Part shown: one piece after another, positions 1 through 64,000 of the stretch | Layout of the letters: each line of letters starts with the position of its first letter | How positions within the stretch are numbered: the first letter of the stretch is position 1 | Origin: a virus | Lineage: Duplodnaviria; Caudoviricetes | Virus record (IMG/VR): IMGVR_UViG_3300029288_000066 | Location: 128,001-192,000 of that record | Reading direction: 5' to 3' (one strand) | Length of the DNA stretch: 64,000 nucleotides | The notes under the pieces: generated by a model | What the model saw: the letters and a program-made list of their open reading frames with translations, nothing else | Databases searched by the model: none | What the model was told of the DNA's origin: nothing | Translations under genes and position numbers: made by a program

Positions 1-324
1 GCTCACTAAATTCATTGGGGATATTTCAAGCGTAAAGTCTCCATATGTTAACATTCTTTCTGTCAAAGTTCTTGCAATGCCCAATCTTCTATATTGCTTG
101 TCAACATATGTATAACTCAAATAGGGATAAGCGAGAATTCCTTTGTCAAACGTTTTTACAGAAAATGCTATTGGCACCCTATCCAAAAAAGCGGTCACAC
201 AAGCAAATCTTTTTTCTTTAAACCCATCTTTATATTCATCTTGAAAAACGCCAATATTTCCCCAAATCTTTTTTGCTCTTTCGAATTTAGTTTCTCTAAA
301 ATAGATTTTCTTTTCTTCTGCCAT
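1..324 (-). CDS. GNAT-family acetyltransferase (partial, runs off left edge)
   Basis: Manual translation from ATG 324 is open to position 1; contains motif A YVDKQYRRLGIARTL. Confidence 0.75.
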   Translation of the reverse strand, partial: MAEEKKIYFRETKFERAKKIWGNIGVFQDEYKDGFKEKRFACVTAFLDRVPIAFSVKTFDKGILAYPYLSYTYVDKQYRRLGIARTLTERMLTYGDFTLEISPMNLVS

Positions 325-337
325 AAAGCAATGGATG

Positions 338-1168
338 TTAATAATTATATTTAGGTTTAAAAGAATACCAATTTGTATTTTCCAACACTGGTGCGTAATC
401 TGGCGCCTCTGCGTACCCAACCCGTTTCAACCAGTTAGAATATCTTTCCCATTTTCTCATAGGAACTCTTTTTAGCACCAGGTCTTGCCACAGCTTATAA
501 TCATATAAAGAATACACCCAATGTTTATATTTTGCAAACCCAAACATTGTATCAGTGGACGTGGTTTCACGCTGTCCTGGGAACATCATCCCAAACAAAT
601 TTCCCCCCTTGACACACAAATCAGAAGTAAACCCAGTTTCCGTAATGATTTGCTTTCTTACATCATACCAATGTTTAATATCCATTTCAGAAGCAAAATA
701 ATCTAAATTATCCTTTGTCAAAAATGACCTTTCTGCAGGAATAAAGATTGTGTCTGTATTAATTATTAATCCTTTAGAATTCTTTTTAACAGTTTCAACA
801 TATACCACTTTTGGTTTTTGAATATACAGATTGTAAATCTTATACAGTCCGATTCCCATGCATAGAATAATGCATAAAAAAACAAGCTTTATACAAAACC
901 TTCTTAACTTATACCTGAAGAAGTTTATCGTTTTTTCTCTAACTATCAAACTAATCAGAGGCCATACGGACTCCATATAAAACCCCAACCGTTCTATGGA
1001 CTCATCAAGCCATGCATCGGTTGGCACCTTATCGTCATGCATTGTTTTTTTAAGCAACCCCCCAAGAACCTTTTCTACCTTTATCCATCCAAACATTTTA
1101 AAAAATGCGCCAAATAATGCTACAATAAATCTCGGATGTTTTTTTCGGAAATGTCTTAAGTTATTCAT
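338..1168 (-). CDS. Membrane-anchored GH73/FlgJ-like glucosaminidase (cell-wall hydrolase)
   Basis: ETG...NLFGM...GYAEAPDY motifs; hydrophobic segment before catalytic domain. Confidence 0.7.
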   Translation of the reverse strand: MNNLRHFRKKHPRFIVALFGAFFKMFGWIKVEKVLGGLLKKTMHDDKVPTDAWLDESIERLGFYMESVWPLISLIVREKTINFFRYKLRRFCIKLVFLCIILCMGIGLYKIYNLYIQKPKVVYVETVKKNSKGLIINTDTIFIPAERSFLTKDNLDYFASEMDIKHWYDVRKQIITETGFTSDLCVKGGNLFGMMFPGQRETTSTDTMFGFAKYKHWVYSLYDYKLWQDLVLKRVPMRKWERYSNWLKRVGYAEAPDYAPVLENTNWYSFKPKYNY

Positions 1169-1171
1169 AAA

Positions 1172-1489
1172 TTAACCTTTTTTGTTTAACTTTTTTATAT
1201 TTTCTTTAATGCCTTCTAAAATATCATTATCTTCATAATAAAAGAAATCTTTTATTCCATAAGATGGTCCTTCTTTTTTTGAAACTGGGGTGCCCATTTT
1301 TGTACAATTGTATAAAACTTGTCCGAATCTTTGTTTCGGACAAAGCATCCATAACCTCTTTAATTGAACAAGGAATTCATTTATTTCTTTCTCTCTTTTT
1401 GGTAAAGAGAATTTTAGGGTGTTTTTCCCATAGTGCTCAGCCATTTTATCAAGGAAGTTTTCAAAAACATCATCTCTTTCTTTTCCCAT
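1172..1489 (-). CDS. Hypothetical protein
   Basis: 105 aa ORF co-oriented, preceded by AAC-N16-CGTA type promoter near 1545-1570. Confidence 0.6.
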   Translation of the reverse strand: MGKERDDVFENFLDKMAEHYGKNTLKFSLPKREKEINEFLVQLKRLWMLCPKQRFGQVLYNCTKMGTPVSKKEGPSYGIKDFFYYEDNDILEGIKENIKKLNKKG

Positions 1490-1655
1490 AAATTATTGAT
1501 TTACAATGCACATATATGTGTAGTGCATTTCTTTTAATCATTTATACGATTTAATGCAAAAAAAGTTATATTATCGGACATGGGGAAAACACTTATTTTT
1601 AATTTTTGTTATAATTTGCCAAAAAAAATGATATTTATAATAAAAGCATATTTGT

Positions 1656-2348
1656 ATGGGAAATGAAGTTTTAGTAGCGGTGATAGGAGCAACAGCAGTA
1701 ATCTCTACTGCAATAGTTACTGGTGTGTTTAAAGTTATGGAATCCAGAAAAAAGAAAGCGGAGGAAGCAAATAAAAGAGAGCCTATAACACAGATGAAGT
1801 TGTTTGAAAAGGATTTGTTCAGTAAATCCGAATACTGGGTGAACTATACAATAAAGAGATTGGGATTTGAACAGGGTGACAGAAATTGGATTTACGAAAC
1901 AATCATGAGGGTGAAAATAGAAACAATTGCAAAAATGTTTAAAGAATTTCTTCAAAACAACGACTTAATGGCCTTATCAGACACAAGATTTGAAAACTTG
2001 ATATTTGCATTGATATCTGATATAATAGATGAGTATAATGAAGGAATAAGAGTAGAATTTAAAGAGTTCTTTGGAAAAAATAAAGGAGAAAAAATATTCA
2101 ATCTTGTAATGGATAAGCAACCCTCAAAAGAAAGCCCATCGGCAGGATTCAACATTTGGAACGCTCTTACAATAACATATTTGGAAAAGTCAATAAAAGA
2201 CCATTGCGACTCTTTCTATCCTAATAATGTAGAAAAAATGAGCATGATATTAGATGAATTCAAATGTGCCATTGGAGCCGCACATACACACTTATACAAA
2301 ACATTCGGAAACTTCAATGGTGAATTGGATTTCCTATTGCTTACCTAA
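1656..2348 (+). CDS. N-terminally membrane-anchored hypothetical protein
   Basis: One N-terminal TM helix followed by basic patch; TATTTATA motif upstream. Confidence 0.6.
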   Translation: MGNEVLVAVIGATAVISTAIVTGVFKVMESRKKKAEEANKREPITQMKLFEKDLFSKSEYWVNYTIKRLGFEQGDRNWIYETIMRVKIETIAKMFKEFLQNNDLMALSDTRFENLIFALISDIIDEYNEGIRVEFKEFFGKNKGEKIFNLVMDKQPSKESPSAGFNIWNALTITYLEKSIKDHCDSFYPNNVEKMSMILDEFKCAIGAAHTHLYKTFGNFNGELDFLLLT

Positions 2349-2398
2349 AATATTTTTGCTTTTATTAAAAAAATATTGTATATTTTAATAAAAAACAA

Positions 2399-2554
2399 AT
2401 GAAAAGAAATAAGCCATCGCTGACAATAACAATTTCTCCAAAAATTGCAGAAAAGTTAGAAAAAAACAAATACAACAAATCTAAGCTAATTGATTCATTA
2501 TTAAAGGAATACTTTCAAAACAATGATGAAGTAGAAAATAAATATAAAAAATAA
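2399..2554 (+). CDS. Small ribbon-helix-helix-like DNA-binding protein
   Basis: MKRNKPSLTITISPKIAEKLEKNKYNKSKLIDSLLKEYF pattern. Confidence 0.55.
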   Translation: MKRNKPSLTITISPKIAEKLEKNKYNKSKLIDSLLKEYFQNNDEVENKYKK

Positions 2555-2619
2555 TCTGCATACAAGCATGATTTTTATTTTTTCTGCATATTTATAAGAA
2601 ATACTAAACTCTTATAATT

Positions 2620-2784
2620 ATGGCACGCAAAAAAATTGACACAAGAGACAAAAAACAACGAATATCAATCGTTGTTTCTCCAGAAAACTTTAATAAAATA
2701 AAACACCTGAGCATTAACGGCTCTAAATTTATAAGCTGGTTATTGGAGGTGCACTTTAATAATTTAGAAAGTGGAGGAAAATAA
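2620..2784 (+). CDS. Small ribbon-helix-helix-like DNA-binding protein
   Basis: KQRISIVVSPENFNKIKHLSINGSKFISWLL; similar pattern to the upstream ORF. Confidence 0.5.
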   Translation: MARKKIDTRDKKQRISIVVSPENFNKIKHLSINGSKFISWLLEVHFNNLESGGK

Positions 2785-2786
2785 TT

Positions 2787-3485
2787 ATGAAAACATCAGA
2801 AAAGAAAAGGATTTATAACAAAAATCGTTATGAAAAAAACAAAGAAATAATTTTAAAGAAGCAAAAAGAAAGATATGAAAAAGAAAAGATTAGAATTCTA
2901 GATTCTCAAAAAAAATATTATAACAAAAATAAAGAAAAGATTAAAAATTACCAAAAGACTTATAACGCTATAAATAAAGAAAAAGTAAAACAGAGAAAAA
3001 GAAAATGGACAGAAAAAAACAAAGATAGGCTATCTGAAAATTCGAAGTTATATCGAGAAAACAACAAAGAAAAAATAAAAAAATATAAAAAAGACCATAA
3101 TCTAAAAAGAAACGAATTGAGAAAATTAAGAAAAAAAAACGATTATATCTTTAAACTAAGCGAAAACACAAGGTGCTTGGTAAATTATGCATTTAGAAGT
3201 AAAATGAAATATAAATGTAAAACAACATCTCAAATTTTAGGATGCACTTTTAAATTTTTCAAAGAATATATAGAATCAAAATTTGAATCTTGGATGAGTT
3301 GGGATAATCACGGTTTCTATAATGGGAAGTTTAATTGTGGATGGGATTTAGACCATATAATACCAATTTCTACGGCAAAAAACGAAGATGATGTTATTAA
3401 ATTGAATCATTATACCAATTTCCAACCCTTAGACAGCCACATTAATAGAGATATTAAAAAAGACAAATTAATCTTCCATCTCTAA
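2787..3485 (+). CDS. HNH homing endonuclease-like protein
   Basis: Lys-rich helical N-terminus; WDLDHIIP...LNHYTNFQPL...N HNH-type C-terminus. Confidence 0.75.
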   Translation: MKTSEKKRIYNKNRYEKNKEIILKKQKERYEKEKIRILDSQKKYYNKNKEKIKNYQKTYNAINKEKVKQRKRKWTEKNKDRLSENSKLYRENNKEKIKKYKKDHNLKRNELRKLRKKNDYIFKLSENTRCLVNYAFRSKMKYKCKTTSQILGCTFKFFKEYIESKFESWMSWDNHGFYNGKFNCGWDLDHIIPISTAKNEDDVIKLNHYTNFQPLDSHINRDIKKDKLIFHL

Positions 3486-3761
3486 TTCCAAAAACATTTT
3501 GTCAATTTTCTTTTGTTCAGCTCTGTGATACTTATCACAGGCACACATTGGACAGCTGCAAACGGTTGATATTGTTTTTAAAAGATTCGATACCTTCCAA
3601 TGTTCTTTTACGTCTTTCCAATTTGGTTTGCGAATTCTTACTTCTAAACCATCATCATCCTTATAACGCAACCCATCTATACTATTTGCCCATATTTTAA
3701 GACGTGCAATGTGTTTGACATTCTTCTGATGTCTTCTAAGCGCCCTTTTAAAGTTTTTCAT
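3468..3761 (-). CDS. Hypothetical protein with CSCPMC motif
   Basis: ATG 3761 preceded by AGGAGG. Confidence 0.6.
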   Translation of the reverse strand: MKNFKRALRRHQKNVKHIARLKIWANSIDGLRYKDDDGLEVRIRKPNWKDVKEHWKVSNLLKTISTVCSCPMCACDKYHRAEQKKIDKMFLELEMED

Positions 3762-4035
3762 ATTACCTCCTTTTGTTATCGCCAACCCCGCTAGAGCCGA
3801 GGGATTGACTTAAAGTTTGAAGGTAATTCTATCGCTTTTTTTCATGTTTTACAATTTCGTAATTTCCAACCTGGATATTCCATTGGTGGGAATAAAAATT
3901 TCTTTTACGTTGGGGTCACCTTTGAATTGTGCATACTCTTCAGCGTATTTATCAATAGCTTCTTTAACACGTTCTCTTGGGTAATTTACCATGTTTACGT
4001 AATGAACAACAATAAGTTTCTTTTTTTTGAACATA

Positions 4036-4911
4036 TTATTTATAATTTAAAACCTTTATTAATACATAGTTTGATTTTTTCTCTTTTTCTTTAACTCCCC
4101 TTTCAAACTCTTCTTCTGTTAGAGCACAATATCCATTTCTTCCGTCATAATATACCACAATTCCGTCTCCTGGAAGATTGTCATCTATAACAACATCATA
4201 TTTTGTTCCTAACGAAAATGTTAAATCATCAAAAAACATTAAATCTTTAACGATGGGAAAAAGAATTGAATTTAATCTTATTTTATTAGCGCTGATAATG
4301 AGATTTTCTTTCACAATGCTTGCAGAAGCTTGATTAATCATTGTCATCAATGTATGGTTCCAATCTCTCTGAGAATAATAATTACTTGCCTCATTATTCA
4401 CCTTAGACTCGTAGTTATAATCCCACTCAAGCTTTTTAAAACACTCCACTTCTTTGCTAAAACTATCAAATTCATCAGAGAAATAAACTATTTTAACATC
4501 ACATTCTTTAAACATTTCGAAAGCAATTCTCCATGATTCTCCCCAACGCTTGTGTGAAAACTCTGGTTCATAAGTCACAAGTGTTTTAATTCCAGAATTT
4601 ATAATCGCTCTGGCACAGTCTATACAAGGAAACATTGTTACATACATTATTCCACCTTTTAAACAAACTCCTGTTCTTACTGCATTGTATATGGCATTTC
4701 TTTCAGCATGCTCTGTGTAAAGATATTTTTGCGGTCTCTCGTATCTACTATCAATTTTGTCATTGGCGCCTCTCGGAAAACCATTATATCCAAAACTTAA
4801 TACTGTATTATCATCATCAACTATTACAGAAGCGTTTTTAGTGCTTGTGTCTTTACTCCAGGTCGAAATGTGCCTGGCTAAATCCATAAATCTTTTGTTC
4901 CAGTTTGTCAT
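4036..4911 (-). CDS. dCMP deaminase fused to gp23 major-capsid-like fragment
   Basis: HAERNA and PCIDC zinc motifs; C-terminal WDYN...QRDWNHTLMTMINQASA. Confidence 0.85.
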   Translation of the reverse strand: MTNWNKRFMDLARHISTWSKDTSTKNASVIVDDDNTVLSFGYNGFPRGANDKIDSRYERPQKYLYTEHAERNAIYNAVRTGVCLKGGIMYVTMFPCIDCARAIINSGIKTLVTYEPEFSHKRWGESWRIAFEMFKECDVKIVYFSDEFDSFSKEVECFKKLEWDYNYESKVNNEASNYYSQRDWNHTLMTMINQASASIVKENLIISANKIRLNSILFPIVKDLMFFDDLTFSLGTKYDVVIDDNLPGDGIVVYYDGRNGYCALTEEEFERGVKEKEKKSNYVLIKVLNYK

Positions 4912-4913
4912 AA

Positions 4914-5225
4914 TTAATTATTTTTATTTAAAAGTTCATCAAACTTATTTTTTAACTCTTCAAACCTAACTAAAACTTCTGCATAAAGTTTTCCATCAAC
5001 TTTAATAGGATTGATACATTCCACTTTCGTTTCTTGATTTCTTACTGGAATAAGATATTTAATAATTCCATCCTCATTCTTTTTGAATAAACCTTTCGCT
5101 ATTTTTTTCATATAAAGATTTACATCAGCATCTGGTAAATTTCCAACATCCATATAATAAACTAAAATTAATGGTTGTACATTTTTAAAAGCTTTTTTCT
5201 GCTTTCTTGGAGTTCTGTTTTTCAT
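4914..5225 (-). CDS. Hypothetical protein (similar to 3849..4034)
   Basis: Shared LI(L/V)VxY(M/V)x(V/M)xN.P...IP pattern. Confidence 0.55.
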   Translation of the reverse strand: MKNRTPRKQKKAFKNVQPLILVYYMDVGNLPDADVNLYMKKIAKGLFKKNEDGIIKYLIPVRNQETKVECINPIKVDGKLYAEVLVRFEELKNKFDELLNKNN

Positions 5226-5333
5226 AATATCTAATTTAAGTAAACAAATATAGTAAATAAATTCATAAAAACAAAAAACCCCCAACTTTAAATTGGGGGT
5301 TCTTTTATTTTGAGTCTCGATTCGTCGTGTCGC

Positions 5334-6182
5334 TTAGAGTGTTTCTCCACACATGGGGCATACCTTCCATACTGGCTCTACTTTTGTTTGGCACTTGGGA
5401 CATTTACATTTTCCATTAATTGGTGTTGCGCATATTGGGCATACTTTCCAATTGCTCTTTACCTTTGCACCACATTTATGACACTTTAATTTAAGCTCAT
5501 TAAATTCTGCTGGCTTTTGCGATATTGGTAATAATTTGTATATAACCGTATGCAGTGGAAATGTTTCAAACTTCATATCCACAAAGCTAAATTGCTGCCC
5601 AGAGACAGAGCCTTTTTCAACTCTTCCAGTTTCAACTTTTTTGCTTAACTTCCTCTTTGAAACAAATCCCCTTGAAAGTTCTTCTGGGGCATTGTCTATC
5701 GCCGAGTAATCCATCTCCACATCTCCACAAAACTGTTTATAATTTGATGTGTTTGTCGTAAGAGTACCACATCCGTCACGATAAGTTACGGTGCCAGTTG
5801 AACACTGTAAAGAATCAAGAGCAGGTCTTGTGTTTTGCTTTTCTTTAAAAAACTGTATAATGATTTCACCATTATCTTCAATAGCTTTTTTTACTGCTTC
5901 TGAATTTCCATCCACGGTGTAGGTTTCAAATAAGAATCTTTTATCTTCATTAATAAATCTGTCGAGATAACCTCTCATTCCTGGTCTAAGAATTAATCCA
6001 CGATTGGAAATTGGATTTCCATTGATGGAAATCATTGCCATAATGTTGTCTTTGAGTGGGTTGAAAAATTCGAACTCGAATTCTTGTTTGTTTTCTAAGT
6101 AAACAGTGTTAGAACCGTAAACTTTTTTTCTGTCTTTGCCTATAGTTATATAAACTTCAGGTCTTACGAAATTTTTTTTCAT
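5334..6182 (-). CDS. Phage protein with C-terminal double zinc ribbon
   Basis: Two CxxC...WKVCPxC repeats. Confidence 0.7.
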   Translation of the reverse strand: MKKNFVRPEVYITIGKDRKKVYGSNTVYLENKQEFEFEFFNPLKDNIMAMISINGNPISNRGLILRPGMRGYLDRFINEDKRFLFETYTVDGNSEAVKKAIEDNGEIIIQFFKEKQNTRPALDSLQCSTGTVTYRDGCGTLTTNTSNYKQFCGDVEMDYSAIDNAPEELSRGFVSKRKLSKKVETGRVEKGSVSGQQFSFVDMKFETFPLHTVIYKLLPISQKPAEFNELKLKCHKCGAKVKSNWKVCPICATPINGKCKCPKCQTKVEPVWKVCPMCGETL

Positions 6183-6341
6183 AGTTTTTAATCTCCTTTT
6201 TTAATTTTTTCATATTGTTAACTTATTGTTGCCATTTAAACAACTCAACGGTCAATTACTCAACCGAAGTCAACAAAACGAGACTCGAAAATAAATATAG
6301 AAAAAAAATATTTTTATATCAAGGGAAAAATGATTTATTTT

Positions 6342-7457
6342 TTATATCAAAAACTTCGAATAATTTTTTAGCTCTTCCCAGAACTCATCTCCACCTTCAC
6401 TATCATAATAATAAGTCGTTAAAGCATGGTGATAAATTTTGTTAGAATTGGAGCTGCTTATGTTATGAAAAATCTCTTCCGCTATCTGTTCTCCATACCA
6501 ATCATACTTTGGGTTACAATACTCAGTTACAACATTCTTGTTTGGAAACAAATTTATCGCTTGAGATACAATTTTATGTCTTGCTTCCAAACTCATATTC
6601 TTTGCTCTACCGACCCAATATTTAAAGAACTCATCTGGATTATAAATTATTTTTATAGAATTGTTTCCTTCTTCGTTCTTATACATTAAGAGGTTTTCGT
6701 TAAATCTTCTGACAAAATCCTTTTTTACAGCATCAAAAAGATTTAAAACAGAATCAAGTTGAAAATACTGTACACTTAAAAAGTCTCTAAAAACGGATAA
6801 TTTATTTAATTCTTTTAATACCTCGTCATGTGATTTAGCGCCAAGTTTTAGTTTAATGTTTTCCATTTGATTATATGCTTCATGAACCCTGGCATTTACT
6901 TCTTGCGGCAAACTCAAATAAAAAATATTCATGAAATTTTTTAATTCTCTTATATCTCCCAAATAACGTAACTTTTCCATTTCATTTCTAGCCTTATATA
7001 AAGCCTTTGAATAGCCGTTGGTATCAGTATCAACTATATATTGGAATGCATGAAATAGTTCATGAGAAAAGACCTTTTCAATGCTGCCCGTTAAATCAGT
7101 TTTATAATCCCAGTTTATTATATAAATTTCAAAATCTGCAGAATATCTAAACTCACTTTTAATAAAATCTTGCTTCAAATTCATAAACCTACCTGAGACA
7201 CAATTCTTTTGTTTATTGTCTTCTTTGCTTGGGATTATCCGTATATCAATGTTCCATATCTTAGATATTTTTCTATCTTCTGGAGGCAACTCCTTCTGTA
7301 TACGTAGGTTGTCATAACTATATAATTCTCTCTTCTCTTCTTGGAATTTGTTTAACAATATCTCCATTATCATCTTTGCGTACCTATTCGACACATCATC
7401 CAACGGAAAATAGTGACCAAGAACTTCTCTGATTAATTTTCTTATTTTGTTTTCCAT
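6342..7457 (-). CDS. Zincin-like metalloprotease, putative virion internal protein
   Basis: HELFH and EVNAR motifs; N-terminal IRKLIREVL. Confidence 0.6.
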   Translation of the reverse strand: MENKIRKLIREVLGHYFPLDDVSNRYAKMIMEILLNKFQEEKRELYSYDNLRIQKELPPEDRKISKIWNIDIRIIPSKEDNKQKNCVSGRFMNLKQDFIKSEFRYSADFEIYIINWDYKTDLTGSIEKVFSHELFHAFQYIVDTDTNGYSKALYKARNEMEKLRYLGDIRELKNFMNIFYLSLPQEVNARVHEAYNQMENIKLKLGAKSHDEVLKELNKLSVFRDFLSVQYFQLDSVLNLFDAVKKDFVRRFNENLLMYKNEEGNNSIKIIYNPDEFFKYWVGRAKNMSLEARHKIVSQAINLFPNKNVVTEYCNPKYDWYGEQIAEEIFHNISSSNSNKIYHHALTTYYYDSEGGDEFWEELKNYSKFLI

Positions 7458-7489
7458 GTTCCTTGTTCCTTTTAATAATAAATATTGGC

Positions 7490-7714
7490 TTAAAAATAAA
7501 AAAAGCCTCTACGATTGTAAAGGCTTTTTTCAATTTTATTCTCATACTCCTTCTGCAGTTCTTCCAATATCGGCGCAATCACTTTACAAGGACCACAATA
7601 ATCGGCATAAAAGTCCAATATTATAGGCTTTTCGCCTTCAAACTTCCAATCATCATTGTTGCTGAAATTCTTAACTTTTTCTTCGAAAGCTTCTTTTGTT
7701 AAATGTTCTATCAT
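7490..7714 (-). pseudogene. trxA: Truncated thioredoxin
   Basis: Bacteroidota-like MIEHLTK...DFYADYCGPCK; sequence jumps into a terminator after EYENKI. Confidence 0.75.
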
Positions 7715-7772
7715 GGGTTTAAATTTTGTACAAATATAATGAAAACACAGAATAAAGCAAAGAAGATTAGCT

Positions 7773-8840
7773 TTATTTAACCTGATTGGTCTTCCACGCC
7801 TTGTATTCATCAGAATCGTAGTCATGTGCCATATAATGTTTATCTCCAAAGTCTTTTGGGTGCACCGCAGGAATTTCTTCAATAGAAACCTTTGACATAG
7901 CGTTTTTAAACAACCCTATTGAATGGTGTCCAAAGTTGCCTTCGCTTTCTATTTGTGCATGGTCAGGAATTTTTATTCCATCATATCCTGCTTCCTCTAC
8001 TTTTCTAAAAAGTTCTACTTTGTGATAATCTGGGTCAAGAAGACTAGCTTCTCTTGTGCCACCTGCAGTATAATCAAATATTTTCAAATTTTCTTTGGGT
8101 GTAATTATAAAAAGTCTTCCTTGGTGCCTATAATCAGCTGGTAAAACTTTTTCTTCTCCACCATTATATTCAACCTTTAACTTCCAAGAATTACTCCCCC
8201 TATATGAGTCTACTTCTCTAGGCTCGTATCCAAGTTCGGCAAGCTTTTCGTTTACGTATTTGTTTTTTTTCTTTTCAATATCATTTGCAAAATATTCTTT
8301 TTTTGCCTGTTCTATTTTATCTTTTAATTCAATTTCTTGACGTATTTCTTCATTTTTTTCTTCGGGTGATAAACTTGGCCATTTTACAGAAAGCTCTTTT
8401 TTAAATTTTTCGAACACATCCATCAATTTGTTATATTTATTCCATGATTCATAATAAGCATCTGAAATTCCATTGAACACGGGTGCTTCTTTATAAGATT
8501 CAACATGTGAATTTCCAACAACATCTGAATACTCTATTCCAAATTGTTTTTGTATTGATATTGTTTCTCTTCTTGTTGAAGGTTTTGAAAGATACTCTGT
8601 GTTTGTATAAATGGACATGCCAGCAACAGGAATATAGCTTTGAGAAATCGCAGATTGTTCAGTTGTCCAAAAAACCCCATCATATCCGCCTGGTCTTGAT
8701 TTATTATAATCAAATTCCTCTCCAGTTCCATGAAACAATTTGTGCCCAGCAGGAATTGTTAAGTCATCAGTAGAGTCCGATTCTTTTAATAGACCAGCAA
8801 GCTTCTGAATTCTATGCCTATATGATTCTGATAAGTTCAT
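7773..8840 (-). CDS. ADP-ribosyltransferase-fold protein, putative virion internal protein
   Basis: LFHGT...GVFWT...GYDGI; N-terminal LSESYxxRIQKLAG. Confidence 0.55.
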   Translation of the reverse strand: MNLSESYRHRIQKLAGLLKESDSTDDLTIPAGHKLFHGTGEEFDYNKSRPGGYDGVFWTTEQSAISQSYIPVAGMSIYTNTEYLSKPSTRRETISIQKQFGIEYSDVVGNSHVESYKEAPVFNGISDAYYESWNKYNKLMDVFEKFKKELSVKWPSLSPEEKNEEIRQEIELKDKIEQAKKEYFANDIEKKKNKYVNEKLAELGYEPREVDSYRGSNSWKLKVEYNGGEEKVLPADYRHQGRLFIITPKENLKIFDYTAGGTREASLLDPDYHKVELFRKVEEAGYDGIKIPDHAQIESEGNFGHHSIGLFKNAMSKVSIEEIPAVHPKDFGDKHYMAHDYDSDEYKAWKTNQVK

Positions 8841-9412
8841 TATTTATCATCTTCCTTTAATAATTTCAACTCATTCTCCACCGATTTCTTTTCCGATTCT
8901 AACATTATTTTTTTATGAAAAGTTATAACTTCTTTCTCTACAAACTCTAACAAATTACCTGACTCGTTTAATCCCATACGTTCTTCAAAATGTTCTTTTA
9001 ATTTCCAATAATTTTCTTTAAAGAAATCTAGAAAAGCTTCCTTTCCTTCATAAATGGTTTTTCCATCATCTCCAAAGACTTTTGCGTTTTCTAATTTCAT
9101 ATTCCACTCAGGAGATTCTACCTGTGGAGGAATTGCCTGGTCTACGGTTGCTCCCATTACAGCTGGTGTGTAAGAACCAGAACTGGTTATGTCAAAATCT
9201 ATATATAATTCAGCACCATATGGAAAGTTTTTATCATTTGACCCAATTATAACGTGAATTTTCCCAATTGAAAAATCTATGTCTGGAGTTTCTATGTACT
9301 CAAACCCGTTTTCTTTTATGTTGGAAACTAATTGCTGCGCAATATTAATATCTCCCACAGATTCTGTCAAAATCTTAAAAACTTCTTTGCGAATAATTTG
9401 CCTTACATCCAT
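8840..9412 (-). CDS. Hypothetical late protein
   Basis: N-terminal VRQIIRKEV; TATTTATA upstream. Confidence 0.6.
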   Translation of the reverse strand: MDVRQIIRKEVFKILTESVGDINIAQQLVSNIKENGFEYIETPDIDFSIGKIHVIIGSNDKNFPYGAELYIDFDITSSGSYTPAVMGATVDQAIPPQVESPEWNMKLENAKVFGDDGKTIYEGKEAFLDFFKENYWKLKEHFEERMGLNESGNLLEFVEKEVITFHKKIMLESEKKSVENELKLLKEDDK

Positions 9413-9941
9413 AACTGTTATTTTCTATATAAATAGGAAAAAAAACCCGATTCCTATTCGATTCTGTTACAAAGAAAAACCCCCACGTCTTTCGACGAAG
9501 GGGAACTTTTAGTTTTTCTAATCGGGCTCTATCGTATGATGAAGCGCAATCTAATAATGTATACGTAATAGTTTTAGGAAAGTTACAATTATTAGCAAAA
9601 AGAAACCCCCGCATCTCGTAAATACGGGGGAAACTTTCGTTTGTCGCAGGGGTTTAGCCCACTAGCTTCAAGCTTTCATCTAGGACGCACGGATTAAAAA
9701 AACACTGACCTTATCTGAAGGGTAAACGAGTTTTACCAGGAGTTTCCTAATCACAAAACAGAATCTTCAAACTTATACGCAAACTTTTAAAAAAAGTTTC
9801 AATTTTATTTATTTATTAACGCAATTAGTTTTTTCGTTGCGTCATATGTACGAAAATAAAACCACCAATATTTATGATGGCCTTCAAAGATTTTCATTTT
9901 GTGATAATATATATCAATTTTCATAATTCAAAATTTATTTG

Positions 9942-10025
9942 TAGCTAAGAAAGGACTCGAACCTTCAAATTCTTACGAATCACGGTTTCTGAAACCGCTG
10001 CGTCAACCATTTGCGCCACTTAGCC
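9942..10025 (-). tRNA. tRNA-Leu(CAG)
   Basis: Cloverleaf, loop TTCAGAA, long variable arm. Confidence 0.9.
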
Positions 10026-10224
10026 ATTTATTATTCTATTCACAAAGTCAAAAAGTTCCATTCCTCTTATGAATTTATCTTTTGCTTCTTTATATGTCGG
10101 CGCATTAGTCACTGCTCCCCCACTCCATTGTACGATATTCCAACACCATCTTCATCTTGAACAATTAATACATCCCATTTTTCTATTTTCTCAACTCTAA
10201 TTTTCATAATTCAAAAATTATTTG

Positions 10225-10309
10225 TGACATCGGAGGAAGTCGAATCCTCATGAGTATTAACTCGATAGCCCCTCAAGCTATTGCGTATAACCAATTTCGC
10301 CACGATGCC
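10225..10309 (-). tRNA. tRNA-Leu(GAG)
   Basis: Loop TTGAGGG, long variable arm. Confidence 0.9.
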
Positions 10310-10315
10310 ATTTTG

Positions 10316-10397
10316 TACCCCAAGAAAGACTCGAACTTTCACACCTTTCAGTACCAGGTTTTGAATCTGGGTCGGCTACCATTTTCGACATTGGGGC
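10316..10397 (-). tRNA. tRNA-Leu(CAA)
   Basis: Loop TTCAAAA. Confidence 0.9.
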
Positions 10398-11267
10398 TTA
10401 TTTAAAAATTTTTTTTAATCTTATTAATTCTTTTATAACTTCTTCAGATTCTTTAGTTTTATGTTTGTTTTCAAATAATTCTATTTTTTTTAATAATTTT
10501 TTCAAACTTATTTGCGACTTTACACCCTTAGATTGATTTTTTATGTGTGGCACTAATCTACAATTCGCTGGATGTCTTATTATTATAGGATTTATTCCAA
10601 TTAAAAACCCATCTTTGACTGAAAAAACATGGTCTCTACTAACTCCTTTTAAATTATTCTTCTTATTTGTTGGACTATACCATCCGATTTCTTTAATAAG
10701 TTTTATATTAAATTCTTCTGGAAACATATTTAATGAAAATTTAAATTCACATTCTGCTCTGTAAAATTTATAATATTTTACCTTACATGATTCGCAAATT
10801 GTCTTAAACCCAAAAACTTCACCTCCTTTGCAAATTTTACAATATCTCATTTTTTTCTCCACGGGTTTCTTTTTATTTATTGCTTTTTTTATTTTTCTAC
10901 AATCCTCGCAAATTGCATTATTTAGAGAAGCTCTTTTGTTTATCAGAAGTTCTTTTTCACACTTCTTACAATAGGCCTTTTTTGTTTCTGAATAATTTAT
11001 TTTTCTCAGCTTATTGTTAAATGATGCTGAACAGGATTTAGAACAAAATATTTTATTTTCACTTTTCAAACTTTCAAAAATACTACCACAATTTTTACAA
11101 TTATTATGAACTTTACTTTCTTTTATTAAAGAAATTTTTAATCTGTGGAATTTTAACTGTACCGATTTTTTAGTTCTACCAATAGTTTTAGCTATTTCAT
11201 TACATGAAATATTGGATTTTGCCAACTCAACAATTTTATCTATTTCTTTTGTATCCCATTTTTTCAT
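10398..11267 (-). CDS. Zinc-finger HNH-type homing endonuclease inside tRNA operon
   Basis: Multiple CxxC/FCSKSC; RDH...HPANC...N. Confidence 0.7.
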   Translation of the reverse strand: MKKWDTKEIDKIVELAKSNISCNEIAKTIGRTKKSVQLKFHRLKISLIKESKVHNNCKNCGSIFESLKSENKIFCSKSCSASFNNKLRKINYSETKKAYCKKCEKELLINKRASLNNAICEDCRKIKKAINKKKPVEKKMRYCKICKGGEVFGFKTICESCKVKYYKFYRAECEFKFSLNMFPEEFNIKLIKEIGWYSPTNKKNNLKGVSRDHVFSVKDGFLIGINPIIIRHPANCRLVPHIKNQSKGVKSQISLKKLLKKIELFENKHKTKESEEVIKELIRLKKIFK

Positions 11268-11342
11268 ACTATTTTTATTTATAAATAGTATAAAAAAAGA
11301 GTATTACAACCTTTTCGAACCTAAATTTCAAAGAACTTTTTG

Positions 11343-11416
11343 TACTCTACCTCGGACTCGAACCGAGAAAATCATGAGCCTAAATCATGTGGATATACCA
11401 ATTCTCCTAGTAGAGT
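11343..11416 (-). tRNA. tRNA-Leu(TAG), short variable arm
   Basis: Loop TTTAGGC. Confidence 0.85.
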
Positions 11417-11421
11417 GTTTG

Positions 11422-11492
11422 AGGTCAGCAACGGAATCGAACCGTTCTATATGGGTTTGCAATCCACAACTTAACCAATCAGACAGCTGACC
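11422..11492 (-). tRNA. tRNA-Cys(GCA)
   Basis: Loop TTGCAAA, U73. Confidence 0.85.
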
Positions 11493-11501
11493 TTATTTTT
11501 G

Positions 11502-11590
11502 TACCCCAGGAGAGACTTGAACTCTCACGCTACTATTATTTCGCCTCGGATTTTAAGTCCGATATGTACTACCAATTTCATCACTGGGGC
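11502..11590 (-). tRNA. tRNA-Leu(TAA)
   Basis: Loop CTTAAAA, long variable arm. Confidence 0.9.
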
Positions 11591-11596
11591 ATAAAT

Positions 11597-11737
11597 AATC
11601 AAGGGAAAATTTGAAAAAGTGTAACCCTTTCGGGATGGCGGGATTTGAACCCGCAATGACCTTTCGGTCACCAGATTTTTAGTCTAGTGTCTGTACCAGT
11701 TCGACAACGAAGTAACTTTTTCGATTGCCACTTGATT
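11597..11737 (-). ncRNA. Scaffold RNA copy 1 (Y RNA-like stem, Leu-type tRNA-like insert)
   Basis: GTGGCAATCGAAAAAGTTACTTCG...ACTTTTTCAAATTTTCCC enclosing D-, anticodon, variable and T-arm elements. Confidence 0.7.
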
Positions 11738-11765
11738 TTATTTTCAATATTTTAAAGAACGATGT

Positions 11766-11806
11766 AAAAAGAAAAAGGGAGCTAGTTTTTCAACTGCTCC
11801 CTTTTT
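11766..11806 (-). terminator. Attenuator terminator of Leu/Cys tRNA operon
   Basis: AAAAAGGGAGC..GCTCCCTTTTTCTTTTT hairpin; 5' arm complementary to CAATTGCTCCC in leader. Confidence 0.85.
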
Positions 11807-11826
11807 AAGTTTGGTTTATCTCGCAT

Positions 11827-11907
11827 TTACGCAAAATCATACCACGTCAACTTGCTTTGGGAGCAATTGGCTAGTAAGAGGCATAAACACAAAGATATAG
11901 TTTTCAT
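11827..11907 (-). CDS. Leu/Cys attenuation leader peptide MKTISLCLCLLLANCSQSKLTWYDFA
   Basis: 26 aa ORF between promoter and terminator; LCLCLLL run matches downstream tRNAs. Confidence 0.85.
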   Translation of the reverse strand: MKTISLCLCLLLANCSQSKLTWYDFA

Positions 11908-11940
11908 AATATATTTCTTTCTATTAAATAGTTCAATTTT

Positions 11941-11992
11941 TTACTTTCTACGCAAAGATACAAAAAAAGTTACATTAAATGCAAGTTTTTTT
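11941..11992 (-). promoter_or_regulatory. Composite promoter of tRNA operon (TTGC...TATCTTTG plus GTAAC-N16-CGTA)
   Basis: Near-identical copies at ~27560-27610 and ~49835-49885. Confidence 0.75.
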
Positions 11993-11995
11993 CAT

Positions 11996-12607
11996 TTATT
12001 TTTTAAATAGCTGATTTACAATCTCTTCTTTTATTATATTTTTAATGATTTTTCTAGCCTCTTCAGTATTTCCATTTTTTTCTACACTTATAATCTCTAC
12101 ATTTTCTGGATTATAAACTATACAGTGATAAACTTTATCAACATCATTGAACTCGAACCCTTTTTTATATAATAACATAGCATCATAGCCCAACTTGCTC
12201 ATTGCACGCATAAACGCCTGGGGTGCTCCGTTATATTGTTCTACCCTTAAAGAGTGCCACACCTCATCCTCTGTATCACTATATTTTATTGCTTCATTTA
12301 TAGCCATTAACTTATCTGTTTCTATATCAGAACTCCAATTATTCGCATAATCTTCATCACTTATCATATCAAGAAACTTCTTCAAATCTCTTCTGTTTGC
12401 TTTAGAAGCGGACTTCATATTTGTTATTACTTTTCTTGGAGCTAAATTCACAGTATATGTAAGTTTTCCCCACATTGCAGCATTTTCTTTAGAATTTGTA
12501 AAATATATTCCAGGACCTTCAGCGTCAGGGACTCCAATTTTCCCTGCAAACTCATCTGAGAACTTCTCTATTTTAGAATTTGAACCGTGATAAAAGACTC
12601 CATTCAT
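11996..12607 (-). CDS. ADP-ribosyltransferase-fold protein
   Basis: FYHGS...GPGIYFT...GYDA; C-terminal EARKIIKNIIKEEI. Confidence 0.6.
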   Translation of the reverse strand: MNGVFYHGSNSKIEKFSDEFAGKIGVPDAEGPGIYFTNSKENAAMWGKLTYTVNLAPRKVITNMKSASKANRRDLKKFLDMISDEDYANNWSSDIETDKLMAINEAIKYSDTEDEVWHSLRVEQYNGAPQAFMRAMSKLGYDAMLLYKKGFEFNDVDKVYHCIVYNPENVEIISVEKNGNTEEARKIIKNIIKEEIVNQLFKK

Positions 12608-12689
12608 TTAAACTAATTTTTAATATAAATATCAAAAAATTTTTTTAAAAAACAATATTTTTTTTCTATTTATAAAAAACTATAAAGCC

Positions 12690-15600
12690 ATGTTAATAAA
12701 AAACAATAAAGCACACGCAGCAACTTTTTATTATAAAGTTGGGGGAAAAATCTTTCATGTTAAAATTCCTGGATACGTAACAGTTGAAATTCCAGATTTA
12801 ACAAGTACTTCTCAAATTGTATCAAACACTTCTGACCGTAGAATAAGACACATAGAGGATAAATTTGGATATAACTTTGAGACTACTTTTGAGGAACCGA
12901 ATGACCCAGATTTTCCAACATTTTCTATCGTTTCGTCAACATCATCGTTGGGTACAATCCATCCACTTGGAACAAGTAAAATTGCACAAGGAGAAAGTGT
13001 TACTTATACAATGACACCATCAACCTTAGAGTCCTTTCAATTAACTGCTGCTACCACTTATCCAGCATATGGAATAATTAGTCCCAGTGGAAGCTCTTTA
13101 AATGCATCTGGATGCTGTTACTTAAGTGCGTTTGTAGTAGATGGAGCAAGCGCTATAAGTGCTATTACTGGTAATCTTAGTGCAGCTACAACATATCAAT
13201 TCGCTCACGTATTTGCAACACACACAATTGCTTCTACTTTTTACTTGGCACAAAACACATTGTTTACAATGACACCAACAGCAGCTCCTGAATATAGAGT
13301 GTCAGCACATACTACAAATGAACCTTGTGGAACGCTATCTCCAAGTGGGAGCACTGTATATACATCGAATTTTTACTATCTACGTAGCTTTTTAATTGAT
13401 GGTTCGGAAAAAGTCAGTGACGTTACTGGAACAACAAGTGGAGTAACAACTTATTTGTTACATCCAGACACAAACCATTATATAAATCCAATTTTTTCAT
13501 ACGTGCAAGACGTGCCAAGATTCTCAATGACGCCCACAGCCACTGGATATTTAATAACTGCACATACAACAAATCCAAATTATGGGTCTATTACCCCAAG
13601 TGGAAGCTCAATTGGAACACTAAATTATAATTACCTTTCAAGCCTTCTCATTGATTCAGTTGAACAAATCAGTGGAATTACAGGGAATCCTACCGCATCT
13701 ACTCTTTATAATTTATCTATTGATAAAAGCTATGACTTTAATCCAGTATTTAGCCAAGTTCAAACTATTAAAAACTTTACATTGGCACCAACAGCAGCTC
13801 CTGGATACACTTTGTCTGCATGGTCTACAAACCAATCTTTAGGAGCTATTTCGCCAAGTGGAAGTACAATATATACATCAAACTTCTATTATCTATCAAG
13901 CCTTTTTGTTGATGCTGTTCAGAGGATTGCTAATGTTACTGGGACAACAAGCGCTAATACAACTTATGATTTAGCTGTTACAACAAACCACGATGTTAAC
14001 CCAACCTTTAGCTATTCTAGTGATACCAAAACGTTCACAATAACGCCAACAGCGGCTCCTGGATATTTATTAAATGTTCACACAACAGGCACAGCAGATG
14101 GTTCTATTACACCAAGCGGAAGTTCCGTTGGCACAGCAAACTATTATTATTTATCAAGTTTCTTGTTAGATTCAACTGAACAAATTAGTGGAATTACAGG
14201 GACAGCTCCATATAGCTCAACTTCAACTTATGATTTAACCGTTTCTGCAGCACATAAAGTTAATCCTGTATTCACTCAATTCTTAGATACCAAAACTTTC
14301 ACATTAAGCTCAGCTGCCACATTCTTAGTATCGGCTGTAACTTTAGGAAACTCTGGAGGTACAATAACTCCAAGTGGAATGTCAATAACAGCAGATGCTT
14401 ATTTACGCAACTTCTTTGTTGATGGTGATGATAAAGTAGCTCAAATTCCTGGAACAACTTATAACTTGACAGTAACAGGAAATAATGACGTCAATCCTGT
14501 GTTTAGTAGAAACAACACTACCATTACGATGACGCCAGAACGTTATTTTGCAGTAACATCATTTACATTAGATGGTGTAAGCAAAATTGGCGACATTGTG
14601 TCAAATGTTTATACAGGAATAAGCACATCTGGTTTAGTAGAAGTTTTGTTCTCTGAATATGTTCACTGGGAAGAAATGGATAGCTCGCTCAATGGAAGAG
14701 TTTACACCATTCAATTTAGCGGAAGCGATTTATACATTGGAGGAGCATTCTATGATACTATGATGATAGTCAACATGCCAAACAATATCGGAAAATGGAA
14801 CGGAACAAGATTTGTAAACGTCGGAGATTCATCTTCCTTTGGAGCACAATTCGGAATTGTTTATTCTATAGCATTTTCTGGAACAGATGTGTATGCAGCA
14901 GTATCTGATGCTAGTAGCAATTATTATGTTTCCAAATATGATGGAGCAAGTTGGACAAAGTTGGGTGGAAATTTTAATAATCCTGTTCGTGCTATTACTT
15001 TTTCTGGAACTGCCCTGTATGCAGGTGGTGGTTTTACCGCTAACGATGCGACTGCAATGACTGGACTATCTAGATGGGATGGAGCAAGTTGGTCAGAGGT
15101 CGGAGGCGGACTTTTAAATATTTCAGAAGGCGCACAAACTGTTTATTGTTTAGCTGTTTCTGGAACTAATTTATATGTTGGGGGAGACTTTACGACTGCT
15201 AATGGTACAACCACTTCTGCTAGAGGACTTGTTAAATGGGATGGAGAAAATTGGAGCGAAATTGGAAGTGGAGTAACAGTTGGATATACTCCAAAAGTTA
15301 TATGCATGGAACTTGCTAATGACAATATATATGTTGGAGGGACATTTATATCTGTTAGTGGTGGAACAATCGGCATAAGTGGAATTACCAAATGGGACGG
15401 AGTTAAGTGGAACGCAATTGGAGAAGGTATAGCAGCAGAAGCCCAAGTTTCGTCTATAAGAGTTAAAGGAACCGATGTATATGCTGGAGGTTATTTTACA
15501 AGAGTTAGTGGGACAACAATTCCAGTTAATTACCTTGCTAAGTTTGATGGTTCTAATTGGAGTGGTGTTGGTGACGGTACTGGTGGATTTATTGAAAACG

Positions 15601-15707
15601 GTGCAATGGCAATTTATAGCAATAGCTTGTATGTTGGAGGAGAATTTACGACAGTCAGTGCAACAACAATTGCAGCAAAATACCTAGCAAAATACAGGCC
15701 TATTTAA
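12690..15707 (+). CDS. Large repeat-rich structural/adhesin protein
   Basis: Ser/Thr-rich ~88 aa repeats (TMTPTA...GxIxPSGS...YLSS) plus C-terminal YxGGxF/WDG propeller-like repeats. Confidence 0.7.
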   Translation: MLIKNNKAHAATFYYKVGGKIFHVKIPGYVTVEIPDLTSTSQIVSNTSDRRIRHIEDKFGYNFETTFEEPNDPDFPTFSIVSSTSSLGTIHPLGTSKIAQGESVTYTMTPSTLESFQLTAATTYPAYGIISPSGSSLNASGCCYLSAFVVDGASAISAITGNLSAATTYQFAHVFATHTIASTFYLAQNTLFTMTPTAAPEYRVSAHTTNEPCGTLSPSGSTVYTSNFYYLRSFLIDGSEKVSDVTGTTSGVTTYLLHPDTNHYINPIFSYVQDVPRFSMTPTATGYLITAHTTNPNYGSITPSGSSIGTLNYNYLSSLLIDSVEQISGITGNPTASTLYNLSIDKSYDFNPVFSQVQTIKNFTLAPTAAPGYTLSAWSTNQSLGAISPSGSTIYTSNFYYLSSLFVDAVQRIANVTGTTSANTTYDLAVTTNHDVNPTFSYSSDTKTFTITPTAAPGYLLNVHTTGTADGSITPSGSSVGTANYYYLSSFLLDSTEQISGITGTAPYSSTSTYDLTVSAAHKVNPVFTQFLDTKTFTLSSAATFLVSAVTLGNSGGTITPSGMSITADAYLRNFFVDGDDKVAQIPGTTYNLTVTGNNDVNPVFSRNNTTITMTPERYFAVTSFTLDGVSKIGDIVSNVYTGISTSGLVEVLFSEYVHWEEMDSSLNGRVYTIQFSGSDLYIGGAFYDTMMIVNMPNNIGKWNGTRFVNVGDSSSFGAQFGIVYSIAFSGTDVYAAVSDASSNYYVSKYDGASWTKLGGNFNNPVRAITFSGTALYAGGGFTANDATAMTGLSRWDGASWSEVGGGLLNISEGAQTVYCLAVSGTNLYVGGDFTTANGTTTSARGLVKWDGENWSEIGSGVTVGYTPKVICMELANDNIYVGGTFISVSGGTIGISGITKWDGVKWNAIGEGIAAEAQVSSIRVKGTDVYAGGYFTRVSGTTIPVNYLAKFDGSNWSGVGDGTGGFIENGAMAIYSNSLYVGGEFTTVSATTIAAKYLAKYRPI

Positions 15708-15965
15708 TCAAGAACATCAACAAATAAAAAGGGACTTCACAGTCCCTTTTTTACATCTTGCACTTAAAGTAAATGAATGCCCAAACCGTCCAAACAAAAC
15801 TGACCAAAGCAATAGTTAAACAAATAGAAAATGACGGATGTGGGTTGCTTTTACACATTTCCGCTCCAAAAAAACCAACAGCAAATCCTGGAATTATAAA
15901 AGCCGCTTCTAGTACATCTTTAAAAGCATTTCTCTTAAATAAAAAATCTATAATCTTTTTCATGT

Positions 15966-16598
15966 TTACACTTTCTCAAATTGATTCTTATAATACTCTA
16001 TACAACTTTTTACATCTTCGGTCACATCCCTTTTGTCATCACTATAAATTCTACGCACATCAATTCCTGAAAACGAAAGTTTATAGTGAACATATTCTGG
16101 CGCATTTTGCTTATTTAATATCTTTTCCATAAATTCTTTTGTCATCCCTTCTCTTCTCATAATTCTTTCTTTTCTTATTTCCAAAGGAGCTTCAACAAAA
16201 ATAGCAAACTCAAAGATTTTATGGAATCTACTCTCTGTAAGAATAGCACTTTCCATCATAACAAATGGAAAATTTTCTTTATGTATTTTATCAGACTTCC
16301 AATCCAGAAATTCTTTTAAAACTGCTGGGTAGACAATATCCTCAATAAAATTTGCATTCTTTTTGTCTGAAAACAACATGTTTCCCAGACGCCTTCTATC
16401 CAACTCTCCATTGTTATAAATATCGCTTCCAAATAAATCACAAAAACTATCAACAACTTTTGAATCTTTGTTCATTATTTTCTTGGCACAATCATCCGTG
16501 TTAAAAACTGGAATCTCATTTTTTTCAAAAATTCTGGAAATAAAAGTCTTTCCACTTCCAACTCCACCCGTTATTGCAACCATTCTGTCAAAAATCAT
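15966..16598 (-). CDS. coaE: Dephospho-CoA kinase
   Basis: AITGGVGSGKT, D-x-AK, LDRRRLG, ESAIL motifs. Confidence 0.9.
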   Translation of the reverse strand: MIFDRMVAITGGVGSGKTFISRIFEKNEIPVFNTDDCAKKIMNKDSKVVDSFCDLFGSDIYNNGELDRRRLGNMLFSDKKNANFIEDIVYPAVLKEFLDWKSDKIHKENFPFVMMESAILTESRFHKIFEFAIFVEAPLEIRKERIMRREGMTKEFMEKILNKQNAPEYVHYKLSFSGIDVRRIYSDDKRDVTEDVKSCIEYYKNQFEKV

Positions 16599-17479
16599 AT
16601 TTTAATCTCCTGCAGATTAAAACTACTTGGATAAATCTTCATATCTTTTGCATCCAGAAATTTTGACATGATTTCAGGCTCATACAGCGATATTTTTATG
16701 TTATGGCCACCTTTCAGCAGGTAAGGATAGAAATTGGCGCCAAATGCAATCTTATTCTGTTTCTCTGGCAATTTTTGAATGAGGTATTCCCAGTCAATAT
16801 CTTTTTGTTCTGCCCTTCCCTGATTTCCATAAGGCAATAAAACAAAATAATCAATCTTGTCTTTCCAAGAACCATAAATTTCTGCAAAGTAATCAATAGA
16901 TTCTTTGTCTGAAATGATAATGTGAAAATTTAGCCTTATACCTTGTTTACAATATAATCGTGCCGCACCTTCCCAATACCTTTTTAAATGCGGATGACAG
17001 CTAATTGCAACCCCACCACAATATTTCTTCGTAGCATTTAATATACGTGTTTGTTTATCGTTTACAAAAATTGTATCAATAAACATCCCATTTGTGGTAT
17101 AGTTCGGACAAATGTCAAATTCTTCTTTGAGCATTCTTAAGAGCTTAATAAAGTCTGGATGAGAAGTTGGCTCACCACCCCCTAATGCAACCTGAAAAGG
17201 CAAGCTTTCCTTCGGCATTGAGTTAAAAAAGGTGCGAATCTTTTCTACAACATTTTCATTGTGGGCACCTGGCTTGCTATCCATATAACAATATGGACAT
17301 TTTCCCTCACAATTCTCAGTGACTTTTACATCATAAAACTCAGGATACTTAAGTTCCGTGATTGGTTTTGAGGGGTTGATGGCAAATCTCAATGTTTTGC
17401 CACCACACCAGATTGCTCTGTAGTTAGCAGAATCCTCTCTCCTGGTTTTAATTCCAGGGACTTCCATTTCTTTATTCAT
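16595..17479 (-). CDS. Radical SAM protein
   Basis: CEGKCPYC, GGGEP, TTNG. Confidence 0.9.
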   Translation of the reverse strand: MNKEMEVPGIKTRREDSANYRAIWCGGKTLRFAINPSKPITELKYPEFYDVKVTENCEGKCPYCYMDSKPGAHNENVVEKIRTFFNSMPKESLPFQVALGGGEPTSHPDFIKLLRMLKEEFDICPNYTTNGMFIDTIFVNDKQTRILNATKKYCGGVAISCHPHLKRYWEGAARLYCKQGIRLNFHIIISDKESIDYFAEIYGSWKDKIDYFVLLPYGNQGRAEQKDIDWEYLIQKLPEKQNKIAFGANFYPYLLKGGHNIKISLYEPEIMSKFLDAKDMKIYPSSFNLQEIKI

Positions 17480-17816
17480 CTTTATATTTAAGATTAAGCA
17501 CTGTAAAAAATTTCTCCATGATACCCATCAATATGTTATCATTTTGGTCTATCCGACAAACATACACTTGACTAAAATCAATATCTTCTGGCATGATATA
17601 ATCATCCTTACAACTAGAATCTTCCCAGCTGCTTATTGTTGTTTCATTACAATTACCAGCTTCTTTTTTAATGAATTCAAACATTTCTTTAAGAATTCCT
17701 TCTGCTTTCGAAGTGTCAACAATAAATAATTCTGTTGAACTGTTTGTAATCAAATCTACAACACTGTGTAGTTTGATGATGACTATGTTTTTCTTATCCA
17801 TCTCTTGTTGCCTCAT
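17472..17816 (-). CDS. HSxVDxITNSS-motif protein 1
   Basis: KLHSVVDLITNSSTELF. Confidence 0.75.
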   Translation of the reverse strand: MRQQEMDKKNIVIIKLHSVVDLITNSSTELFIVDTSKAEGILKEMFEFIKKEAGNCNETTISSWEDSSCKDDYIMPEDIDFSQVYVCRIDQNDNILMGIMEKFFTVLNLKYKDE

Positions 17817-18270
17817 GGTTTGTTGAATAAAGATATTTTAAAAGTCTGTTTGCTAACTCTGAATACTTTTCATCTTTCGGAAGAAGTTCTAAAGCTGTTG
17901 GATAAGGATAATATTCATAATAACCCTCGCTTTCTTCCGCATTAATCATCCATTCCGGCTTCTCTATTTCTTTTTTAAGAACCTTGAGTTTGGTTTCATT
18001 TATAAAGGCGTCGCTATCCTCTACATCTTCTGGAAATCCAAATTTATTTTCTTCGTCATCTTCATCTTTATAATGATAATTTTTCTTTAAGAAAACATCA
18101 GCATAAAACAAATCATCAAAAGTTTTATCTTCAATACCGAAGATTTTTAACATTTCATTTACAAGCTGCTTTACCGCTTCAATACTTCCCTCACTGTACG
18201 TGAAGATAACTGTGCTCGAATTTGTAATCAAATCCACTGAGCTGTGCAAAATAACTTTAATTGGTTTCAT
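17794..18270 (-). CDS. HSxVDxITNSS-motif protein 2
   Basis: ILHSSVDLITNSSTVIF. Confidence 0.75.
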   Translation of the reverse strand: MKPIKVILHSSVDLITNSSTVIFTYSEGSIEAVKQLVNEMLKIFGIEDKTFDDLFYADVFLKKNYHYKDEDDEENKFGFPEDVEDSDAFINETKLKVLKKEIEKPEWMINAEESEGYYEYYPYPTALELLPKDEKYSELANRLLKYLYSTNHEATRDG

Positions 18271-18295
18271 AGACTTATATTGGTTTTAGTTTTTT

Positions 18296-18613
18296 TTAAT
18301 CTGTATATTGTTTGTAAATTTCAAACTTTTCTTTTATTTTTTCTTTTATTGCCCTGCAAGGTTCATGATTAATTTCATAATCATACCAAATTCCATAAAC
18401 GCCCTCAATAGTATTTCCTTTTTCATCCTCCGCCTCATATACAGAAAAACTAACGGCATCACATCCGAACTCTTCCAATATCGCTGACAACGCAGAATAT
18501 AAAACATCTTTTCCCTTTGCCTTCACAGAGCAAAAAATTTCCGAGGAACTATTTGTGATTATATCAACAAACGAATGCGGCTTTACTTCAAATAATAATT
18601 TTCCTTTTTTCAT
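18296..18613 (-). CDS. HSxVDxITNSS-motif protein 3
   Basis: KPHSFVDIITNSSSEIF. Confidence 0.75.
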   Translation of the reverse strand: MKKGKLLFEVKPHSFVDIITNSSSEIFCSVKAKGKDVLYSALSAILEEFGCDAVSFSVYEAEDEKGNTIEGVYGIWYDYEINHEPCRAIKEKIKEKFEIYKQYTD

Positions 18614-18820
18614 TTAATATAATTTTTTAAATTTCAAAAACTTCTTCAATCCAAAAGTGATATTGGTTTTTTGTATTTTCCTTGTTGTAAAATTTTCCGC
18701 TAAAGCCGCTTCCATCTTTGTATATCACTTCAATCTTATTGTCAAGTCATTAAGCATTACATAATTTTGAGAGAAAAACTCATCTATGTGCAATACGTGA
18801 AATATTTTCATAATACAATT

Positions 18821-19486
18821 TTATCCTAAATGATAATTGCTACCGCTTAATTGACTATTGATAATATCCCAGATGTCATAAGGGATAGAGTTGTCATCGC
18901 TTCCTGTTATTATAACACAGCCATCCAGCTGTTTGACAAGAGTGCTATTATAGTGATATTCCCATGGTTTTTTCCACCAATCTGGTTTTGTTTTTTTCTT
19001 CTCAATTTCTTTATATATTCTTTCTACTTCTTTTTGACGACTTTGATAGTCGTATTCCCCATCTTTACCAAAAGAAGCCTCTTGAATCCCGCCTTGAAAA
19101 ATGCTTCCATCAGAAATCAAACACGCACGAGAATCACCATATTCAATATAATGTATACGAAGATTTCTTAAAGAATCTGAGTCTTCATCATCACTAAACC
19201 AACCTTCAATAGTATGAAATTTATTGTTCCAATCTTTTTCCTTGCTTTTCTTTTCGCTTTCTTTCCACCTTCTGAATTCCTTGAGGCTGAAAATATATGG
19301 TTCTTCAAACACGTCCATAGAATAACTTCCATCAGTCATCATATTGTAACCGCTGATAATCTTTTGCAAGACTTCCTTTACCATTTCAATAGTTTTCTCT
19401 GTATTACAAACAAATAATTCAGTTGAACTATTGGTAATTTCTGAGACAAAAGAATGAATTTTAATAGTACTAAACATTTTTCCCAT
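18821..19486 (-). CDS. HSxVDxITNSS-motif protein 4
   Basis: KIHSFVSEITNSSTELF; C-terminal DDNSIPY. Confidence 0.75.
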   Translation of the reverse strand: MGKMFSTIKIHSFVSEITNSSTELFVCNTEKTIEMVKEVLQKIISGYNMMTDGSYSMDVFEEPYIFSLKEFRRWKESEKKSKEKDWNNKFHTIEGWFSDDEDSDSLRNLRIHYIEYGDSRACLISDGSIFQGGIQEASFGKDGEYDYQSRQKEVERIYKEIEKKKTKPDWWKKPWEYHYNSTLVKQLDGCVIITGSDDNSIPYDIWDIINSQLSGSNYHLG

Positions 19487-19600
19487 ATTTATTTTTTTAA
19501 TTATACGTAATTTTATTTTAAAAGTTATAAAATTATTTGTTTAGTTTTCCTAGAATTGTTTTTATTGCTCAAAAATTAAAAACATAATTTATCTGTTTTT

Positions 19601-19843
19601 TTAAACTCCAAAAAAATTATTCGACATTCTTCCTGTGGAAACTGCTCTACTAATAGTGCTTGGTGCTCTATTTACGCTTTTTGAACCTTCTTCAAACGTA
19701 GAAAAAGAACAAATGTAATTTCCATCCTTATCATATTTATATACTTCTGTAGAACCCTTTTCTTTTACCGTCCCAATGTTTTGTTCATTATTCCCAAACC
19801 TCCATTGATTTCCGTTTGCAACTTTTGCTTTTCTGTTACACAC
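19601..19843 (-). pseudogene. NUMOD1-like homing endonuclease remnant
   Basis: VYKYDKDGNYICSFST...ISRA; no nuclease domain. Confidence 0.55.
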
Positions 19844-19878
19844 ATTCGATATCGTTACATAATCAGTGTGTGTCTTTT

Positions 19879-20688
19879 CTATGTATTCAATAGCTTTTTA
19901 TTTTCTTTAAACCACTTTTTAATTTGCGCCAATTTTTCTTTCTGTTTTGGCATCTCTTCCGACAATTCGTCAATAGACATTTCTTTGTTGAGAATTCCCA
20001 TAATATAGATGGTCTTCATATCTCGCCAGGAAAACATATCACTGGTATGATATTTTTTTACATCTTCAGATTTTACAAGCTCCATAAGCTCATTGAAGGT
20101 GTATCTTTTCATACCAATTCCCCTATCTCTATTCCATTTTTCTACAGCTTCTTTAATAGACTGTTCCTCATCAAATATACAAATCACTTCATTATTAGAG
20201 GTTGTTTCATAATGAAAAGTCCTTATAACATCTTCTTCTCTCATTCCCTGAGTAGCATTCGAAGATATAAACTCTTTTATCTCAACGGTTTTAATTCCTT
20301 CCGATAACAATTTGCATATTTCTGGCAAATCTCTTTTCCGAAATGTTGATAAATAGTTTAAACACTCAGCTTCATGTTTGGTTCCCCTCGAAATCCTAAT
20401 GTTGGATGCAATGATTTTTGCTCTTGGACATTTTGGCAAAGGTCCAAAACATTTTTCAATCGTATAATCAGTACCCATCATAAGGCCCCAATAAACATAC
20501 TCGTCTCCAGATTTTATTTCTTCATCACTCACAAGCAGAACTTGCTGAGGATACCACTCATCAACATCAATACTATTCGGAGAAATACAAATGTCGTATT
20601 CACCATGTCGAAAATTTCCCTTAAACTGAAGGACATCGCCAGCTTCAATTTCTTTTTTTATTGGAAACGCTATAAGACTATATTCCAT
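19879..20688 (-). CDS. Hypothetical protein (related to 20741..21451)
   Basis: Shared SDEEIKxGD...KIIASNI motif. Confidence 0.6.
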   Translation of the reverse strand: MEYSLIAFPIKKEIEAGDVLQFKGNFRHGEYDICISPNSIDVDEWYPQQVLLVSDEEIKSGDEYVYWGLMMGTDYTIEKCFGPLPKCPRAKIIASNIRISRGTKHEAECLNYLSTFRKRDLPEICKLLSEGIKTVEIKEFISSNATQGMREEDVIRTFHYETTSNNEVICIFDEEQSIKEAVEKWNRDRGIGMKRYTFNELMELVKSEDVKKYHTSDMFSWRDMKTIYIMGILNKEMSIDELSEEMPKQKEKLAQIKKWFKENKKLLNT

Positions 20689-20740
20689 TTTTTATGTATT
20701 TTTTCTTATACGAAAATAAATTTATTTTGTTATTCGTATG

Positions 20741-21451
20741 TTATTTTTCTTTTTTAAATTGTTCAAACCAATAGTTTTTTGCAGCATCAGACTTAGCGCC
20801 TTCAATAAAATCGTCAATCGTATTGTTAAAAATTTCATCATTACTATATGGTGCTGTTTCCACATCGTCTTCTAAATGTATAATACATGAATATTCCCTT
20901 GCAGCATCTTCAATTGATAAAGGGAATAAACTAGTACCTTTAAATTTTTCAAATCTTTTTCCCCTTTCATCTATTTCTTCTTTTGTCGGAAGTTTATCTT
21001 TTCGAAGCAACTCAAGAGAGGATGGGTCAATTGTCACATCTGGCAAAAATCCTTTCTTCTCACAATCTTTGCAAGCAGAAGAATAAGCGCTATCACAAGT
21101 TTCTACATCAACACACCATTTGTTAAAAAAACAATTTTCACATTTATGATTGTATCCATCTTTTTCGTAACAATCGAACATTTCACACCCTACTTCAATC
21201 TCATCAACAGGATTCAATGTCCATTCTTCTAAAAAATCTTTTGTAAATATTGGCAAGTTACCAAGCTTAATATTAGAAGCAATAATTTTTTTTCTATTTT
21301 CAGAAATATCAATAATGCCTTTTTGTTCCCCAACATAATTGGAAAATGTATTAATATACCAATCTCCATCTTTTGGCTCGTCATCACCAATAAGGATGAA
21401 CTGTAAAACATCTTTTTTACTAAGTGGTAGAACTATAATTTTATGTTTCAT
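20741..21451 (-). CDS. Hypothetical protein
   Basis: GDDEPKDGDW...KIIASNI, Cys cluster. Confidence 0.6.
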   Translation of the reverse strand: MKHKIIVLPLSKKDVLQFILIGDDEPKDGDWYINTFSNYVGEQKGIIDISENRKKIIASNIKLGNLPIFTKDFLEEWTLNPVDEIEVGCEMFDCYEKDGYNHKCENCFFNKWCVDVETCDSAYSSACKDCEKKGFLPDVTIDPSSLELLRKDKLPTKEEIDERGKRFEKFKGTSLFPLSIEDAAREYSCIIHLEDDVETAPYSNDEIFNNTIDDFIEGAKSDAAKNYWFEQFKKEK

Positions 21452-22058
21452 ATGTTACAACAGTTACTCTTTTTTCTTTTCTTTGCACGTTCCTACAAAG
21501 ATATGTGGTTTTGTCAATCATGTTTTTATTGCTGTTGTACTTCCCAATTCTTGGGTTGTTTGAGCCCCAAAGAACATACATATATTCAAAACTGTAATAT
21601 TTATCACCCTTTTTAAAAACCAACCTGCAGTCATTGTGTTCATTTCCCTCATAAACGAGTTGATTGCTTATGACTTCGTATTCTTTATATTTAAAGGGGT
21701 TATCAAAATCCAATTCTTCACCTGCAATGCTAATTAACTTTAACAAGTCGTTATGTTTCATCCGCAAATCATCTGGTGATGCACAATTTCTCTTAACCCA
21801 TTCTTCACAATTTTCTTTGGATTCTCCCCAAACGCTAAACGCAGTTCTTCCATCTTTATTATAATCTTTGGGAGACCCTGTTTCAAATACAAGCTTTAAC
21901 CCGTGCGGATACATTATGTATTTGCCGCTGGGAGTGGTCACATAATATTTGTCATCACGTTCTTGTATTCTAACTTTGGATTGCAAATATGCAGCTGGAT
22001 TTATTGTAGTCCAACCGTTTTCAGATTTCTTAATCTTCATAATTTGTTTTTTGTGCAC
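21441..22058 (-). CDS. Hypothetical protein
   Basis: 205 aa ORF with AAC-N16-CGTA promoter upstream. Confidence 0.55.
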   Translation of the reverse strand: MHKKQIMKIKKSENGWTTINPAAYLQSKVRIQERDDKYYVTTPSGKYIMYPHGLKLVFETGSPKDYNKDGRTAFSVWGESKENCEEWVKRNCASPDDLRMKHNDLLKLISIAGEELDFDNPFKYKEYEVISNQLVYEGNEHNDCRLVFKKGDKYYSFEYMYVLWGSNNPRIGKYNSNKNMIDKTTYLCRNVQRKEKRVTVVTYET

Positions 22059-22332
22059 CTCATTATACGAGAAAAAACAAATTATGTTACAACTAACGTT
22101 TTTTTGTTGGGAAATATTTTTCGTTGATTTTCTTCTGACATTCTTGCCAGGTTTCTCCTTCGAATTCTTCTACGAATTCATATCCAGCATTGTTTTCTTT
22201 GTCAAACTTACGTGTCTTGCTGTGTAAGAGAATTTGGCCGCTTTCTTTGTTTTTATACACCTGGACTATCATAAATATAAATAGTCTGGGAATGTGGAAA
22301 ATAATAAAAAAATGTGAAAATTTTGTGTAGTG

Positions 22333-22406
22333 TGGACCCAGGAGGAATTGAACCTCCGACCTTTTGATTATGAGTCAACTGCTCTGACCAACTGAGCTAT
22401 GGGTCC
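22333..22406 (-). tRNA. tRNA(CAT), probably Ile2 from operon context
   Basis: Loop CTCATAA; lies in Ile/Lys operon. Confidence 0.8.
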
Positions 22407-22412
22407 TTGGTG

Positions 22413-22486
22413 TTGTGAAGGTCGGGCTCGAACCGACATATCTCCTGCTTATAAGACAGGCGCCGTCACCATTTAGCTACTCCACA
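22413..22486 (-). tRNA. tRNA-Ile(TAT)
   Basis: Loop CTTATAA. Confidence 0.85.
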
Positions 22487-22558
22487 GTTTGTGTTTCCCC
22501 AATGGCCTCTGGCTGTGGGGAAACTAACGTATTCGTATATGAATTTGTATCCGCATCA

Positions 22559-22819
22559 TTAAAACATTATTCTATTTTCTTCAATTTGATAATCTTCAAT
22601 TCTTTTATACCATCCACCTAAAATATCGCATCCTTCTGGTATCTTACTTAACACCCTTCTTGCCATGGGAAGAGCATAATCCTCCTCAATTTTGTACTCT
22701 CGTTCACTTTCAAACAACTTAAAAAGGTTTGGATTGCTCGCCCCACTTAAGCCCTTTAGAAGTCCACTATTTTCCCATGACCTAACTATATTTTCTCTCC
22801 GCTCTTGCAAGTTTTCCAT
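22559..22819 (-). CDS. Protein resembling the N-terminal segment of T4-like gp23
   Basis: WENSGLLKGL...LFES...LPMARRVLSK. Confidence 0.55.
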   Translation of the reverse strand: MENLQERRENIVRSWENSGLLKGLSGASNPNLFKLFESEREYKIEEDYALPMARRVLSKIPEGCDILGGWYKRIEDYQIEENRIMF

Positions 22820-22869
22820 AATTTTTTAATTCAAATATATGAAATTATATTTCAAATCTCAAGTTTTTG

Positions 22870-22942
22870 TCGGAATGGAGGGAGTTGAACCCACGACCTT
22901 TTGAATATCAGTCAAATGCTCTACCAACTGAGCTACATTCCG
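22870..22942 (-). tRNA. tRNA-Ile(GAT)
   Basis: Loop CTGATAT. Confidence 0.9.
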
Positions 22943-22949
22943 TTATTTG

Positions 22950-23023
22950 TGGACAAGGTAGGATTTGAACCTACGACCCCGAAGTTATCAGCTTCGTCTT
23001 CTAACCAACTGAAATACATGTCC
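22950..23023 (-). tRNA. tRNA-Ile(GAT)
   Basis: Loop CTGATAA. Confidence 0.85.
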
Positions 23024-23024
23024 G

Positions 23025-23990
23025 TTATAATTGTTTTCCTTTTTCGTATTGCTCCAATTCTTTTTTCCCAAGCATTATGTGATAATATCCTTCTGATAAT
23101 ACAGCTTTTTTCTTTGCTTCTAATTTATCTCTATCACGTTTTTGAAACCATTCTCCCTTCATTTCTATAACTAAATTTCTCTCTGGTAAATAAAAGTCTG
23201 TAACATGAATACTCTTTTCTCCTTCAAATTCATATTCTATTCTTAACGTTTCGTAGAAATACATTTCTTTTCTTTCATCCAAAACATCCATCATTCTTAG
23301 TTCATAAGAACTTCTGTAATAAACCTCCTTCCCATACCAAGTCGTGTGATATCCAGTTTGATATTTAGTATTTACATTTGGAATTGCTCTACCTTCAACA
23401 AACGCCAGTCTTAAAGACTTAGATGTTGTTCTTAAATTAATACCGTTCTTTTTAAAGAAAAAATGTGTTGTATTATACATTATCCCATATTCATTTCTTA
23501 TTTGAATCAGTGCTTTTTTATTTGTAAAATACTCTTTTGAAAGGAGTATTAAAGCATTTTGATTTGACACCTGTAAGTTTTTTTGTAAAACTCCCAATTT
23601 GTTAAACAGATTTTTGTATTGTATGAAAGAACTACATAAATTACAATATTTTTTTTTGTTTTCATTAGAAATTTCCACCCCACAGCTTAAACATATTTTT
23701 TTATCTCCTTTTTTTTCACACAAAGGTCTCGCAGATTTTCTACGATTTCTTTCTTCATCAGAAATATTACAATTATATCTTCCATTGTTTTTACCAGAAG
23801 TTTTTAATATTCTTTCAGTAGACTGTTTTCTTCCTCTTAATTTTTCAGACGCTCTTTCATAGGATTCTTCAGTTCTAAATTTTGATGAGTATGTTCTAGC
23901 GCACTCTCTTGAACAGAATTCTCCTGTGGAATACTTACTGTATTTTATAGCTTCTTTTTTATTACAACTTTTACATTTCATAACAAACAA
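23025..23990 (-). CDS. PD-(D/E)xK (TnsA-like) homing-type endonuclease inside tRNA operon
   Basis: YRSSYE...TDFYL...IEMKG. Confidence 0.7.
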   Translation of the reverse strand: MFVMKCKSCNKKEAIKYSKYSTGEFCSRECARTYSSKFRTEESYERASEKLRGRKQSTERILKTSGKNNGRYNCNISDEERNRRKSARPLCEKKGDKKICLSCGVEISNENKKKYCNLCSSFIQYKNLFNKLGVLQKNLQVSNQNALILLSKEYFTNKKALIQIRNEYGIMYNTTHFFFKKNGINLRTTSKSLRLAFVEGRAIPNVNTKYQTGYHTTWYGKEVYYRSSYELRMMDVLDERKEMYFYETLRIEYEFEGEKSIHVTDFYLPERNLVIEMKGEWFQKRDRDKLEAKKKAVLSEGYYHIMLGKKELEQYEKGKQL

Positions 23991-24063
23991 ATTTACTATA
24001 AATATACAAAAAAATTCGAATATTCGATGCCAGATTAAAAATATTTCAAAGAACTTGTTTTTG

Positions 24064-24136
24064 TGACCCAGGCGGAGTATGATTCCGCAACCCCATCATT
24101 AAAAGTGATGTGCTCTACCAATTGAGCTACTGAGTC
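24064..24136 (-). tRNA. tRNA-Lys(TTT)
   Basis: Loop CTTTTAA. Confidence 0.85.
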
Positions 24137-24141
24137 TTTTG

Positions 24142-24214
24142 TGAACCAGGTGGGAGTCGAACCCACATCCTTCGATTTAAGAGACCGAAGCTCCACCAAT
24201 TAAGCTACTGGTTC
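24142..24214 (-). tRNA. tRNA-Lys(CTT)
   Basis: Loop CTCTTAA. Confidence 0.9.
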
Positions 24215-24218
24215 ATTG

Positions 24219-24291
24219 TACTGCTGGAGGGACTCGAACCCTCAACCCACGGAGCAAAAATCCGTTGCTCTACCAATTAAGCTACAACAGC
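24219..24291 (-). tRNA. tRNA-Lys(TTT), atypical loop TTTTTGC
   Basis: Cloverleaf with G37. Confidence 0.8.
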
Positions 24292-24301
24292 GAAATGTTT
24301 G

Positions 24302-24372
24302 TGCATTCAGTTGGAGTCGAACCAACCTCTGCGGGTTAAAAGCCCGTGGCGAAGCCGCTTTGCTATGAATGC
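24302..24372 (-). tRNA. tRNA-Lys(TTT)
   Basis: Loop CTTTTAA. Confidence 0.85.
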
Positions 24373-24474
24373 ATTTTTACAAGTGAACTCACAACAATTT
24401 GCAGCTCACTAGTTACTGTTTTCGTTTACATTTAAATTTTTTCATTTTATTTTATCTTTTTTAATTTTTAACTC

Positions 24475-24514
24475 AAATAAAAACCCCCCAACTCATTTCT
24501 GCGCTGGGGGGTTT
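24475..24514 (-). terminator. Attenuator terminator of Ile/Lys tRNA operon
   Basis: AAACCCCCCAGC..GTTGGGGGGTTTTTATTT; 5' arm complementary to GCTGGGAG in leader. Confidence 0.85.
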
Positions 24515-24534
24515 AAGGTTTTTGTTATTTACAA

Positions 24535-24618
24535 TTATGCAAAAATCTCCCAGCCACTAAGTTTTTTAATCTTAATGCTAATAGATTTCTTTATAATTAC
24601 AGTTAACAACATATTCAT
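24535..24618 (-). CDS. Ile/Lys attenuation leader peptide MNMLLTVIIKKSISIKIKKLSGWEIFA
   Basis: 27 aa ORF; IIKKSISIKIKK matches downstream tRNAs. Confidence 0.85.
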   Translation of the reverse strand: MNMLLTVIIKKSISIKIKKLSGWEIFA

Positions 24619-24701
24619 TTTATTTTAAATTGTCTGATTTTAATCAAACATAAATAGTTTCTTTTTTCCTTTATACGTATGAAACAAAAAAAGTTTCATT
24701 T

Positions 24702-25085
24702 TTATTCATTTATTTTTTTAAGTGCTTCAAAATATTGTTTCAATTCGTTTCGAAGAGTCATATATTCTTCATATTCTTCCAGCAGTTTTATTTTTGACTC
24801 TGCCAATGCTTTCAATTTAAAAGCTCTTGTTACAGGAGTATTGTCTTTTGCTTTTACATTTCCTTCTGCGTCAACATACAACTCTCTCCCGTCTACACAA
24901 AAATTGGTTTGAATATTGTATGTTCCTAATCCAGATAAAGAAGCACCAAGACTAATGCTTCCACTGCATATGGTACCAACCATGTTGTTTTCTTCTTCTT
25001 GCTTTGGAACAATGTCATATTCACTCTTAGAGAATTTCACAGACAATTCTATAAATCTCAAAACTTTTTCTATTTTCTTTTCCAT
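24702..25085 (-). CDS. Hypothetical protein
   Basis: 127 aa ORF. Confidence 0.55.
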   Translation of the reverse strand: MEKKIEKVLRFIELSVKFSKSEYDIVPKQEEENNMVGTICSGSISLGASLSGLGTYNIQTNFCVDGRELYVDAEGNVKAKDNTPVTRAFKLKALAESKIKLLEEYEEYMTLRNELKQYFEALKKINE

Positions 25086-25264
25086 AATATTTTTATTTAA
25101 TTTTATGAAAATATAAACAAAAAAATAATGAATATCAAATATTTTTTTTCACACTTAATCAAAGAACGTTTTGCTGCCGAAGGTGGATTCGAACCACATT
25201 TTAACCTGACCTATTTGTCCTGAGATGACCTTGCAAGGAAAACATCTCTGCTTCAACAATCTTG

Positions 25265-25338
25265 AGCCAACTGGAGGGATTCCAACCCCCGTAATCCGCA
25301 TTACAGGTGCGGCGCATCGAGCACTCTGCCACAGTGGC
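25265..25338 (-). tRNA. tRNA-Thr(TGT)
   Basis: Loop CCTGTAA; variant T-loop TTGGAAT. Confidence 0.8.
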
Positions 25339-25345
25339 TTTTCAC

Positions 25346-25422
25346 TGGAGCCGTAGGAGGGATTCGAACCCCCGACATCCTCATTACAAGTGAGGCGCTC
25401 TGGCCAACTGAGCTACAACGGC
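25346..25422 (-). tRNA. tRNA-Thr(TGT)
   Basis: Loop CTTGTAA, encoded CCA. Confidence 0.92.
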
Positions 25423-25431
25423 ATTCTTTTG

Positions 25432-25503
25432 AGCCAATAGAGGGAATCGAACCCCCGAATTCCTCTTTACGAAAGAGGCGCAATACCACTATGCGATATT
25501 GGC
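25432..25503 (-). tRNA. tRNA-Thr(CGT)
   Basis: Loop TTCGTAA. Confidence 0.88.
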
Positions 25504-25512
25504 ATTCTTCAG

Positions 25513-25584
25513 AGCCGACGAAGAGAATTGAACTCTTGACCTCTTCCTTACCAAGGAAGCGCTCTACCTCTGGGCTACGTCGGC
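25513..25584 (-). tRNA. tRNA-Thr(GGT)
   Basis: Loop TTGGTAA. Confidence 0.88.
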
Positions 25585-25590
25585 AGGTTC

Positions 25591-25768
25591 TGTTTAACTG
25601 ATGGGATTCCAACCCACACGTCCTATAACCTGCATTTAATTACCGCACCGCAGCCGCCCTGTGCGAAAAAATTCGAGCCCCGTTAACTGACTAACCATTC
25701 CTCGAATGACGGGGCAAGCGTCGAGGTGTTTACGGTTTAGCGACTAGCAATTCCGCCACAGTTAAACA
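25591..25768 (-). ncRNA. tRNA-like RNA with ~100 nt structured insert at anticodon position
   Basis: Acceptor TTTAACTG/CAGTTAAA, D-arm GCGGAATTGCTAGTCGC and T-arm GTGGGTTGGAATCCCAT around a GC-rich insert. Confidence 0.65.
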
Positions 25769-25770
25769 TT

Positions 25771-25846
25771 GGGTGAAAGGTCGGCTTCGAACCGACAACC
25801 CTCTGAACCACAATCAGATACTCTAACCAATTGAGCTACAATCACC
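25771..25846 (-). tRNA. tRNA-His(GTG)
   Basis: Loop TTGTGGT, G-1/C73. Confidence 0.9.
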
Positions 25847-25850
25847 ATAT

Positions 25851-25983
25851 AAAAAAGGGGAAAAGTTAGAACAGGGTTTTTCATGTAAAATCCTGGAGTT
25901 TAACCAGTACCCATTGAATTAAAAGTCAATTGCTCAACACTGAGCTAATTTTACGAAGTAGCTGTTCAGATTGCCACCTTTTT
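25851..25983 (-). ncRNA. Scaffold RNA copy 2 (Lys-type tRNA-like insert)
   Basis: GTGGCAATCTGAACAGCTACTTCG...CTGTTCTAACTTTTCCCC enclosing cloverleaf with CTTTTAA loop. Confidence 0.7.
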
Positions 25984-26016
25984 ATGTTTTCAATATTTTA
26001 AAGAACTTATTCTTAG

Positions 26017-26091
26017 GGTGTCGAACCAGATTCGAACTGGCGTTGACTAAGGTCACAGCTTAGCCGTAGAAACCAACACTACACCGACACA
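26017..26091 (-). tRNA. tRNA-His(GTG)
   Basis: Loop CTGTGAC. Confidence 0.8.
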
Positions 26092-26093
26092 GA

Positions 26094-26177
26094 AGGGGAG
26101 GAGGGATTCGAACCCCCGTAAACCCGAAGGCACTAACGTTAACAGCGTTCCGCTCTGACCAACTGAGCTACACCCCC
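26094..26177 (-). tRNA. tRNA-Asn(GTT), long variable arm
   Basis: Loop CTGTTAA. Confidence 0.8.
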
Positions 26178-26189
26178 ATGTAATTTTTT

Positions 26190-27035
26190 TTATTTTTTAT
26201 AATCTTTTAGCCATTTTCTAATTGCATTGTCAGAAACACCATATTTTTTGCCAACCGCACAATAATTTGTTTTTTTAATTTCTTGCATCAACTGTTCATA
26301 AGACGGCCTTTCAACCCTTCTTCTACTTTTTTTATAACAATCTATACATTCTTTTGCTTTTACATCCTTCTCTTTCCCACATTTGCAAACTCTTGTTTTT
26401 TCACTTTTCCTTTTAATGTTTCTAAAACAATATGTGTTTAACGTAGAATCACAATTTGGACATATGATTCTTAGATTTTTTAATCTATTATCCATATGAT
26501 TTCCATTAATATGGTCAAGAATTAAAATTAATTTATTTCCATTCCAATTTACATCCTGTCCACACAACTCACAACATTCTTTTTTTAAACCTTCATCATA
26601 CAATCTTTTTTTAAAATTAGAAGGTAAGCTTTTTCCAACTACAAAATAATATTCAATTGGGTTCTTTTTGCAACCAGTAATTACACCTTGTTCTTTTAAT
26701 CGCTTATACAGCTCTTTTTTTCCAGTAAAATGTGAAATGTCTACATTATATCGAGCAATATAGTTTTTTATTGTTGTAAAACTTGCAGATGCTGGATTAA
26801 TATTAAGATTTCTTAAAGCATCAGAATAAGAATATGCATTTTTAACAGCTTCTAGTATTTCTTTTTCTGAATATTTCCAAATTCCATACTTTGCAACTTT
26901 TAAACCAAGACGCTTTGCTTTATGAGCTACGGAATGTTTACTCTTGCCTAACTTTCGAGAACAATATATAGCACCATGCTCTTCATAATTGTTCTTAAGA
27001 AATAAAATTTCATTTTCTACCCATTTATATTTCAT
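26190..27035 (-). CDS. HNH homing endonuclease with C-terminal HTH
   Basis: LDHINGNHMDNRLKNLRIICPNC; GKKYGVSDNAIRKW. Confidence 0.85.
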   Translation of the reverse strand: MKYKWVENEILFLKNNYEEHGAIYCSRKLGKSKHSVAHKAKRLGLKVAKYGIWKYSEKEILEAVKNAYSYSDALRNLNINPASASFTTIKNYIARYNVDISHFTGKKELYKRLKEQGVITGCKKNPIEYYFVVGKSLPSNFKKRLYDEGLKKECCELCGQDVNWNGNKLILILDHINGNHMDNRLKNLRIICPNCDSTLNTYCFRNIKRKSEKTRVCKCGKEKDVKAKECIDCYKKSRRRVERPSYEQLMQEIKKTNYCAVGKKYGVSDNAIRKWLKDYKK

Positions 27036-27101
27036 ATTGACATCTTTATTATAAATATGCCAAAAAATTATTTTTTCAATATTTCAAAGAACTTAATTTT
27101 G

Positions 27102-27188
27102 CGTTTCCTGTAAGATTCGAACTCACGATGGGGATTACTCCTCGTCAGGTTAACAGCCTGATGCCGTCGGCCACTTGGCTAAAGAAAC
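27102..27188 (-). tRNA. tRNA-Asn(GTT), long variable arm
   Basis: Loop CTGTTAA. Confidence 0.8.
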
Positions 27189-27191
27189 ATA

Positions 27192-27349
27192 AATTCGGGG
27201 AAAAGGAGCAAAAGTGTTTTTTCTATACTCTAACCAACTGAGCTACGTGCTCCATTTTTTTTATTATTTGGGAGCACGACTGGACTCGAACCAGCGACCT
27301 TTTGTTATCAAGACAAATGCGAAGTAACTTTTACAATTGCCACCGAATT
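27192..27349 (-). ncRNA. Scaffold RNA copy 3 (circularly permuted Ile-like tRNA)
   Basis: T-arm and CGTGCTCC come before GGAGCACG and D-arm GCTCAGTTGGTTAGAGT inside conserved stem. Confidence 0.75.
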
Positions 27350-27374
27350 ATTTCAAAATTTTAAAGAACGATAT

Positions 27375-27412
27375 AAAACAAAAAACCCAGACTCTTTTGG
27401 AATCTGGGTGGC
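27375..27412 (-). terminator. Attenuator terminator of Thr/His/Asn tRNA operon
   Basis: ACCCAGATTC..GAGTCTGGGTTTTTTGTTTT; competes with GTCTGGGTG in leader. Confidence 0.85.
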
Positions 27413-27431
27413 TTTTTGTTTTCTTATATTT

Positions 27432-27521
27432 TTATTTTAAGATAGACATATTACACCCAGACACACATGTATTATTATGTTTGTTGGTCTTCGTGTTAAT
27501 ATGTATACTTAAAGCTAACAT
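27432..27521 (-). CDS. Thr/His/Asn attenuation leader peptide MLALSIHINTKTNKHNNTCVSGCNMSILK
   Basis: 29 aa ORF; HINTKTNKHNNT matches downstream tRNAs. Confidence 0.87.
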   Translation of the reverse strand: MLALSIHINTKTNKHNNTCVSGCNMSILK

Positions 27522-27558
27522 TTCAATATTTCCTTTTTATTTAAATAGTATGATTTTT

Positions 27559-27650
27559 TTACTTTCTACGCAAAGGTACAAAAAAAGTTACATTAAATGC
27601 AAGTTTTTTTTCGTTTATTTTTAAAATAATTTTTAAGTTGTTGATTGTTA
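27559..27650 (-). promoter_or_regulatory. Composite tRNA-operon promoter (repeat)
   Basis: ~85 bp near-identical to 49835-49920. Confidence 0.75.
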
Positions 27651-27659
27651 ATAATTTAA

Positions 27660-28004
27660 TTAATCAATTATTTTTCTCTTTGGAACATTATGTTCATCCA
27701 GCAAACTCATAACTTCATCTCTCGCAGAAAGTGGAGCATAACATCGAATATCTTCGTGCATATTTTTTTTACCTTCATTTGTCGCAGTTGATAAATCAAT
27801 TCGTTCATCATCATCTAACTCCTTTGTACAACCGTTATTCCACTGTTCATTAAATTCATCATCAGTTAAAAGTTTATTCTTAAAATCTTCAATTGATTCT
27901 CCCGTATAATGACCAATTGGGCTAATGGCTGACATTGTGCCATCATCATTCCAAATTTCTTTGGTCTCGGTATAATTTCTATATGCTTCCTGTAATCTAC
28001 TCAT
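27660..28004 (-). CDS. Hypothetical protein
   Basis: 114 aa ORF. Confidence 0.55.
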   Translation of the reverse strand: MSRLQEAYRNYTETKEIWNDDGTMSAISPIGHYTGESIEDFKNKLLTDDEFNEQWNNGCTKELDDDERIDLSTATNEGKKNMHEDIRCYAPLSARDEVMSLLDEHNVPKRKIID

Positions 28005-28046
28005 ACACCAAATATATAAAAAAGTTTCAATAAAGTCAAATTGGAT

Positions 28047-28735
28047 TTAAATTTTTTCCAAAATAATTCTCTCAACGATTTTTTTCATATAATTCCAATC
28101 ATCTTCTGATGTTTTATAATTTGGTGTTATGAAAGGGGCGTGTGAATCCCATTCTTCGCCCACTTTTCCTTCTGAAGATTTTATTATCTTTTGAGCTCCA
28201 CTTTTCTGTAAGTATGATGCAAGCCTTCCTTTTTTATTAATGGAAAGCTTTAATATAACTCCTTCACGCAAAACTTCTACATCAACTCTTTTCCCGTCGA
28301 ACATATTTTTGTGGTCTGTTGTGATTAAGTCAAAAACAACAAGGAGAGCTCCATCTTCATCAACACTTATGTTTTTAATATCAATTTTTTTTGGAATTTC
28401 CTCGGCACATAATTTTTCAATTACCCATTTTAATTCAACATCTGTTTCCTTGTCTGTCTTCTCTGGTATTGGAATAATATTAAAAGGGGTTGCCAACACT
28501 CTGTTTCCTGCCGTGAACAAAAGATATTTACCTCTATCTGGGAACCACTTTAAAACTTTATGTCTCCATAGGCTGGCCTAATATTATAAACAGTTCTTCC
28601 TATAAGGTCTTCAAATTTCTCTATTCCCAGGTGTTTTAATTGCTGTTGGTATTCTTCCTTGGAAAAATCTTTAAAGCCCGTCACATCAACTCCTGAGAGC
28701 TCCTGAAGTCTTTTTTTATATGATTCTGTCAGCAT
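28047..28735 (-). pseudogene. Frameshifted late gene (LTESYKKRLQELSG N-terminus)
   Basis: Two ORFs joined by a -1 shift near 28565. Confidence 0.55.
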
Positions 28736-28743
28736 ATCTTTAT

Positions 28744-29577
28744 TTATATAACTTCAATATATTTAGGAGGAATAATCCCATTATATTTAACTGAATGTAC
28801 AGTTTTTAAACTAAACCAATAATCTTTTGGATTAATACTAACAACATTGTATTTCTTGTCATATCTTTTTGGATTATTTTTGGCATATAAATTATATAAC
28901 TTTTTTATATTTTTCCATACCATTTCTCTATTGCCCATGCCGTCAACAACAACTGGTTCATCTAATTCATTAAAATCGACCATTAATAAATTGTTGTTTG
29001 GGATTTTAATTTTTAATACAATTGGACTACCACCTTTAAATTTATTTAACTCTTCATCTTCTGATGCTTCAATTGAATAATACTCTGCTTTTTCATATAA
29101 ATCTGTTAAATATGGGTTTTTCAATCCTTTGGTCATAATATTATCTAACACAGCATCCGTTGTACCATGATAAAAAATATTATTGTCGCCAATTATATTT
29201 GATTCCTCAAATATCTTTATTTTACTATATTTCTCCAGTTCGGGGTCATCTTTATAAAAGAATTGAAAATCTACAATTCGCCCATTCCACTTTGGTTTAA
29301 ACACGTCGCTGGTAAATTTTGAATGGTAATGCTCAGTTCTTTTTAAAGAAGAAATTTTATCTGATTTCGGAATTATGATTCCAATATCCAAATCAGAATC
29401 GTCCTTGGCCGTTCCCTTTGCTTCAGAGCCAATAATAAAAGCATTAAGGATTGGATAATCAACTCTCGATGTTAAATTGTTTCTTAGCATAGACACAATA
29501 TCCTTTTTGCTTGGATATTTGAGCATCCTGTCAATTTCCTCTCTAATCAATTTCCTTATGTATTTTTTATCTTCCAT
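28744..29577 (-). CDS. Minimal nucleotidyltransferase fused to ART-like domain
   Basis: GSEAKG...DSDLD; FYHGT...YLT; N-terminal IRKLIREEI. Confidence 0.7.
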   Translation of the reverse strand: MEDKKYIRKLIREEIDRMLKYPSKKDIVSMLRNNLTSRVDYPILNAFIIGSEAKGTAKDDSDLDIGIIIPKSDKISSLKRTEHYHSKFTSDVFKPKWNGRIVDFQFFYKDDPELEKYSKIKIFEESNIIGDNNIFYHGTTDAVLDNIMTKGLKNPYLTDLYEKAEYYSIEASEDEELNKFKGGSPIVLKIKIPNNNLLMVDFNELDEPVVVDGMGNREMVWKNIKKLYNLYAKNNPKRYDKKYNVVSINPKDYWFSLKTVHSVKYNGIIPPKYIEVI

Positions 29578-30371
29578 TATCTTAACTCATCAAATAAGTG
29601 AACTTGACTTTTCGGTACTTCTATAATAACATCATCATATCCCAGTTCTTTCATGGAAATCACTCTATGTCTTCCATCTGAAAATCCAAGTCTTCCATAA
29701 TTTATTGAAACGTATGGAGCTTGAAATTCTACATCACCCCAATCGGTTCTCTGATTTGTTTTTCGGTTTATGTACCTTTGGTCTTTTGAGTAATCCATCC
29801 AATATTGCTTTGCTCTTTCAACTCTTCCTGGATGGTCAGCAGTTTCTCTGGTGTCGAAAGCATAATCTGGTTCGTCTTTTTTGTGTCTGGCCAGTAGTTT
29901 ATTTATATTAACAACAATGAGCGTATCATCTTTAGAGTCCCTAAGTTTATATTTTGAGAGCATGCTCTCTGCAGGTGGATAGTCATTGTTCTCAATTTCA
30001 TCTAATCCTTCATATTCATCTGGTCCTTTAGAGACATAAATTTCTTTGGCTTTTTTTACTTCCCCCGAATAAAAATATTCTCCTGGATTATAAGCATCAT
30101 AAACATTTTCGGTTGGGACAAGCGCTTGAATTACATGGAATGGTTCCTCGTGATATACATGATTATTTTCAGCATGTTCTATTGCAAATTTTTTACTTAA
30201 AGTCACATAATCTTTATCTCTAAATTCAAAAACATCATTTGGGGCTGCTCTATATATTGTAACAAATGGAACGTTCATTTGATTACTCAGGCCTTTTCCG
30301 AGTATCCTTGGGGTTTCATCAACACCAGCCAACTCTTGTAATCTTCTTTTATATGATTCTGATAAGTTCAT
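29577..30371 (-). CDS. ART-like plus ParB/Srx-like domain protein
   Basis: IYRA...DYVTLS; DGRHR; N-terminal LSESYKRRLQELAG. Confidence 0.55.
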   Translation of the reverse strand: MNLSESYKRRLQELAGVDETPRILGKGLSNQMNVPFVTIYRAAPNDVFEFRDKDYVTLSKKFAIEHAENNHVYHEEPFHVIQALVPTENVYDAYNPGEYFYSGEVKKAKEIYVSKGPDEYEGLDEIENNDYPPAESMLSKYKLRDSKDDTLIVVNINKLLARHKKDEPDYAFDTRETADHPGRVERAKQYWMDYSKDQRYINRKTNQRTDWGDVEFQAPYVSINYGRLGFSDGRHRVISMKELGYDDVIIEVPKSQVHLFDELR

Positions 30372-30374
30372 TTT

Positions 30375-31067
30375 TTAATAAGCGTATTTTTTTACTCTAG
30401 AGTCTTGTGAAAAGCTGTATGCATCCGAAGTTTTTGAGTCAAATCCGAAATCAACCACAACAACTCTCGGAACGCCATCTCTCAAAACCTCTCCATAGGT
30501 TGATATTCTTGAGAAATCCCCAGGGAGTGGATATTGAAAATCTTCTGTAAATTGGTTAAGGTCATACGCAAATTCATTTTCGCTTAAATCTCTCCCAGGC
30601 ATTCCCCATCCTACTTTCCCTTGTATGTTTGCCATCCAGGCTGAAACTTCTTCTGGACTAGTACCTGTCAATTCTCTAAATCTTCGTGGAGTTATTTTCT
30701 TTGCAAGTTCCATTTCAATCCACATATCATCATTATCAACATCAAACACTCTTGCTACAACATCATAATTTTGTTTATATGCCCAGGATTCTGCATCATT
30801 TTGAGCACGTCCTCTTTCGTTCAGAGCAACCTTAAGAACCTTTTCGTCATCAATTCTAAAAACTGCTCTTCCGCTTCCCACACCAATTTTACCAAGCAAG
30901 TGTTGTGTTGCATATCTTTGTTTGCCAGCAAAAGACATTATGTTTTTAAATTCTTCAGGATTAAAGTTGGTTGGATAAGCCATTTCATCCATCATAAAGT
31001 CTTGTGCTTCACAAAAAATTTCGTCAAGACATTCTCTTATAACTTTTCTTATGACTTGCTTTTCCAT
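30375..31067 (-). CDS. Protein-kinase-like protein
   Basis: IGVGSGRAVF, VLK, QNDAE, VDFG. Confidence 0.65.
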   Translation of the reverse strand: MEKQVIRKVIRECLDEIFCEAQDFMMDEMAYPTNFNPEEFKNIMSFAGKQRYATQHLLGKIGVGSGRAVFRIDDEKVLKVALNERGRAQNDAESWAYKQNYDVVARVFDVDNDDMWIEMELAKKITPRRFRELTGTSPEEVSAWMANIQGKVGWGMPGRDLSENEFAYDLNQFTEDFQYPLPGDFSRISTYGEVLRDGVPRVVVVDFGFDSKTSDAYSFSQDSRVKKYAY

Positions 31068-31140
31068 TAAAAAAATCTTTTTATATAAATAGTTATAAAA
31101 TGGAAAAACCCCCAGCGTTTTTCGGAGGGGGTTTTTATAA

Positions 31141-31482
31141 AGTAATTTTATGGGAATTCTAGGTTGAGCGTCACCCCTTAGTCCCACCCAAATCTTTTCA
31201 GACATCACCTAGTGAAGGAATGGGTTTATAGGCCAAGTATTATTAAGGCATTTACTTTTCATCCCAGTTTTTTTAAGGTGTTTACTGTTAACCCATAGTT
31301 TTAAGTTTCATGTCAACTCAGAAATTTTAAGCTTTTAAGAAGCTGCTCTAAACCTTCTAACACCCACACTTAAGTTAAGGCTTTAACCGTTAGCGCCAGG
31401 ATGGCCGCAGAGCGTGCAGACCATTTTTTTTGCTGTTTATGAACATAGAAGTATCTCAAATCTTTACCACAAAAAAATTACT
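31141..31482 (-). ncRNA. Scaffold RNA copy 4 (large ~270 nt non-tRNA insert), own transcription unit
   Basis: GTGGTAAAGATTTGAGATACTTC...CTCAACCTAGAATTCCCA; boxA upstream, terminator 31104-31136. Confidence 0.65.
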
Positions 31483-31569
31483 TCAAAGAACTTTATGCTT
31501 GTATAAATATACAAAAATTTCAAATTTCTAATGCAAATATATTACAAACGAAACTCAAATGCAAGTTTT

Positions 31570-31959
31570 TTACTTAAAATATCTAAATCCCTGAAACCCT
31601 TTCATTGGAATTGGTTCAATTTTATGGAAAGGACCAGAGCGTTCAATAAACTTTCCTTTCCAGTTCTTTCCAGATGTCGTACAATCAAAATTCTTTTCTG
31701 ACATTCCCACAATTTCCATCCATCCTATTATAGCTCCATCATAAAGCAAGTAACATTTATTGCCAGGTTTCGTTTTTGGGAAACCGCTTACTTTAAAATT
31801 CATGACCTGCTTATAATCCTTTACAGCATCCAACTCTTTGTTATAATCTTTCCATTGGATTGACTTTGGGATAGTTATGATAATATCCAAACCTTTTTCT
31901 TCGTCTTCGTTTATTCCAGCCAATGCTTGAAGTCTGTTTTTATAATTCTTTGTTATCAT
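31570..31959 (-). CDS. PUA/ASCH-like hypothetical protein
   Basis: PGNKCY...IPMKGFQGFRY. Confidence 0.5.
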   Translation of the reverse strand: MITKNYKNRLQALAGINEDEEKGLDIIITIPKSIQWKDYNKELDAVKDYKQVMNFKVSGFPKTKPGNKCYLLYDGAIIGWMEIVGMSEKNFDCTTSGKNWKGKFIERSGPFHKIEPIPMKGFQGFRYFK

Positions 31960-32253
31960 TTATTATGTCGATTTTTCCCCCATAATATTCATATGGGCAT
32001 TTTTTATCAAAACAATAGTTGGCGAAACCCACTCTTATACCATTCATATTATAAACTATACCTCTCACAGCATGAATATCATCTATGTTGGTTATAATAC
32101 AATATGTTTTTTTATCATCTTTTTCCTGGATTTTCATTCCCACCTTAATGTCCTCGATGGAATAGCCCTTTACAAATTTTCTTGCCATTATGTTTTTTTG
32201 ACGTATACGCAAAAAGATAATAAAAGTTACATATTTATAAAAAAACAAAAAAC

Positions 32254-34254
32254 ATGAATTACTTCTTCAATTCTAACAATAGGATAACTAATGAATTTTC
32301 TTATACAGCATCAACTACCAATCCAATAGGAAATATTACAAAAACATCAGGAATTGGCGTTTGGAATCTAAACGGAGAAAAAATTGTATCCACCAACAAC
32401 ATAGCAACAGAAACTATGACTGGAGCTGGTCCAACTTATTTGATGAAACTATATACAGATTCTTTTGACAAAATAACAGAATTGTCTTTAGGAAGTCTTG
32501 TTGACAATTTAAATATTTCTCAATTTACTAAAATTACTTCTCTCAATACCAATTCTTCTGGTAGTTTAACAAGCATTACAAATCCAAATTCATCTGCTGT
32601 ATTTACATTATATTCCGTAAACAGTTGCGACTTAATTGGGGAATTAGACATAAGCTGCCTGAGTGGAATTGGCGGAACTCTTTTGGCTTATGACAATGGG
32701 AATCTAACAAGCATCAAAAATCCAAATTCTTCTCAAAACATTGACTCTTATCAAGTGTATAACTGCAAATTAACTGGGGATTTAAACTTAAGTGGTTTAA
32801 CTGGTCTTGGTGGTGGATTTACATGTTATTCAAATGCAAATTTAACAAGCATCACCAATCCAATCTCATCTCGTAATTTTACTAATTATTATGCGTACGA
32901 ATGTGATTTAAGAAATTTAAATCTATCTAATTTAAGTGGGCTTGGAGGAGCATTTCGAGCTGATAAAAATTCCAATTTAACAGCAGTAACATTTGCAAAC
33001 TCTTCTGTTGAGTTTAGTCTTTTTTGGATGAACAATTGTGATTTAAAATCCTTAAATCTTTCTGGACTGAGTGCTCTTGGTGGAAATTTACAGTTGGGGT
33101 CAAACTCAGGATTAACTGCAGTAACACTTCCAACATCTTCTACAGTTTTTTCTAATTTTGAAGCGTCTGTTTGTGATTTGAGAAATTTGGATTGTTCTAG
33201 TTTGAGTAAACTAGGAGGAGTTTTTAGAACATATAACAACACTAACTTAACAGCGATAACTTTTACAAGCTCAACTGAAGTATTTACAAACGTCAGTGTT
33301 TTTTCTTGCAATTTAAAAAAATTAGATGTTTCTGGATTTAATAATCTTGGTGGATATTTTGCTGCAAATAGCAATGCGGCTATGACAGCACTAACACTTC
33401 CAATTTCATCACAAGTATTTACCTATTTTGATGTTTCGAACAACTCTGCTCTAATAGATTTAGATTGTTCTGGATTAAGCAACCTGGGGGGCTCCTTCCA
33501 GGCATATTCTACTATACTTATGACTGGAGTAACACTTCCGTCTTCTTCACAAGTTTTTACCGTTTTTGATATTCACAGCAGCAATCTATTTGATTTAGAT
33601 TGCTCTGGATTGAGTAATTTAGGAGGAGATTTTAAAGCCCACTCAATTAAAGATTTAAGTAGTGTTACAAATCCAAATTCATCTCAAGCATTTACTACCT
33701 ATGATGTACACAACTGCAATTTAATTGGAAATTTAAATTTAAGTGGTTTAACTAGTCTTGGTGGAGCTTTTTATTCTTATTCTAATCCACGTTTAACTTC
33801 AATTACAAATCCAAACTCTTCTCGAACATTTACCAACTATCGAACTTATAGCTGCGGCCTAGCTGGTGATTTAGATGTAAGTGGACTAAGTGGATTGGGA
33901 GGAAGTTTTTATGCTTATTTAAACACGGGGCTAACAAGTGTAATACTTCCAGTCTCCACACAAACTTTTAGTAGTATTAAAATATATGATTGTGCAAGTC
34001 TTGGATATGTAAATTTATACCCACTTTCTGGTTCTTCAAGCAACTATATTGATATTGAATTGAATGACAATTCATGGTCAGCAGCAATAGTGAACCAAGT
34101 TTTATATGATATAGACCAAATTGGGTGGACTTTAGGAACTCTATTTATAGCTGGTACAAATTCTGCTCCAGATACTACTTCTGGTGGGTATAATGGAACT
34201 GCTGCAAAATCAAATTTAGTAACAGTGAAAGGGTGGAGTGTCTTTTCAAATTAA
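32254..34254 (+). CDS. Leucine-rich-repeat-like structural protein
   Basis: ~46 aa repeats CDLxxLxxSGLSxLGGxF...NxxLTxxTxPxSS. Confidence 0.75.
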   Translation: MNYFFNSNNRITNEFSYTASTTNPIGNITKTSGIGVWNLNGEKIVSTNNIATETMTGAGPTYLMKLYTDSFDKITELSLGSLVDNLNISQFTKITSLNTNSSGSLTSITNPNSSAVFTLYSVNSCDLIGELDISCLSGIGGTLLAYDNGNLTSIKNPNSSQNIDSYQVYNCKLTGDLNLSGLTGLGGGFTCYSNANLTSITNPISSRNFTNYYAYECDLRNLNLSNLSGLGGAFRADKNSNLTAVTFANSSVEFSLFWMNNCDLKSLNLSGLSALGGNLQLGSNSGLTAVTLPTSSTVFSNFEASVCDLRNLDCSSLSKLGGVFRTYNNTNLTAITFTSSTEVFTNVSVFSCNLKKLDVSGFNNLGGYFAANSNAAMTALTLPISSQVFTYFDVSNNSALIDLDCSGLSNLGGSFQAYSTILMTGVTLPSSSQVFTVFDIHSSNLFDLDCSGLSNLGGDFKAHSIKDLSSVTNPNSSQAFTTYDVHNCNLIGNLNLSGLTSLGGAFYSYSNPRLTSITNPNSSRTFTNYRTYSCGLAGDLDVSGLSGLGGSFYAYLNTGLTSVILPVSTQTFSSIKIYDCASLGYVNLYPLSGSSSNYIDIELNDNSWSAAIVNQVLYDIDQIGWTLGTLFIAGTNSAPDTTSGGYNGTAAKSNLVTVKGWSVFSN

Positions 34255-34265
34255 AATAATATACT

Positions 34266-34556
34266 ATGAATTTTTCTACAACAACGTACAAAATTAATGA
34301 TTTTACTGTTAATAAAGTTACCATAGAACATGGGTGGGTAATGGTTTATGACAACACAGAAAAAATAATCATAACGAGCCCAGTTGAGGTTTCTAATTCT
34401 ATACTTGAAACTACCCATGAATTTTGTGTGAAAGACACTGAGGATGAACTACTCGATATTATCGAGCAGTTAAAACTTTCTAAAATAGAAAATAGTAAAG
34501 AAACTATTATAGACAAAGCAATAAAAGAAACTTCTGAATATATTTCAAATAAATAA
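34266..34556 (+). CDS. Hypothetical protein
   Basis: 96 aa ORF in operon with LRR gene. Confidence 0.55.
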   Translation: MNFSTTTYKINDFTVNKVTIEHGWVMVYDNTEKIIITSPVEVSNSILETTHEFCVKDTEDELLDIIEQLKLSKIENSKETIIDKAIKETSEYISNK

Positions 34557-34607
34557 AAAAAGGCATAGCATTTATACTAGGCCTTTTTTATAAATAAATA
34601 TTAATAT

Positions 34608-35555
34608 TTAATTGATTATAAATTTAGCATCTCCCTTTAATGTTCTCAGTATATATATTCCAGGCTTCATATTGCTTACATCAACTTTATTCCCAACTCC
34701 TTTAATTACTTCTTCTCCAGAAATTGAAAATACTGAAAAAGACGTTTTCTCTGAAATATATAAACAAGTTGTTACAGGGTTAGGATAAATTTTAAAAGTT
34801 GTTTTATTTGGCACACTTTCAACATAAACCCCATCTATAACTACTGTTACTTTATTGGATGACTGCCAACGTTCATGTATACAAGTATCCAACATTAAAT
34901 TGGTAACATATACAATTTTTGCCTGTATACTATAATCACCACTTGCGTATGCTATAAATGATGTATCTGTACCTGTATGAATTAATAACCCATCAAGATA
35001 CCAATATACAGAATCACAGCGTGCACTTGTTCCACCTCCTGAAACATTTACATATATACTAAAGTCAGCAAGAGTTAATGTGTCAGTTTGACTTTTAGAG
35101 CTTCCCCCTAACAACAAAGAGGGGGGTAAAAATTTTGGATAAACAACAGCATATTCAACATCAGCTCCTACAATATATGCAGTTATGGTAATTGGATTCC
35201 CTATAAAAGTTGATGTGTTTGATGGTAGAATATAAGCTATTGTATCGCTATACCAAATTGTATCATTTGTATATGGTGGATTTTGATTATCAATTATCCA
35301 ATAATCCACATTAACCACATCAGATGAGTCATCAAGAAGTTTTGCATAAATTGTATCTCCTCCAACTCCAGAAATACTTGGACTTCTATAATTCGTGTTT
35401 GAGTGCGGGATTGCAATAGGCTGAAGTCCTGACACCCAACTTCCACTGTCATTTAAAAAGGAAATTTCATAATTCTGCGCACTCACTCCTCCGCAAAAGA
35501 TAAGAACCATTGCAATAAGGATAATAAAACTTTTTAACATTCTTTTCGTTTTCAT
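34608..35555 (-). CDS. Secreted protein with T9SS type A C-terminal sorting domain
   Basis: Signal peptide ending AQ; KIYPNPV...GIYIL...KFI. Confidence 0.8.
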   Translation of the reverse strand: MKTKRMLKSFIILIAMVLIFCGGVSAQNYEISFLNDSGSWVSGLQPIAIPHSNTNYRSPSISGVGGDTIYAKLLDDSSDVVNVDYWIIDNQNPPYTNDTIWYSDTIAYILPSNTSTFIGNPITITAYIVGADVEYAVVYPKFLPPSLLLGGSSKSQTDTLTLADFSIYVNVSGGGTSARCDSVYWYLDGLLIHTGTDTSFIAYASGDYSIQAKIVYVTNLMLDTCIHERWQSSNKVTVVIDGVYVESVPNKTTFKIYPNPVTTCLYISEKTSFSVFSISGEEVIKGVGNKVDVSNMKPGIYILRTLKGDAKFIIN

Positions 35556-35620
35556 AATAATAATTTTTAAATTGTTTTTACTATATTATACGAGAAAAAA
35601 TAAAAAAGGTTACATTTTTA

Positions 35621-35821
35621 TTAAACTTTTTTAAATTTATATTTTGGCTTGATAACAGCATCGAAGTAAGCTCCTGGTGATTTAGATTGTGTTATACCAG
35701 CATACACTTCAGGAGGAACAGAAAAATATTTATATTTACCACCTTTAACAAAATCAATTGTTAAAACGTCTGTTGAATCGTTGTATTCCACAGATTTTAT
35801 TCTTGAAGAATTTAATTGCAT
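35621..35821 (-). CDS. KTSC domain protein
   Basis: SSRIKSVEY...F..G..Y.Y..VP...S.G.YF. Confidence 0.85.
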   Translation of the reverse strand: MQLNSSRIKSVEYNDSTDVLTIDFVKGGKYKYFSVPPEVYAGITQSKSPGAYFDAVIKPKYKFKKV

Positions 35822-35833
35822 ACTCTTTTTCTT

Positions 35834-36515
35834 TTAAATATGCAATAATTTCAGATTCCCTTTAAAAACTTGTTTCAGACTTGTCCTTTTACCTGTTACA
35901 TGGTCAACAATTAAGTCACTTTTAAATGTATAAGTCCTTCTTTTCTCTCCCCTGGAGCCAGAACCTATTTGCTTTCTTCTTCCTTCTACTTCTTCTCCAA
36001 TTACACCAGTGCGATAAAATTCATTAACACGTCTATTCAATTCTTTTATTGCTTCGTCTTTATTCTGGTATTGATTACGACCATCACGTACTACTTTAAT
36101 TTTAGTGGCATAATGAGTAACGATAACGCAAGAATCCGTGGTATTTTTGTGTTGCCCCCCGTTTCCGCTTCCTCTCGTTGTCTCCAAACGATATTCATCA
36201 GGATATAAATTTATTTCCTTATAATTGCTTTCTTCTAAAATTGCAACTGTAACTGAACTTGTATGAACTCTACCTTTTGATTCTGTGGGAGGAACCCTGC
36301 TGAATGTGTGTCCCCCAGCTTCTTGTAGAAAATAATTTTTTACGTTAGCGCCGTCAAAGACAAATGGAAATATATCCTTCTCTCTCTTCTAATATTGAGA
36401 AGGAAAAATTTTCAACTCTGGCCGCTTTCTTATAGACATTGGCCAAATCTCTTGCAAGAAGTTTGGAATCCATTCCGCCTTCTGCACTTCTAATTTCAAC
36501 AATTACTTTTTCCAT
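35834..36515 (-). CDS. Class I peptide release factor homolog lacking domain 1, RF1-type PxT motif, split by CTT-TGA-C +1 frameshift
   Basis: EIRSAEGG (frame 0); EAGGH..RVPPTESKGRVHTS and GSGNGGQH (+1 frame); CTTTGAC at 36353-36359. Confidence 0.85.
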
Positions 36516-36565
36516 GTCTTTTAATTTGATATAAATATAATAAAATTTTTCTTAAAATCAAAACA

Positions 36566-36784
36566 CTACACCACTTCTCTTCCCTCACAAAAAAAATCCT
36601 TGCATCTTTGCGGTTTATTATCTTGAATTGCGCATTTTCCATCTTTCAAATATGGACATAAATCTGTCCACATATAATCAATAAAAACAAGCTGCTCTTT
36701 GAACATTTTCAATTCTTTGTTTCCAGAAAGATGAACCAGCCAATGTTTTTCACAACATTTTCCGCAAGCCATGCAGTTTTCCAT
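36566..36784 (-). CDS. CxxCxxCC (YkgJ-like) cysteine-cluster protein
   Basis: CMACGKCC...CPYL...C.I...P..C. Confidence 0.75.
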   Translation of the reverse strand: MENCMACGKCCEKHWLVHLSGNKELKMFKEQLVFIDYMWTDLCPYLKDGKCAIQDNKPQRCKDFFCEGREVV

Positions 36785-36847
36785 TTATACGTATACGTTT
36801 TTTTTTCTTAAAAGTTATTGTTTTTCTCTCTATTTATAAAATGATAA

Positions 36848-38743
36848 ATGATTAATAAAAACAACATGAAGAAACTATTTCTTATACTAGCTTTTTTAGC
36901 ACTCAACGTACTTTCTGTATTTTCTCAAGGTATAGACTGTGCAAGTTCTGACCCCTTCTGCACGGGAACTTCTTATAATTTTCCTGCAAGCACCAATGTA
37001 GCCGATATGGGCACTGTCGGCTGCTTATATACCACGCCAAACCCCGCATTCTATTATTTACAGATAGACCAGTCTGGTTCCATTGACATTACGATGCAGA
37101 GCACCCCGCTTGTTGATATTGACTTTATTTGTTGGGGTCCTTTCCCAAGCTTGGTTGCAGCATGCGCCTCTAATTTAATGACAAATTCTGGAGTTGATTG
37201 TAGTTATTCAACTGCGGCTACTGAAATATGTAATATTCCAAATGCAATATCTGGAGAGGTATATATATTGTTAATTACCAACTATTCAAATACTGTATGT
37301 AACATAGACTTTTCACAAACAGGAGGAACTGGAACCACAGACTGCAGCATTATGTGTTCTAGTCTTTCAAATAATGGTCCTCTTTGTGTTGGACAAACTT
37401 TAAATCTCACATCTACCACAGTTTCAGGAGCAACATATGCATGGACAGGTCCTAATGGGTTCACATCTAATCTTCAAAATCCAACCATATCTTCAGTTGT
37501 GGCTGCAAACGCAGGTGTTTATTCTTGTATTGTAACGGTAAATGGAAATTCTAGCCAACCTTGTACAACAACGGTTGTGGTCAATTTGCCTCCCCTTGTA
37601 ACAGTTAACAGCCCAACAATTTGCGAAGGAGATGATACCGCTTTAACCGCAGGTGGAGCTTCAACATATGTTTGGAGTACTGGAGCGGTAATAAATCCTA
37701 TAACAGTAAATCCACCATCATCAACTTCTTATACAGTTATTGGTACTGATGCAAATGGATGTAAAGACACCACTATTAGTAATGTCACGGTTAATCCGAA
37801 TCCAATTGTAACTGTTAATAGTGCCACAATATGCCAGGGAGAAACACAAATAATAACTGCGAACGGAGCAATATCATACGTATGGGACAATGGTCAAAAT
37901 ATTAATCCTATAAGTGTAACACCAAACACAACTACATCATATACTGTTACTGGAACATCACTTGGTTGTACAGGAACAGCTGTTTCAACAATTACAGTCA
38001 ATCCAAACCCAATAGTAGATATTAACGATACAACAACTTGTTCTGGAATACCAGTTATTCTTACCGCAACTGGCGGAGACACGTATGAATGGAGTAATGG
38101 AAGTCTGTCAAATCAAATATCCGTTAATCCACAATCAACATCTACATACACAGTAACTGCAACCATGAATGGGTGTACTGGAACCGCAATAGGAACAGTC
38201 ACAATTAATGCAACTCCAACAGCTGAGTTTACTGTATATCCAAGCAACATCATACTTAATCAAGGAACATTTGAATTTACAGATGTATCATTAAATGCAA
38301 GCACATGGAGTTGGGATTTTGGAAATGGACAGGTTTCGAATCAGCAATCTCCTTCTTATGGGGGATATACATCCGAGGGAAGCTATCTTGTTTCATTAAC
38401 TGTTACAAACGGAATATGTTCTGATAGTATTGAGCATATGGTTTATGTTGGGGATGTTTATTATTTTTGGGTGCCAAATACGTTCACCCCAAATGGAGAC
38501 GGACACAACGATGTATTTATACCGACGGCATACAATATTGACCTTAACCAATTCTCTATGACAATATACAACAGATGGGGAGAAGAGCTCTATAAAACAT
38601 GTGACATAAGCAAACCGTGGGATGGGAAAAACTTGAAGACAAACTTGGTTTATCCACAGGGAGTTTACTGTTATATTATTTATTTTGTCGGAAATGATAA
38701 CAAGAAACATATCGTTGACGGAAGGATAACTTTGTTACAATAA
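36848..38743 (+). CDS. Secreted PKD/Ig-repeat protein with T9SS type B (gliding-motility) C-terminal domain
   Basis: VPNTFTPNGDGHND...IYNRWGE...WDG...GVY; PKD WDFG. Confidence 0.85.
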   Translation: MINKNNMKKLFLILAFLALNVLSVFSQGIDCASSDPFCTGTSYNFPASTNVADMGTVGCLYTTPNPAFYYLQIDQSGSIDITMQSTPLVDIDFICWGPFPSLVAACASNLMTNSGVDCSYSTAATEICNIPNAISGEVYILLITNYSNTVCNIDFSQTGGTGTTDCSIMCSSLSNNGPLCVGQTLNLTSTTVSGATYAWTGPNGFTSNLQNPTISSVVAANAGVYSCIVTVNGNSSQPCTTTVVVNLPPLVTVNSPTICEGDDTALTAGGASTYVWSTGAVINPITVNPPSSTSYTVIGTDANGCKDTTISNVTVNPNPIVTVNSATICQGETQIITANGAISYVWDNGQNINPISVTPNTTTSYTVTGTSLGCTGTAVSTITVNPNPIVDINDTTTCSGIPVILTATGGDTYEWSNGSLSNQISVNPQSTSTYTVTATMNGCTGTAIGTVTINATPTAEFTVYPSNIILNQGTFEFTDVSLNASTWSWDFGNGQVSNQQSPSYGGYTSEGSYLVSLTVTNGICSDSIEHMVYVGDVYYFWVPNTFTPNGDGHNDVFIPTAYNIDLNQFSMTIYNRWGEELYKTCDISKPWDGKNLKTNLVYPQGVYCYIIYFVGNDNKKHIVDGRITLLQ

Positions 38744-38779
38744 ACACATTTTTATACTATTTATAGAAAATATTTTATC

Positions 38780-39787
38780 ATGGGAAACATAAAGAATTTT
38801 ATTCTAGAAGAATTAAAAAGACTTCATCAAGTAACTTTGTCAGAAATGGCTGGTTATAACTACGAAGAAAAAATGACTGATGACAAAGGAAATACTTTTT
38901 ATATAGGACAGCGCCTTAAAGATAGTGAAGGAAATTCTTTTGTTATAGATGGATTTGAAAAATTCTCAAGAGACAGCATCGGAGTGGACTTAAGAGGACA
39001 AGGTGGTGGTAAAGGGGTTTCTTTGTGGGATTTAAAATATTATAAAATAGTTGAACCAAAAAAAACTATAAAAGACTTCGTTCAAGAAGAGTTGAAAAAA
39101 CTTCATCAAAAAACATTATTGGAAGAAGCAAAAAAACAAATTGAGTCTGAATTGCACATTTTAAACGAAGATGCTGATTTAAGCGGAGGAGGATATCACC
39201 CAGATGCTGACAACGATTGTTTTGTAACAGACAAACCATCTGGCGGATATGATGTTGCATGCTTCGGAAAGTTTGTTGGAAATTTTGAAGAAATTACAAT
39301 GGCATTGGATGCCATTAAAAAGGAAATGGAAAAAGCAAATTTATATCCAACAATATGGTTTAGTTCTGACCACGGTAATGTTTGGCCAATTGATTCGGAA
39401 GGTAATGAATTAAAAGAAACAGCTGGTATTAAAGCACTGTATAGAAACGCTGGAATGCAACCGCCTCATCCAGGAAAAGGTATTCACACAAAGAAATTCC
39501 ATAAATGTGTTACATCAGTTGGTGATGAAAAAGGGAAAAACCCTTATACTATCTGTATGGCCAGCTTGGGAAAAGATAAAGCCGTAAAAGCAGCCCATAG
39601 AACTGATGAACAAATAAATGAAGAATATAATAGGTGGAGTAATTTACAAGACCTAAAAAACAATGACGTTTTTTCAAAAGAAGACCTTAGCAGAATTTTG
39701 GATGCAATTTATCATCAAGTATACGAATCTGATTGGAACACAATACTTGATATAAAAAGATTTTTTAACGTTGCTGATGACAATTAA
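38780..39787 (+). CDS. Late protein with repeated IK(N/D)F(I/V)xEEL motif
   Basis: TATTTATA upstream; motif occurs twice. Confidence 0.6.
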   Translation: MGNIKNFILEELKRLHQVTLSEMAGYNYEEKMTDDKGNTFYIGQRLKDSEGNSFVIDGFEKFSRDSIGVDLRGQGGGKGVSLWDLKYYKIVEPKKTIKDFVQEELKKLHQKTLLEEAKKQIESELHILNEDADLSGGGYHPDADNDCFVTDKPSGGYDVACFGKFVGNFEEITMALDAIKKEMEKANLYPTIWFSSDHGNVWPIDSEGNELKETAGIKALYRNAGMQPPHPGKGIHTKKFHKCVTSVGDEKGKNPYTICMASLGKDKAVKAAHRTDEQINEEYNRWSNLQDLKNNDVFSKEDLSRILDAIYHQVYESDWNTILDIKRFFNVADDN

Positions 39788-40324
39788 AAAAGCCCCACAT
39801 TCTGGGGCTTTTCTTTTTTACGGAAGGTATTTAAAACCTTCTCCATAGAACTTCATCAGTTTTTCATTCCCTGATGCCATTTCGGCATATCCATCCGCTT
39901 TTTTATACGCTTCTGTCTGATTGATTGCAGAGACGTAGAATTGTAGCATATCGCCGCTCGTAAGCTCGATTTCTACCAACCAATATTTCATTGGCTGTTT
40001 CTGGTAATCTTTTTGATTTTCTAACATATTCAAATGTCATTAAGTAACATTGAATATTTTGTTAGCCAGGGCTGAATGACATATGTTTTTGGTTTATTAT
40101 TTAAATATTAATAGTTAATTTATTCAATTTGTTCCAGTCTACTCTTTTCCTTGCAAGAATTTCTTCCTGTTGCCTTAATATATCTTCTGTTCTTTTCTTC
40201 TGTTCGGGAGAATCAAAATCTATTTTATTAACAATAAATTTAGACAATTCTTTTTTCATACTGTATATTTAATAAATATCAAAAAAAAATCCTGACTTTC
40301 TTTGAGAAATCAGGAAGTTTTAAA

Positions 40325-41082
40325 ACCTTGAGTTTACAGGCTTTAGTGAGCCAACTTTCGGAGGATTATTGTTTCCCCGCCTTATCCACATGCCTTGCGA
40401 CACGTACCGACTCAATCTCGACTGCTATGGGCAATCACTCCTATCGTCACAGACTACTCTACTGCTACTTTAACCACAACAAGGGCGCCCCCCTGCAATA
40501 GCCTTTCACAATAATCCGTTGAACTTTGACATCCAACGTCCCCAATTCATCTTGCGATGTCAGGGTCTGAGAGACCTGTCGTCCATAACGCCAGCGGAAC
40601 TTTTTCTTTGCTTCTATTGTTTTTAGAGAATAGAGCGGTTTTTACCCCGCACCAAAGTATGTGTTTAATTAAGGATGTGCCGCTGGAACAGCTTCGCCAC
40701 TTTTGGCGACGAAATACTATACACCTTCTGCGCCCTTTTGCATCAGTACGCTTTCATCTCCGAATCCTTCCTCCATCGCTGGAAGCGAGAATCCCAAAAA
40801 CAAATGGAACACGCTCTATAGTCTGCTAAACGTTGAACATTATTCCTCGGTTTTTCCTGTTACCCCTTTCGGAGCTCAATCGCCTTAACACAATTTAGAC
40901 GATATTCCACTCAGCAGTTGCCCTTGCAGAACGTACTAACCTATTGTATGCTCGACTTCCTTGTGAAAGCGGCGAGTTATAAACCCCACCTTTAATCCTG
41001 GTCACCCAGTTTATTTTGCCTGCCCCTTTCGGAACAGACCTTGACAACCCGTAGGCCACCAGTGACAGCACACTGCCACAAA
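40325..41082 (-). ncRNA. Large structured ncRNA, GOLLD-like
   Basis: ~760 nt GC-elevated segment with no credible ORF, between TATCTTTG promoter/boxA and terminator 40290-40316. Confidence 0.55.
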
Positions 41083-41199
41083 TATTTTCAATATTTTAAA
41101 GAACTTTAAATCTTGGTTACTCACCTATAATGAGCAAAGATATATAATCTAAAAACAAAAAGCAACTTTTTTCTTGTTTTTTTTTATTTTTTTTTAAAA

Positions 41200-41282
41200 A
41201 GACGTAAACAGGCCGCTCAACCACCTACCCTTGCTTTCTTCCGAACCTGGGGGAGTTCAGTAGGAGCTGGCCTATTACGCTT
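41200..41282 (-). ncRNA. ffs: SRP (4.5S) RNA
   Basis: Helix-8 signature CAGGTTCGGAAGAAAGCA in long hairpin. Confidence 0.8.
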
Positions 41283-41567
41283 TTTAAGTTACATAGATAC
41301 AGCTGAACCATTTTTCAGAGTCAATTTAAATGCGAAGGGCTTCCACTCTTGCGAGTCATACACAGCCTCACTTTCCTCACATACTGCATCAGGCGACTGA
41401 ACCTGACCTTTTTTAATAACTTAAATTTTCAATATCTTAAAGAACTTTTGCCAATGTAAATATACAAAAAAAATTCCATTTACATAGGCTCATACGAAAA
41501 AAAATAAAAAAAGTTACGAGAATCAAATAATTTTTTCTATATTTATAAAAAAATTAGGTTCTCTATA

Positions 41568-42638
41568 ATGAAAGACAAGTTAAGGCTTTTTATCCAAGAA
41601 GACATTTCAAAAATATTTGAAGACGATTATATAAGCTCATTCGAACCTGAAGATATCCCAGAAATGCAACCAGGCGGAGTAGCACATCAAGCATTTTTAA
41701 AAGATTTGTGGAAAGAACCATCAATGGGGAAATATAAAGACCCATCAGGAGAGGAAGTTGACAATATAATAAAAGGACTACAACAAGGAAATCTTGATTT
41801 GCCGAATGATTATGATTTGACCCAACAAGCAGAAAAGGATTTACAAAGAAAATTAAATTCACCTGAGAAAAGTGGCGCAGATACCATAAAAGACATGGAG
41901 AAACTTGCAGGAGCTGGCTCATATAACGAATCAATCAGAAAAATAATAAGAGAACAAATAAACACACTGTTTGAAATAAATGCTGGCATTTCAAGCGATA
42001 CAAGACAAATTGCCATGGCAAGAAAATTAATGGGAGATGACTCTATTATCGTTCTGAATAAATTAAAATTTGGTGAAGAACTAAGCATGGCCGAAGAATC
42101 CGAAGCAAGAGATAAGTATTTTACAGATTATATAATTACAAAAACAAGACTTGGAAAAAGCTTAAAAAGGATAAATCCAATAAACTTATATGATTTAGAA
42201 GCCCTTTTCGAAAGAGGTGGTTATGTGTTTAACTCATATCTGTCAGCATTGGTTGAAAGATATTCAAACGTGGAACAAATAAGTAACCTGGAAAGAAATT
42301 CTTTGCTAAACACTGGAAAATTATACACTCCAGAAAATGCAAATGATAATATAGCAAAAAAATATATTATAAAAATGTTTGTTAACTTAGATGTTCCACA
42401 AGCTGATGACAACAAATGGACTCAGGATGACAGCATGGAAGCTTCAAAAGCATATCAAATTGCATTATCAGATGGTGAATTTAGAAACATACTTGAACAG
42501 GTGCTCTATAGAAAAGGAATGCAAAACTCTAGACTATATAAAAAACTTAAAAGCATATCTGATGAAATCCCTGCAACACCAAGTGCATTGCCACACCACA
42601 TGAAACGATTTGCAGAACAACAGGAAAATATGTTCTAA
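41568..42638 (+). CDS. Late protein with IRKIIREQI motif
   Basis: TATTTATA upstream. Confidence 0.6.
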   Translation: MKDKLRLFIQEDISKIFEDDYISSFEPEDIPEMQPGGVAHQAFLKDLWKEPSMGKYKDPSGEEVDNIIKGLQQGNLDLPNDYDLTQQAEKDLQRKLNSPEKSGADTIKDMEKLAGAGSYNESIRKIIREQINTLFEINAGISSDTRQIAMARKLMGDDSIIVLNKLKFGEELSMAEESEARDKYFTDYIITKTRLGKSLKRINPINLYDLEALFERGGYVFNSYLSALVERYSNVEQISNLERNSLLNTGKLYTPENANDNIAKKYIIKMFVNLDVPQADDNKWTQDDSMEASKAYQIALSDGEFRNILEQVLYRKGMQNSRLYKKLKSISDEIPATPSALPHHMKRFAEQQENMF

Positions 42639-42669
42639 CAAAAAAGCCCCCAGAATTTGGGGGCTTTTT

Positions 42670-43019
42670 TTAATGACTCATATAAGTCATATTCGAAAAT
42701 TGAGCTCTTCGAATCTCTTCATTCTTATTCAAAATTAAAGAATTAAACTCTTCTATTTCCAACTCAACAATTTCATTAACCTCAAGCTCAAACATTCTTA
42801 TTTTATCATCATACAATCTGTTTTATCAATTGGCTCCACAAGACACAAACTTACACCAAGCTCGCCCTTTTCCAATTTCTCTTTTATTTGTTCAACAAAC
42901 TTTAATCCCGTTTCTTTATAAAGGATTTTTGCTTTTTCATAATCTTTAATGTGCTGCTTCTGATTCTTTTTTAAAGCATCAATCACATCAATTGTTTTTA
43001 CATTAATCTTTCTTGACAT
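42670..43019 (-). pseudogene. Frameshifted hypothetical gene
   Basis: Reading continues in -1 frame after GATTGTATG. Confidence 0.55.
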
Positions 43020-43037
43020 AACTTTGTTTTTTTTGGT

Positions 43038-43724
43038 TTATAGTAATACGTATTGACTTTTTTCTGAATTCATTAATTCCATGGTTTGCTTTAATTCCCC
43101 ATTTTCCATGAATACTTTTACACATTTTTCTGTTTTTGCTTCCTCAAAAGTCCCTTCAGGAAAATAGCCACATATCATAATGGCTCTTTTTTCTTTCATT
43201 AAATATTCTCCTGGATTATTCAATACATTCTTGAATCTTTCAATTAAGAGTTCTTTAACTTCACTTTGCAATTCTTCTGGATTACTAGAATTAAACTCTG
43301 GAGTAAGAAAAAGAGTTATTCCTCTTCTTGGAACAAAATCAGAACCGTAAAAAATTGGCGTTATACATGCTTCATTCTTTACAGGCTCAGTGAGGTTTTC
43401 TTTATCATATATTATCGGAGTTAAGAAAATTGAATATAGATAAACTTTGGGGCCTTTGAATTTTAAAGTATCACCCACTTTAACTGTGACGGTTTTATGC
43501 GTTTCAACTTCACCACCTTTTTCCAATTGGATAAATGGCTCGTCCAATATAACTAGATGCTTTACATTTTCAAATTCATCACATCTTAAAAGCGCTTCTT
43601 GTACTATGGGAGCTTTTAAAATATCTGGAGTTAACATATATTCTTCTGTGAATCCAAGCCCTTTTTCAGCTTTTGTACCATGTGATATTTCAAATAAACT
43701 TTGTAAATATTCTGACATTTTCAT
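43038..43724 (-). CDS. Protein with gp23 C-terminus-like segment
   Basis: LTPIIYD...FVPRRGI. Confidence 0.5.
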   Translation of the reverse strand: MKMSEYLQSLFEISHGTKAEKGLGFTEEYMLTPDILKAPIVQEALLRCDEFENVKHLVILDEPFIQLEKGGEVETHKTVTVKVGDTLKFKGPKVYLYSIFLTPIIYDKENLTEPVKNEACITPIFYGSDFVPRRGITLFLTPEFNSSNPEELQSEVKELLIERFKNVLNNPGEYLMKEKRAIMICGYFPEGTFEEAKTEKCVKVFMENGELKQTMELMNSEKSQYVLL

Positions 43725-43854
43725 AATTACTGTTTTTTAATTTATGAAAATGTAGTAAAATAAAATAGTAAAATCAAGTTTTATTTTGGCAAATGTTTTA
43801 AGTTCGATTTGTATTATCGCTTTTTTTTGCTATATTTATAGAAAAGATGAAATT

Positions 43855-44709
43855 ATGAATAAATGTTTAAATTGCGGACAGGAAACAAATAACAATAAGT
43901 TTTGTTCTATTAGTTGCCAACATAGATTCCAAAAAGCATCACAAATTGATAAAAGACTTGGTATGTTTTTAGACTTTACAATTAAATGCAATAAGTGTGG
44001 AAAGGAGTTTGTAGTTAATGAACGTGAAAATTTATTTCCACAAAAAGAAAAATATTATTGTAGTAGAAGTTGTGCAAATAAAAGAATTCATAGTGAAGAA
44101 ACTAAGAAAAAGATAAGCAAAAGAATTAAAGAGCTTATAAAAGAAAATCCAGAAAAATATAGCAATGGTGGTTATAATAGCGGTTCTGAATTACAAAAAA
44201 AAAGAGAAAAAATTGTAAAAATAATTTGTAAAAAATGTTTAAAAGAATTTTGTGTGCCTTATGGTAGAAGAAATAGGCAATTTTGTTGTAAAACGTGTGC
44301 ATCTAATTGGATGAAAGGTTCTTCTAAATCTCAATTAACTGGACTGTTATCAGTACAAGCACAAAAGGATATGAGAAGAAGTAAAAATGAGATATATTTT
44401 TCTGAATTATGTAAAAATCACTTCAATAAGGTTTTAACCAACGAACCAATATTTAATGGTTGGGATGCAGATGTTATTATTGAAGACATTAAAATGGCAG
44501 TTTTGTGGAATGGTAAGTGGCATTATGAAAAGATAACTAAAAAACACTCTGTCAAACAAGTTCAAAATAGAGATAAAATAAGAATTAAAGAAATTAAAGA
44601 ATATGGATATAATTACTACATCATTAAAGATATGGGAAGACAAAATAAAAAATTTGTTGAGGATAAATTTAACACATTTATAAAAATGTTGGGAACAAAA
44701 AATTCTTAG
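43855..44709 (+). CDS. Zinc-finger PD-(D/E)xK/Vsr-like endonuclease
   Basis: FCSxSC fingers; WDAD...WNGKWH...D. Confidence 0.7.
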   Translation: MNKCLNCGQETNNNKFCSISCQHRFQKASQIDKRLGMFLDFTIKCNKCGKEFVVNERENLFPQKEKYYCSRSCANKRIHSEETKKKISKRIKELIKENPEKYSNGGYNSGSELQKKREKIVKIICKKCLKEFCVPYGRRNRQFCCKTCASNWMKGSSKSQLTGLLSVQAQKDMRRSKNEIYFSELCKNHFNKVLTNEPIFNGWDADVIIEDIKMAVLWNGKWHYEKITKKHSVKQVQNRDKIRIKEIKEYGYNYYIIKDMGRQNKKFVEDKFNTFIKMLGTKNS

Positions 44710-44783
44710 TGGCGATGACGAGATTTGAACTCGTAACCTTCTCTTTATGAGAGAGATGTGCATACCAATTACACCGCATCGCT
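44710..44783 (-). tRNA. tRNA-Met(CAT)
   Basis: Loop CTCATAA. Confidence 0.85.
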
Positions 44784-44795
44784 GTTTAAAAAAAT

Positions 44796-45003
44796 AGTGG
44801 TGCGTGAAAGCCTCCTACTTTCATAATCTCGCTGACTTACACAGCTAGAAGGTCTCGGAATCGCACAACGAAAGTAGTTGTAGTCGAACAAATTTCACTT
44901 CTTCTGAAATGATATTCATTCTTTCGATTGTGTCAACAATCCAACTGCTCCGTTGATTCACTACTGAACCTTTAATTACAGCGGTCTTAAGCACCGCACC
45001 ACT
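44796..45003 (-). ncRNA. Unidentified ~205 nt structured RNA
   Basis: Terminal stem AGTGGTGCG/CGCACCACT inside tRNA operon. Confidence 0.5.
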
Positions 45004-45087
45004 TGCCTACAAACAACTCATGCATTAGCTGTTCATGTGCCAGGGAAACACTCGCCCTTTTGCAAATAGAGTCTGTGATTCCTTTTG

Positions 45088-45159
45088 AGCGAAAGATGGG
45101 GTTCGAACCCACGGCCTGAACCTTGGCAAGGTCCCACTCTACCACTGAGCTACTTTCGC
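45088..45159 (-). tRNA. tRNA-Gly(GCC)
   Basis: Loop TTGCCAA. Confidence 0.9.
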
Positions 45160-45162
45160 ATT

Positions 45163-45327
45163 AAAATTAGGGAATTCTCGAACTAAGCTTTTTCTTTTCC
45201 GCCCCATTTAGCCACTCTGGTACTCCTCGATTTTAATTTTCTTTGTCGAGGAGGATGGATTCGAACCACCGTAGGCTTACGCCAGCAGATTCCTTTCGAA
45301 GTATCTTAATTTGTTACCACTAATTTT
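45163..45327 (-). ncRNA. Scaffold RNA copy 5 (circularly permuted Tyr-like tRNA)
   Basis: Variable and T-arm plus CTCCTCG precede CGAGGAG and D-arm; opened at anticodon loop. Confidence 0.75.
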
Positions 45328-45330
45328 TTG

Positions 45331-45404
45331 TGGAGATGACTGGATTCCAACCAGCGACTTCTTGATTGCAGGTCAAGCGCTCTAAGCAGCTGAGCTACAT
45401 CCCC
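45331..45404 (-). tRNA. tRNA-Ala(TGC)
   Basis: Loop CCTGCAA, G3:U70. Confidence 0.85.
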
Positions 45405-45487
45405 CATTGTTTTCCTATTAACTCTTCCTGCACTAAGGTGCGCAGGTTAACAGAACTTCGGAAAAGCTTCTATACTTGTTCAGTTAG

Positions 45488-45564
45488 TCGGGCATGCAAG
45501 ATTCGAACTTGCGAGTTCTCCACATCCCAAATGTGGCGGGGTGGCCTGACTCCCCAAATGCCCG
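45488..45564 (-). tRNA. tRNA-Pro(TGG)
   Basis: Loop TTTGGGA. Confidence 0.88.
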
Positions 45565-45633
45565 AATTTACAACCTTTGTTTGCAGAATAGTTTTTGAAT
45601 TTTAATTTTTTAAACTATTTATAATAAAATACG

Positions 45634-46335
45634 ATGAAACCTTTATTTACAGAAGAAGAGTTCAACAATGCAAAAAGCGAAGATAAACTTCCTTGCGAAT
45701 GCTATTATTGTAAAAAACAATTTTTTCCCTATAAAAAAGCAATTAAACATGAATTAAAAAGTAATAGTGGGTGGATAAAGTTTTGTTCAATTGCATGTCA
45801 TAATAGATATAAGTTCGGAGAATCTGTTTTAACAAAATGCTCTAATTGTAATAAACATATATATAAAGACCCTTCACAAATAAAAAAATCTAAAACTGGA
45901 AATATCTTTTGCTCAAAGTCTTGCGCTGCCACATATAATAACAAGCATAAAATTCATGGCACTCGTAGGTCAAAGCTTGAAATTTATTTAGAAAAACAAT
46001 TAACGCTTTTATACCCAAGTTTAGAGATTCTTTATAACAACAAAGAAACAATAAACTCTGAACTTGATATTTATATTCCTTCTTTTAAACTTGCTTTTGA
46101 ACTTAATGGAATCTTTCATTACGAACCAATATTTGGTGATGAAAAACTAGGTAAAATCCAAAACAATGATGAGCGCAAATTTCAAGCTTGTTTAGAAAAC
46201 CAAATTGAACTCGTTTTAATTGATGTTTCTTCTTTAGGATATTTTAAGCCTAAAAATGCTGATAAATACCTTAATATTATTATCAACATTATAAATAAAA
46301 AATTAGGGAATTCTTTGCAGAATCTTTTTTTATAG
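45634..46335 (+). CDS. Zinc-finger PD-(D/E)xK/Vsr-like endonuclease, antisense within tRNA operon
   Basis: ELDIYIP...FELNGIFH...D. Confidence 0.7.
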   Translation: MKPLFTEEEFNNAKSEDKLPCECYYCKKQFFPYKKAIKHELKSNSGWIKFCSIACHNRYKFGESVLTKCSNCNKHIYKDPSQIKKSKTGNIFCSKSCAATYNNKHKIHGTRRSKLEIYLEKQLTLLYPSLEILYNNKETINSELDIYIPSFKLAFELNGIFHYEPIFGDEKLGKIQNNDERKFQACLENQIELVLIDVSSLGYFKPKNADKYLNIIINIINKKLGNSLQNLFL

Positions 46336-46457
46336 CGTTCTAGCCATTAAACTATCCCCACAATTTTACTTTATTCTCTTTTGTGTAGGGAGCGAGATTC
46401 GAACTCACATTTCTGTCTTGGAAGGACGATGAAATTCTACGATTTGCCACTAATTTT
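46299..46457 (-). ncRNA. Scaffold RNA copy 6 (circularly permuted Gly-like tRNA)
   Basis: GTGGCAAATCGTAGAATTTCATCG...ATTCTGCAAAGAATTCCC; CTTCCAA loop and T-arm, then D-arm. Confidence 0.7.
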
Positions 46458-46458
46458 G

Positions 46459-46534
46459 TCGGAGTAACTGGATTCGAACCAGCGGAAATCTTGCACCCCA
46501 TGCAAGCCCATATAGCCATCTGTGGAACACCCCG
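46459..46534 (-). tRNA. tRNA-Pro(GGG)
   Basis: Loop ATGGGGT. Confidence 0.85.
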
Positions 46535-46668
46535 ATAAAATGACCAACGTCAAGATTTTTGAGTTGCTAATGCTTTTGCTACATCACCGTTAATGCTGCT
46601 TTGTCGACTCATCGGCAATAAGGCCGCTATTCACATTAATTCTTCCTCTCATATTAATCAGTCATTTG

Positions 46669-46743
46669 TCTAGGTGGCAAGATTCGAACTTGCGGACCGA
46701 TGTTTCCAAAACACCGTAGTATAGCCATCTGCAATACACCTAG
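46669..46743 (-). tRNA. tRNA-Pro(TGG)
   Basis: Loop TTTGGAA. Confidence 0.82.
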
Positions 46744-46760
46744 TTTTTTATTTTTCACTG

Positions 46761-46846
46761 TTGCGGGTGAGGGACTCGAACCCCCGCTTTCCTTTTGGGA
46801 AAGTCCAGCTTATGAGACTGGCGAGATGCCGCTTCTCTAACCCGCA
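46761..46846 (-). tRNA. tRNA-Met(CAT), long variable arm, fMet-like
   Basis: Loop CTCATAA; TTTCCCAAAAGGAAA variable hairpin. Confidence 0.8.
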
Positions 46847-46852
46847 TTTCAG

Positions 46853-46924
46853 TGGGAATAGCAGGATTCGAACCTACAATTCACAGATTTACAGTCTGCT
46901 AAGCAACCGCTGCTCAATACTCCC
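46853..46924 (-). tRNA. tRNA-Tyr(GTA), short variable arm
   Basis: Loop CTGTAAA. Confidence 0.85.
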
Positions 46925-47040
46925 AATTTCTCCAGCTCAAGGGTCAGTCTATCCCTTTTCTTTTTAACGCTATATTAAGGAGACTTCTATGTGTTCAACA
47001 ACGCTCTCATATGCAGCTAGAGGAAGATTTTCAAAATTTG

Positions 47041-47122
47041 TCGGAAGGGTAGGAGTTGAACCTACATAGCCAGAGGCGACTGTTTTACAGACAGCTGATT
47101 TAGCCGATTTACCATCCTGCCG
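47041..47122 (-). tRNA. tRNA-Tyr(GTA)
   Basis: Loop CTGTAAA, long variable arm. Confidence 0.85.
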
Positions 47123-47126
47123 AATT

Positions 47127-47277
47127 AAATCAGGGAAAGGGCGGAAGAGTTTTTTTTAAATTCCCCCTTGTTAAATTTGTTTTTCTTAATTGGCGGGGGA
47201 AGTTGGATTTGAACCAACATTGTTTGTTTTTCACACAAATGTTTACCGAAGTATCTCTTTCTATTGCCACTGATTTG
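47127..47277 (-). ncRNA. Scaffold RNA copy 7 (permuted Phe-like tRNA with internal CCA)
   Basis: GTGGCAATAGAAAGAGATACTTCG...CTCTTCCGCCCTTTCCC; TTCCCCC-GCCA precedes GGGGGAA. Confidence 0.7.
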
Positions 47278-47352
47278 TGGAGCTTAACGTATTCGAAACG
47301 TTCTGCTTTTCTCATTGCAAATGAGATGACCACCCTAGCAGTCCCAAGCCCC
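47278..47352 (-). tRNA. tRNA-Ala(TGC)
   Basis: Loop TTTGCAA, G3:U70. Confidence 0.82.
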
Positions 47353-47362
47353 ATAGTTGGGA

Positions 47363-47889
47363 TTATAATAATCCCAGGTTTTTTAATCTTTCGATTTCAA
47401 TTTCATTTCTTTTTATTTTTTTTCTTAACAGAGTGTTATCGAAATCCAGTAGAAATGATTCTGGAATTTTGATATTTTTTTCTTTGAATTGGTTCAGCAC
47501 TTCATCTTTTGTAAAGCTACATTCTACAATTCCGTCTGTCCATTGGTCTAGCCACAGACCCCAACTTTTTTTCCCTATTACAACACCCTTTAAAATATTA
47601 GGATGACAGCTTTTTAGGTTATGAATTTTGATTTCGCCATTTTCGAATTTTCTATAACAAAATTTTCCTTCATCTGAATTTAAATCGAATTCCACTTTCA
47701 CATCTGAGCCGCAGAATGTAAGAATTCCGCTTCTGTATGATGTTAAAAAGAAGGTGAAGATTTCATTAAATTTTTCAGAATATCTTTGAAGTTTTCTATG
47801 AATTCTACTTCCAGATTTCTCTTTTGTTTTTTCAATTCTTTTTAATCTTTCTTGGATTAAGTCGCTTTTCGCATGGTTGTTCCCTCCAT
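47363..47889 (-). CDS. Hypothetical protein (start codon off-frame by one base)
   Basis: Frame open to 47890; ATG at 47889 out of frame. Confidence 0.5.
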
Positions 47890-47906
47890 ATTAATTGTTT
47901 AAAAAT

Positions 47907-47981
47907 AAAATCAGGGAAAAATTTACTGAGAGAGTTTTTTGATTGGAAGTCGAAGTATCTCTACTGATTGCCACTGATTTT
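47907..47981 (-). ncRNA. Scaffold RNA copy 8 (minimal; only a GA-CTTCCAA-TC anticodon-like loop)
   Basis: GTGGCAATCAGTAGAGATACTTCG...CTCTCTCAGTAAATTTTTCCC. Confidence 0.7.
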
Positions 47982-47984
47982 TTG

Positions 47985-48055
47985 AGCGAAATGTGGGAAT
48001 TAAACCCCTTCTACTAGTTGGAGGCCAGCCGCTTTATCGTTAAGCTACATCTCGC
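47985..48055 (-). tRNA. tRNA-Gly(TCC), degenerate T-arm
   Basis: Loop CCTCCAA. Confidence 0.7.
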
Positions 48056-48182
48056 ATTGTAGTGGTTTTGTATTAACCTGTGACCACCAAACACCGCCAA
48101 CATACGATTTGGAATGAGTGTGCAGCGGCTCTGAACCCGCTCTACGCCTTACATCATCTTCGTTCCCTTGTACTTCGGGCTT

Positions 48183-48258
48183 TGGAGCAGAAGACGGGGC
48201 TCGAACCCGCCACCTGGAGATTGGAAATCTCCCGCTCTACCAAATGAGCTACTTCTGC
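48183..48258 (-). tRNA. tRNA-Gly(TCC)
   Basis: Loop TTTCCAA, encoded CCA. Confidence 0.92.
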
Positions 48259-48351
48259 ATTGGTGCCAGACATTTTGAACTTTTTCATTCACGGGCACTT
48301 TCGGGAAAACCCTATACATAACGCCCTGACAGCTATCTCGCCTCCGCTTTT

Positions 48352-49212
48352 TTAATTTAATTTCTTTTCGTAATATTTAATCCATTTTCTTACTGCATTA
48401 TCAGAAACTCCATATTTTCTTCCGACTGCACTATAATTAGATTTTTTTAATTCTTCAACAAGTTCTATATAAGAAGGTCTCTGTGTTTTTCTTTGCCTAA
48501 TTTCATCACACGATTTACATCTTTTCATACCTTTACCTATTTCATTTCCACATGCACAATAATTTTTATTTTTTTCTTTAATTTCTTTTATTTTATCAAA
48601 ATATTGCTTTCCTATATTCTTTCCTCCATTAGTATTAAATGTAGCCGCACAATTTGGACAAACTATTCTTAAATTTTCCAATCTATTATCATTATGATGC
48701 CCATTTTTATGGTCAAGAATCAAACTAATTTTTTCCCCATTCCAAACTTCTCCTTGTCCACATTTCTCGCATATTTTTTGTTTAAGTTCTTCTTTATATA
48801 ATCTTTCTTTTAAATTTGTCGTATGATTATATGTTGAATTTTCAACTAATATGTCGGACAAATCAAATTTTCCAGAAACAAATCTATTACCTGAAATGCC
48901 AAAATTAAAATGTGAAATGTCAATGTTGTATTTCTCTATATATTTTTTAATAGTATTTCTGTTACCACAATGAGTTGTAATTCCCAATCTCCTAGCTACA
49001 TCAGTATAGCTTTTAGACTCACCCACAACTTTTTTAAATTTTATTTCATTGTATTTTTCATTCCTACATTCAAGATTAAGAGCAAAATGTTGTGCTTTAC
49101 CTCTAATAGATGTTTTTGTCCTTTTTAATTCATTTGCACAAAATTCACATCCGTAGATTGGATAATTCTTTTTCAAGAATTCCACGTCTTTTTCTGTCCA
49201 TTCTTTTTTCAT
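48352..49212 (-). CDS. HNH homing endonuclease (paralog of 26190..27035)
   Basis: LDHKNGHHNDNRLENLRIVCPNC; GRKYGVSDNAVRKW. Confidence 0.85.
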   Translation of the reverse strand: MKKEWTEKDVEFLKKNYPIYGCEFCANELKRTKTSIRGKAQHFALNLECRNEKYNEIKFKKVVGESKSYTDVARRLGITTHCGNRNTIKKYIEKYNIDISHFNFGISGNRFVSGKFDLSDILVENSTYNHTTNLKERLYKEELKQKICEKCGQGEVWNGEKISLILDHKNGHHNDNRLENLRIVCPNCAATFNTNGGKNIGKQYFDKIKEIKEKNKNYCACGNEIGKGMKRCKSCDEIRQRKTQRPSYIELVEELKKSNYSAVGRKYGVSDNAVRKWIKYYEKKLN

Positions 49213-49293
49213 GGTTTTTGTTTTTTCTTATAAATAGTTCAAAAAAACAAAAACTATAAATTTAACTATATAATTATCAACACACAAAAAAAG

Positions 49294-49364
49294 CGGAATG
49301 CGTGGGAATCGAACCCCTCCCTCAGCGTGACAAGCTGATATACAACCATTATACTGCGCACTCC
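49294..49364 (-). tRNA. tRNA-Asp(GTC)
   Basis: Loop TTGTCAC. Confidence 0.82.
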
Positions 49365-49479
49365 ATTTTGTATATCTACACTATTAAAATTACATTAATA
49401 GCGTAGATATACTTTTTGAAATCTTTTTTTATTCCCAACATGTCAAAGAACTTTCCAATAGAATAAATCTATAGAAGAG

Positions 49480-49568
49480 CGGGGATTATGGGATTCGAAC
49501 CCATGTAAAACCTTTTAAGGGTCTCAGGCGTGACAGGCCAGCATCAACTCCAGACTTGACCAAACCCC
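49480..49568 (-). tRNA. tRNA-Asp(GTC), long variable arm
   Basis: Loop CTGTCAC. Confidence 0.8.
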
Positions 49569-49594
49569 CGTATTTTTATTTTAAAGAACGATAT

Positions 49595-49630
49595 AAAAAA
49601 AGAAACCCGAATCTTTTTGGGATTCGGGTC
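49595..49630 (-). terminator. Attenuator terminator of Met/Gly/Ala/Pro/Tyr/Asp tRNA operon
   Basis: ACCCGAATC..GATTCGGGTTTCTTTTTTT; competes with CGGGTATGTTTA in leader. Confidence 0.85.
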
Positions 49631-49661
49631 TGTTTATTCCTTTTATAAGTTTACAACTTCA

Positions 49662-49772
49662 TTAAGGTTTAGTATTAAACATACCCGTCCCACATCCATA
49701 ATCGGCATCAATCGCTGATGGATAGCCGCCCATCGGAGTTACTTCTAAACGATATGTAAAATTCTGTTTCAC
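49662..49772 (-). CDS. Attenuation leader peptide MKQNFTYRLEVTPMGGYPSAIDADYGCGTGMFNTKP (GTG start)
   Basis: PMGGYPSAIDADYG contains all six amino acids of the downstream tRNAs. Confidence 0.87.
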   Translation of the reverse strand: MKQNFTYRLEVTPMGGYPSAIDADYGCGTGMFNTKP

Positions 49773-49832
49773 CTTTAATTAATTTTTATACTGTTGTTAC
49801 TATTAAATATCTCAAAAAAATGTTTTTCATTT

Positions 49833-49920
49833 CTCTTCTACGGCAAAGGTACAAAAAAAGTTACATCAAATGCAAGTTTTTTTTCGTTTATTTTTAAAAT
49901 AATTTTTAATTGATTGATTT
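49833..49920 (-). promoter_or_regulatory. Composite tRNA-operon promoter (repeat)
   Basis: TTGCATTTGATGTAACTTTTTTTGTACCTTTG. Confidence 0.75.
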
Positions 49921-49942
49921 ACAATACACTTATTTTTAAAAT

Positions 49943-50398
49943 TTATTTTGCTTTATCATCTATTTTTTGAAATTTTCTTAAATCTTTTTGAAAATTTCTT
50001 GAAAAAGAGTTGTAGGTTTTAATCATTTCATCAATTTTTTCCTGAGTAATTGGGTCACCGTTTGAAGAATTTCTACCCTGTTTAAGTTTCAAACTATCTT
50101 TTACGATTCTTCTTCTTAGATAATGATATCTGACCAAATTCTTTGTATAGCTTGATATAAAAGGCCACTTCTTTATTATCTGATATGATTTTTCTTCGTG
50201 ATTTGTAAATGAATAATTATATCCATCTGTCTTCAGTGTTGCTACAAAAGGTTTTCCAATATCATGCAATAGTGCGGCCACGCATAAGTCTGGCATAGCA
50301 AAGAGAAAATACCAAAACGCTCTTAATGTATGGACAAGTACAGAGTGTTTGTGATGGGTATTTTGTCTAATGAATAATGTGATAAAAAATTTTTTCAT
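49943..50398 (-). CDS. HD-domain protein
   Basis: HT...ALLHDIGK...HE...H. Confidence 0.8.
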   Translation of the reverse strand: MKKFFITLFIRQNTHHKHSVLVHTLRAFWYFLFAMPDLCVAALLHDIGKPFVATLKTDGYNYSFTNHEEKSYQIIKKWPFISSYTKNLVRYHYLRRRIVKDSLKLKQGRNSSNGDPITQEKIDEMIKTYNSFSRNFQKDLRKFQKIDDKAK

Positions 50399-50594
50399 TA
50401 GGGCTTCTTTTCCTTCTCTTCTTTTTTAGACCATTTTATTGAATAGTCGTAATCATCATTCATCCAGATAGCATAAAACTTGTTGTCACATGAATCACAT
50501 TTAAACCAATATCTTGTATCTATTGGATTCAAATCACCACCGCAGGTGTCAATTTTACCACCGCAGTCACATTTTATTTCCATGTTTATTGTAT

Positions 50595-52061
50595 TTACAA
50601 AGCTTCAACTTCAGTTAGATATTTTTCATCAAAGACAGGAGTTCCTCTATCGTCATCATCCTGTTCAAATCCAACAGGCTTTCTCTTATTCATTGATGAT
50701 TGTTCAGATGCATACTTCAAAATATTTTTAATATCATCCTTCATTCTTTCTTTTACAGTTTTTATAAGGCCAACATCTATATCTTTACCTTCACTTACGG
50801 CAAACGATGCAGATGATTGTGCCAACTCTTTTATTTCGGCACCAGACATCATGTTAATAAGCGGATACAATTCTTCTCTTATCTTTCTTCCAATTTTTGT
50901 TTTGTTGCCATTTTTATTGTTAAAAAGAATTTCATTAAAATAAATCTCAGCACACTTCATTGCATACTCTCCAGAAAGAACACCGAATTCAAGAATTCTA
51001 TCAACACGTCCTGGTCTTTTAAGGATTCTAGGTTCAATTTTATCTGGGTGATTGGTTGTCATTATTACATAAGAACCAAGCATGTTTTTTGGTTGGTCTA
51101 CGCCATCTAAGAAATTCAACAAAGCAGAATTCGCTTGTTGCAGAGTAGATTCTGCATCTTCCAGAATAACCAAAGTGCTTACTTTATGAGAAGCACATTT
51201 TGTCAAGTGCTGTGCAACATCTGATATATTTGTTGAGAACACTACACATTTATCAACTGCGAATTTTTTTGCAACTTTGATTGCTAAACTTGTTTTTCCT
51301 GTTCCTGGAGGACCCACCATTAAAGTCTTTCTTACACCCGTCATTCCAAACCTTGTAAATAAAGGAACATGTTCATAGTAATATGTAATGTCCTGCAATA
51401 AGGTCGCTGTTGATGGGTGAATTATTGGAGTTTCCTGTAAATCATCAAGTTTTTTATATGCAATGCCGCTTCCACCAGGACTAAAGATTCTATATATTCC
51501 ATTCTTGGGTTTTGAACTCTTTTTTCTTTCTTGTTTTATCATTTTAAGGAATTGCAACCACACACCTTGTTCTGCTGCGTACATCCCTTCAACAGAACGA
51601 CTCTTTCCAGCGCCGCTAATCCACTTTGAATAATACATGAAGGAACCGTCTGAAAAGATTATTTTAAACAATCCTGTGGTGTCCGTCACTTGTATGCTGT
51701 ATGTTTTGTGTTTTACAAGAGATACTCCAAAAGAATAGTTGGTTATCATTTCTGACTGAATTCTTTCTATCTCTTCAATATGAAATGATTTTCTCCCATA
51801 TCTTTTTGCTTCATATTTGGATTTGTTTAACATCGCAATGTCATAACTATCCGAATATTCAACAACTACAAACCCACAAAGTTCTTTTAACAATCCTGGG
51901 TTCTGTAAATTATCTTTCCATAGTTTTTCAACCTTTTCCTCAAGCTTCTGCTTCTTTTCTATGGTGAGGTTCTTTTCTTTTTTATAGAGATAGTCTCTGA
52001 TTTTGTCTTTCCGATACCTGATAAGCAATTCCTTGTAAATTGATTCTCTCAATGTTCCCAT
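50595..52061 (-). CDS. AAA+ ATPase
   Basis: GPPGTGKT, ILED, TTNH...RPGRVD. Confidence 0.9.
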   Translation of the reverse strand: MGTLRESIYKELLIRYRKDKIRDYLYKKEKNLTIEKKQKLEEKVEKLWKDNLQNPGLLKELCGFVVVEYSDSYDIAMLNKSKYEAKRYGRKSFHIEEIERIQSEMITNYSFGVSLVKHKTYSIQVTDTTGLFKIIFSDGSFMYYSKWISGAGKSRSVEGMYAAEQGVWLQFLKMIKQERKKSSKPKNGIYRIFSPGGSGIAYKKLDDLQETPIIHPSTATLLQDITYYYEHVPLFTRFGMTGVRKTLMVGPPGTGKTSLAIKVAKKFAVDKCVVFSTNISDVAQHLTKCASHKVSTLVILEDAESTLQQANSALLNFLDGVDQPKNMLGSYVIMTTNHPDKIEPRILKRPGRVDRILEFGVLSGEYAMKCAEIYFNEILFNNKNGNKTKIGRKIREELYPLINMMSGAEIKELAQSSASFAVSEGKDIDVGLIKTVKERMKDDIKNILKYASEQSSMNKRKPVGFEQDDDDRGTPVFDEKYLTEVEAL

Positions 52062-52392
52062 GTTTTAAAAAGTTTTTTTGGTTAGTAGTTAGTTGGTTAT
52101 TATCGTTTCCCTCTTTGTGCAGTAAACAATCTTGCTAGTAGAATTTCATTTTTATCATATAAGCCAGAAGGCCAATTATTGATTTTCCCGTTTACCATTA
52201 TTTCGATTTTTTCATTATTAAACATAAGGTAATACCCACTGGGAATAGTATAACTATTAAAGTCACATATATTGTGTTCAGCTATTTGACACCGTAGGTC
52301 GTTACTCTCGTGTTCATTAAGAAATCCTAAAGATTTCCCTTCACTATCAAAATGTTCAACGCATAGAACATCTATTTTGTTTGGTTGTATCA

Positions 52393-52878
52393 TTAAATTG
52401 TATTGTGAAATTCGAAAAGAGAAATCTTATACCCGCCAATATGAGATATTCTATTGTACATTCTTCCTGAATCTTCATCCATAACGGTATAAAGCTCTGT
52501 GTTAGATGAGGAAATAAAGCACTCAACTCCCCTATCTATTGCGCTTTTTACTTTCGCACCTTCTTCATTTTCTATTAACATTATTATTCCACAAATAGTT
52601 TTTTGGTCTCTATTCCAATAAACATCAACAATCATAAACGCAGGCTCTTTATCATCTTCGGCAACCTGTTCTCCATGTTCTGTAGGAATAACCAAAAATC
52701 CATCATTAAGCGTACCCACTGCTGCTCCTTGATCAACAAGGTCTGCTTTAAATTGTTCTATTGCTAATAATATATTTTCTTCATCAAGAAATGTATTGCC
52801 AGCTGGCCTTAATCTCTCAAGCTCCCCTTCGAGCATATATCCATCTTCTGACTTGTCAATTAATAATAATTTTGACAT
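52393..52878 (-). CDS. Degenerate gp21 prohead-protease-like protein
   Basis: AVGTL...GIIMLIENEEGAKVKSAIDRGVECFISS resembles T4 gp21 but the catalytic His region is not conserved. Confidence 0.4.
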   Translation of the reverse strand: MSKLLLIDKSEDGYMLEGELERLRPAGNTFLDEENILLAIEQFKADLVDQGAAVGTLNDGFLVIPTEHGEQVAEDDKEPAFMIVDVYWNRDQKTICGIIMLIENEEGAKVKSAIDRGVECFISSSNTELYTVMDEDSGRMYNRISHIGGYKISLFEFHNTI

Positions 52879-52887
52879 ATTGTGGTT

Positions 52888-53307
52888 TTAGTTTAATATA
52901 TTTCCTTTTAAACCGATAGGAAGTACGAGCTTACAACTGTCATTTTCAATAACTATTGTAACTGGCGCAATAGTTTTAGTTGCCATACTAAGGTTCACAT
53001 AAGTCATAGTTTTCGAGCCATCTGCATTATCAGTTACACTCTTCAGTTTTAACTTTGACATATTAGTAAACTTGTTTGTGTAGTACAACTTCAACGTTGC
53101 TTTACCATATTTTTTAACATCCGCAGAAGCAGTGAATTTTATCATCATATCATAGTTCGCTGTCTTTCTTAAAGACTGCATGAATGACATAAAATCAGAA
53201 CCATAAATAAATGCTGGATTTGAATACGGCTTTGTCTGTGCACTTGCATTGTTTCCTATCATTAAAGCAAAGATAGAAATAAAAACAATAATAACAAAAT
53301 TTTTCAT
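52888..53307 (-). CDS. Secreted hypothetical protein
   Basis: Signal peptide ending ASAQ. Confidence 0.6.
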   Translation of the reverse strand: MKNFVIIVFISIFALMIGNNASAQTKPYSNPAFIYGSDFMSFMQSLRKTANYDMMIKFTASADVKKYGKATLKLYYTNKFTNMSKLKLKSVTDNADGSKTMTYVNLSMATKTIAPVTIVIENDSCKLVLPIGLKGNILN

Positions 53308-53361
53308 AACATTTTTTTTAAAGTTTCTATTAATAGTATACGAAAAAAAGTCAAAAAAGTT

Positions 53362-53967
53362 TCACTTTACTGTAATATTCTTTTCCCAAAAAGCAACACT
53401 TTTTAGATATTTATCTCTATCCAATGGTACGCCAGAGCCCCCTTCTTCCATACCCAAAGCATTTCTCAGCATCGTTTCTGGCTTCATCGGCTCTTCGTTA
53501 GGATGCGACTGTCCTAAAATAGCCACAATTCCCCAATCTGCGTCAAACCCAAAAATCCCCGTTGCATCATCTTTCCCCTTTGCTTCTTTTTCAATTTGTT
53601 CTTTGCTGTAAAGAACAAGCATAAGCCATTTGGCTTTGGGTTTTCCTAATGGCAATTCCAACCATCTTGAGAACACTGGGAGTTCGTCGTCTTTTCTTGC
53701 TGAATATCCAGTTCTAATATATGGATAATTTTCCAGTGTTATTGGAAGCGACCCAACCCTGGCATCAGTAAAATTTTTAATTGGCCAAAGCTTGCAAAAT
53801 GAAGCATACCCATCTATCCATTCAAGCTTACCAAATCTTTGAATCTCGTAATCAACAATATCATCAATAACAACTTGAAATTCTTCAAGTGTACGGTCAA
53901 GAATTTTCGTTGCGCCAAACTTTGGGTCGAAATGTCTTTCTCCAAAGTCTGTTATTTTCATTTTCAT
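53362..53967 (-). CDS. DUF3228-like protein
   Basis: DGYASFCK...ELPVFSRW...PMKPETMLRNALG.EEGGSGVPLDR. Confidence 0.75.
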   Translation of the reverse strand: MKMKITDFGERHFDPKFGATKILDRTLEEFQVVIDDIVDYEIQRFGKLEWIDGYASFCKLWPIKNFTDARVGSLPITLENYPYIRTGYSARKDDELPVFSRWLELPLGKPKAKWLMLVLYSKEQIEKEAKGKDDATGIFGFDADWGIVAILGQSHPNEEPMKPETMLRNALGMEEGGSGVPLDRDKYLKSVAFWEKNITVK

Positions 53968-54458
53968 AGATAAATGTTTTCCCCATATACGAAAAAAATC
54001 AAGAAAGGTTACAAATAAAAAGCCCCACTGGTCGGCGGGGCTTTCTTTTAGTCTATTACGTAAACTATTTCTTTGTTTACCTCAGTTACATACTGCGGCT
54101 CTCTAAACAAATTTGGTCCTGGGTGTTGTGTCATTTCTGATACAAATATTTCCACCTTTTCTTTCATCAAATTTTCTGCGATACAATACCAACCATCACT
54201 AATTCTCCTTGCATTCGTTAACGCAACAAGTTGATAATTATTATACCTTTCGCACTCAAAGAAAACGTCTCCTTTTCTAATGTTTTTTACTTCTAAATAA
54301 GTATCTGACCATTCTTCGTTTAGGTCAAAATTTTTTGGTCTTAAAATCTTTACTAATTGTTCCATAACTATTATATTTTTTGTTTTATATAAATAGTCAA
54401 ATAATTCAGAAAAGACGGGGTTTTCAGAAGAAAAAAGTATTAAAAAATAAAATTTTAT

Positions 54459-55265
54459 TTACTTGGTTTTCAACACTCTCACAGGTCTATCAATTGTTCT
54501 GTGAATATCCCAATACTTTGGCATGAATTTTGGTTTCATATTTTCCAAAAAATCACCTCTCCACATCTCCACAAATTTTTGTATATCGGTTACTTTTGAC
54601 ATGACTTCTCTGCCATGATTACTGTGAAATTCATTATAATCCTTTTGACTTATTTTAGAGAGCTTTTCTATTTCTTCTATTGGAACAAAATCTTCCTCAT
54701 ATCCTAATATTGAAGATATGTTTTCAAGAAGCTCCATTTTCCTTTCTTCTGGCATCATTGCACTATTCAGCGTGAAAGCTTTTGATAATTTTATGGCTTT
54801 TACAAAATTTGATTGTGAGTTGCAAAGCGGAACTACATACTGTTCAGATATTTTTTCTTTTAATCTTGAAGCATATATGTTTTCGTACTCATCGTGACAT
54901 GGCCTGCAAATACAAACAACATCATGACTCGTGGCAACCTTTAACTTCTTAGGAAAATGCTTTTTGTATAATGAAGGAACAATATGGTGCTTTGTAAGCA
55001 AATCCAACTCTTCTACTCCGCAAACTACACAAATGTTTTTCTTTTGAGTTAAGGCAAATTCATCACCATGCCAACCTACGCCAGCGGGGGTAAAGTTCAA
55101 TTTTATAATAGGGGGCTCTTCGGAAACAATGTCTGCTAAATCCCTAGACAAATACCAATTTGCTTTTCTAGTTGTACATCTGAACATTTCAAACCCCTGC
55201 GGATGAAGCACCAGCCAGTTACCATAAATCACATTTACTCTCTTAGTAGTTTCTTGCATAACCAT
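54459..55265 (-). CDS. HNH-like protein (EXD2 C-terminal-like)
   Basis: KANWYL...CVVCG...HHIVP...SHDVVCIC..CH. Confidence 0.65.
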   Translation of the reverse strand: MVMQETTKRVNVIYGNWLVLHPQGFEMFRCTTRKANWYLSRDLADIVSEEPPIIKLNFTPAGVGWHGDEFALTQKKNICVVCGVEELDLLTKHHIVPSLYKKHFPKKLKVATSHDVVCICRPCHDEYENIYASRLKEKISEQYVVPLCNSQSNFVKAIKLSKAFTLNSAMMPEERKMELLENISSILGYEEDFVPIEEIEKLSKISQKDYNEFHSNHGREVMSKVTDIQKFVEMWRGDFLENMKPKFMPKYWDIHRTIDRPVRVLKTK

Positions 55266-55762
55266 TATTCGCTATTCTTAATAACTTTCCCATTAAGAGT
55301 GTGAGTGCAACAAGAACAAAGTGAAAGTTCACATTTTGCATTTTTATCAATAAACTGAAGAATTCCATTTTCATCTACTGTTAATGAGTGATACATTGAG
55401 CCTTCTCCCAAGCGAACAATAGGTGGCACTTTCCCATGAAGTGGATGAACAATTGTTAAATCAGGATATACCAAATAAAAGATATTTTTTTCGCCTTCTT
55501 TTCCATTAAGCCTAGAAACAGCCTCTGCATGCACATCATTCCATGGCTTCCCCACTTTCGATTGTAAAAATCTGTATAATGGAGTATAATCATATCCCAG
55601 ATTGTTTTTTGGATTCATATTTTTTTTATTTCCTTGGAAATTTTTCATTTCCTTTGTATGCCTTTCGTGTCTGAAGTCACCACCTTTTATTACATAATAG
55701 TGTGTACTAAGAGATGATTTATTCTCTTTTCTAAACAACGGTTTTTTTCTATCTTGTTTCAT
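55265..55762 (-). CDS. Hypothetical protein
   Basis: YDYTPLYRFLQSKVGKPW..V...CSCCTHT. Confidence 0.55.
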   Translation of the reverse strand: MKQDRKKPLFRKENKSSLSTHYYVIKGGDFRHERHTKEMKNFQGNKKNMNPKNNLGYDYTPLYRFLQSKVGKPWNDVHAEAVSRLNGKEGEKNIFYLVYPDLTIVHPLHGKVPPIVRLGEGSMYHSLTVDENGILQFIDKNAKCELSLCSCCTHTLNGKVIKNSE

Positions 55763-55794
55763 ATAGATTTATACGAGAAAAACTAGAATAAGTT

Positions 55795-57261
55795 TCAATC
55801 TTTTTCTTTGGGAAAAATACTTCCATTTCCTGCGGGAGGTGCTTGCGCTTGGAAATTACCTATTTCAATTTGGTTGGCTTCGTCAAATACTCCTCTTTTT
55901 ATAACCTCTTTGTTTGCTCTAAACTCTCTTATAACACCTCTTACTGTAAACGGGTGTTCTAACGGTTCCCAGTTTTTAATTAATTTTGAATCTGATGGTG
56001 CATATTTAAATCCTAAAGTAATGTGTTGAAATTCGTTGTCAGAAAAATAGTCCCCAGAGACACCAAGAGCAACTGCATCGTCTGATATTCCAAAAGTTTC
56101 AATATTAAGCACAACTTCTTTATCTAAATCTCTTTTAAATCGCAACGGGAGCTCTCCTAAGCCTATGGTCATGTGATAATCTAATGTTCCATCTTTAAAA
56201 GCAGGCCTGGTAAAAAATCTTTCTGGAATTTTTCCTTGTGCTTTTAAAGAATCATAAACATCGCTTATTTTCTTTTTCTCGGACTCATCTTCAATTGAAA
56301 CTGCTGTAAATGCAGCAGTTGGAATCTGCTGTTTTAGTTTGACTTCTCTTATTTCTTTAACTTTGTCAAAGAATTCTCGATGGAATTCATCATATCCTTT
56401 ATCAGATAATTTTGCAATAGGATTTGCTTTTATTTCCAAATTAACACTTAATGGAACATTTAATATTTTTGCAGCACAATATCTGTGATGTCCATCTTCA
56501 ATATAAAATTTTCTTCCATCAAAACTTACATCAATAGGTTCAGATAAATTAATCTTCTTAGCCCATTCAGTTTTTGAAATTCCCTTTTTTTGATTATTAG
56601 CAATTTCCCATATAACGTTTTCAAAATCGTCTTTCCATTTAATAGAAAGCTGTTTGGGCATCAAACTTTTCACACTTTCTTCTGTAAATCCAAAAGCAGC
56701 TAAATCAAGAGCTTCGGTTGAAAACCCTCCGCTTCTTAACAATTCTTCTGATGTATTATGTTTCTTTGCTTCTTTTTCTAGCATCTGAAACCCTATCGAC
56801 TGTGGAGTGTTCTTTTTTTTTGTATATACTAATTTATCAATTTCCTCTCGTATAATTTGTTTTATAATGTTACGTGCTTCATTTGTTGTTCCATATTTAT
56901 CAATAGCTCTCAGCACTGTTTCATTGTCAAACAAATCATATATAAAATTATATTTCCTGGTTTCTTTATAAACTCCACCACCGCCAGGCAGTTGTGTATA
57001 TGGTTTCCCAGTTGGAAAATCTTGAAATAAAACTTTTGATAAATAATAGTCTTTTAAAAAAATATGATTTTTTGTTTTTTCGTGTTGTCTTGGGTCATGA
57101 GACTTAAGCCAATCTTTTTGTTCATCACTTAATTTGTTTACTTTAAAAACCTCTTTTGTATTATCGAACCCAACAAATCTAGAATCTGGATATTCATAAG
57201 CAACACTCAGTATATATAAATCTGCTCCTTTTTTGTAAAGAGCAAAGCCCTTATTTGTCAT
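55795..57261 (-). CDS. Multidomain late protein: ParB-like plus 2H-phosphoesterase
   Basis: IEDGHHR; YHMT...QHIT; internal IKQIIREEI. Confidence 0.65.
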   Translation of the reverse strand: MTNKGFALYKKGADLYILSVAYEYPDSRFVGFDNTKEVFKVNKLSDEQKDWLKSHDPRQHEKTKNHIFLKDYYLSKVLFQDFPTGKPYTQLPGGGGVYKETRKYNFIYDLFDNETVLRAIDKYGTTNEARNIIKQIIREEIDKLVYTKKKNTPQSIGFQMLEKEAKKHNTSEELLRSGGFSTEALDLAAFGFTEESVKSLMPKQLSIKWKDDFENVIWEIANNQKKGISKTEWAKKINLSEPIDVSFDGRKFYIEDGHHRYCAAKILNVPLSVNLEIKANPIAKLSDKGYDEFHREFFDKVKEIREVKLKQQIPTAAFTAVSIEDESEKKKISDVYDSLKAQGKIPERFFTRPAFKDGTLDYHMTIGLGELPLRFKRDLDKEVVLNIETFGISDDAVALGVSGDYFSDNEFQHITLGFKYAPSDSKLIKNWEPLEHPFTVRGVIREFRANKEVIKRGVFDEANQIEIGNFQAQAPPAGNGSIFPKEKD

Positions 57262-57595
57262 AATTTTTATTTACTATAAATATAACAAAAAAGGAGATTT
57301 TCATCTCCTCACATAATTGTTCTTTTTAGGTGTTGACCTTTTAATTAACGACTTAAATCCCCCAAATACCATATTGATTGGAATCCAAAATGGGGCGGTA
57401 AGCACAGCCCATTTGAGAATAAAAAAAATAAAATAAGCAACAGCTGACACCAAAAGACATGCATATAACCACCCTTGGCTAAATACATCAACGTCATATT
57501 GGAATAAGCTCCACAAAAGTTTAAGGTATTGATTAAAAATTTCTTCCATAATTTTGAGTTTTTAATGTTTACGCAAATATATGAAAAAAGTTGCA

Positions 57596-57904
57596 CTAAT
57601 CATATTTATCCATAAAATATTTTAGAAGAAGATAAGATACATAGCAAACAAAGCTGCTTGCAAATCCATAACATATATTGAATAAATCGCTCCACATAAG
57701 GTTTGAGAATTCCCCGCCGTGCCACATAAATAAAGCTCTAATTATTAAACCAATCCAAAACCCCATACATTGTGGGCATTTCAATAACTTTCCCAGCTTT
57801 GGGCTTATAGAGCTTGCTTTATCTCGTATAGGCTTGAGCAAATACGATATGTTAATTATAAATGTGGCTCCCAGACAGGAAAGAAAAAATAATAATAATT
57901 CCAT
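57596..57904 (-). CDS. Membrane protein, DUF1360-like
   Basis: LLKCPQCMGFW. Confidence 0.6.
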   Translation of the reverse strand: MELLLFFLSCLGATFIINISYLLKPIRDKASSISPKLGKLLKCPQCMGFWIGLIIRALFMWHGGEFSNLMWSDLFNICYGFASSFVCYVSYLLLKYFMDKYD

Positions 57905-58102
57905 AAATTTATTTAGCTGAAGTCTCTTCAGCATCACCTACGAACCGCCGCAACAATGTGTAACTGGCCTTAAGAAAAATTTAATTGTTACCATAATGTA
58001 AAGGTTTTTATATAAATATAGCCAAAAATAAAAAAAAGTAAACATTAAGCGGTCTTATTTTAAAAAAAACTACTATTTATATAAAACAAAAATCCTAATC
58101 CT

Positions 58103-58486
58103 ATGAAAACAGAAGAATTAAAACAAATAATTTTAAAAGAGGCCATATACATCAAAAACCTTATCGAAGAAAAGAAACAAATTGAAGAGGCTTTGAAAAA
58201 CCTGGAAGAAGGTAAAAAAATAGAAGACGAAGGTGTTGGAATCGGAAAAAGTCTTGCCAATAAAAAAAGTGTTAACAAAAGATTGGATGACCCACACAGA
58301 TTAAAAGAAGAAGAAGAAGCGGTGGAAGATGAAAGCCTTGATGAAGTTACAGGCATTGGTCTTGGCGTAAGCAAAAGAGCAGAAAACAGAAGAGATGAAT
58401 TGAACGAATCTATAATTCTTTGTAGAAAAGCTGTTAGAGAACAACTTTACGAGTCTTATGGACTTAATGACCTAAAAAAGTCTTAG
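58103..58486 (+). CDS. Acidic late protein
   Basis: LKQIILKEA; TATTTATA upstream. Confidence 0.55.
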   Translation: MKTEELKQIILKEAIYIKNLIEEKKQIEEALKNLEEGKKIEDEGVGIGKSLANKKSVNKRLDDPHRLKEEEEAVEDESLDEVTGIGLGVSKRAENRRDELNESIILCRKAVREQLYESYGLNDLKKS

Positions 58487-58529
58487 TTAAAAATGACATT
58501 GGTAAAAACCCCCAACTAAGGGGGTTTTT

Positions 58530-59216
58530 TTATGCCATTAATTTATCATAAAGCCACTTTGTTCCCCTAGTCGCTTTGTCTACAATAAAAGTTCTGCCTT
58601 CTGCTGGGGCTAAGTTAACATTATTTGGGTCAATTACATAAATTTGTTCTCCATGAAAATATTTAATTAAATCTGCCGCAGGAAAAACAACCAAAGAAGT
58701 TCCAACTATAATTAAAAAATCCGCATTTTCCATTGCTTTCATGGCTTTTTTGAATTCTCCCGTAGGCAAAGACTCTCCAAACAACACAGTGTTGTGACGC
58801 AACTGAGAATTATCATCAGCTTTATCTCCAAGTTTAATATCGCCACTTAAAGGATATGTTTTGTTAGGGTTCATTGAACTCTTTGATTCAGCTATATTTC
58901 CGTGAACGTGAATTACATTTGTCGACCCACCTCTTTCGTGTAGGTTGTCTATATTTTGTGTGACAACCGTTACATCATATCTTTCTTCCAGCTTTGCCAG
59001 GGTTTTATGCGCATCGTTTGGCTCACACTTTGAGAACTCTTTTGCAAATTCATTGTGAAATTTTAAAACTTTCTCCTTATCTTTTTTCCATCCAGACATA
59101 GAGGCCACCTCATCAGCAATGTGTTTATTCCAAAGACCTTCATTATCTCTGAATGTCGGAATTCCACTTTCTGCAGATATGCCCGCACCTGTAAAAACTA
59201 CAATTTTCTTTTTCAT
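58530..59216 (-). CDS. cobB: NAD-dependent deacylase (Sir2 family)
   Basis: GAGISAESGIPTFR, TQNID, HG, GTS. Confidence 0.92.
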   Translation of the reverse strand: MKKKIVVFTGAGISAESGIPTFRDNEGLWNKHIADEVASMSGWKKDKEKVLKFHNEFAKEFSKCEPNDAHKTLAKLEERYDVTVVTQNIDNLHERGGSTNVIHVHGNIAESKSSMNPNKTYPLSGDIKLGDKADDNSQLRHNTVLFGESLPTGEFKKAMKAMENADFLIIVGTSLVVFPAADLIKYFHGEQIYVIDPNNVNLAPAEGRTFIVDKATRGTKWLYDKLMA

Positions 59217-59282
59217 AAATTATTTTTTTTCTTATACGTAGTTAAAAATAAAAAGTTAAAAAAAAGGAACTATTTATATTCA

Positions 59283-59924
59283 ATGGAACCTAGCATCACA
59301 TATCTACATCTGAGAAATAACATTGCCCAACTTCCTGTCAAAGAAAGACATGAGTTGTTAATGCAACTCATTGAAAATGGTATAGACTTGACCAGAGAAG
59401 AGGAAGAATATCTTTCAAGACATGATATGAAATATTATGTTGGCAAATTATTCCAACGAATGAGCCATCCAACAGCATATGAATTGAATTTTGCCGATGA
59501 TACTGAGAAGGATATTTATGTTATGAATCCCAAAAGGTTGGAAATTTTGATTCCAATTATGAAAGACTTAGACGATTCCTGGAGAAAAACAATTCTCACC
59601 ATGGCCGTTTTTTCGAATAAAGGACTTGAAGATTCTGTTTTTAAAACACTACCAGACAAAGACAAAAGATTTTACGCCAACTTGTGTATAGTCAATTCGG
59701 ATTATTCATCTGCGGAGGTTGTAAAATATATGAGCCCCAAAAATCAAAGACTTGTTATTAAACAAATTTTAGAAAGAGGAGAGGCATTTTCCAATGACCA
59801 CTTTAAAAGTTTAACAAAAGAAAATCAAAGACTTTATCGAAAACTAGACAGAAAAAGAAAGAACATACAAGAGTCTGTTAGAAATTTTATTAGAAAAATT
59901 ATCAACGAAACCGTTGAAAAATAA
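59283..59924 (+). CDS. Late protein with C-terminal VRNFIRKIINE motif
   Basis: TATTTATA upstream. Confidence 0.55.
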   Translation: MEPSITYLHLRNNIAQLPVKERHELLMQLIENGIDLTREEEEYLSRHDMKYYVGKLFQRMSHPTAYELNFADDTEKDIYVMNPKRLEILIPIMKDLDDSWRKTILTMAVFSNKGLEDSVFKTLPDKDKRFYANLCIVNSDYSSAEVVKYMSPKNQRLVIKQILERGEAFSNDHFKSLTKENQRLYRKLDRKRKNIQESVRNFIRKIINETVEK

Positions 59925-59961
59925 AGAAATTTAATTCTTGGCATGGTTGTTGTAATGTATA

Positions 59962-61128
59962 ATGAAACAAAAGACCATGAAAACTATATTAATCACAATC
60001 GCACTCGTTTTAATGTCATTCGCATCATACTCTCAGTATGTCGATGATGTTTATTACACGTCAAAGGACAAGAAGAAATCTTCCCAAGTTATTGATACAA
60101 CCGCTAAGGTTGTTGATACTACTTATTCCACAGAAAATAAAACATACGTAACAAATAATTATTTCGATTCTGATGATTATTATGATTACGAATACACCGC
60201 AAATCTAAGAAGATACTATTCAAATTATACATTTGGATATTATTCTGATTATTACACCAACTACTATTGGTATAATTATGACCCCTACTACTACGGTTAT
60301 AACATATACGATTCATACAACTGGTATACTCCTTACTATCATTACTATGGATGGAACCATGGTTGGTATTACTCATATAGTCCATACTGGTACTACGGCG
60401 GATGGGGTTATTACAACTATTGGAGTTATAATAATTACTGGAATTATTACGCTTATAATGACCATTGGGGACATAATCATGATTGGAACCATGATGGACA
60501 CAATCACGATGGACACCACAATCACGACGGGAACCACAATCACGACGGAAACAACGGTGGTGGAGGAGACAACGGATATTATGGTCCTAGACAAACAACT
60601 GCTACTAACAGTTCATCTTCTACGCAACCAACAAATAGTAATCCAAAAACATATAACAGTTCATCAACATCTATATCAACAAACTATAGTAAACCTAAAA
60701 CTTATAGTAACACTGTTTCTGTAAAACCAAAATACAGTGCTCCAACCAATACAAATGTTGTGCAAAGTAAACCAAGGAACTATAATGCTCCAACGTATAA
60801 TAAACCAAAAACATATACTAGTCCTACTTATTCTGCACCAAAATATTCACAAGAATACTATAACACACCAAAGCCAAGCTCAAACTACAGCACGCCAAAA
60901 TCAAATTACAACTCTGGCTCAAATTACAGCAGCCCAAAGTCAAGCTCAAATTACAGTAGCCCAAAATCAAGCTCAAGTTACAGCAGCCCAAAGTCAAGCT
61001 CAAGTTATAGCAGCCCAAAGTCAAGCTCAAGTTACAGCAGCCCAAAGTCAAGCTCAAGTTACAGCAGCCCAAAATCAAGCTATGGAAGTAGGTCAAATGC
61101 GGGGAGCTCTAGTTCAAAAAGGAGATAA
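59962..61128 (+). CDS. Secreted low-complexity Tyr/His/Ser-rich protein
   Basis: Signal peptide, DDVYY motif, YYW-rich, HNHDG and SSYSSPK tracts. Confidence 0.75.
   Translation: MKQKTMKTILITIALVLMSFASYSQYVDDVYYTSKDKKKSSQVIDTTAKVVDTTYSTENKTYVTNNYFDSDDYYDYEYTANLRRYYSNYTFGYYSDYYTNYYWYNYDPYYYGYNIYDSYNWYTPYYHYYGWNHGWYYSYSPYWYYGGWGYYNYWSYNNYWNYYAYNDHWGHNHDWNHDGHNHDGHHNHDGNHNHDGNNGGGGDNGYYGPRQTTATNSSSSTQPTNSNPKTYNSSSTSISTNYSKPKTYSNTVSVKPKYSAPTNTNVVQSKPRNYNAPTYNKPKTYTSPTYSAPKYSQEYYNTPKPSSNYSTPKSNYNSGSNYSSPKSSSNYSSPKSSSSYSSPKSSSSYSSPKSSSSYSSPKSSSSYSSPKSSYGSRSNAGSSSSKRR
60919..61080 (+). repeat. Six 27-bp tandem repeats encoding S(N/S)YSSPKSS
   Basis: TCAA(A/G)TTACAGCAGCCCAAAGTCAAGC unit with synonymous variants. 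Confidence 0.9.
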
Positions 61129-61143
61129 TAAAAAAAGGGGAAT

Positions 61144-62204
61144 TTACTTCCCCTTTTTCTTTTCTGCAACAGCTTCATCCATTGTTTTCCCCTTAAACTT
61201 ATTGCTTCGAACAAAATTAACTTGGCACTTTCCAAGCTCTTTGCTAAAATTTTTCTGTTTTTTGAAACAGTCGCTTCTACTGTTATTTCCCCATATTTTA
61301 TAATTTCTCAGAGCCTCAGTTCCGCAACACTCTGAATTACATCCAAGCTCCATAAAATCATTATCAGCTACAAAAAATTTAATATCATAGTGTCCACACA
61401 GCTGTTATCAGAACCAGATATGTTTCCAAATGTTTTATAATATTCAATAATGTTATGTCCCAAAAAATCTCCTATCTTATTCATAATTTTTTTCTCACCT
61501 TCTGGCATCGTAATACGAACTTTTAACCCCTCAATATTTACCGCCCAACAACCTGCTTCTTTTGCCATTTTAATGAGTTCTGGCAAATCTTCTATAATTT
61601 TTGGATATATGGCAGGCTGAATCTTAATCATTATTTTATAGCCCTTCTCTGTAAGTTTTTTAATTGCATCTAGTCTGCTTTTTGCAGAAGGAGCATTCGG
61701 CTCACATACTTTAATAAATTTCTCATCTGTTGAAATAAGTGTCACTGCAATAGTCCAATTGGGATTTTTGAAATCATCTGCAATGTCACAAATTCCTGCA
61801 GGATTCTTCGTTTGAATTTCTACTGGATAATCAAACTTGTGAAATACTTTAAGGATATCGTAAGTAATTTTACTTTTCCATTCGGCATAAGGAAAGGGGT
61901 CAGCCGTGGCACCAATCTTAATTGGAATTCTTTCTTTAAATGCCACCTCTTCTGGTTTGTTGTAATCGTATTCTTTTGTATTTGTCCTTTCTATCCACTT
62001 TTCTAAAAGGTCAGCTCTATTTCCGACCAAATAAGAGAATGATTTTTCATTTCCGATTTTGTTTCTTCTGCTGAATGTAACAAAGTCCCTGGCAAAACAA
62101 TAAGAACAATTAAAAGAACATCCCCTATATGTATCCATGTGGTAGGGGATGGGGCAATGAATAAACTGTGATGTAATTGATGGTTTCCAAAATTTCTTTT
62201 CCAT
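61144..62204 (-). pseudogene. SplB-like radical SAM, split near C-terminus
   Basis: GCSFNCSYC, DPF, TK; C-terminal part continues in another frame. Confidence 0.7.
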
Positions 62205-62256
62205 AACTTATTTAGCTTTCACTAAACTTAGTTATTTATTCTAGAAAAGTAAACAA

Positions 62257-62628
62257 TTAATACATTGCCCCTGGAGGCAATGGTGGAGTTGGTTTATATT
62301 CACCACTTGTTACATTAAAAGCAATTCTCAGGTGAGAATTCTTATCAAATTCTTCTGGAAACTTATTTTTTAATTCTTCTATTTTTTCTCTAACCGCAGT
62401 TCTTAATGGGTCTGGTGGGTTAAAAGGAAAATGAAATCCACATGTTATACCAAGCAGATAATCATCTAGTTCTTTGCAAGTACTCATGGAATTAATTTTT
62501 TTTATTTCTTGATTCCTATATTCTTCCATTTCTTTTTCAGTAGGATATGAGTCATCAGAATCATTTTGCTTTGTTTCAAAAACTTCATCAATTGACTCTC
62601 TTATAAGTTTTCTTATTTTATCTTTCAT
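62257..62628 (-). CDS. Late protein with IRKLIRESI motif
   Basis: TATTTATA upstream. Confidence 0.6.
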   Translation of the reverse strand: MKDKIRKLIRESIDEVFETKQNDSDDSYPTEKEMEEYRNQEIKKINSMSTCKELDDYLLGITCGFHFPFNPPDPLRTAVREKIEELKNKFPEEFDKNSHLRIAFNVTSGEYKPTPPLPPGAMY

Positions 62629-62675
62629 ATGTTATTTTTTATATAAATATAAGAAAACAATAAAAAAATATAAAG

Positions 62676-62750
62676 TGGTACCCTCACCCAGAATCGAACT
62701 GGGATTTAAAGTTTAGGAAACTTCCGTTCTGTCCGTTGAACTATGAAGGC
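62676..62750 (-). tRNA. tRNA-Arg(CCT)
   Basis: Loop TTCCTAA, encoded CCA. Confidence 0.88.
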
Positions 62751-62906
62751 ATTTGTTACATAAATTTTAACCTCAGCTTCGCCTTATCGTACTTTGCCAA
62801 AGCTTTTTCATATTCTTCCTTAGAAACATTCTTTTTAAAGTTTTCACTTTGAACACGCTTTCTAAGAAATTCTACATATTCCTTATGTCTTTCGACATCA
62901 TCTTTT

Positions 62907-63125
62907 TTATTTTCTTGTTTCTTTTTCATAACTTCCATCTGGTAATTCTGGCAACAGCTGCCAGTGTGTAACATTCATAATTGACCATCCTTTGCAATGC
63001 CCCGTTGGCTCATTCTTGTGACCATAGCCCCAAAAATAAGCTGTCACAATGCCAATTGGCGTTCCGCAAGCCAACACCTTTGTCCCAGGAGTTGGTAATT
63101 CATCCTTAATTGAAATCCATGTCAT
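62907..63125 (-). CDS. DUF551-like protein
   Basis: WISIKDELP...VTHWQLLPELP. Confidence 0.75.
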   Translation of the reverse strand: MTWISIKDELPTPGTKVLACGTPIGIVTAYFWGYGHKNEPTGHCKGWSIMNVTHWQLLPELPDGSYEKETRK

Positions 63126-63292
63126 ATTAATTTCTTTTAACCTCTCAGCAGAAAAATCAGGATACCTAACCGATATTGCGTTCGGGAACCTTTCAGTCCT
63201 CGGTGGTAAGAATGGGAAACTTTGGACATCTCCACTTACATACAACGGTATCCTAACCTCACTTTTTCATTTTCTGCCTTACTATTTTATTT

Positions 63293-64000
63293 TTAAATTA
63301 TTTTATATGATTTTGCCCATTTTCTAATTGCATTGTCAGACACTCCATATTTTCTTCCAACAGCACAAAAAGACATTTTATTTAACATTTCTTGTAATTC
63401 CTCTTTTGTTGGCCTATCTTCTACCTTTCTAATATTTTCTCTAAGAAAACATTTTTTCTTATAAAAGTCAGGAGCATTCCTTTTTACAAAGCCTCTTACA
63501 TATTCCATACTCAATCCAGTTAAAATTGTAGTGTTATATACCCAGCTTTTCTTTGAAAAATCTATATTAGAATTCATTATTATATCAATATCTAATTTTA
63601 CTCTTTCTGTCTTTATATTCTTTCCAGCATATGTTTTGGTTTGAGAATGACAGTTAGGGCACAACAATTCTAAATTTTCTAATCTATTATCATTATGTGT
63701 TCCATTTTTATGTTCTAAGTGCAAAGAGATATAAAATCCATTCCATTCACTAATATTACATTTATTACATTTATATTCTAATAATCCTTCTTTTAATAAT
63801 CTTTTTTTTAAACTCTCGTTGTTTTTATAGAGAGAATTTTCTATAAGAATTTCTTCCAAAGAATACTTTTTATTATTCTTTTCATAATTAAAATTTCTTT
63901 TAAAGCTTGGGATGACTACCCCAAGAGTTTTGCAGTGTGACCTAAATGTTCTATAGGCTCCAGACCCATTAGAGTTAATACCTAATTCAATAAAAATTTT
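63293..64000 (-). CDS. HNH homing endonuclease (partial, third paralog)
   Basis: LEHKNGTHNDNRLENLELLCPNCH; GRKYGVSDNAIRKW; open to right edge. Confidence 0.85.
   Translation of the reverse strand, partial: KIFIELGINSNGSGAYRTFRSHCKTLGVVIPSFKRNFNYEKNNKKYSLEEILIENSLYKNNESLKKRLLKEGLLEYKCNKCNISEWNGFYISLHLEHKNGTHNDNRLENLELLCPNCHSQTKTYAGKNIKTERVKLDIDIIMNSNIDFSKKSWVYNTTILTGLSMEYVRGFVKRNAPDFYKKKCFLRENIRKVEDRPTKEELQEMLNKMSFCAVGRKYGVSDNAIRKWAKSYKII

Follow-up and report, generated by a model that had tools for sequence, protein, structure and literature searches.

The tRNA genes of a 229-kb phage with a Bacteroidota-type host (IMG/VR record of 228,886 bp, 82% complete) lie in six units, each of which is most likely a ribosome-mediated (leader-peptide) transcription attenuator with a block of tRNA genes as its output. 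Every sequence-level feature of attenuation that could be tested, namely the leader ORF, the control codons, the terminator and the mutually exclusive antiterminator, was present and statistically specific. These four features also support the trp-type layout of ribosome-mediated attenuation that had been recognized in the initial annotation. In the literature searched, no description of trp-operon-style leader-peptide attenuation was found for tRNA genes. If the reading is correct, the tRNA supply of the phage would be under negative feedback, and a block would be made only when its own codons are decoded slowly. In the following, the window is the stretch of 64,000 nt of this record that was analysed; coordinates of units 1 to 4 are window positions and those of units 5 and 6 are genome positions.

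Organization of the tRNA arrays

In six of six arrays, four in the window and two elsewhere, a leader ORF of 23-36 codons is followed by an intrinsic terminator and then by the tRNAs, and 19 amino acids are partitioned among the six units. ARAGORN determined 35 tRNAs in the window, exclusively on the minus strand and grouped as initially described, to which Rfam and relaxed ARAGORN settings added a second Thr(tgt) and some tRNA-like elements. The arrays of the window are interrupted by homing-endonuclease-like ORFs. Array 1 (9941..11590, minus strand) comprises Leu(taa), Cys(gca), Leu(tag), a homing-endonuclease-like ORF (10398-11267), Leu(caa), Leu(gag) and Leu(cag). Array 2 (22332..24372, minus strand) comprises four Lys, an endonuclease-like ORF (23025-23990), two Ile(gat), Ile(tat) and a CAT tRNA, which is probably Ile2 because its anticodon arm resembles that of Ile(gat). 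The first half of array 3 (25266..27188, minus strand) contains Asn, an endonuclease-like ORF (26190-27035), Asn, His and a third Y-like element (25852-25983), after which the second half follows with His, Thr(ggt), Thr(cgt) and two Thr(tgt). Array 4 (44709..49569, minus strand) consists of two Asp, Gly(tcc), Ala, two Tyr, CAT, three Pro, Ala, Gly(gcc) and CAT, with an HNH/HTH-like ORF (48352-49212) and a plus-strand ORF (45634-46335) inserted. The earlier description needs correction for the CAT tRNAs, which occur in array 2 (the probable Ile2) as well as in array 4.

One Bacteroidota-type promoter is common to five of the six units. Its 29-nt core was identical or nearly so at five sites of the genome, three of them in the window, and is assigned to the Bacteroidota promoter consensus TTG/TAnnTTTG. 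Unit 1 (11953..11987, minus strand) shows the -33 TTG and the -7 TAtcTTTG, unit 3 (27571..27605, minus strand) has the same core, and unit 4 (49844..49878, minus strand) the core of unit 1 with one substitution. Since array 2 is not preceded by the identical promoter, the single layout claimed for the four minus-strand arrays holds for leader, terminator and tRNAs, which all four possess, and not for the promoter.

For Arg, Gln, Glu, Phe, Ser, Trp and Val, further operons with matching leaders had been predicted, and two units carrying six of these amino acids were indeed found outside the window. The leader of unit 5 (genome 118139-118044, patch QRFFQVVFFVQQ) precedes a Gln/Phe/Arg(acg)/Val array, and that of unit 6 (genome 194158-194072, patch SWSSRRRSSSR) a Ser/Arg(tct,cct)/Trp array. 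No tRNA-Glu was found in the 82%-complete record.

Codon match between leaders and arrays

Leader ORF 1 (11907-11827, minus strand, 26 aa) contains the patch LCLCLLL at codons 6-12 (TTG, TGT, TTA, TGC, CTC, TTA, CTA), which offers a codon each for Leu(caa), Cys(gca), Leu(taa), Leu(gag) and Leu(tag). The patch VIIKKSISIKIKK of leader ORF 2 (24618-24535, minus strand, 27 aa) uses the codons ATT and ATA for Ile(gat) and Ile(tat), and AAG and AAA for Lys(ctt) and Lys(ttt), respectively. Leader ORF 3 (27521-27432, minus strand, 29 aa) comprises in its patch HINTKTNKHNNT His CAT, Asn AAC/AAT and Thr ACG, ACC and ACA, i.e. all three Thr isoacceptors. For leader ORF 4 (minus strand, ending at 49662) the start codon is ambiguous, either GTG at 49772 or ATG at 49733, resulting in 36 or 23 aa; its patch PMGGYPSAIDADYGCGTGM holds codons for Pro, Met, Gly, Tyr, Ala and Asp. 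The codon family of Arg matches as well, with CGC in the leader of the Gln/Phe/Arg/Val unit and AGG/AGA in that of the Ser/Arg/Trp unit, and the AGY codons of leader 6 are accounted for by a Ser(gct) gene. Non-cognate codons occur as well, for Ser in the patch of leader 2 and for Ser, Ile, Cys and Thr in that of leader 4. The Ile and Lys codons scattered in the patch of leader 3 fit array 2, located further downstream on the same strand.

A cognate codon was present in the own leader for 33 of 35 distinct anticodons, compared to an average of 14.8 for mismatched pairings and 17.3 +/- 3.1 for random small ORFs. The whole-ORF codon match to the own array amounted to 71, whereas permutations averaged 26.8. 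Compared to 958 small ORFs of the same genome, each leader reached p = 0.002-0.019. That the match reflects composition or chance, with small ORFs in AT-rich intergenic DNA being enriched in a few amino acids by accident, is hardly credible and already disfavoured by these data. Single leaders can give this impression, as leaders 1 and 4 were not among the top windows for their own codon sets in a genome-wide scan of 12-codon windows. Against it stand the true leader/array pairing, which was the best of 720, the Fisher combined p of 1e-8, the units found outside the window as predicted, and the independent genomes described below. The claim that the leader patches are matched to their own arrays is thus borne out.

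The independent set consisted of ten units from four further phages reached through RtcB (G003, L044, L093 and L097). Here, the codon match was 4.86 compared to 2.09 +/- 0.44 in shuffles, none of 100,000 shuffles being as good, so that the shuffled-pairing check suggested in the initial annotation turned out strongly positive. Across genomes, the Arg codon family (CGN/AGR) tracks the anticodons of the array (5/0 vs 0/6, p = 0.002), and the same holds true for the Ser family (AGY/TCN; 13/3 vs 2/10, p = 0.002). Since the codon family follows the anticodon, selection acts on the codons and not on the peptide. In the tRNA arrays of other RtcB-encoding phages (G001, G004, G006, L043 and L071) such leaders are absent, which counts against the attenuator reading.

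Terminators, antiterminators and the boxA-like motif

Each leader of the window is followed, 19-28 nt past its stop codon, by a G+C-rich hairpin with a T-tract. As had been claimed, a late segment of 10-15 nt (region 2) in all four of these leaders is complementary to the 5' arm of the own terminator, with duplexes of -13 to -19 kcal/mol and a shuffle p <= 0.03 each. In unit 1, region 2 (11858..11870, minus strand) can pair with the terminator 5' arm over 11 bp (-19.3 kcal/mol), and the terminator (11766..11806, minus strand) is a hairpin of -19 kcal/mol with a T-tract. The antiterminator strand of unit 2 (24548..24557, minus strand) reaches -13.5 kcal/mol and its terminator hairpin (24479..24514, minus strand) -23 kcal/mol. 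Unit 3 pairs over 9 bp (region 2 at 27453..27463, minus strand, -15.8 kcal/mol; intrinsic terminator at 27375..27412, minus strand), and unit 4 forms a bulged duplex (region 2 at 49678..49692, minus strand, -14.8 kcal/mol; intrinsic terminator at 49591..49633, minus strand). Summed over the six own pairs, the duplexes amount to -90.3 kcal/mol compared to a mismatched mean of -46.7 and a best derangement of -63.2, with 0 of 265 as good. The ten independent units gave a sum of -125.6 compared to -80.1 +/- 8.5 (0 of 18,586 as good).

The spacing is uniform, with 1-7 nt between patch and region 2, 10-28 nt from there to the stop and 19-28 nt to the terminator arm, except for unit 4, where the final 13 nt of the patch are already part of region 2. 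In the ten independent units, region 2 ends at most 4 nt from the stop and the distance from stop to stem is 25-30 nt. Ribosome-free folding let five of six leaders pair with themselves and the terminator form; for the naked leader of unit 4, the minimum-energy fold is the antiterminated form, which counts against attenuation. When a ribosome was positioned in the early or middle part of the patch, the predicted minimum-energy fold was the helix of region 2 and the terminator 5' arm (2:3), as long as the 3' arm had not yet been synthesized. Because of the 1-7 nt to region 2, a stall at the last patch codons would mask the antiterminator, which leaves about the first two thirds of each patch for signalling. 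In unit 1, the distance from region 2 to the stop is 28 nt, too far for direct masking by a ribosome at the stop codon, and therefore a competing local hairpin must be invoked.

Each of five terminators has a conserved motif behind it, which recurs within arrays and ahead of other non-coding RNAs. The motif is found just past the terminator in unit 1 (11749..11763, minus strand, ATCGTTCTTTAAAAT), after terminator 3 (27358..27372, minus strand), and after terminator 4, 9 nt before tRNA-Asp (49578..49592, minus strand). It resembles the boxA of E. coli, TGCTCTTTAACAA. This distribution would also suit small ORFs and hairpins that are self-contained peptide genes with ordinary terminators and do not gate the tRNAs, which would have their own downstream start with the GTTCTTTAAAAT motif as promoter or processing site. 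We consider this very improbable, since it leaves unexplained both the codon match to the downstream tRNAs in 16 units of five phages and the late-ORF segment specifically complementary to the own terminator 5' arm. Furthermore, in Bacteroidota genomes the extended motif is located upstream of 16S rRNA, at a distance of 41-113 nt, and adjoining or between tRNAs, which is boxA-like rather than promoter-like. As in rrn-type processive antitermination, where boxA is bound by NusB/NusE, the GTTCTTTRAAAT motif heads long untranslated RNA operons. In contrast to the rrn type, the phage motif sits after the attenuator terminator, recurs after tRNAs that precede homing-endonuclease ORFs, and its Nus-factor binding is putative.

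Proposed mechanism and possible signals

From the sequence we infer translation of the leader, read-through dependent on stalling, a function of the boxA-like motif and a physiological trigger. Host RNA polymerase would start at the Bacteroidota-type promoter and a ribosome would translate the short leader. If all patch codons are decoded fast, the ribosome would reach the stop and cover or disrupt region 2, so that the terminator hairpin could fold and stop the polymerase ahead of the tRNAs. If a charged tRNA is scarce, decoding of a patch codon would be slow and the ribosome would stall upstream of region 2, which would then be free to pair with the terminator 5' arm, and the polymerase would read through. 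Past the boxA-like element it would probably be termination-resistant and transcribe the whole array, beginning with a Y-RNA-like gene in two units. Since almost all isoacceptors of a block have one or more codons in its patch, the unit would work as an OR-gate: a lack of any single tRNA would switch the block on, and the tRNAs then produced would switch it off again.

The phage units resemble the enterobacterial leader-peptide attenuators (ilvGMEDA, thr, trpL, hisL, leuL, pheL) in having a short leader, putatively translated in the phage, in which control codons are clustered, followed by an intrinsic terminator whose 5' arm is also used by a mutually exclusive antiterminator. As in those operons, the ribosome position would decide the structure, and one leader could sense several amino acids in the manner of the multivalent leaders of ilvGMEDA (Ile/Leu/Val codons) and thr (Thr/Ile). 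Contrary to these systems, the phage output comprises tRNA (and Y-RNA-like) genes instead of biosynthetic enzymes, and the product would therefore feed straight back on the sensor. Moreover, the patches sample individual isoacceptors and up to six amino acids, and the system is encoded by a phage, in six copies, with a boxA-like element behind it. In Firmicutes, the T-box riboswitches of aminoacyl-tRNA synthetase and amino-acid genes likewise choose between terminator and antiterminator by a codon-matched specific tRNA. However, they bind uncharged tRNA directly via the Stem I specifier codon and the T-box sequence, without a ribosome, whereas the phage units have an ORF with start, stop and many codons; Rfam detected no T-box in the window.

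The same attenuator could respond to amino-acid starvation or to general translation capacity (e.g. as a host shut-off timer) instead of the loss of a particular tRNA, in which case the tRNA blocks would be nothing more than late or stress genes. The trp and his attenuators respond to charged tRNA and cannot distinguish missing from uncharged tRNA, which counts for such a signal, as does the mixture of several amino acids in the patches. Nonetheless, an amino-acid or global sensor needs neither a codon choice at the level of isoacceptors and codon families (three Thr and five Leu codons; Arg and Ser families tracking the anticodons) nor the partition of tRNA genes to match the leaders, which was observed in every genome examined. 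Such a signal is therefore regarded as unlikely compared to the sensing of particular tRNAs. For an attenuator that senses charged tRNA, amino-acid starvation gives the same signal, and in this case extra tRNA brings no benefit, which counts against the proposed feedback.

Anticodon nucleases or tRNA toxins as the trigger are speculative and indirectly suggested by RtcB, Ro60 and the Y-RNA-like genes. The phage encodes a TROVE-domain Ro60 and RtcB, and in two arrays the first gene is not a tRNA but a Y-RNA-like element. The first gene behind gate 1 (11597..11737, minus strand) is a tRNA-like or Y-RNA-like element in a long closing stem. Its tRNA core scored 30.5 bits in Rfam, covering model positions 7-64 only, and its outer stems covary with two sister elements. 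The YrlA-like Y RNA at 27193..27348 (minus strand) holds a permuted tRNA-like core in a long closing stem, folding in the order T arm, closed acceptor hairpin, D arm; its Rfam YrlA match (E = 3.4e-5, 30.8 bits) lies below the gathering score of 69. Like the RNA-repair modules of Ro60, YrlA Y RNA and RtcB known from bacteria and phages, the phage combines Ro60 and RtcB with three tRNA-like RNAs closed by long covarying stems. Unlike in those modules, its Y-like RNAs are located inside the attenuator-gated tRNA arrays and not beside rsr.

tRNA arrays and their leaders

With ARAGORN, 35 tRNAs were identified in the window, all of them on the minus strand and arranged in four blocks. Block 1 (9941-11590, minus) comprises five tRNAs for Leu and one for Cys, block 2 (22332-24372, minus) four for Lys, three for Ile and one CAT tRNA, block 3 (25266-27188, minus) two for Asn, two for His and four for Thr, and block 4 (44709-49569, minus) tRNAs for Asp, Gly, Ala, Tyr and Pro and a CAT tRNA. 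Upstream of each block, in minus-strand reading, lies a short ORF followed by a G+C-rich hairpin and a T-tract, which confirms the order of leader ORF, terminator and tRNAs described in the initial annotation. The leaders in the window comprise 26, 27, 29 and 23/36 codons. The described layout also began with a promoter. Three of the four blocks share an identical or near-identical 29-nt promoter core, whereas block 2 showed only a weak candidate -7 box. Since block 2 sits directly downstream of block 3, and leader 3 contains interspersed Ile and Lys codons that match block 2, it may act as a second gate in series behind block 3. A CAT-anticodon tRNA of 87 nt with a long variable arm (46760-46846, minus) adjoins the Tyr tRNAs.

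For the remaining amino acids, further operons with matching leaders had been predicted elsewhere. Two were found on the same record. The leader of array 5 (genome 118139-118044) carries the patch QRFFQVVFFVQQ in front of tRNAs for Gln (four), Phe (three), Arg(acg) and Val (three), and the leader of array 6 (genome 194158-194072) carries the patch SWSSRRRSSSR in front of Ser(tga), Ser(gct), Ser(gga), two Arg(tct), three Trp and Arg(cct). For Glu, no tRNA was found in the record, estimated to be 82% complete. Altogether, 19 amino acids are partitioned among the six blocks, and at each of them the promoter is followed after 45-220 nt by an ORF of 23-36 codons. Leader 6 is separated from its promoter by two more small ORFs (genome 194372-194160, minus); the end of the second (36 aa) overlaps the leader start codon as ATGA, which suggests translational coupling.

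The codons of the leaders match the arrays behind them, as had been proposed. Counting all codons of each ORF without picking of patches, 71 leader codons are decoded by tRNAs of the own array compared to a mean of 26.8 across the 720 possible pairings, of which the true one ranks best. Ranked by its own codon set among 958 small ATG-started ORFs of this genome, each leader comes out within the upper 0.2-1.9% (Fisher-combined p 1e-8). At least one cognate codon occurs in the own leader for 33 of the 35 distinct anticodon species, and an exact Watson-Crick codon for 25, while mismatched leaders cover 14.8 (maximum 22) and random small ORFs 17.3 +/- 3.1. The leaders also sample isoacceptors, for example TTG, TTA, CTC and CTA in leader 1 and ACG, ACC and ACA in leader 3. 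For Arg, leader 5 uses CGC and leader 6 AGG/AGA, each in agreement with the anticodons of its array, and the AGY codons of leader 6 are explained by the Ser(gct) gene, which was found under relaxed settings. In a fixed 12-codon window not every leader alone is a genome-wide outlier; the weight of the result lies in position and pairing together.

Terminators and antiterminators

In all six units, a hairpin of -14.6 to -27 kcal/mol followed by a T-tract is located between leader and tRNAs, 19-28 nt past the leader stop. Folding without a ribosome resulted in a self-folded leader and a formed terminator in five of the six units; the exception is unit 4, for which the naked minimum-energy fold is the antiterminated form. 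When the first part of the leader was masked, mimicking a ribosome stalled early or in the middle of the patch, and the fold was taken before the 3' arm is made, a late-leader segment (region 2) paired with the 5' arm of the terminator over 8-11 bp. The complementarity reported in the initial annotation is specific to the own pair: the six own duplexes sum to -90.3 kcal/mol compared to -46.7 kcal/mol for mismatched pairs, and none of the 265 derangements (best -63.2 kcal/mol) reached the own-pair sum, with a per-leader shuffle p of <=0.03.

The elements follow each other with uniform spacing as patch, 1-7 nt, region 2, 10-28 nt, stop, 19-28 nt and terminator arm, with the last 13 nt of the patch overlapped by region 2 in unit 4. 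The end of region 2 is 0-18 nt away from the stop in five of the six units and 28 nt away in unit 1. According to this geometry, region 2 would be hidden under a ribosome that has reached the stop in five units, and exposed in unit 1. A stall at the last codons of the patch, which lie too close to region 2, would likewise cover it. Because of these two points, the ribosome register for masking and freeing region 2 can be called no more than plausible. A genome-wide scan for small ORF, terminator and antiterminator in front of protein genes yielded a single false positive, located inside a 293-aa ORF.

Taken together, a leader ORF, cognate control codons, a rho-independent terminator and an antiterminator sharing the 5' arm of the terminator are present. 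From these sequence features we infer that the leaders would be translated, that transcription would terminate at the hairpins, and that read-through would be regulated, rising when the cognate charged tRNA is limiting. The mechanism itself is that of classical leader-peptide attenuators. In contrast to these, which regulate genes of amino acid biosynthesis or transport, the present units have tRNAs and Y-RNA-like RNAs behind the gates, together with inserted endonuclease ORFs. The arrangement also differs from T-box riboswitches, which comprise a Stem I specifier loop and a conserved T-box sequence and for which no Rfam match was obtained in the window at gathering thresholds. New here are the tRNA output, the closed feedback loop, the sampling of isoacceptors and the genome-wide partition. 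The initial annotation knew of no such description for phage tRNA arrays, and in full texts outside subscription journals no description of tRNA genes under attenuator control was found.

Comparable units in other phages

By means of an RtcB alignment, 80 loci and the tRNA regions of three large contigs were collected. A blind rule was applied, which required a terminator no more than 400 nt away from a tRNA and then took the longest ATG ORF ending within 60 nt before this terminator. This resulted in ten units in four other phages. Among them, the patch RQTQPQQPRQPR precedes an array for Pro/Gln/Arg, SLSLQCQLLSSSLLSWCLLS one for Trp/Leu/Gln/Cys/Ser, KQVKQIRKQQ one for Gln/Lys/Arg, TFTMNTNTVNPNNP one for Asn/Pro/Thr/Met/Val and CNNNMFSSFCFNS one for Phe/Ser/Cys. 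The partition of amino acids varies among the phages, and each leader tracks its own array. The shuffled-pairing test suggested in the initial annotation gave an own-array match of 4.86 for the ten units compared to 2.09 +/- 0.44 after shuffling of the pairs (none of 100,000 shuffles as good). Two "gates" of the automated rule within the arrays of G000 turned out to be ORFs read across tRNA genes and were left in this test as noise. The foreign antiterminators sum to -125.6 kcal/mol compared to -80.1 +/- 8.5 kcal/mol for mismatched ones (0 of 18,586 as good). In all ten units, no more than 4 nt separate the end of region 2 from the stop, and 25-30 nt lie between stop and stem, which is the geometry of a textbook attenuator.

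Two amino acids provide a natural control, since their codon families can be compared with the anticodons. Arg codons of the CGN type occur only in leaders before CGN-reading tRNAs and those of the AGR type only before AGR-reading ones (5/0 vs 0/6, p = 0.002), and for Ser, AGY precedes Ser(gct) and TCN the TCN-reading Ser tRNAs (13/3 vs 2/10, p = 0.002). Since the Arg and Ser codon families follow the anticodons across genomes, the codons, and not the peptide, are the target of selection.

The gated design is common but not universal, since leaders were absent before the tRNA arrays of several other RtcB-encoding phages examined. In fragment G001 (L031, G001:C1:14000-24000), an ORF of about 220 aa (locus 5860-6560, minus) and no leader lies in front of an array for Pro/Ala/Thr/Gly/Val/Arg; by eye, it looks like a class II aminoacyl-tRNA synthetase and is a candidate only. 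The examined fragments of G002 and G007 contained no tRNAs, and the terminator-plus-ORF rule found no gates in G004 and G006.

Elements behind the gates, proposed circuit and genome setting

Three tRNA-like RNAs were observed (27193-27348, 11597-11737 and 25852-25983, all minus), each within a long two-part closing stem that shows sequence covariation from copy to copy. The three begin with GGTGGCAAT and end with TTTTCC, and in the third the tRNA-like core has an anticodon loop of 8 nt. One of them matches Rfam YrlA, a class in which a long stem that binds Ro closes the tRNA-like core, with E = 3.4e-5 and a score of 30.8 bits that falls short of the gathering threshold (69); a TROVE-domain Ro60 protein is encoded by the same phage (genome 213494-215089). 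In two cases, the Y-like RNA is the first gene behind the attenuator. Furthermore, the tRNA arrays are broken up by four ORFs, 281-321 aa in length (10398-11267, 23025-23990, 26190-27035 and 48352-49212, all minus). Three of them showed weak HNH, endonuclease I or HTH matches, for which reason they are probably homing endonucleases; for the ORF at 10398-11267 no Pfam match was obtained.

After five of the six terminators, the boxA-like motif GTTCTTT(A/G)AAAT (GTTCTTTAAAAT motif) was found, often followed by ATTGAAA. It also occurs on the minus strand after tRNAs preceding the homing-endonuclease-like ORFs and in front of the GOLLD and SRP-like RNAs. Its sites in the window, at the head of tRNA and non-coding RNA units or after such tRNAs, are 49578-49592, 41434-41445, 41093-41107, 27358-27372, 27081-27092, 25995-26006, 24043-24054, 11749-11763 and 11325-11336 (all minus). 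The same 19-mer is present in many Bacteroidota genomes, and among the 80 matches listed, 4 precede a 16S start by 41-113 nt and 13 precede a tRNA by no more than 300 nt. Because of this location of the extended motif upstream of 16S rRNA and tRNAs, it is probably a boxA-type processive antitermination element; we also take it to resemble the boxA of E. coli. Placed past the terminator, it would restrict modification to polymerases that have passed the attenuator.

Tentatively, and with a little less than even confidence, we read the units as a widespread and so far undescribed phage circuit that would keep the supply of tRNAs constant. Each amino-acid-sorted block would act as an OR-gate detecting the loss of any of its own isoacceptors, caused by host anticodon nucleases, by tRNA-targeting toxins or by decay of host tRNAs after shut-off, and would then release replacement tRNAs together with Y-RNA/Ro60-RtcB repair functions. 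The sorting of the phage tRNA genes by amino acid would follow from this regulatory partition and thereby be explained in these genomes. Anticodon nucleases are proposed as a speculative trigger, to which the presence of RtcB, Ro60 and Y-RNA-like genes in the same phage points only indirectly. A codon-matched attenuator bears on the questions why large phages carry many tRNA genes and when these are expressed: with it, the phage would register how fast each codon is decoded and replenish only the tRNAs in short supply. Arrays of tRNA genes, host defences directed at tRNAs and codon-usage mismatch would thereby be linked in a direct and testable way, and leader-peptide attenuation would come to include RNA products, a closed-loop control of the translation apparatus and hosts of the Bacteroidota type. 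With a length of about 250 nt, the compact and modular units could serve as sensors for the availability of specific tRNAs.

The source record is linear and comprises 228,886 bp, of which the window covers bases 128001-192000, with a G+C content of about 32% and nearly all genes on the minus strand. A Bacteroidota host is indicated by type IX secretion sorting domains (CHU_C, Por_Secre_tail) in phage proteins and by promoters of the form TTG ... TAnnTTTG, which we take to be of Bacteroidota type. The exact promoter core had no match elsewhere in IMG/VR, and therefore close relatives are lacking there. A single-protein search with the neighbouring ATPase returned no relatives, a 1005-aa ORF had no match in the cultured-phage database, the DNA of array 5 gave only short tRNA matches in the same database, and the matches of a ClpB-like protein there were uninformative and host-like.

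Further phage genes include an RtcB RNA ligase (genome 124736-126166) and an ATP-dependent DNA ligase. Directly upstream of the unit 1 promoter lies an ART-PolyVal ADP-ribosyltransferase-like protein (11996-12607, minus) and directly upstream of that of unit 4 an HD-domain protein (49943-50398, minus). Outside the window, an amber-suppressor-type tRNA with the anticodon cta was found (genome 196604-196678, minus). Recoding of TAG, which this tRNA suggested, was rejected, since the gain in ORF coverage from opening TAG did not exceed that from opening TGA. ARAGORN further predicted a permuted tmRNA whose tag has 26 residues, likewise outside the window (genome 84078-84424, plus). Between tRNA blocks 3 and 4, a GOLLD RNA (40325-40729, minus; 185.9 bits) and a bacterial small SRP-like RNA (41196-41283, minus; 47.2 bits, gathering score 40) were identified.

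Follow-up and report, generated by a model that had tools for sequence, protein, structure and literature searches.

A probable leader-peptide attenuator ahead of the Leu/Cys tRNA genes of a phage, one of five codon-matched modules in its genome

The window, as we call the whole 64,000-nt stretch of DNA analyzed here, is part of a virus record of 228,886 bp. It is AT-rich, with 33% GC, and ARAGORN called 35 tRNA genes in it, to which a few weaker tRNA-like matches to Rfam are added; all of these lie on the minus strand. Comparison of the genome with GenBank phages by blastn returned similarity limited to short tRNA-level matches, to Lak megaphages and crAss-like phages. The locus described here consists of a promoter-like box, a short leader ORF, and an intrinsic terminator, followed by five tRNA-Leu genes and one tRNA-Cys gene. 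All features of this Leu/Cys module lie on the minus strand, and positions throughout are those of the window (Table 1).

Table 1. Features of the Leu/Cys module and its sister modules, in window coordinates unless stated otherwise.
Feature	Position	Strand	Description
Predicted promoter, Bacteroidota sigma-A type	11985-11953	minus	TTG (11984-11982), 21-nt spacer, TATCTTTG (11960-11953)
Predicted leader 5' UTR	11946-11908	minus	A-rich, without Shine-Dalgarno sequence; transcription start predicted; conserved element ACTATTTAA, found in all modules
Leader ORF	11907-11827	minus	ATG to TAA, 26 codons plus TAA; 5' of the tRNA genes on the same strand
Putative regulatory run	11892-11872	minus	codons 6-12 (LCLCLLL), TTG TGT TTA TGC CTC TTA CTA
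Candidate antiterminator strand A	11869-11859	minus	codons 13-17; complementary to the terminator 5' arm
Leader-hairpin 3' arm	11856-11816	minus	includes strand B (11856-11848), which pairs with A; MFE fold and RNAalifold
Intrinsic terminator	11806-11766	minus	A-tract; 5' arm 11801-11791; loop; 3' arm 11787-11777; U-tract 11776-11766
Conserved box GTTCTTTAAAAT	11760-11749	minus	directly 3' of the terminator; candidate second promoter or processing site
Putative regulated unit (ARAGORN and Rfam)	11731-9941	minus	tRNA-like element (11731-11637), Leu(taa), Cys(gca), Leu(tag), HNH-like ORF (11267-10398), Leu(caa), Leu(gag), Leu(cag)
Module M0	outside the window		Gln/Arg(CGY)/Phe/Val leader, run of 12 codons
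Module M1	see rows above	minus	the Leu/Cys module of the window, run of 7 codons
Module M2	27603-27376	minus	29-codon leader 27521-27432 with a 13-codon Ile/His/Asn/Thr/Lys run; terminator 27408-27386
Module M3	49876-49594	minus	leader 49772 or 49733 to 49662, rich in Gly/Tyr/Pro/Ala/Asp/Met; terminator 49629-49605
Module M4	genome C1:194375-194005 (about 66375 in window coordinates, outside the window)		Ser/Trp/Arg(AGR) leader

Codons 6-12 of the leader ORF are Leu and Cys codons throughout, and the codon sequence given for this run in the initial annotation was confirmed. With readable codons defined from the six tRNAs of the Leu/Cys cluster, it is the sole run of at least seven cluster-readable codons among the 457,768 codon positions in the six frames of the genome. 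The tRNA genes that the same annotation had placed downstream, tRNA-Leu with anticodons CAA, TAA, GAG, TAG, and CAG and tRNA-Cys with GCA, were all called by ARAGORN and span 11590 to 9941. The predicted start context has A at -3, at -11 to -13, and at -15, and the ORF lies 119 nt 5' of the first RNA gene that follows. The terminator hairpin starts 20 nt past the ORF stop (-19.6 kcal/mol, z = -4.0 against shuffles). No further TAnnTTTG motif occurs on the minus strand from 11897 to 11082, and two terminator-like sites (9884-9858 and 9630-9606) lie 3' of the tRNA unit.

Two neighbors of the module were also noted. Right after the Leu/Cys operon, at 9775-9606 (minus), lies an sRNA-like unit made of a promoter-like box, about 150 nt, and a strong terminator of 11 pairs, 6 of them G-C. 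It has no convincing ORF and no Rfam match, and the unit, its terminator included, is also found in a 372-kb relative (L017). Just 5' of the leader promoter, the gene at 11996-12607 (minus) matches the ART-PolyVal ADP-ribosyltransferase family PF18760 at 32.6 bits, barely over threshold. There is no terminator between this gene and the promoter, and searches with the ART-like protein as bait found no relatives.

A scan for a plain sigma-70 promoter gave weak matches only, and this candidate was rejected. The consensus of the Bacteroidetes primary sigma factor (sigma-ABfr) comprises TAnnTTTG at -7 and a TTTG-like motif near -33, and the start context in these bacteria is A-rich and lacks a Shine-Dalgarno sequence (PMC7366714). 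The box ahead of the leader has the corresponding elements, TTG and TATCTTTG separated by 21 nt, at 11984-11953. Because the bare TAnnTTTG motif occurs in the window at chance frequency (47 and 48 matches against about 44 expected), the promoter call leans on a repeated and conserved 27-nt box (11985-11959), of which identical copies start at 11985, 27603, and 49876 with 0 expected. Two more copies lie outside the window, the fourth exact and the fifth looser, and TAnnTTTG is kept in all modules and relatives. Given the agreement with the Bacteroidetes sigma consensus and the A-rich start without a Shine-Dalgarno sequence, we infer that the host belongs to the Bacteroidota and that its RNA polymerase transcribes the modules. 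The 372-kb relative also carries the promoter without any leader, ahead of a protein gene, an sRNA-like unit, and a suppressor tRNA(cta), the last of which lacks both leader and terminator. Its leaderless use at the suppressor tRNA and the protein gene indicates that the leader is an add-on specific to sense-codon tRNA clusters.

The genome holds five paralogous modules, each consisting of a Bacteroidota-type promoter, a leader ORF, a terminator (-17 to -28 kcal/mol), the box GTTCTTTAAAAT, and a tRNA cluster. M2 precedes Asn, His, Thr, Lys, Ile, and Met tRNAs, M3 precedes Asp, Gly, Ala, Tyr, Met, and Pro tRNAs, and the promoter boxes of both are identical to that of M1. For M3, the longer of the two possible ORFs is backed by contig L007, where it has an ATG start. 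In M4 of this genome the promoter box is looser, and an additional ORF of 50 codons separates promoter and leader. In a matrix of leaders against clusters, the longest matching runs were 12, 7, 13, 6, and 6 codons for the leader's own cluster and at most 3 for any other, and the M0 and M1 runs are the longest of their kind genome-wide. The five clusters jointly cover 19 amino acids; ARAGORN called no tRNA-Glu in the virus record.

Several tRNA clusters are interrupted by ORFs with endonuclease-family matches (10398-11267, 23025-23990, 26190-27035, and 48352-49212, minus). Three of these match HNH endonucleases, two of them PHROG 10822 at 1e-44 and the ORF at 10398-11267 weakly, at 3.5e-4, and the ORF at 23025-23990 matches other endonuclease PHROGs. 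From these matches, the interrupting ORFs are probably homing endonucleases lodged inside what would be attenuator-controlled operons.

The window has five exact copies of the 12-nt box GTTCTTTAAAAT (11760-11749, 26006-25995, 27369-27358, 41104-41093, and 49589-49578) against about 0.06 expected; every copy is on the minus strand, and the box is kept in relatives. Three copies directly follow module terminators and the others precede RNA genes. A variant, GTTCTTTGAAAT (11336, 24054, and 27092), is found after tRNA clusters and about 60 nt before HNH-like ORFs. Judged by its placement, the box could be a phage-specific promoter or a processing site. A further box, GTGGCAAT-N9-TACTTCG, has eight occurrences (about 1 expected), each followed by a tRNA-like element; sites of such elements on the minus strand include 11731-11600, 27343-27200, 25977-25884, 47270-47200, 47974-47900, and 45320-45250. 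The element at 27343-27200 appears by eye to be circularly permuted, its order being anticodon arm, T arm, acceptor 3' strand, A-rich spacer, and finally a perfectly complementary acceptor 5' strand with the D arm. The copy after the M1 terminator has a long variable arm and the anticodon AAA, and ARAGORN called its counterpart in contig L013 as Phe(aaa). The 5' box and 3' trailer of these elements are complementary, again by eye. Between the tRNA operons, also on the minus strand, lie a full-length GOLLD RNA (40325-40729, 185.9 bits) and a small SRP RNA (41196-41283, 47.2 bits), and a permuted tmRNA was called in the genome at 84078-84424.

The initial annotation had further claimed an 11-bp pairing between a leader segment and an arm of the terminator. 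This pairing was recovered between 11869-11859 and the 5' arm at 11801-11791, with one G-U among the 11 bp and a duplex energy of -16.7 kcal/mol (RNAduplex) that was equalled by 0.2-1% of dinucleotide shuffles of the leader (p 0.002-0.01). For the M1 leader, the 3' arm gave a corresponding value of -5.8 and the reversed 5' arm one of -7.5. The antiterminator and terminator pairings of M1 are mutually exclusive, and equivalent leader segments exist in the M0-M3 types. In copies of M0, M1, M2, and M3, the significant complement to the 5' arm always lies 1-4 codons past the run. Averaged over 17 modules, leaders scored -13.3 against the 5' arm, -8.7 against the 3' arm, and -9.1 against the reversed arm; the preference for the 5' arm is significant relative to both the 3' arm (p = 0.007) and the reversed arm (p = 0.0007, Wilcoxon). 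No significant antiterminator was found in the M4 (Ser/Trp/Arg) leaders, neither in the genome copy nor in its orthologues.

One M0-type relative, L011, which automatic module detection missed on account of its short T-tract, differs from the other M0 copies in both the leader segment and the arm, yet 8 bp remain. The pairing persists there though part of the arm no longer pairs inside its own terminator. A fixed-register pair count over the M0 alignment gave no compensatory substitution; the change in L011 is a paired loss or shift, visible by re-folding only.

A promoter-box scan identified eight metagenome contigs that carry true modules, with all five types among them. An exact scan of viral contigs with the first promoter pattern gave 0 matches, as did a scan of genome contigs with a leader segment. 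The 372-kb relative, an IMG/VR contig rated complete, was found with the Leu/Cys leader run and carries all five module types. In every relative, each leader type lies directly ahead of its matching tRNA set.

The M1 type is represented by three sequences (the window, L013, and L014) with 89% identity overall. Over the stretch comprising the run and strands A and B, 58 of 61 positions are identical, and the run itself is unchanged at every base in L013 and L014, synonymous sites included. The length and frame of the ORF are kept as well, the indels falling in the UTR and spacer. Variation is found in the UTR, the 3' end of the ORF, the spacer, and the terminator loop. L013 and L014 retain the terminator stem, in which both bases of two pairs are changed; the three M1 sequences are close, and their structures show almost no covariation. 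Among M2-type leaders, the residues of the run differ between phages yet stay within Ile/His/Asn/Thr/Lys. A separate observation concerns the Gln/Arg/Phe/Val-type leader of L008 (60-215, minus), which has an in-frame TAG right after the run; if the TAG were read through, the ORF would have its usual length and include the antiterminator strand. A suppressor tRNA(cta) is carried by the phage (the loci noted for these observations are L008:60-215, genome C1:196604-196678, and L022).

The MFE fold of the window leader and the RNAalifold consensus of the three M1 leaders agree on an OFF state. Leader codons 3-9 pair with the stop-codon region (run codons 7-9 with about 11832-11823), strand A pairs with strand B just downstream, and the terminator forms too. 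The 3' arm of the leader hairpin is predicted from this fold to act as an anti-antiterminator. The calculated energies are -21.9 kcal/mol for the whole leader hairpin, -4.8 kcal/mol for the apical A:B helix alone, -13.9 kcal/mol for the terminator core, and about -20 kcal/mol for the duplex of A with the 5' arm. The UCCC of strand A sits in the apical loop of the OFF-state hairpin, where it could serve as a toehold for the GGGA of the arm.

Ribosome positions were modeled at equilibrium by imposing the footprint as unpaired, with 3' edges at +9, +12, and +15. For the window copy, the terminator probability was 0.96 without a ribosome. Placing the A site on codons 3 to 9 or 10 lowered it to 0.06-0.3 across the three footprint sizes, and on codons 11-21 it was at least 0.9. 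Stalls on codons 11-12 fall in the last group because strand A begins only 3 nt past the last run codon; a ribosome on the last two or three codons of the run, (CTC) TTA CTA, covers strand A and would favor termination. A ribosome at the leader stop codon gave an intermediate terminator probability and would also favor the antiterminator. When the RNA was truncated ahead of the 3' arm, the leader paired with the 5' arm except where a ribosome covered strand A. Without a ribosome, the terminator probability was 0.93-0.99 in all three M1 copies.

We also simulated co-transcriptional folding stepwise, taking the MFE structure at each length and accepting only transitions below a set barrier, a heuristic that is sensitive to the barrier chosen. 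With barriers of 8-9 kcal/mol, the terminator formed without a ribosome, with unimpeded translation releasing at the stop, and with a stall on codon 12. Stalls led to the antiterminator on codons 6, 8, and 10, those tested at a barrier of 8, and on codons 3-10 at a barrier of 9. At 7 kcal/mol the outcome was blurred, and translation keeping pace with transcription gave the antiterminator. In L013 and L014, which have stronger terminators, few codons flip the structure, and neither the equilibrium nor the kinetic model gave a robust stall-dependent switch. Equilibrium folding of 17 modules with the ribosome mask gave inconsistent switches outside the window M1 and some M2 and M3 copies, and the simulation of six other modules was noisy. 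A competitive antiterminator, on which the initial annotation had made its reading depend, was thus obtained for the window copy with stalls up to about codon 10 and was lost on codons 11-12. The structural case in these models for read-through upon stalling is good for the window copy and unproven for its relatives.

We consider it likely that the leader is a ribosome-mediated (leader-peptide) transcription attenuator that gates the phage tRNA operon. The features that define leader-peptide attenuators at the sequence level, an ORF, codon enrichment, a terminator, an antiterminator, and an anti-antiterminator, were all found, and the proposal of a Leu/Cys-sensing attenuator made in the initial annotation is well supported by paralogy, conservation, and a specific, well-placed antiterminator complementarity. 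In the mechanism we propose, host RNA polymerase would start at the Bacteroidota-type promoter and transcribe the 26-codon ORF, which ribosomes would translate from its presumed ATG start. By default the leader hairpin would form (run codons with the stop region, A with B), the terminator would fold, and transcription would stop before the tRNA genes. If usable tRNA-Leu or tRNA-Cys became scarce, slow decoding of the run would park the ribosome on about codons 3-10. The parked ribosome would melt the base of the leader hairpin and free strand A to pair with the terminator 5' arm; with the terminator blocked, polymerase would read into the Leu/Cys tRNA genes. The new phage tRNAs would relieve the stall and turn the unit off again, a negative feedback. 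The four sister modules would do likewise for other codon sets, and each tRNA set would probably be transcribed only when ribosomes read its codons slowly.

The presumed direction of this switch could be reversed. Read-through might require efficient translation of the leader, or be a constant leak, and a stall would then raise termination; in the former case tRNA synthesis would be coupled to active translation by feed-forward and not to tRNA shortage. We judge this unlikely. The geometry of the last run codons keeps it alive, since strand A is covered by stalls on codons 11-12, as does the pairing of the 5' arm with the leader in RNA cut before the 3' arm unless a ribosome sits on A. The antiterminator favored by a ribosome on the stop codon and the orthologues without a robust stall-induced switch also fit a reversed polarity. 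Feed-forward, however, gives no reason for leaders to be written in the codons of their own cluster, and a positive loop would not stabilize tRNA supply, whereas the conserved hairpin that locks A in untranslated RNA and the ON window at codons 3-10 follow the classical logic.

Another account, which also seems improbable to us, is that leader and terminator form an independent short unit, producing a small RNA or peptide, and that transcription of the tRNAs begins at the box that follows the terminator. In that case the codon match would have another use, for example as a translated decoy or an uncoupled reporter of tRNA function. The position of GTTCTTTAAAAT after each module terminator and ahead of leaderless non-coding RNA genes is what would be expected of a promoter or processing signal, which could bypass the gate, and terminators as strong as -17 to -28 kcal/mol would suit such a unit. 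No known promoter consensus fits the box, however, and an independent unit leaves unexplained both the conserved complementarity to the 5' arm just past each run and the invariable position of the leaders immediately 5' of the matching cluster. It is very improbable that the ORF encodes a tiny secreted lipoprotein, or is a remnant, with its Leu/Cys richness a by-product. By eye it does resemble a signal peptide, with Lys at position 2, a hydrophobic Leu/Cys core, and Ala-Asn-Cys with the Cys at 15, but cleavage would leave only 11 residues, the run is conserved at synonymous positions, and the four paralogous leaders, with a shared promoter and layout, differ entirely in composition, are non-hydrophobic, and each match their own tRNAs. 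On these three grounds the lipoprotein was set aside. The codon match, together with complementarity that is consistently placed and arm-specific, argues against both the independent unit and the lipoprotein.

If the leader is an attenuator, it could sense amino acids or individual tRNAs. The use of four different Leu codons had been taken in the initial annotation as a sign that isoacceptors are sensed. The four codons are indeed present in the run, but sampling them is no special feature, because 46% of Leu/Cys leaders resampled from the synonymous codon usage of the genome reach 5 or more of the 6 anticodon species (P=0.46). CTG, the cognate of tRNA-Leu(cag), is absent from the leader, so that 4 of the 5 Leu anticodons are sampled directly, though tRNA-Leu(cag) is in the operon. 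Over the five leaders combined, codons for 33 of 35 anticodon species are present (P=0.03). Where tRNA-Arg(acg) follows, CGC or CGT are the only Arg codons of the leader, and where tRNA-Arg(tct/cct) follows, only AGA or AGG are used; this holds in all copies counted (four M0-type and three M4-type, with L011 outside the count), and CGN makes up 18% of the Arg codons in the genome. Since the division of CGY and AGR codons between leaders matches that of the tRNA-Arg genes, the sensors appear to follow tRNAs and not amino acids. Isoacceptor sensing is therefore not supported by the Leu/Cys leader alone, and at the level of the family the evidence points, more weakly, to sensing of tRNAs rather than amino acids. 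We suggest tentatively, at somewhat less than an even chance, that the modules form a tRNA-demand network in which five attenuators divide the code (19 amino acids, with Arg split) among five operons and read out tRNA species. The network might be triggered, for example, by a host tRNA pool unfit for phage codon usage or by host tRNAs being degraded or cut by anticodon-nuclease defenses.

The tRNA genes of phages are usually seen as constitutive supplements to codon usage or as replacements for host tRNAs lost in infection. If the proposed mechanism is correct, a sensor written in the codons of its own tRNAs would provide a direct closed feedback loop on decoding capacity and carry leader-peptide attenuation beyond amino-acid metabolism into the translation apparatus itself. 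The way these genomes sort their tRNA genes by amino acid would gain a regulatory explanation, and it would become possible to test when large phages need their tRNAs and for what reason. As the modules are short and self-contained, they could report the supply of specific tRNAs in Bacteroidota. A full-text search of the literature found no paper on leader-peptide control of tRNA genes, those of phages included, and in a survey of huge phages "attenuat" and "leader" are both absent from the text (PMC7162821). Searches against the Rfam leader families (Leu_leader, His_leader, Thr_leader, Trp_leader, and Phe_leader) and the T-box gave no match at gathering thresholds, and permissive E-values gave chance-level matches only, of which Phe_leader scored best (16.5 bits, E = 3.6, where the threshold is 55).

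The phage modules share with the trpL, hisL, leuL, thrL, ilvL, and pheL leaders of amino-acid operons in E. coli and Salmonella (pheL is reviewed in PMC3082878) a short codon-enriched ORF and an intrinsic terminator. Several amino acids are sampled in one leader by thrL and ilvL, as in the phage leaders. The classical systems likewise use an antiterminator that engages the terminator 5' arm, and their leader hairpin keeps the antiterminator from forming while no ribosome is stalled. In the classical leaders the 3' arm of this hairpin serves as antiterminator strand, whereas in the phage the 5' arm does, and they control biosynthetic enzymes, whereas the phage modules would control tRNA genes, whose output acts directly on the quantity sensed. 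The phage modules further differ in being phage-borne, in having a Bacteroidota-type promoter, and in occurring as five copies that divide 19 amino acids, and they are not related to the classical leaders in sequence or through Rfam. The pheM leader attenuates the pheST operon of E. coli, which encodes an aminoacyl-tRNA synthetase. It resembles the phage modules as a case of leader-peptide attenuation of a component of the translation apparatus, but it is chromosomal and serves a synthetase and a single amino acid, whereas the phage modules are viral, modular, and placed ahead of tRNA genes. T-box riboswitches (RF00230) also choose between terminator and antiterminator in a leader according to the state of a particular tRNA, which they read via its anticodon. 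Their contact with uncharged tRNA is direct and needs no translation, relying on a single specifier codon and the conserved T-box sequence; the phage leader has no T-box match, and its signal would be a translated run of 7-13 codons.

Follow-up and report, generated by a model that had tools for sequence, protein, structure and literature searches.

Transcription attenuation by translated leader peptides is known from the trp leader, from the thr leader with its threonine and isoleucine codons, and from the leader of ilvGMEDA, which carries codons for isoleucine, valine and leucine. In E. coli the pheST attenuator uses a leader with phenylalanine codons for the control of phenylalanyl-tRNA synthetase. 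The general leader-peptide attenuation mechanism of enterobacterial amino-acid operons is outlined in PMC1183508, and the pheL leader serves as the Phe-codon leader for comparison (PMC3082878). As to phage tRNAs, the tRNA-Lys of phage T5 counters PARIS AriB, with T5 carrying a resistant copy (PMC11464382), and phage tRNAs likewise act against retron effectors (PMC11555353).

Here we describe a leader in a huge phage which, judged from its sequence and from RNA modeling, very probably acts as a ribosome-mediated attenuator of transcription, of the leader-peptide kind known from trp, thr and ilv, with tRNA genes as its output. In common with the thr, ilvGMEDA and trp attenuators, this Lys/Ile leader has a small ORF whose regulatory codons specify more than one amino acid, alternative hairpins (1:2, 2:3 and 3:4) and, ahead of the putatively regulated genes, a terminator of the intrinsic type. 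It is situated in the stretch of 64,000 nucleotides analyzed here (“the window”), which corresponds to bases 128001-192000 of one 228,886-bp virus contig with 33% G+C and a completeness of 82%; coordinates below refer to the window unless stated otherwise. ARAGORN identified 53 tRNA genes and a tmRNA in the contig, and the tRNA genes are all encoded on the minus strand and mostly sorted by amino acid. The TAnnTTTG box in promoter-like repeats (see below) suggests a Bacteroidota-type host. The tmRNA is permuted and has a 26-residue tag (ARAGORN; genome position 84078-84424, outside the window). Rfam searches also detected a full-length GOLLD RNA (40325-40729, minus strand, 186 bits) and a small SRP RNA (41196-41283, minus strand, 47 bits) between the tRNA arrays.

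The leader ORF (24535-24618, minus strand) comprises 27 codons, has its own start and a TAA stop, lies on the same strand upstream of the putatively regulated genes and is kept as an ORF in all four phage lineages compared below. Its codons 8-19 (24562-24597, minus strand) form the regulatory run IIKKSISIKIKK with five Ile codons (ATT four times, ATA once), five Lys codons (AAG twice, AAA three times) and two Ser codons (TCT and AGC), which bears out the count of ten Ile or Lys codons out of twelve given in the original prediction. The run is cognate to what the operon supplies, i.e. four tRNA-Lys and three to four tRNA-Ile genes downstream. That the run also includes two Ser codons is a point against an Ile/Lys sensor. 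The original prediction had also cautioned that AT-rich DNA abounds in Ile and Lys codons and that this leader, taken alone, is statistically the weakest. This worry fails, because at least ten Ile or Lys codons are reached at only two places among 242,710 stop-free 12-codon windows (six frames, whole genome); one of these is the leader ORF and the other an unrelated poly-Lys stretch.

An intrinsic terminator (24475-24514, minus strand) starts 20 nt past the leader stop codon, between the leader and the tRNA genes. It consists of a 12-bp G+C-rich stem of about -23.5 kcal/mol and a U tract, and a terminator is found at this place in all four lineages. Four regions of the minus-strand transcript take part in the predicted pairings. 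Region 1 (24571-24590) pairs with region 2 if no ribosome is present and could act as an anti-antiterminator or pause hairpin; this long hairpin appears in the minimum free energy folds of both the full and the truncated transcript, in the former together with the terminator. Region 2 (24541-24561) is the putative 5' arm of the antiterminator, and its core UGGCUGGG (24549-24556) covers codons 21-24. Region 3 (24500-24514) is the 5' arm of the terminator and is also used by the antiterminator, while region 4 (24475-24495) comprises the terminator 3' arm (24481-24495) and the U tract (24475-24483). In the pairing between leader and terminator arm that had been proposed initially, GCUGGGAGAUUU and AAACCCCCCAGC are complementary at 10 of 12 positions, the remaining two being A-C mismatches. 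In RNAfold the core pairing joins UGGCUGGG to CCCAGCGCA by eight pairs with one bulge. The region 2 duplex reaches -14.6 kcal/mol, a value equalled by 8 of 1000 shuffled sequences.

For a scan of ribosome positions the transcript was ended just before the terminator 3' arm, and the ribosome was represented by masking the RNA as far as 12 nt beyond the codon in the A site. While the A site lies within codons 3-17, UGGCUGGG pairs with the terminator 5' arm; from codon 18-19 onwards this pairing is gone. The predicted switch point is the end of the Ile/Lys run. In silico, region 2 is accessible in each of the four lineages when the ribosome stalls on the run and is covered once the ribosome has come to the end of the ORF. 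Terminator and antiterminator are mutually exclusive, with the region 2:3 pairing present in each lineage and accompanied by compensatory changes. A purely thermodynamic switch was considered and rejected: the full-length masked fold never gives the antiterminator, which is seen only in the co-transcriptional, truncated fold. Wherever the ribosome is placed on the complete transcript, the antiterminator (about -12.5 kcal/mol) is less stable than the terminator (-23.5 kcal/mol), and any read-through must therefore be kinetic, as in the trp leader.

Homologous leaders were located by means of ORF127 (24702-25085, minus strand), a conserved protein gene directly upstream of the leader, which served as a synteny anchor. 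Close relatives of ORF127 occur in three uncultured phage lineages, namely G001 (a 372-kb contig), L010 (the same as L018) and L011 (the same as L012 and L021). All three share a common layout of ORF127 homologue, small ORF, terminator, tRNA-Lys and then Ile-type tRNAs, the small ORFs being located at L001:6454-6537 in G001, L010:3896-3973 and L011:3009-3092. In L010 and L011 the gene directly behind the Lys genes is a tRNA-Ile(GAU). In G001, four tRNA-Lys genes are followed by two odd tRNA-like genes with GAU and UAU loops (C1:31004-31168, minus strand), which have no normal D arm, were missed by ARAGORN and score 37 and 29 bits in Rfam. Pattern scans of IMG/VR for additional homologues returned G001 only, and a metagenome scan returned only the known lineages G001, L010 and L011 (as L020, L018 and L021) plus five chance matches. 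More distant ORF127 relatives (P0006-P0010) are not located beside tRNAs; the contigs of P0005 and P0009 were left out.

The homologous runs read IIKKSISIKIKK, IIIAISKSIKIK and IINISIKNIKNIKINK. Their richness in Ile and Lys is kept while residues swap within this set, and the peptide as a whole is well conserved between the phage studied here (G000) and G001. The L011 run contains four Asn codons, though the Asn tRNAs of L011 lie upstream, which also speaks against an Ile/Lys sensor. The terminator sequence is different in each lineage, and the region 2 segment late in the ORF changes along with it. Regions 2, 3 and 4 read GGCUGGG, CCCAGC and GUUGGGGGG in G000, GAAUGGG, CCCAUUC and UUUGGGG in G001, GAAGGAG, CUCCUUC and GAAGGGG in L010, and GAAGGGG, CCUCUUUC and GUAAGGGG in L011. 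In a cross-pairing matrix the own-lineage pairs are the best of 24 permutations, and the observed region 2:3 duplexes are equalled by 1 to 21 of 1000 shuffles. In an alignment of the four lineages fitted with the covariance model R1, 89% of the cells of the 7-pair helix are paired and three of the seven pairs have changed on both sides; the covariation score is 0.45, compared to 0.05-0.17 with the partners slid. This alignment was fitted to the structure, towards which it leans; MAFFT placed the G000 terminator out of register. Covariation from four sequences is supportive, not conclusive. Ribosome scans gave one and the same logic of three states in each lineage: the antiterminator is predicted as long as the A site has not moved beyond the Ile/Lys run, and at no later position. 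It disappears at codon 18-19 in G000, G001 and L011, and at codon 16-17 in L010. A region 1:2 hairpin is seen without ribosome in three of the four lineages.

The first genes behind the terminator are four tRNA-Lys (anticodons UUU, UUU, CUU and UUU; 24063-24372), followed by two tRNA-Ile(GAU) (22869-23023), a tRNA-Ile(UAU) (22412-22486) and a tRNA(CAU) that is probably Ile2 (22332-22406), all on the minus strand. This inventory agrees with the four tRNA-Lys and three or four tRNA-Ile genes of the original prediction, as do the strong differences between the stems of the three tRNA-Lys(UUU), which had been called sequence-divergent. One of them (24218-24291, minus strand) has the anticodon loop UUUUUGC with G37 and C38 replacing the usual A37 and A38, which could affect its recognition by anticodon nucleases or modification enzymes. 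The Ile2 identity proposed for the CAU tRNA is plausible from its sequence and neighborhood: its nearest paralogue is the tRNA-Ile(GAU) at 22869-22942, with an identical anticodon stem, its orthologues in L010 and L011 come after Ile tRNAs, and it carries C4-G69 and C5-G68, which we take to be TilS determinants in E. coli. TilS (PF01171) was not found in the phage contig (82% complete), and the Ile2 tRNA would therefore depend on the host enzyme. Two other CAU tRNAs in the window differ in form; the one at 46760-46846 (minus strand) is 87 nt in length, has a long variable arm and adjoins tRNA-Tyr genes, and the one at 44709-44783 (minus strand) has an A1-C72 mismatch.

An endonuclease-like ORF (23025-23990, minus strand), with weak matches to Phage_endo_I and DUF7487, separates the Lys from the Ile genes, unlike in L010 and L011, where both are directly adjacent. 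It is one of several ORFs of about 280-320 aa amid the tRNA genes of the window (10398-11267, 23025-23990, 26190-27035 and 48352-49212, all minus strand). Weak HTH matches were obtained for 26190-27035 and 48352-49212, the latter also with a weak HNH match, and no Pfam match for 10398-11267. These inserted ORFs are probably homing-endonuclease-like and would have split once-contiguous tRNA arrays. Between two tRNA-His genes there is also a tRNA-like gene (25884-25954, minus strand) with an 8-nt anticodon loop (CUUUUAAU), whose G001 counterpart (C1:33634-33706) was called by ARAGORN as tRNA(UUA), a stop-codon reader. A tRNA(CUA) is likewise present in the contig (genome position 196604-196678, outside the window), and stop-codon recoding in this phage is possible.

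The spacer of 102 nt between the terminator and the first tRNA-Lys holds a second, Lys/Arg-rich mini-ORF of 10 codons (24413-24445, minus strand), which ends at a hairpin just 5' of the tRNA gene (24379-24413, minus strand) that is not followed by a U tract. A Lys/Arg-rich mini-ORF of 10-13 codons, followed within a few nt by a hairpin of lineage-specific sequence, exists in all four lineages (counterparts at L001:6629-6700, L010:4056-4115 and L011:3173-3240) and might serve in RNA processing or add another step of control. This arrangement, for which attenuation does not account, is one reason to consider that the leader senses Ile/Lys decoding but acts by another route, i.e. through Rho-dependent termination, through RNase processing at the pre-tRNA hairpin or as a report of general amino-acid starvation instead of tRNA supply; also, a stalled ribosome cannot tell a low tRNA level from low charging. 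We regard such a route as unlikely, since the conserved intrinsic terminator with its G+C stem and U tract and the mutually exclusive antiterminator alone suffice for classical attenuation.

Sister leaders were searched for by translating the DNA upstream of every tRNA cluster in the genome. Five further small ORFs were found, each followed by a terminator and each with a codon run matching its own downstream tRNAs (Gln/Arg/Phe/Val; Leu/Cys; Ile/His/Asn/Thr/Lys; Asp/Gly/Ala/Tyr/Met/Pro; Ser/Arg/Trp). When the six leaders are scored against the six tRNA sets, the diagonal sum of 60 is the highest, and a single permutation out of 720 attains it. The score of the Lys/Ile leader is 10 for its own tRNA set and does not exceed 4 for the remaining sets. 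A near-identical promoter-like repeat directly precedes four of the sister leaders, and the Ser/Arg/Trp leader has a variant of this repeat further upstream. The Lys/Ile leader differs from these sisters in that it has no conserved promoter module and lies within an operon, behind a protein-coding gene. Its region 1:2 hairpin is clear, whereas none was seen in co-transcriptional folds, without ribosome, of the four sisters other than the Ser/Arg/Trp leader. The Ile/Lys-sensor reading of the original prediction has thus gained support from all of the sequence-level features expected of an attenuator, from conservation and compensatory change in three lineages and from the five sister leaders.

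The same operon possesses an outer gate (27385-27603, minus strand) with the promoter-like repeat at 27562-27603, a leader ORF at 27432-27521 and a terminator at 27385-27409. The run of this outer leader consists exclusively of codons for Ile, His, Asn, Thr and Lys; in each of the four lineages the outer leader samples Ile and Lys besides His, Asn and Thr codons. Between the outer and inner gates no other terminator is predicted. A TTG...TAnnTTTG promoter was found neither in the 83 nt upstream of the Lys/Ile leader nor in the post-terminator spacer in the four lineages. A sigma-70 scan is uninformative in this A+T-rich DNA, with 30 matches versus 20 expected. Because it has no conserved promoter of its own, the Lys/Ile leader looks like the inner, second gate of an Asn/His/Thr/Lys/Ile operon that would start at about 27603. 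Upstream of the leader, a resemblance to the 5' untranslated portion of the sister modules is retained, and the covariance model R1, built from the Lys/Ile leaders, weakly matches the Asn/His/Thr leaders (31 bits for the outer gate). For these reasons we infer that the Lys/Ile module is a decayed duplicate of a full module.

The absence of a canonical promoter, together with the position of the terminator behind a protein-coding gene, would also be compatible with a simpler view, in which the hairpin merely terminates ORF127 transcription, an unrecognized promoter within the spacer of 102 nt drives the tRNA-Lys genes and the small ORF takes no part in sensing. A weak sigma-70-like match at 24449-24476 points the same way, though such matches are common in this DNA and no conserved promoter motif exists in the spacer. 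Such a view leaves unexplained the conserved ORF with its rare Ile/Lys run, the way in which late ORF and terminator 5' arm covary and stay complementary in four lineages, and the five sister modules of promoter, leader and terminator directly before tRNAs, and we consider it quite improbable. That the ORF encodes a functional small protein, or arose by chance in A+T-rich DNA beside an ordinary terminator, as the 33% G+C content and the well-conserved G000 and G001 peptides might suggest, is hardly credible given a composition kept while residues swap within the Ile/Lys set, six leaders that each match their own tRNA set and only two comparable runs in the genome.

Under the attenuation model, RNA polymerase, most likely coming from the Asn/His/Thr promoter at about 27603, would transcribe the 27-codon leader. 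If charged tRNA-Ile or tRNA-Lys is scarce, the translating ribosome would stall in codons 8-17 and cover region 1. Region 2 (UGGCUGGG) would then be free to pair with the emerging terminator 5' arm; the terminator would be blocked and the polymerase would proceed into the four tRNA-Lys and the Ile tRNA genes. With fast decoding, the ribosome would reach codons 18-27 or the stop codon and cover region 2, so that the terminator would form and transcription would end at 24475. If there is no translation, regions 1 and 2 would pair with each other and the terminator would form as well. The expected outcome is that, during infection, the supply of Lys and Ile decoders would be limited by negative feedback. 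Deduced parts of this scheme are that the leader ORF is translated, that stalling alters termination, where transcription originates and which physiological event acts as the trigger.

A broader and more tentative possibility, which we think doubtful, is a two-tier, demand-sensing circuit for tRNA replacement. The outer leader would open the operon in response to Ile, His, Asn, Thr and Lys decoding and the inner leader would re-sample Ile and Lys, so that divergent tRNA-Lys and tRNA-Ile flood the cell when host copies are destroyed, e.g. by PrrC- or PARIS-like nucleases, or outrun by the codon demand of the phage; the leader would in that case be a sensor of tRNA-targeting host defence. tRNA-Lys is a target of host nucleases, and a link of this leader to PrrC is speculation.

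Phage tRNA genes are usually viewed as constitutive cargo, and this locus appears to regulate the supply of specific tRNAs in a closed loop. If the attenuation model is true, it adds a new class of output to one of the oldest known regulatory mechanisms, accounts for the sorting of tRNA genes by amino acid in huge phages and offers a testable handle on when and why phages need tRNAs of their own (codon demand, host shut-off or tRNA-cleaving defences). The nesting of a multivalent outer gate and an Ile/Lys inner gate suggests graded control, one tRNA set at a time, and short leader modules of this kind could act as portable sensors of codon-specific decoding capacity.

Comparison with known regulatory RNAs places the leader close to several systems. 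Among cis-regulatory Rfam families, the best sub-threshold matches, both of which extend over the whole model, are His_leader (RF00514, 24.6 bits) and Phe_leader (RF01859, 24.2 bits), which do not reach the gathering thresholds of 49 and 55 bits, and the resemblance is one of architecture only. T-box elements also are terminator/antiterminator switches that report the state of a specific tRNA, but they bind uncharged tRNA directly and without translation, whereas the model for the Lys/Ile leader needs a ribosome; neither the gathering threshold nor a limit of E=1 brought up a T-box in the Rfam search, and no specifier architecture was seen. As in pheST and pheL, a sensor of codon decoding would govern a translation component for the same amino acid. 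In pheST this component is the synthetase, whereas here it would be the tRNAs which the sensor itself consumes, i.e. a direct feedback loop. The several divergent tRNA-Lys copies recall phages that replace tRNAs destroyed by nucleases; the PARIS and retron studies describe such tRNAs, while the Lys/Ile leader is a putative sensor controlling them.

Matching codon runs and tRNA sets are shared by the Lys/Ile leader, its sister leaders and leaders from two unrelated huge phages detected in a simple scan. In LR756504 (L025, 636 kb; minus strand of the locus), the ORFs at 18894 and 19202 are leaders with Lys/Gln/Tyr(/Asp) runs, and LR756501 (L026, 735 kb) contains a leader with an Ile/Met/Gln run (ORF at 32754). 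These leaders precede tRNA genes that fit their codons, and in each of them a terminator is accompanied by a segment late in the ORF that mimics the terminator 3' arm. A full-text literature search found no paper on leader-peptide control of tRNA genes, and the apparent novelty lies in a classical type of attenuation whose output would be tRNA genes, in its occurrence in a phage and in its nested, second-gate form. Enterobacterial attenuators control biosynthetic enzymes, and classical outputs in general are genes for amino-acid biosynthesis or aminoacyl-tRNA synthetases; at the present locus tRNA genes take their place. In further contrast to the enterobacterial attenuators, with which it has no sequence homology, the Lys/Ile leader resides in a phage and probably forms an internal second gate.

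What the first reader, a model, noticed from the sequence alone, without database searches (positions are those of the whole stretch)
27192..47277. Circularly permuted tRNA-like genes
In copies at 27192, 45163, 46299 and 47127 the T-arm and 3' acceptor strand come before an A-rich 13-23 nt linker and the 5' acceptor strand (plus D-arm in three). Example: ...CCATC-CTCCTCG-ACA / linker / CGAGGAG-TA-CCAGAGTGGCTAAATGG. The junction resembles the 3' half of one tandem tRNA joined to the 5' half of the next, so RNase P/Z-type cleavage of the linker could free a chargeable acceptor end on an RNA with no normal anticodon loop (inference).
Basis: partly seen in the sequence, partly recalled or inferred. 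Interest (0 to 1): 0.75.

Follow-up and report, generated by a model that had tools for sequence, protein, structure and literature searches.

The report
Phage Y-RNA-like permuted tRNA mimics
The "back-to-front tRNA" genes are real, but they belong to a known class of small RNAs (Y RNAs of the YrlA type) that imitate tRNA and partner with the Ro60 protein; here at least eleven copies are scattered through a giant phage's tRNA operons.

Summary
On the minus strand, four elements (A 27349-27192, B 45326-45164, C 46456-46300, D 47276-47127) run T arm, 3' acceptor strand, A-rich linker, 5' acceptor strand, then a D arm in A-C.

They are not stand-alone tRNA genes. Each sits inside one conserved "handle": a terminal helix with a bulged U (AG-U-GGCAA / CC-CU), a covarying second helix and a UACUUCG motif. 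The 229-kb phage has at least 11 handle-bearing RNAs, 8 of them in this window. Three lie directly upstream of its Ro60/TROVE gene. Handle-type elements sharing the UACUUCG motif lie upstream of Ro60 in 9 of 9 related phage loci.

Rfam's YrlA model matches the T-acceptor-D core below its threshold. A 372-kb relative has orthologues with compensatory changes in the stems.

Best reading: phage Y RNAs of the YrlA kind, described in the literature as resembling circularly permuted tRNAs.

Three features are new: dispersal in tRNA operons, exact 7-bp acceptor stems, and linkers that carry the same N73-C-A-A trailer as the phage's real tRNAs. These make RNase P and CCA processing plausible, as shown for M. 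smegmatis YrlA. Binding and processing are untested.

Other readers of this scan noted the same family on this genome, and similar families on other phages.

The parts
27192..27349 (-). Copy A. Order: handle; anticodon-like hairpin UUUGU-CUUGAUA-ACAAA; AGGUC; T arm; acceptor 3' strand CGUGCUC-C-CAA; 18-nt linker; acceptor 5' strand GAGCACG; UA; D arm; A-run; handle. tRNA-Asn starts 3 nt downstream.
   Evidence: Rfam YrlA 30.8 bits, E 8.7e-5, at 27227-27299
45164..45326 (-). Copy B. Class-II-like permuted module. The anticodon stem forms in trans (UCUGC in the 5' part pairs with GCGGA after the D arm) and opens into the handle. Variable arm GGC-GUAA-GCC. Acceptor CUCCUCG/CGAGGAG with a 16-nt linker. 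It lies between tRNA-Ala and tRNA-Gly.
   Evidence: the orthologue B' has GCAGA/UCUCG-type full pairing (GCAGA with UCUGC)
46300..46456 (-). Copy C. Permuted module with hairpin GUC-CUUCCAA-GAC, acceptor UCCCUAC/GUGGGGA and a 22-nt linker. Its Levitt pair is A15:U48; the orthologue C' has G15:C48. It follows tRNA-Pro.
47127..47276 (-). Copy D. Permuted module without a D arm. Acceptor UUCCCCC-G-CCA / GGGGGAA with a 26-nt linker. It lies between tRNA-Ala and tRNA-Tyr. The orthologue D' also lacks a D arm and also encodes CCA.
47908..47980 (-). Copy E. 'Empty' handle (H1, H2, AUACUUCG, A-run) with no tRNA-like cargo, comparable to YrlB.
   Evidence: orthologue E' with an A-U to G-C change in H2
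25852..25983 (-). Copy I. Same handle enclosing a complete tRNA-like body in normal order.
   Evidence: Rfam tRNA 48.3 bits at 25884-25954; orthologue I'
11597..11737 (-). Copy J. Same handle enclosing D, anticodon-like, variable and T arms in normal order, with no acceptor stem.
   Evidence: Rfam tRNA 30.5 bits over model positions 7-64 at 11637-11708
31146..31476 (-). Copy K. Same handle ends (UUUUUUG-U-GGUAA ... GAUACUUC / UUCC-CAUAAAA) around about 280 nt of unknown cargo.
   Evidence: orthologue K' in G001; no Rfam match and no excess fold energy
45223..45270 (-).

Best explanation
These are phage-encoded Y RNA-like non-coding RNAs of the YrlA kind. Each has a conserved handle: terminal helix H1 with a bulged U and a GG/CC step, GGCAA, a covarying helix H2, UACUUCG and an A-run. 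I infer that this handle is the binding site for the phage's own Ro60 (TROVE + vWA) protein. Each also has a variable cargo domain; in A-D it is a tRNA look-alike whose acceptor stem is closed by a linker, so it reads as a circularly permuted tRNA. They are transcribed inside the tRNA operons. I infer that processing of the neighbouring tRNAs, 0-6 nt away for most copies, sets them free. The acceptor stems are exactly 7 bp, and the linkers carry the same 3'-trailer and 5'-leader signature as the phage's real tRNAs. I therefore expect RNase P and the 3'-end/CCA machinery to open the linker, giving a nicked two-piece RNA with a free CCA end held together by the acceptor, H2 and H1 helices, as shown for M. 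smegmatis YrlA. The particle probably acts in tRNA/RNA surveillance or repair during infection, together with the phage RtcB ligase and host tRNA-binding enzymes. Shown here: sequence, structure conservation, gene association. Inferred: Ro60 binding, processing, function.
For: (1) The shared handle occurs in at least 11 places in the genome, all on the minus strand. (2) Three copies sit directly 5' of the Ro60 ORF on the same strand. That ORF scores TROVE 75.7 bits plus a weak VWA match. Its closest solved relative is Thermus phage phiLo Ro60 (9KOP/9L5Y, E 8e-22), which binds phage Y-like RNAs (PMC12135203). (3) Elements sharing the UACUUCG motif lie upstream of Ro60 in 9 of 9 related phage loci. 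One of these is a 299-kb phage found through the RNA motif alone. TACTTCG occurs 14 times in 4.9 kb upstream of Ro60 against 6 times in 183.5 kb elsewhere. (4) Rfam YrlA aligns the T-acceptor-D core of copy A (30.8 bits, E 8.7e-5) and of Ro60-adjacent elements in L126 that carry the same GUUACUUCG motif (42.3 and 40.5 bits). (5) Orthologues in a 372-kb phage keep every stem through compensatory double changes: T 5, acceptor 5, H2 2, D 1, hairpin 1. All 10 permuted copies have 7/7 acceptor pairs. The Levitt pair covaries, A15:U48 in C against G15:C48 in C'. (6) The linker starts N73-C-A-A in 7 of 10 copies, CCA in 2 and CUA in 1. The phage's real tRNAs end N73-C followed by AAA in 31 of 53. (7) RtcB is present (199.9 bits). 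[quoted passage not shown]
Against: No copy reaches Rfam's YrlA gathering score (69 bits), and only copy A was reported among the window copies searched at permissive threshold (A-E, K). The published Ro-site motif GNCGAAN0-1G is absent; GUGGCAA stands in its place. The four flagged copies lie 38-60 kb from Ro60, whereas published YrlA genes are nearly all within 4 kb. There are no transcript, binding or cleavage data. No CCA-adding enzyme was found in the 82%-complete phage genome, so a host enzyme would be needed. The handle could bind a protein other than Ro60.
Confidence: 0.8

Rival explanations
1. True circularly permuted tRNA genes. The handle would be excised, the ends at position 26/27 (or in the anticodon loop) ligated, for example by the phage RtcB, and the linker removed by RNase P/Z to give ordinary decoding tRNAs, as in Cyanidioschyzon merolae.
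For: All cloverleaf parts are present. In-silico re-permutation makes ARAGORN call tRNAs: A Ser-UGA, C Gly-UCC, A' His-AUG, N1' Asn-GUU, N2' Met-CAU. The hairpin loops have 7 nt with U at position 2. RtcB is encoded. The linker looks like a tRNA spacer.
Against: There is no bulge-helix-bulge at the junction: 9-10 unpaired nt on each side. No splicing endonuclease was found (PF01974). The anticodon-like loops differ between orthologues (A CUUGAUA, A' CUAUGAU; D GUGAAAA, D' CUGUAAA). D and D' have no D arm. The same handle occurs empty (E, G, H), around a closed acceptor (F) and next to Ro60, which this model does not explain.
Confidence: 0.04
2. The handle is a processing or stability scaffold, or the binding site of another phage protein. 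It would be unrelated to Ro60, and the position beside the Ro60 gene would be incidental.
For: Most copies in this phage are far from Ro60. The canonical Ro-site sequence is not present. Another report of this scan describes tRNA-mimic RNAs paired with a non-Ro60 protein (e1-2703945, not checked here).
Against: 9 of 9 related Ro60 loci carry 1-4 handle-type elements directly upstream on the same strand, across Ro60 identities from 79% down to 42%. The motif-first hit G002 also encodes TROVE with four such elements in front of it. The terminal helix with one bulged base on the conserved 5' strand is the Ro-site design of Y RNAs (PMC4201824, PMC12135203).
Confidence: 0.12
3. Decaying remnants of rearranged tandem tRNA genes with no function.
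For: The junction looks like a tRNA-tRNA spacer. One genuine stray tRNA 3' fragment exists elsewhere in the genome.
Against: Orthologues in a phage whose Ro60 is 79% identical keep all stems through compensatory changes and keep the handle. 10 of 10 copies have perfect 7-bp acceptors.
Confidence: 0.01
4. Miniature two-piece (permuted) tmRNA-like genes.
For: The gene order is the same as in permuted ssrA. Rfam beta_tmRNA gives a weak local hit on B (19 bits).
Against: ARAGORN finds no tmRNA. 19 bits is far below the 84-bit gathering score. The RNAs are 150-165 nt, with no room for a tag frame or pseudoknots.
Confidence: 0.01

Closest known systems
YrlA (Y RNA-like A; Rfam RF02553) of Salmonella, M. 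smegmatis and mycobacteriophages (Chen et al. 2014, PMC4201824; Wang et al. 2018, 10.1101/312249)
   Same: Order handle - (V hairpin) - T arm - acceptor-like stem - UA - D arm - handle. Conserved T and D loops and Levitt pair. A YUAY-type motif (UUAC/AUAC) before the V region. The genome encodes Ro60, with copies upstream of it on the same strand. The M. smegmatis member has a 7-bp acceptor that is opened by RNase P and given CCA.
   Different: The handle sequence is AG-U-GGCAA ... UACUUCG rather than GNCGAAN0-1G. All copies score below Rfam's threshold. Most copies lie inside tRNA operons 38-75 kb from Ro60. The linkers are long, unstructured and spacer-like rather than short loops. A, C and D keep a whole anticodon-like arm, so the break is at position 26/27. 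There are at least 11 paralogues with interchangeable cargo.
Yrn1/Yrn2 of Deinococcus radiodurans
   Same: A Ro60-bound Y RNA with tRNA-like arms in the other order (D-anticodon-T), as in copies I and J.
   Different: Here both orders use one handle in one genome. Copy I holds a complete cloverleaf.
Thermus phage phiLo Ro60 with Yrl1/Yrl2 (PMC12135203)
   Same: A phage Ro60 (closest solved relative, E 8e-22) with Y-like RNAs encoded just upstream.
   Different: The phiLo RNAs were identified by a CGAA motif, and the passages I read do not describe them as tRNA mimics or as lying in tRNA operons.
Circularly permuted tRNA genes of Cyanidioschyzon merolae and Thermofilum pendens (cited in 10.1101/312249)
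   Same: The 3' half lies upstream of the 5' half, the acceptor is closed by a linker, and the ends pair.
   Different: No bulge-helix-bulge, no splicing endonuclease, and no conserved anticodon. One member lacks a D arm.
Two-piece tmRNA from permuted ssrA genes
   Same: Permuted acceptor/T-arm module that could end as two base-paired pieces.
   Different: No tag frame or pseudoknots, and about half the size.

Membership tests
YrlA-type Y RNA | tRNA-like domain in the order T arm - acceptor-like stem - UA - D arm, with conserved T and D loops | tested here: met
   the Rfam YrlA alignment covers model positions 27-81 for copy A. A, B and C have UA plus a D arm with GG. T loops are UUCGAAU, UUCGAGU or UUCAAAU. 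The 15:48 pair is kept and covaries (C against C'). D lacks the D arm.
YrlA-type Y RNA | Score at or above Rfam's gathering threshold (69 bits) | tested here: not met
   No YrlA hit at gathering level in the window or in 9 related loci. Best scores are 30.8 bits (A) and 42.3/40.5 bits for Ro60-adjacent relatives.
YrlA-type Y RNA | 5' and 3' ends pair into a stem carrying the Ro60-site motif GNCGAAN0-1G | tested here: inconclusive
   A terminal helix with one bulged U on a conserved 5' strand is present in all copies and covaries (UUCGG/CCGAA, UUAG/CUAA, AUCAG/CUGAU). At that position the sequence is G-U-GGCAA, not GNCGAA.
YrlA-type Y RNA | Encoded with a Ro60/TROVE gene, typically within 4 kb on the same strand | tested here: inconclusive
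   The genome has Ro60. Three handle RNAs lie within 420 nt upstream on the same strand. The four flagged copies are on the same strand but about 38-60 kb away.
YrlA-type Y RNA | Bound by Ro60 in vivo or in vitro | not testable with these tools
   Needs co-immunoprecipitation or a gel-shift assay.
Circularly permuted tRNA gene (C. merolae type) | 3' half upstream of 5' half; re-joined sequence is a tRNA | tested here: met
   ARAGORN calls tRNAs after in-silico re-permutation of A, C, A', C', N1' and N2', and none in 10 native sequences.
Circularly permuted tRNA gene (C. merolae type) | Bulge-helix-bulge at the paired termini and a splicing endonuclease to cut it | tested here: not met
   The junction has 9-10 unpaired nt on each side and no 4-bp helix between 3-nt bulges. 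PF01974 is absent from the genome.
Circularly permuted tRNA gene (C. merolae type) | Anticodon conserved as a decoding element | tested here: not met
   The loops differ between orthologues while the stems are kept. B has no anticodon loop and D has no D arm.
Two-piece tmRNA | Tag reading frame and pseudoknots; detected by ARAGORN or Rfam | tested here: not met
   ARAGORN finds no tmRNA. beta_tmRNA scores 19 bits against an 84-bit threshold.

The most novel reading that the evidence does not exclude
The operon-embedded copies are opened by RNase P and the 3'-end/CCA machinery into two-piece RNAs with a free CCA end. These are then aminoacylated, or re-ligated by the phage RtcB. The phage would thus field a set of Ro60-tethered, chargeable tRNA surrogates that act in translation or as decoys or repair templates against host tRNA-cutting defences.
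Probability: 0.07. Interest if true: 0.85.

Novelty: new variant of a known kind. Interest (0 to 1): 0.5.

Why it matters
Y RNAs that mimic tRNA are known, but what their tRNA-like part does is not. In this phage family one Ro60-type handle carries many different cargoes: four to six openable permuted tRNAs, normal-order tRNA bodies, a closed mimic, empty versions and a 330-nt RNA. The family is wired into the tRNA operons and uses the same end-processing signals as real tRNAs. That gives a natural comparison set (closed copies beside Ro60, openable copies in the operons) for testing whether a free acceptor end matters. It also links Ro60, RtcB and large phage tRNA sets to one problem, probably tRNA damage during infection. 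Finally, these RNAs escape the current Rfam YrlA model, so phage Y RNAs are under-annotated.

Tried and rejected
(1) Rfam at gathering threshold gave no family for any copy. Only the permissive search showed YrlA, and only for copy A.

(2) The scan of viral contigs with GTGGCAA-N8-14-TACTTCG was swamped by chance hits. It returned 117 stretches, of which only L105 carries a full handle.

(3) A loose handle descriptor without the UACUUCG motif is not specific: 79 hits against about 50 in shuffles. I relied on the motif plus pairing instead.

(4) I planned a covariance model, but the MAFFT alignment of the ten permuted copies mis-registers the 5' acceptor, D arm and trailer of B, B', D and D' and shifts H1 by one column. 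I did not build it. I counted pairs per helix in scripts instead. Several 'broken' pairs are pairwise-alignment artefacts, since every acceptor has 7/7 pairs.

(5) The tmRNA reading and the splicing-type permuted-tRNA reading were rejected.

(6) No CCA-adding enzyme was found in the phage.

(7) The cargo of K has no Rfam match and no excess folding energy.

(8) Sim and Wolin 2018 (PMC6047535) is not held in the library.

(9) The sixth descriptor hit, at genome 84,143 (+), is a stray tRNA 3' fragment next to a ribosome-binding site, not a family member.
Full report
**What is in the sequence.** The window is positions 128,001-192,000 of a 228,886-bp uncultured phage record with about 32% G+C. 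ARAGORN finds 35 tRNAs in the window, all on the minus strand. Rfam adds a GOLLD RNA and an SRP RNA.

- a 5-bp T stem with a T loop of tRNA type (UUCGAAU, UUCGAGU or UUCAAAU);
- a 7-nt 3' acceptor strand and a discriminator;
- an A-rich linker of 16-26 nt (13-23 nt without the first three bases);
- a 7-nt 5' acceptor strand pairing 7/7;
- in A, B and C, U8-A9 and a D arm with the GG of a D loop. Copy D has no D arm.

A descriptor for this arrangement finds 6 sites in the genome against a mean of 0.6 in shuffles. Four of the six are these copies. The other two are a real tRNA-His with a chance match and a tRNA fragment beside a ribosome-binding site.

Every copy is enclosed by the same leader and trailer:
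- Leader: AAUYAG-U-GGCAA, then a helix strand H2, then (G)WUACUUCG (UUUCAUCG in copy C).
- Trailer: an A-run, then H2', then UUCC-CURAUU.
- Leader and trailer pair as helix H1 (6-8 bp), one bulged U, then GG/CC.
- H1 covaries between copies (UUCGG/CCGAA, UUAG/CUAA, AUCAG/CUGAU). H2 differs in every copy but always pairs.

The handle occurs at least 11 times in the genome, always on the minus strand. Eight are in the window:
- J 11737-11597
- I 25983-25852
- A 27349-27192
- K 31476-31146
- B 45326-45164
- C 46456-46300
- D 47276-47127
- E 47980-47908

The other three (F, G, H) lie outside it.

The cargo differs from copy to copy:
- A-D carry permuted tRNA-like bodies.
- I carries a complete tRNA-like body in normal order (Rfam tRNA, 48.3 bits).
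- J carries D, anticodon-like, variable and T arms without an acceptor.
- F carries a T arm plus an 8-bp acceptor-like stem closed by a GAAA loop.
- E, G and H carry nothing.
- K carries about 280 nt of unknown RNA.

**Link to Ro60.** The genome encodes a 531-aa TROVE protein (75.7 bits) with a weak vWA match. Its closest solved relative is the Ro60 of Thermus phage phiLo (E 8e-22). That protein was shown to bind two phage Y-like RNAs encoded upstream of its gene (PMC12135203). Copies F, G and H lie within about 420 nt upstream of the Ro60 start codon on the same strand.

The association holds in relatives:
- Ro60 relatives in viral contigs, at 79% down to 42% identity, all have 1-3 elements sharing the UACUUCG motif in the same position. 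The 5' part of the handle varies in the more distant ones.
- A 299-kb phage with terminal repeats, found only through the RNA motif in a tRNA array (L105), also encodes TROVE, with four such elements in tandem in front of it.
- TACTTCG occurs 14 times in 4.9 kb upstream of Ro60 and 6 times in 183.5 kb elsewhere.
- That makes 9 of 9 assessable loci.

I infer that the handle is the Ro60-binding module. Binding itself is untested.

**Link to YrlA.** Rfam's YrlA model aligns the T arm - closed acceptor - UA - D arm core of copy A (30.8 bits, E 8.7e-5). It also aligns two Ro60-adjacent elements of L126 that carry the same GGGUUACUUCG motif (42.3 and 40.5 bits). All of these are below the 69-bit gathering score.

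The published description of YrlA fits:
- A V stem-loop, then T, an acceptor-like stem and D, with a conserved YUAY before V (here UUAC/AUAC), and a Ro-site motif near the 5' end (PMC4201824).
- D. radiodurans Yrn1 has the other arm order, as in I and J.

The Ro-site sequence differs from the published one: G-U-GGCAA here, GNCGAAN0-1G there.

**Evidence that the structures are under selection.** A 372-kb relative (G001), whose Ro60 is 79% identical, has orthologues of A, B, C, D, E, F, I and K. It also has two extra permuted copies and one extra empty copy.
- All ten permuted copies have 7/7 acceptor pairs.
- Between orthologues I count double compensatory changes in the T stem (5), acceptor (5), H2 (2), D stem (1) and hairpin (1).
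- The acceptor of A (GAGCACG) and that of A' (GGGGAUG) are unrelated in sequence, yet both pair fully.
- The A linker is 18 nt and the A' linker is 72 nt.
- The Levitt pair covaries: A15:U48 in C and G15:C48 in C'.
- The 7-nt loops of the anticodon-like hairpins are not conserved (A CUUGAUA, A' CUAUGAU; D GUGAAAA, D' CUGUAAA). They are structural, not decoding.
- In B, the anticodon stem forms in trans (UCUGC with GCGGA; GCAGA in B') and opens into the handle. This is the standard YrlA layout.
- A, C and D are broken at position 26/27 and keep the whole hairpin. Re-joining them in silico makes ARAGORN call tRNAs.

**Processing.** Most copies lie 0-6 nt from flanking tRNAs (I is 32 nt from its upstream tRNA-His; C and E have no tRNA called just downstream). 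No minus-strand terminator-like site was found between 49,603 and 44,700 other than a weak consensus match lying inside tRNA-Ala (47,343-47,328). Co-transcription and release by tRNA processing are therefore likely, but inferred.

The linkers look like this phage's inter-tRNA spacers:
- After the discriminator they read C-A-A in 7 of 10 copies, C-C-A in D and D', and C-U-A in C'.
- 31 of the 53 real tRNAs end N73-C followed by AAA.
- The base before the 5' acceptor strand is U in 7 of the 10 copies, as in most real tRNA leaders of this phage.

This matches the precedent of M. smegmatis YrlA, the one studied member with a 7-bp acceptor. It is cut by RNase P and receives CA to complete CCA in vivo (PMC4201824). 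I therefore give about even odds that the operon-embedded copies are opened into two-piece RNAs with a CCA end.

The Ro60-adjacent mimics point the other way. F, F', the third G002 element and the L126 elements have acceptor-like stems closed by short loops (GAAA or UUCG tetraloops in most) and would stay closed. No CCA-adding enzyme was found in the 82%-complete phage genome.

**Function.** RtcB is encoded 2 kb upstream of the window (476 aa, 199.9 bits). Ro60, Y RNAs and RtcB form an RNA-repair module in Salmonella (PMC7790460, abstract only, and PMC4201824). Jumbo-phage Ro60 has been proposed as a repair platform with a tRNA-like partner (PMC7824862). My best guess is a Ro60 particle whose tRNA-like cargo recruits or distracts tRNA-binding enzymes during infection. 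This is inference only.

**Rivals.**
- True permuted tRNA genes are unlikely. There is no bulge-helix-bulge and no splicing endonuclease, the anticodon-like loops are not conserved, D has no D arm, and the same handle occurs empty and beside Ro60.
- Decaying remnants are excluded by the covariation.
- A tmRNA-like reading fails.
- A partner other than Ro60 cannot be excluded without binding data.

**Novelty.** The class is known, including in phages: mycobacteriophages, CcrColossus, phage G and phiLo (PMC4201824, PMC12135203). In the papers I could search I found no description of the following:
- the divergent handle;
- the number of paralogues with swappable cargo;
- their dispersal inside tRNA operons;
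- the real-tRNA end signals around exact 7-bp acceptors.

Other first readers of this scan noted the same family on this genome (e1-5674614, e1-5674575). Similar Ro60-handle RNA families were reported on other phages (for example e1-272486). I reached the reading independently before seeing those notes.

Noticed in passing
window 31146-31476 (-): Copy K: an RNA of about 330 nt with the same handle ends as the Y-like family, carrying about 280 nt of cargo. The cargo has no Rfam match and no excess folding energy. K is conserved in the 372-kb relative (L130).
   Followed up: partly
window 25852-25983 (-): Copy I holds a complete normal-order tRNA-like body whose anticodon stem pairs fully only with an 8-nt loop (CUUUUAAU). 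Its orthologue I' has a 7-nt loop, CUUUAGU, which reads as anticodon UUA.
   Followed up: partly
window 40325-40729 (-) and 41196-41283 (-): A GOLLD RNA (185.9 bits) and a bacterial-type small SRP RNA (47.2 bits) are encoded by the phage between the tRNA operons.
   Followed up: no
window 45634-46335 (+): A 233-aa ORF on the opposite strand sits inside the tRNA operon between copies B and C. Its last 36 nt or so are antisense to the trailer of copy C. Pfam gives only a weak zinc-finger (zf-FCS) match. It may be an inserted mobile gene.
   Followed up: partly
whole genome (G000), e.g. window 45087-45159: The phage's real tRNA genes do not encode CCA. 31 of 53 end N73-C followed by AAA. No CCA-adding enzyme (PF01743) was found in the 82%-complete genome.
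   Followed up: partly
G000:C1:196604-196678 (-), outside the window: ARAGORN calls a tRNA with anticodon CUA (printed as tRNA-Pyl). That would be an amber-suppressor-type tRNA.
   Followed up: no
G000:C1:84143-84170 (+), outside the window: An isolated tRNA 3' fragment (T arm plus acceptor strand) lies just before the ribosome-binding site of an ORF. It has no handle and could be an attachment-site remnant.
   Followed up: partly
window 46355-46408 (-); L131 1363-1531 (-): Copy C, and B' in the relative, carry G3:U70 with A73, the alanine identity pair. Their orthologues (C', B) do not, so it may be only a wobble intermediate.
   Followed up: no
window 27375-27410 (-) and 11766-11907 (-): Copies A and J are the first genes after terminator-like hairpins. 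Other notes of this scan read those hairpins as leader-peptide attenuators of the tRNA operons.
   Followed up: no
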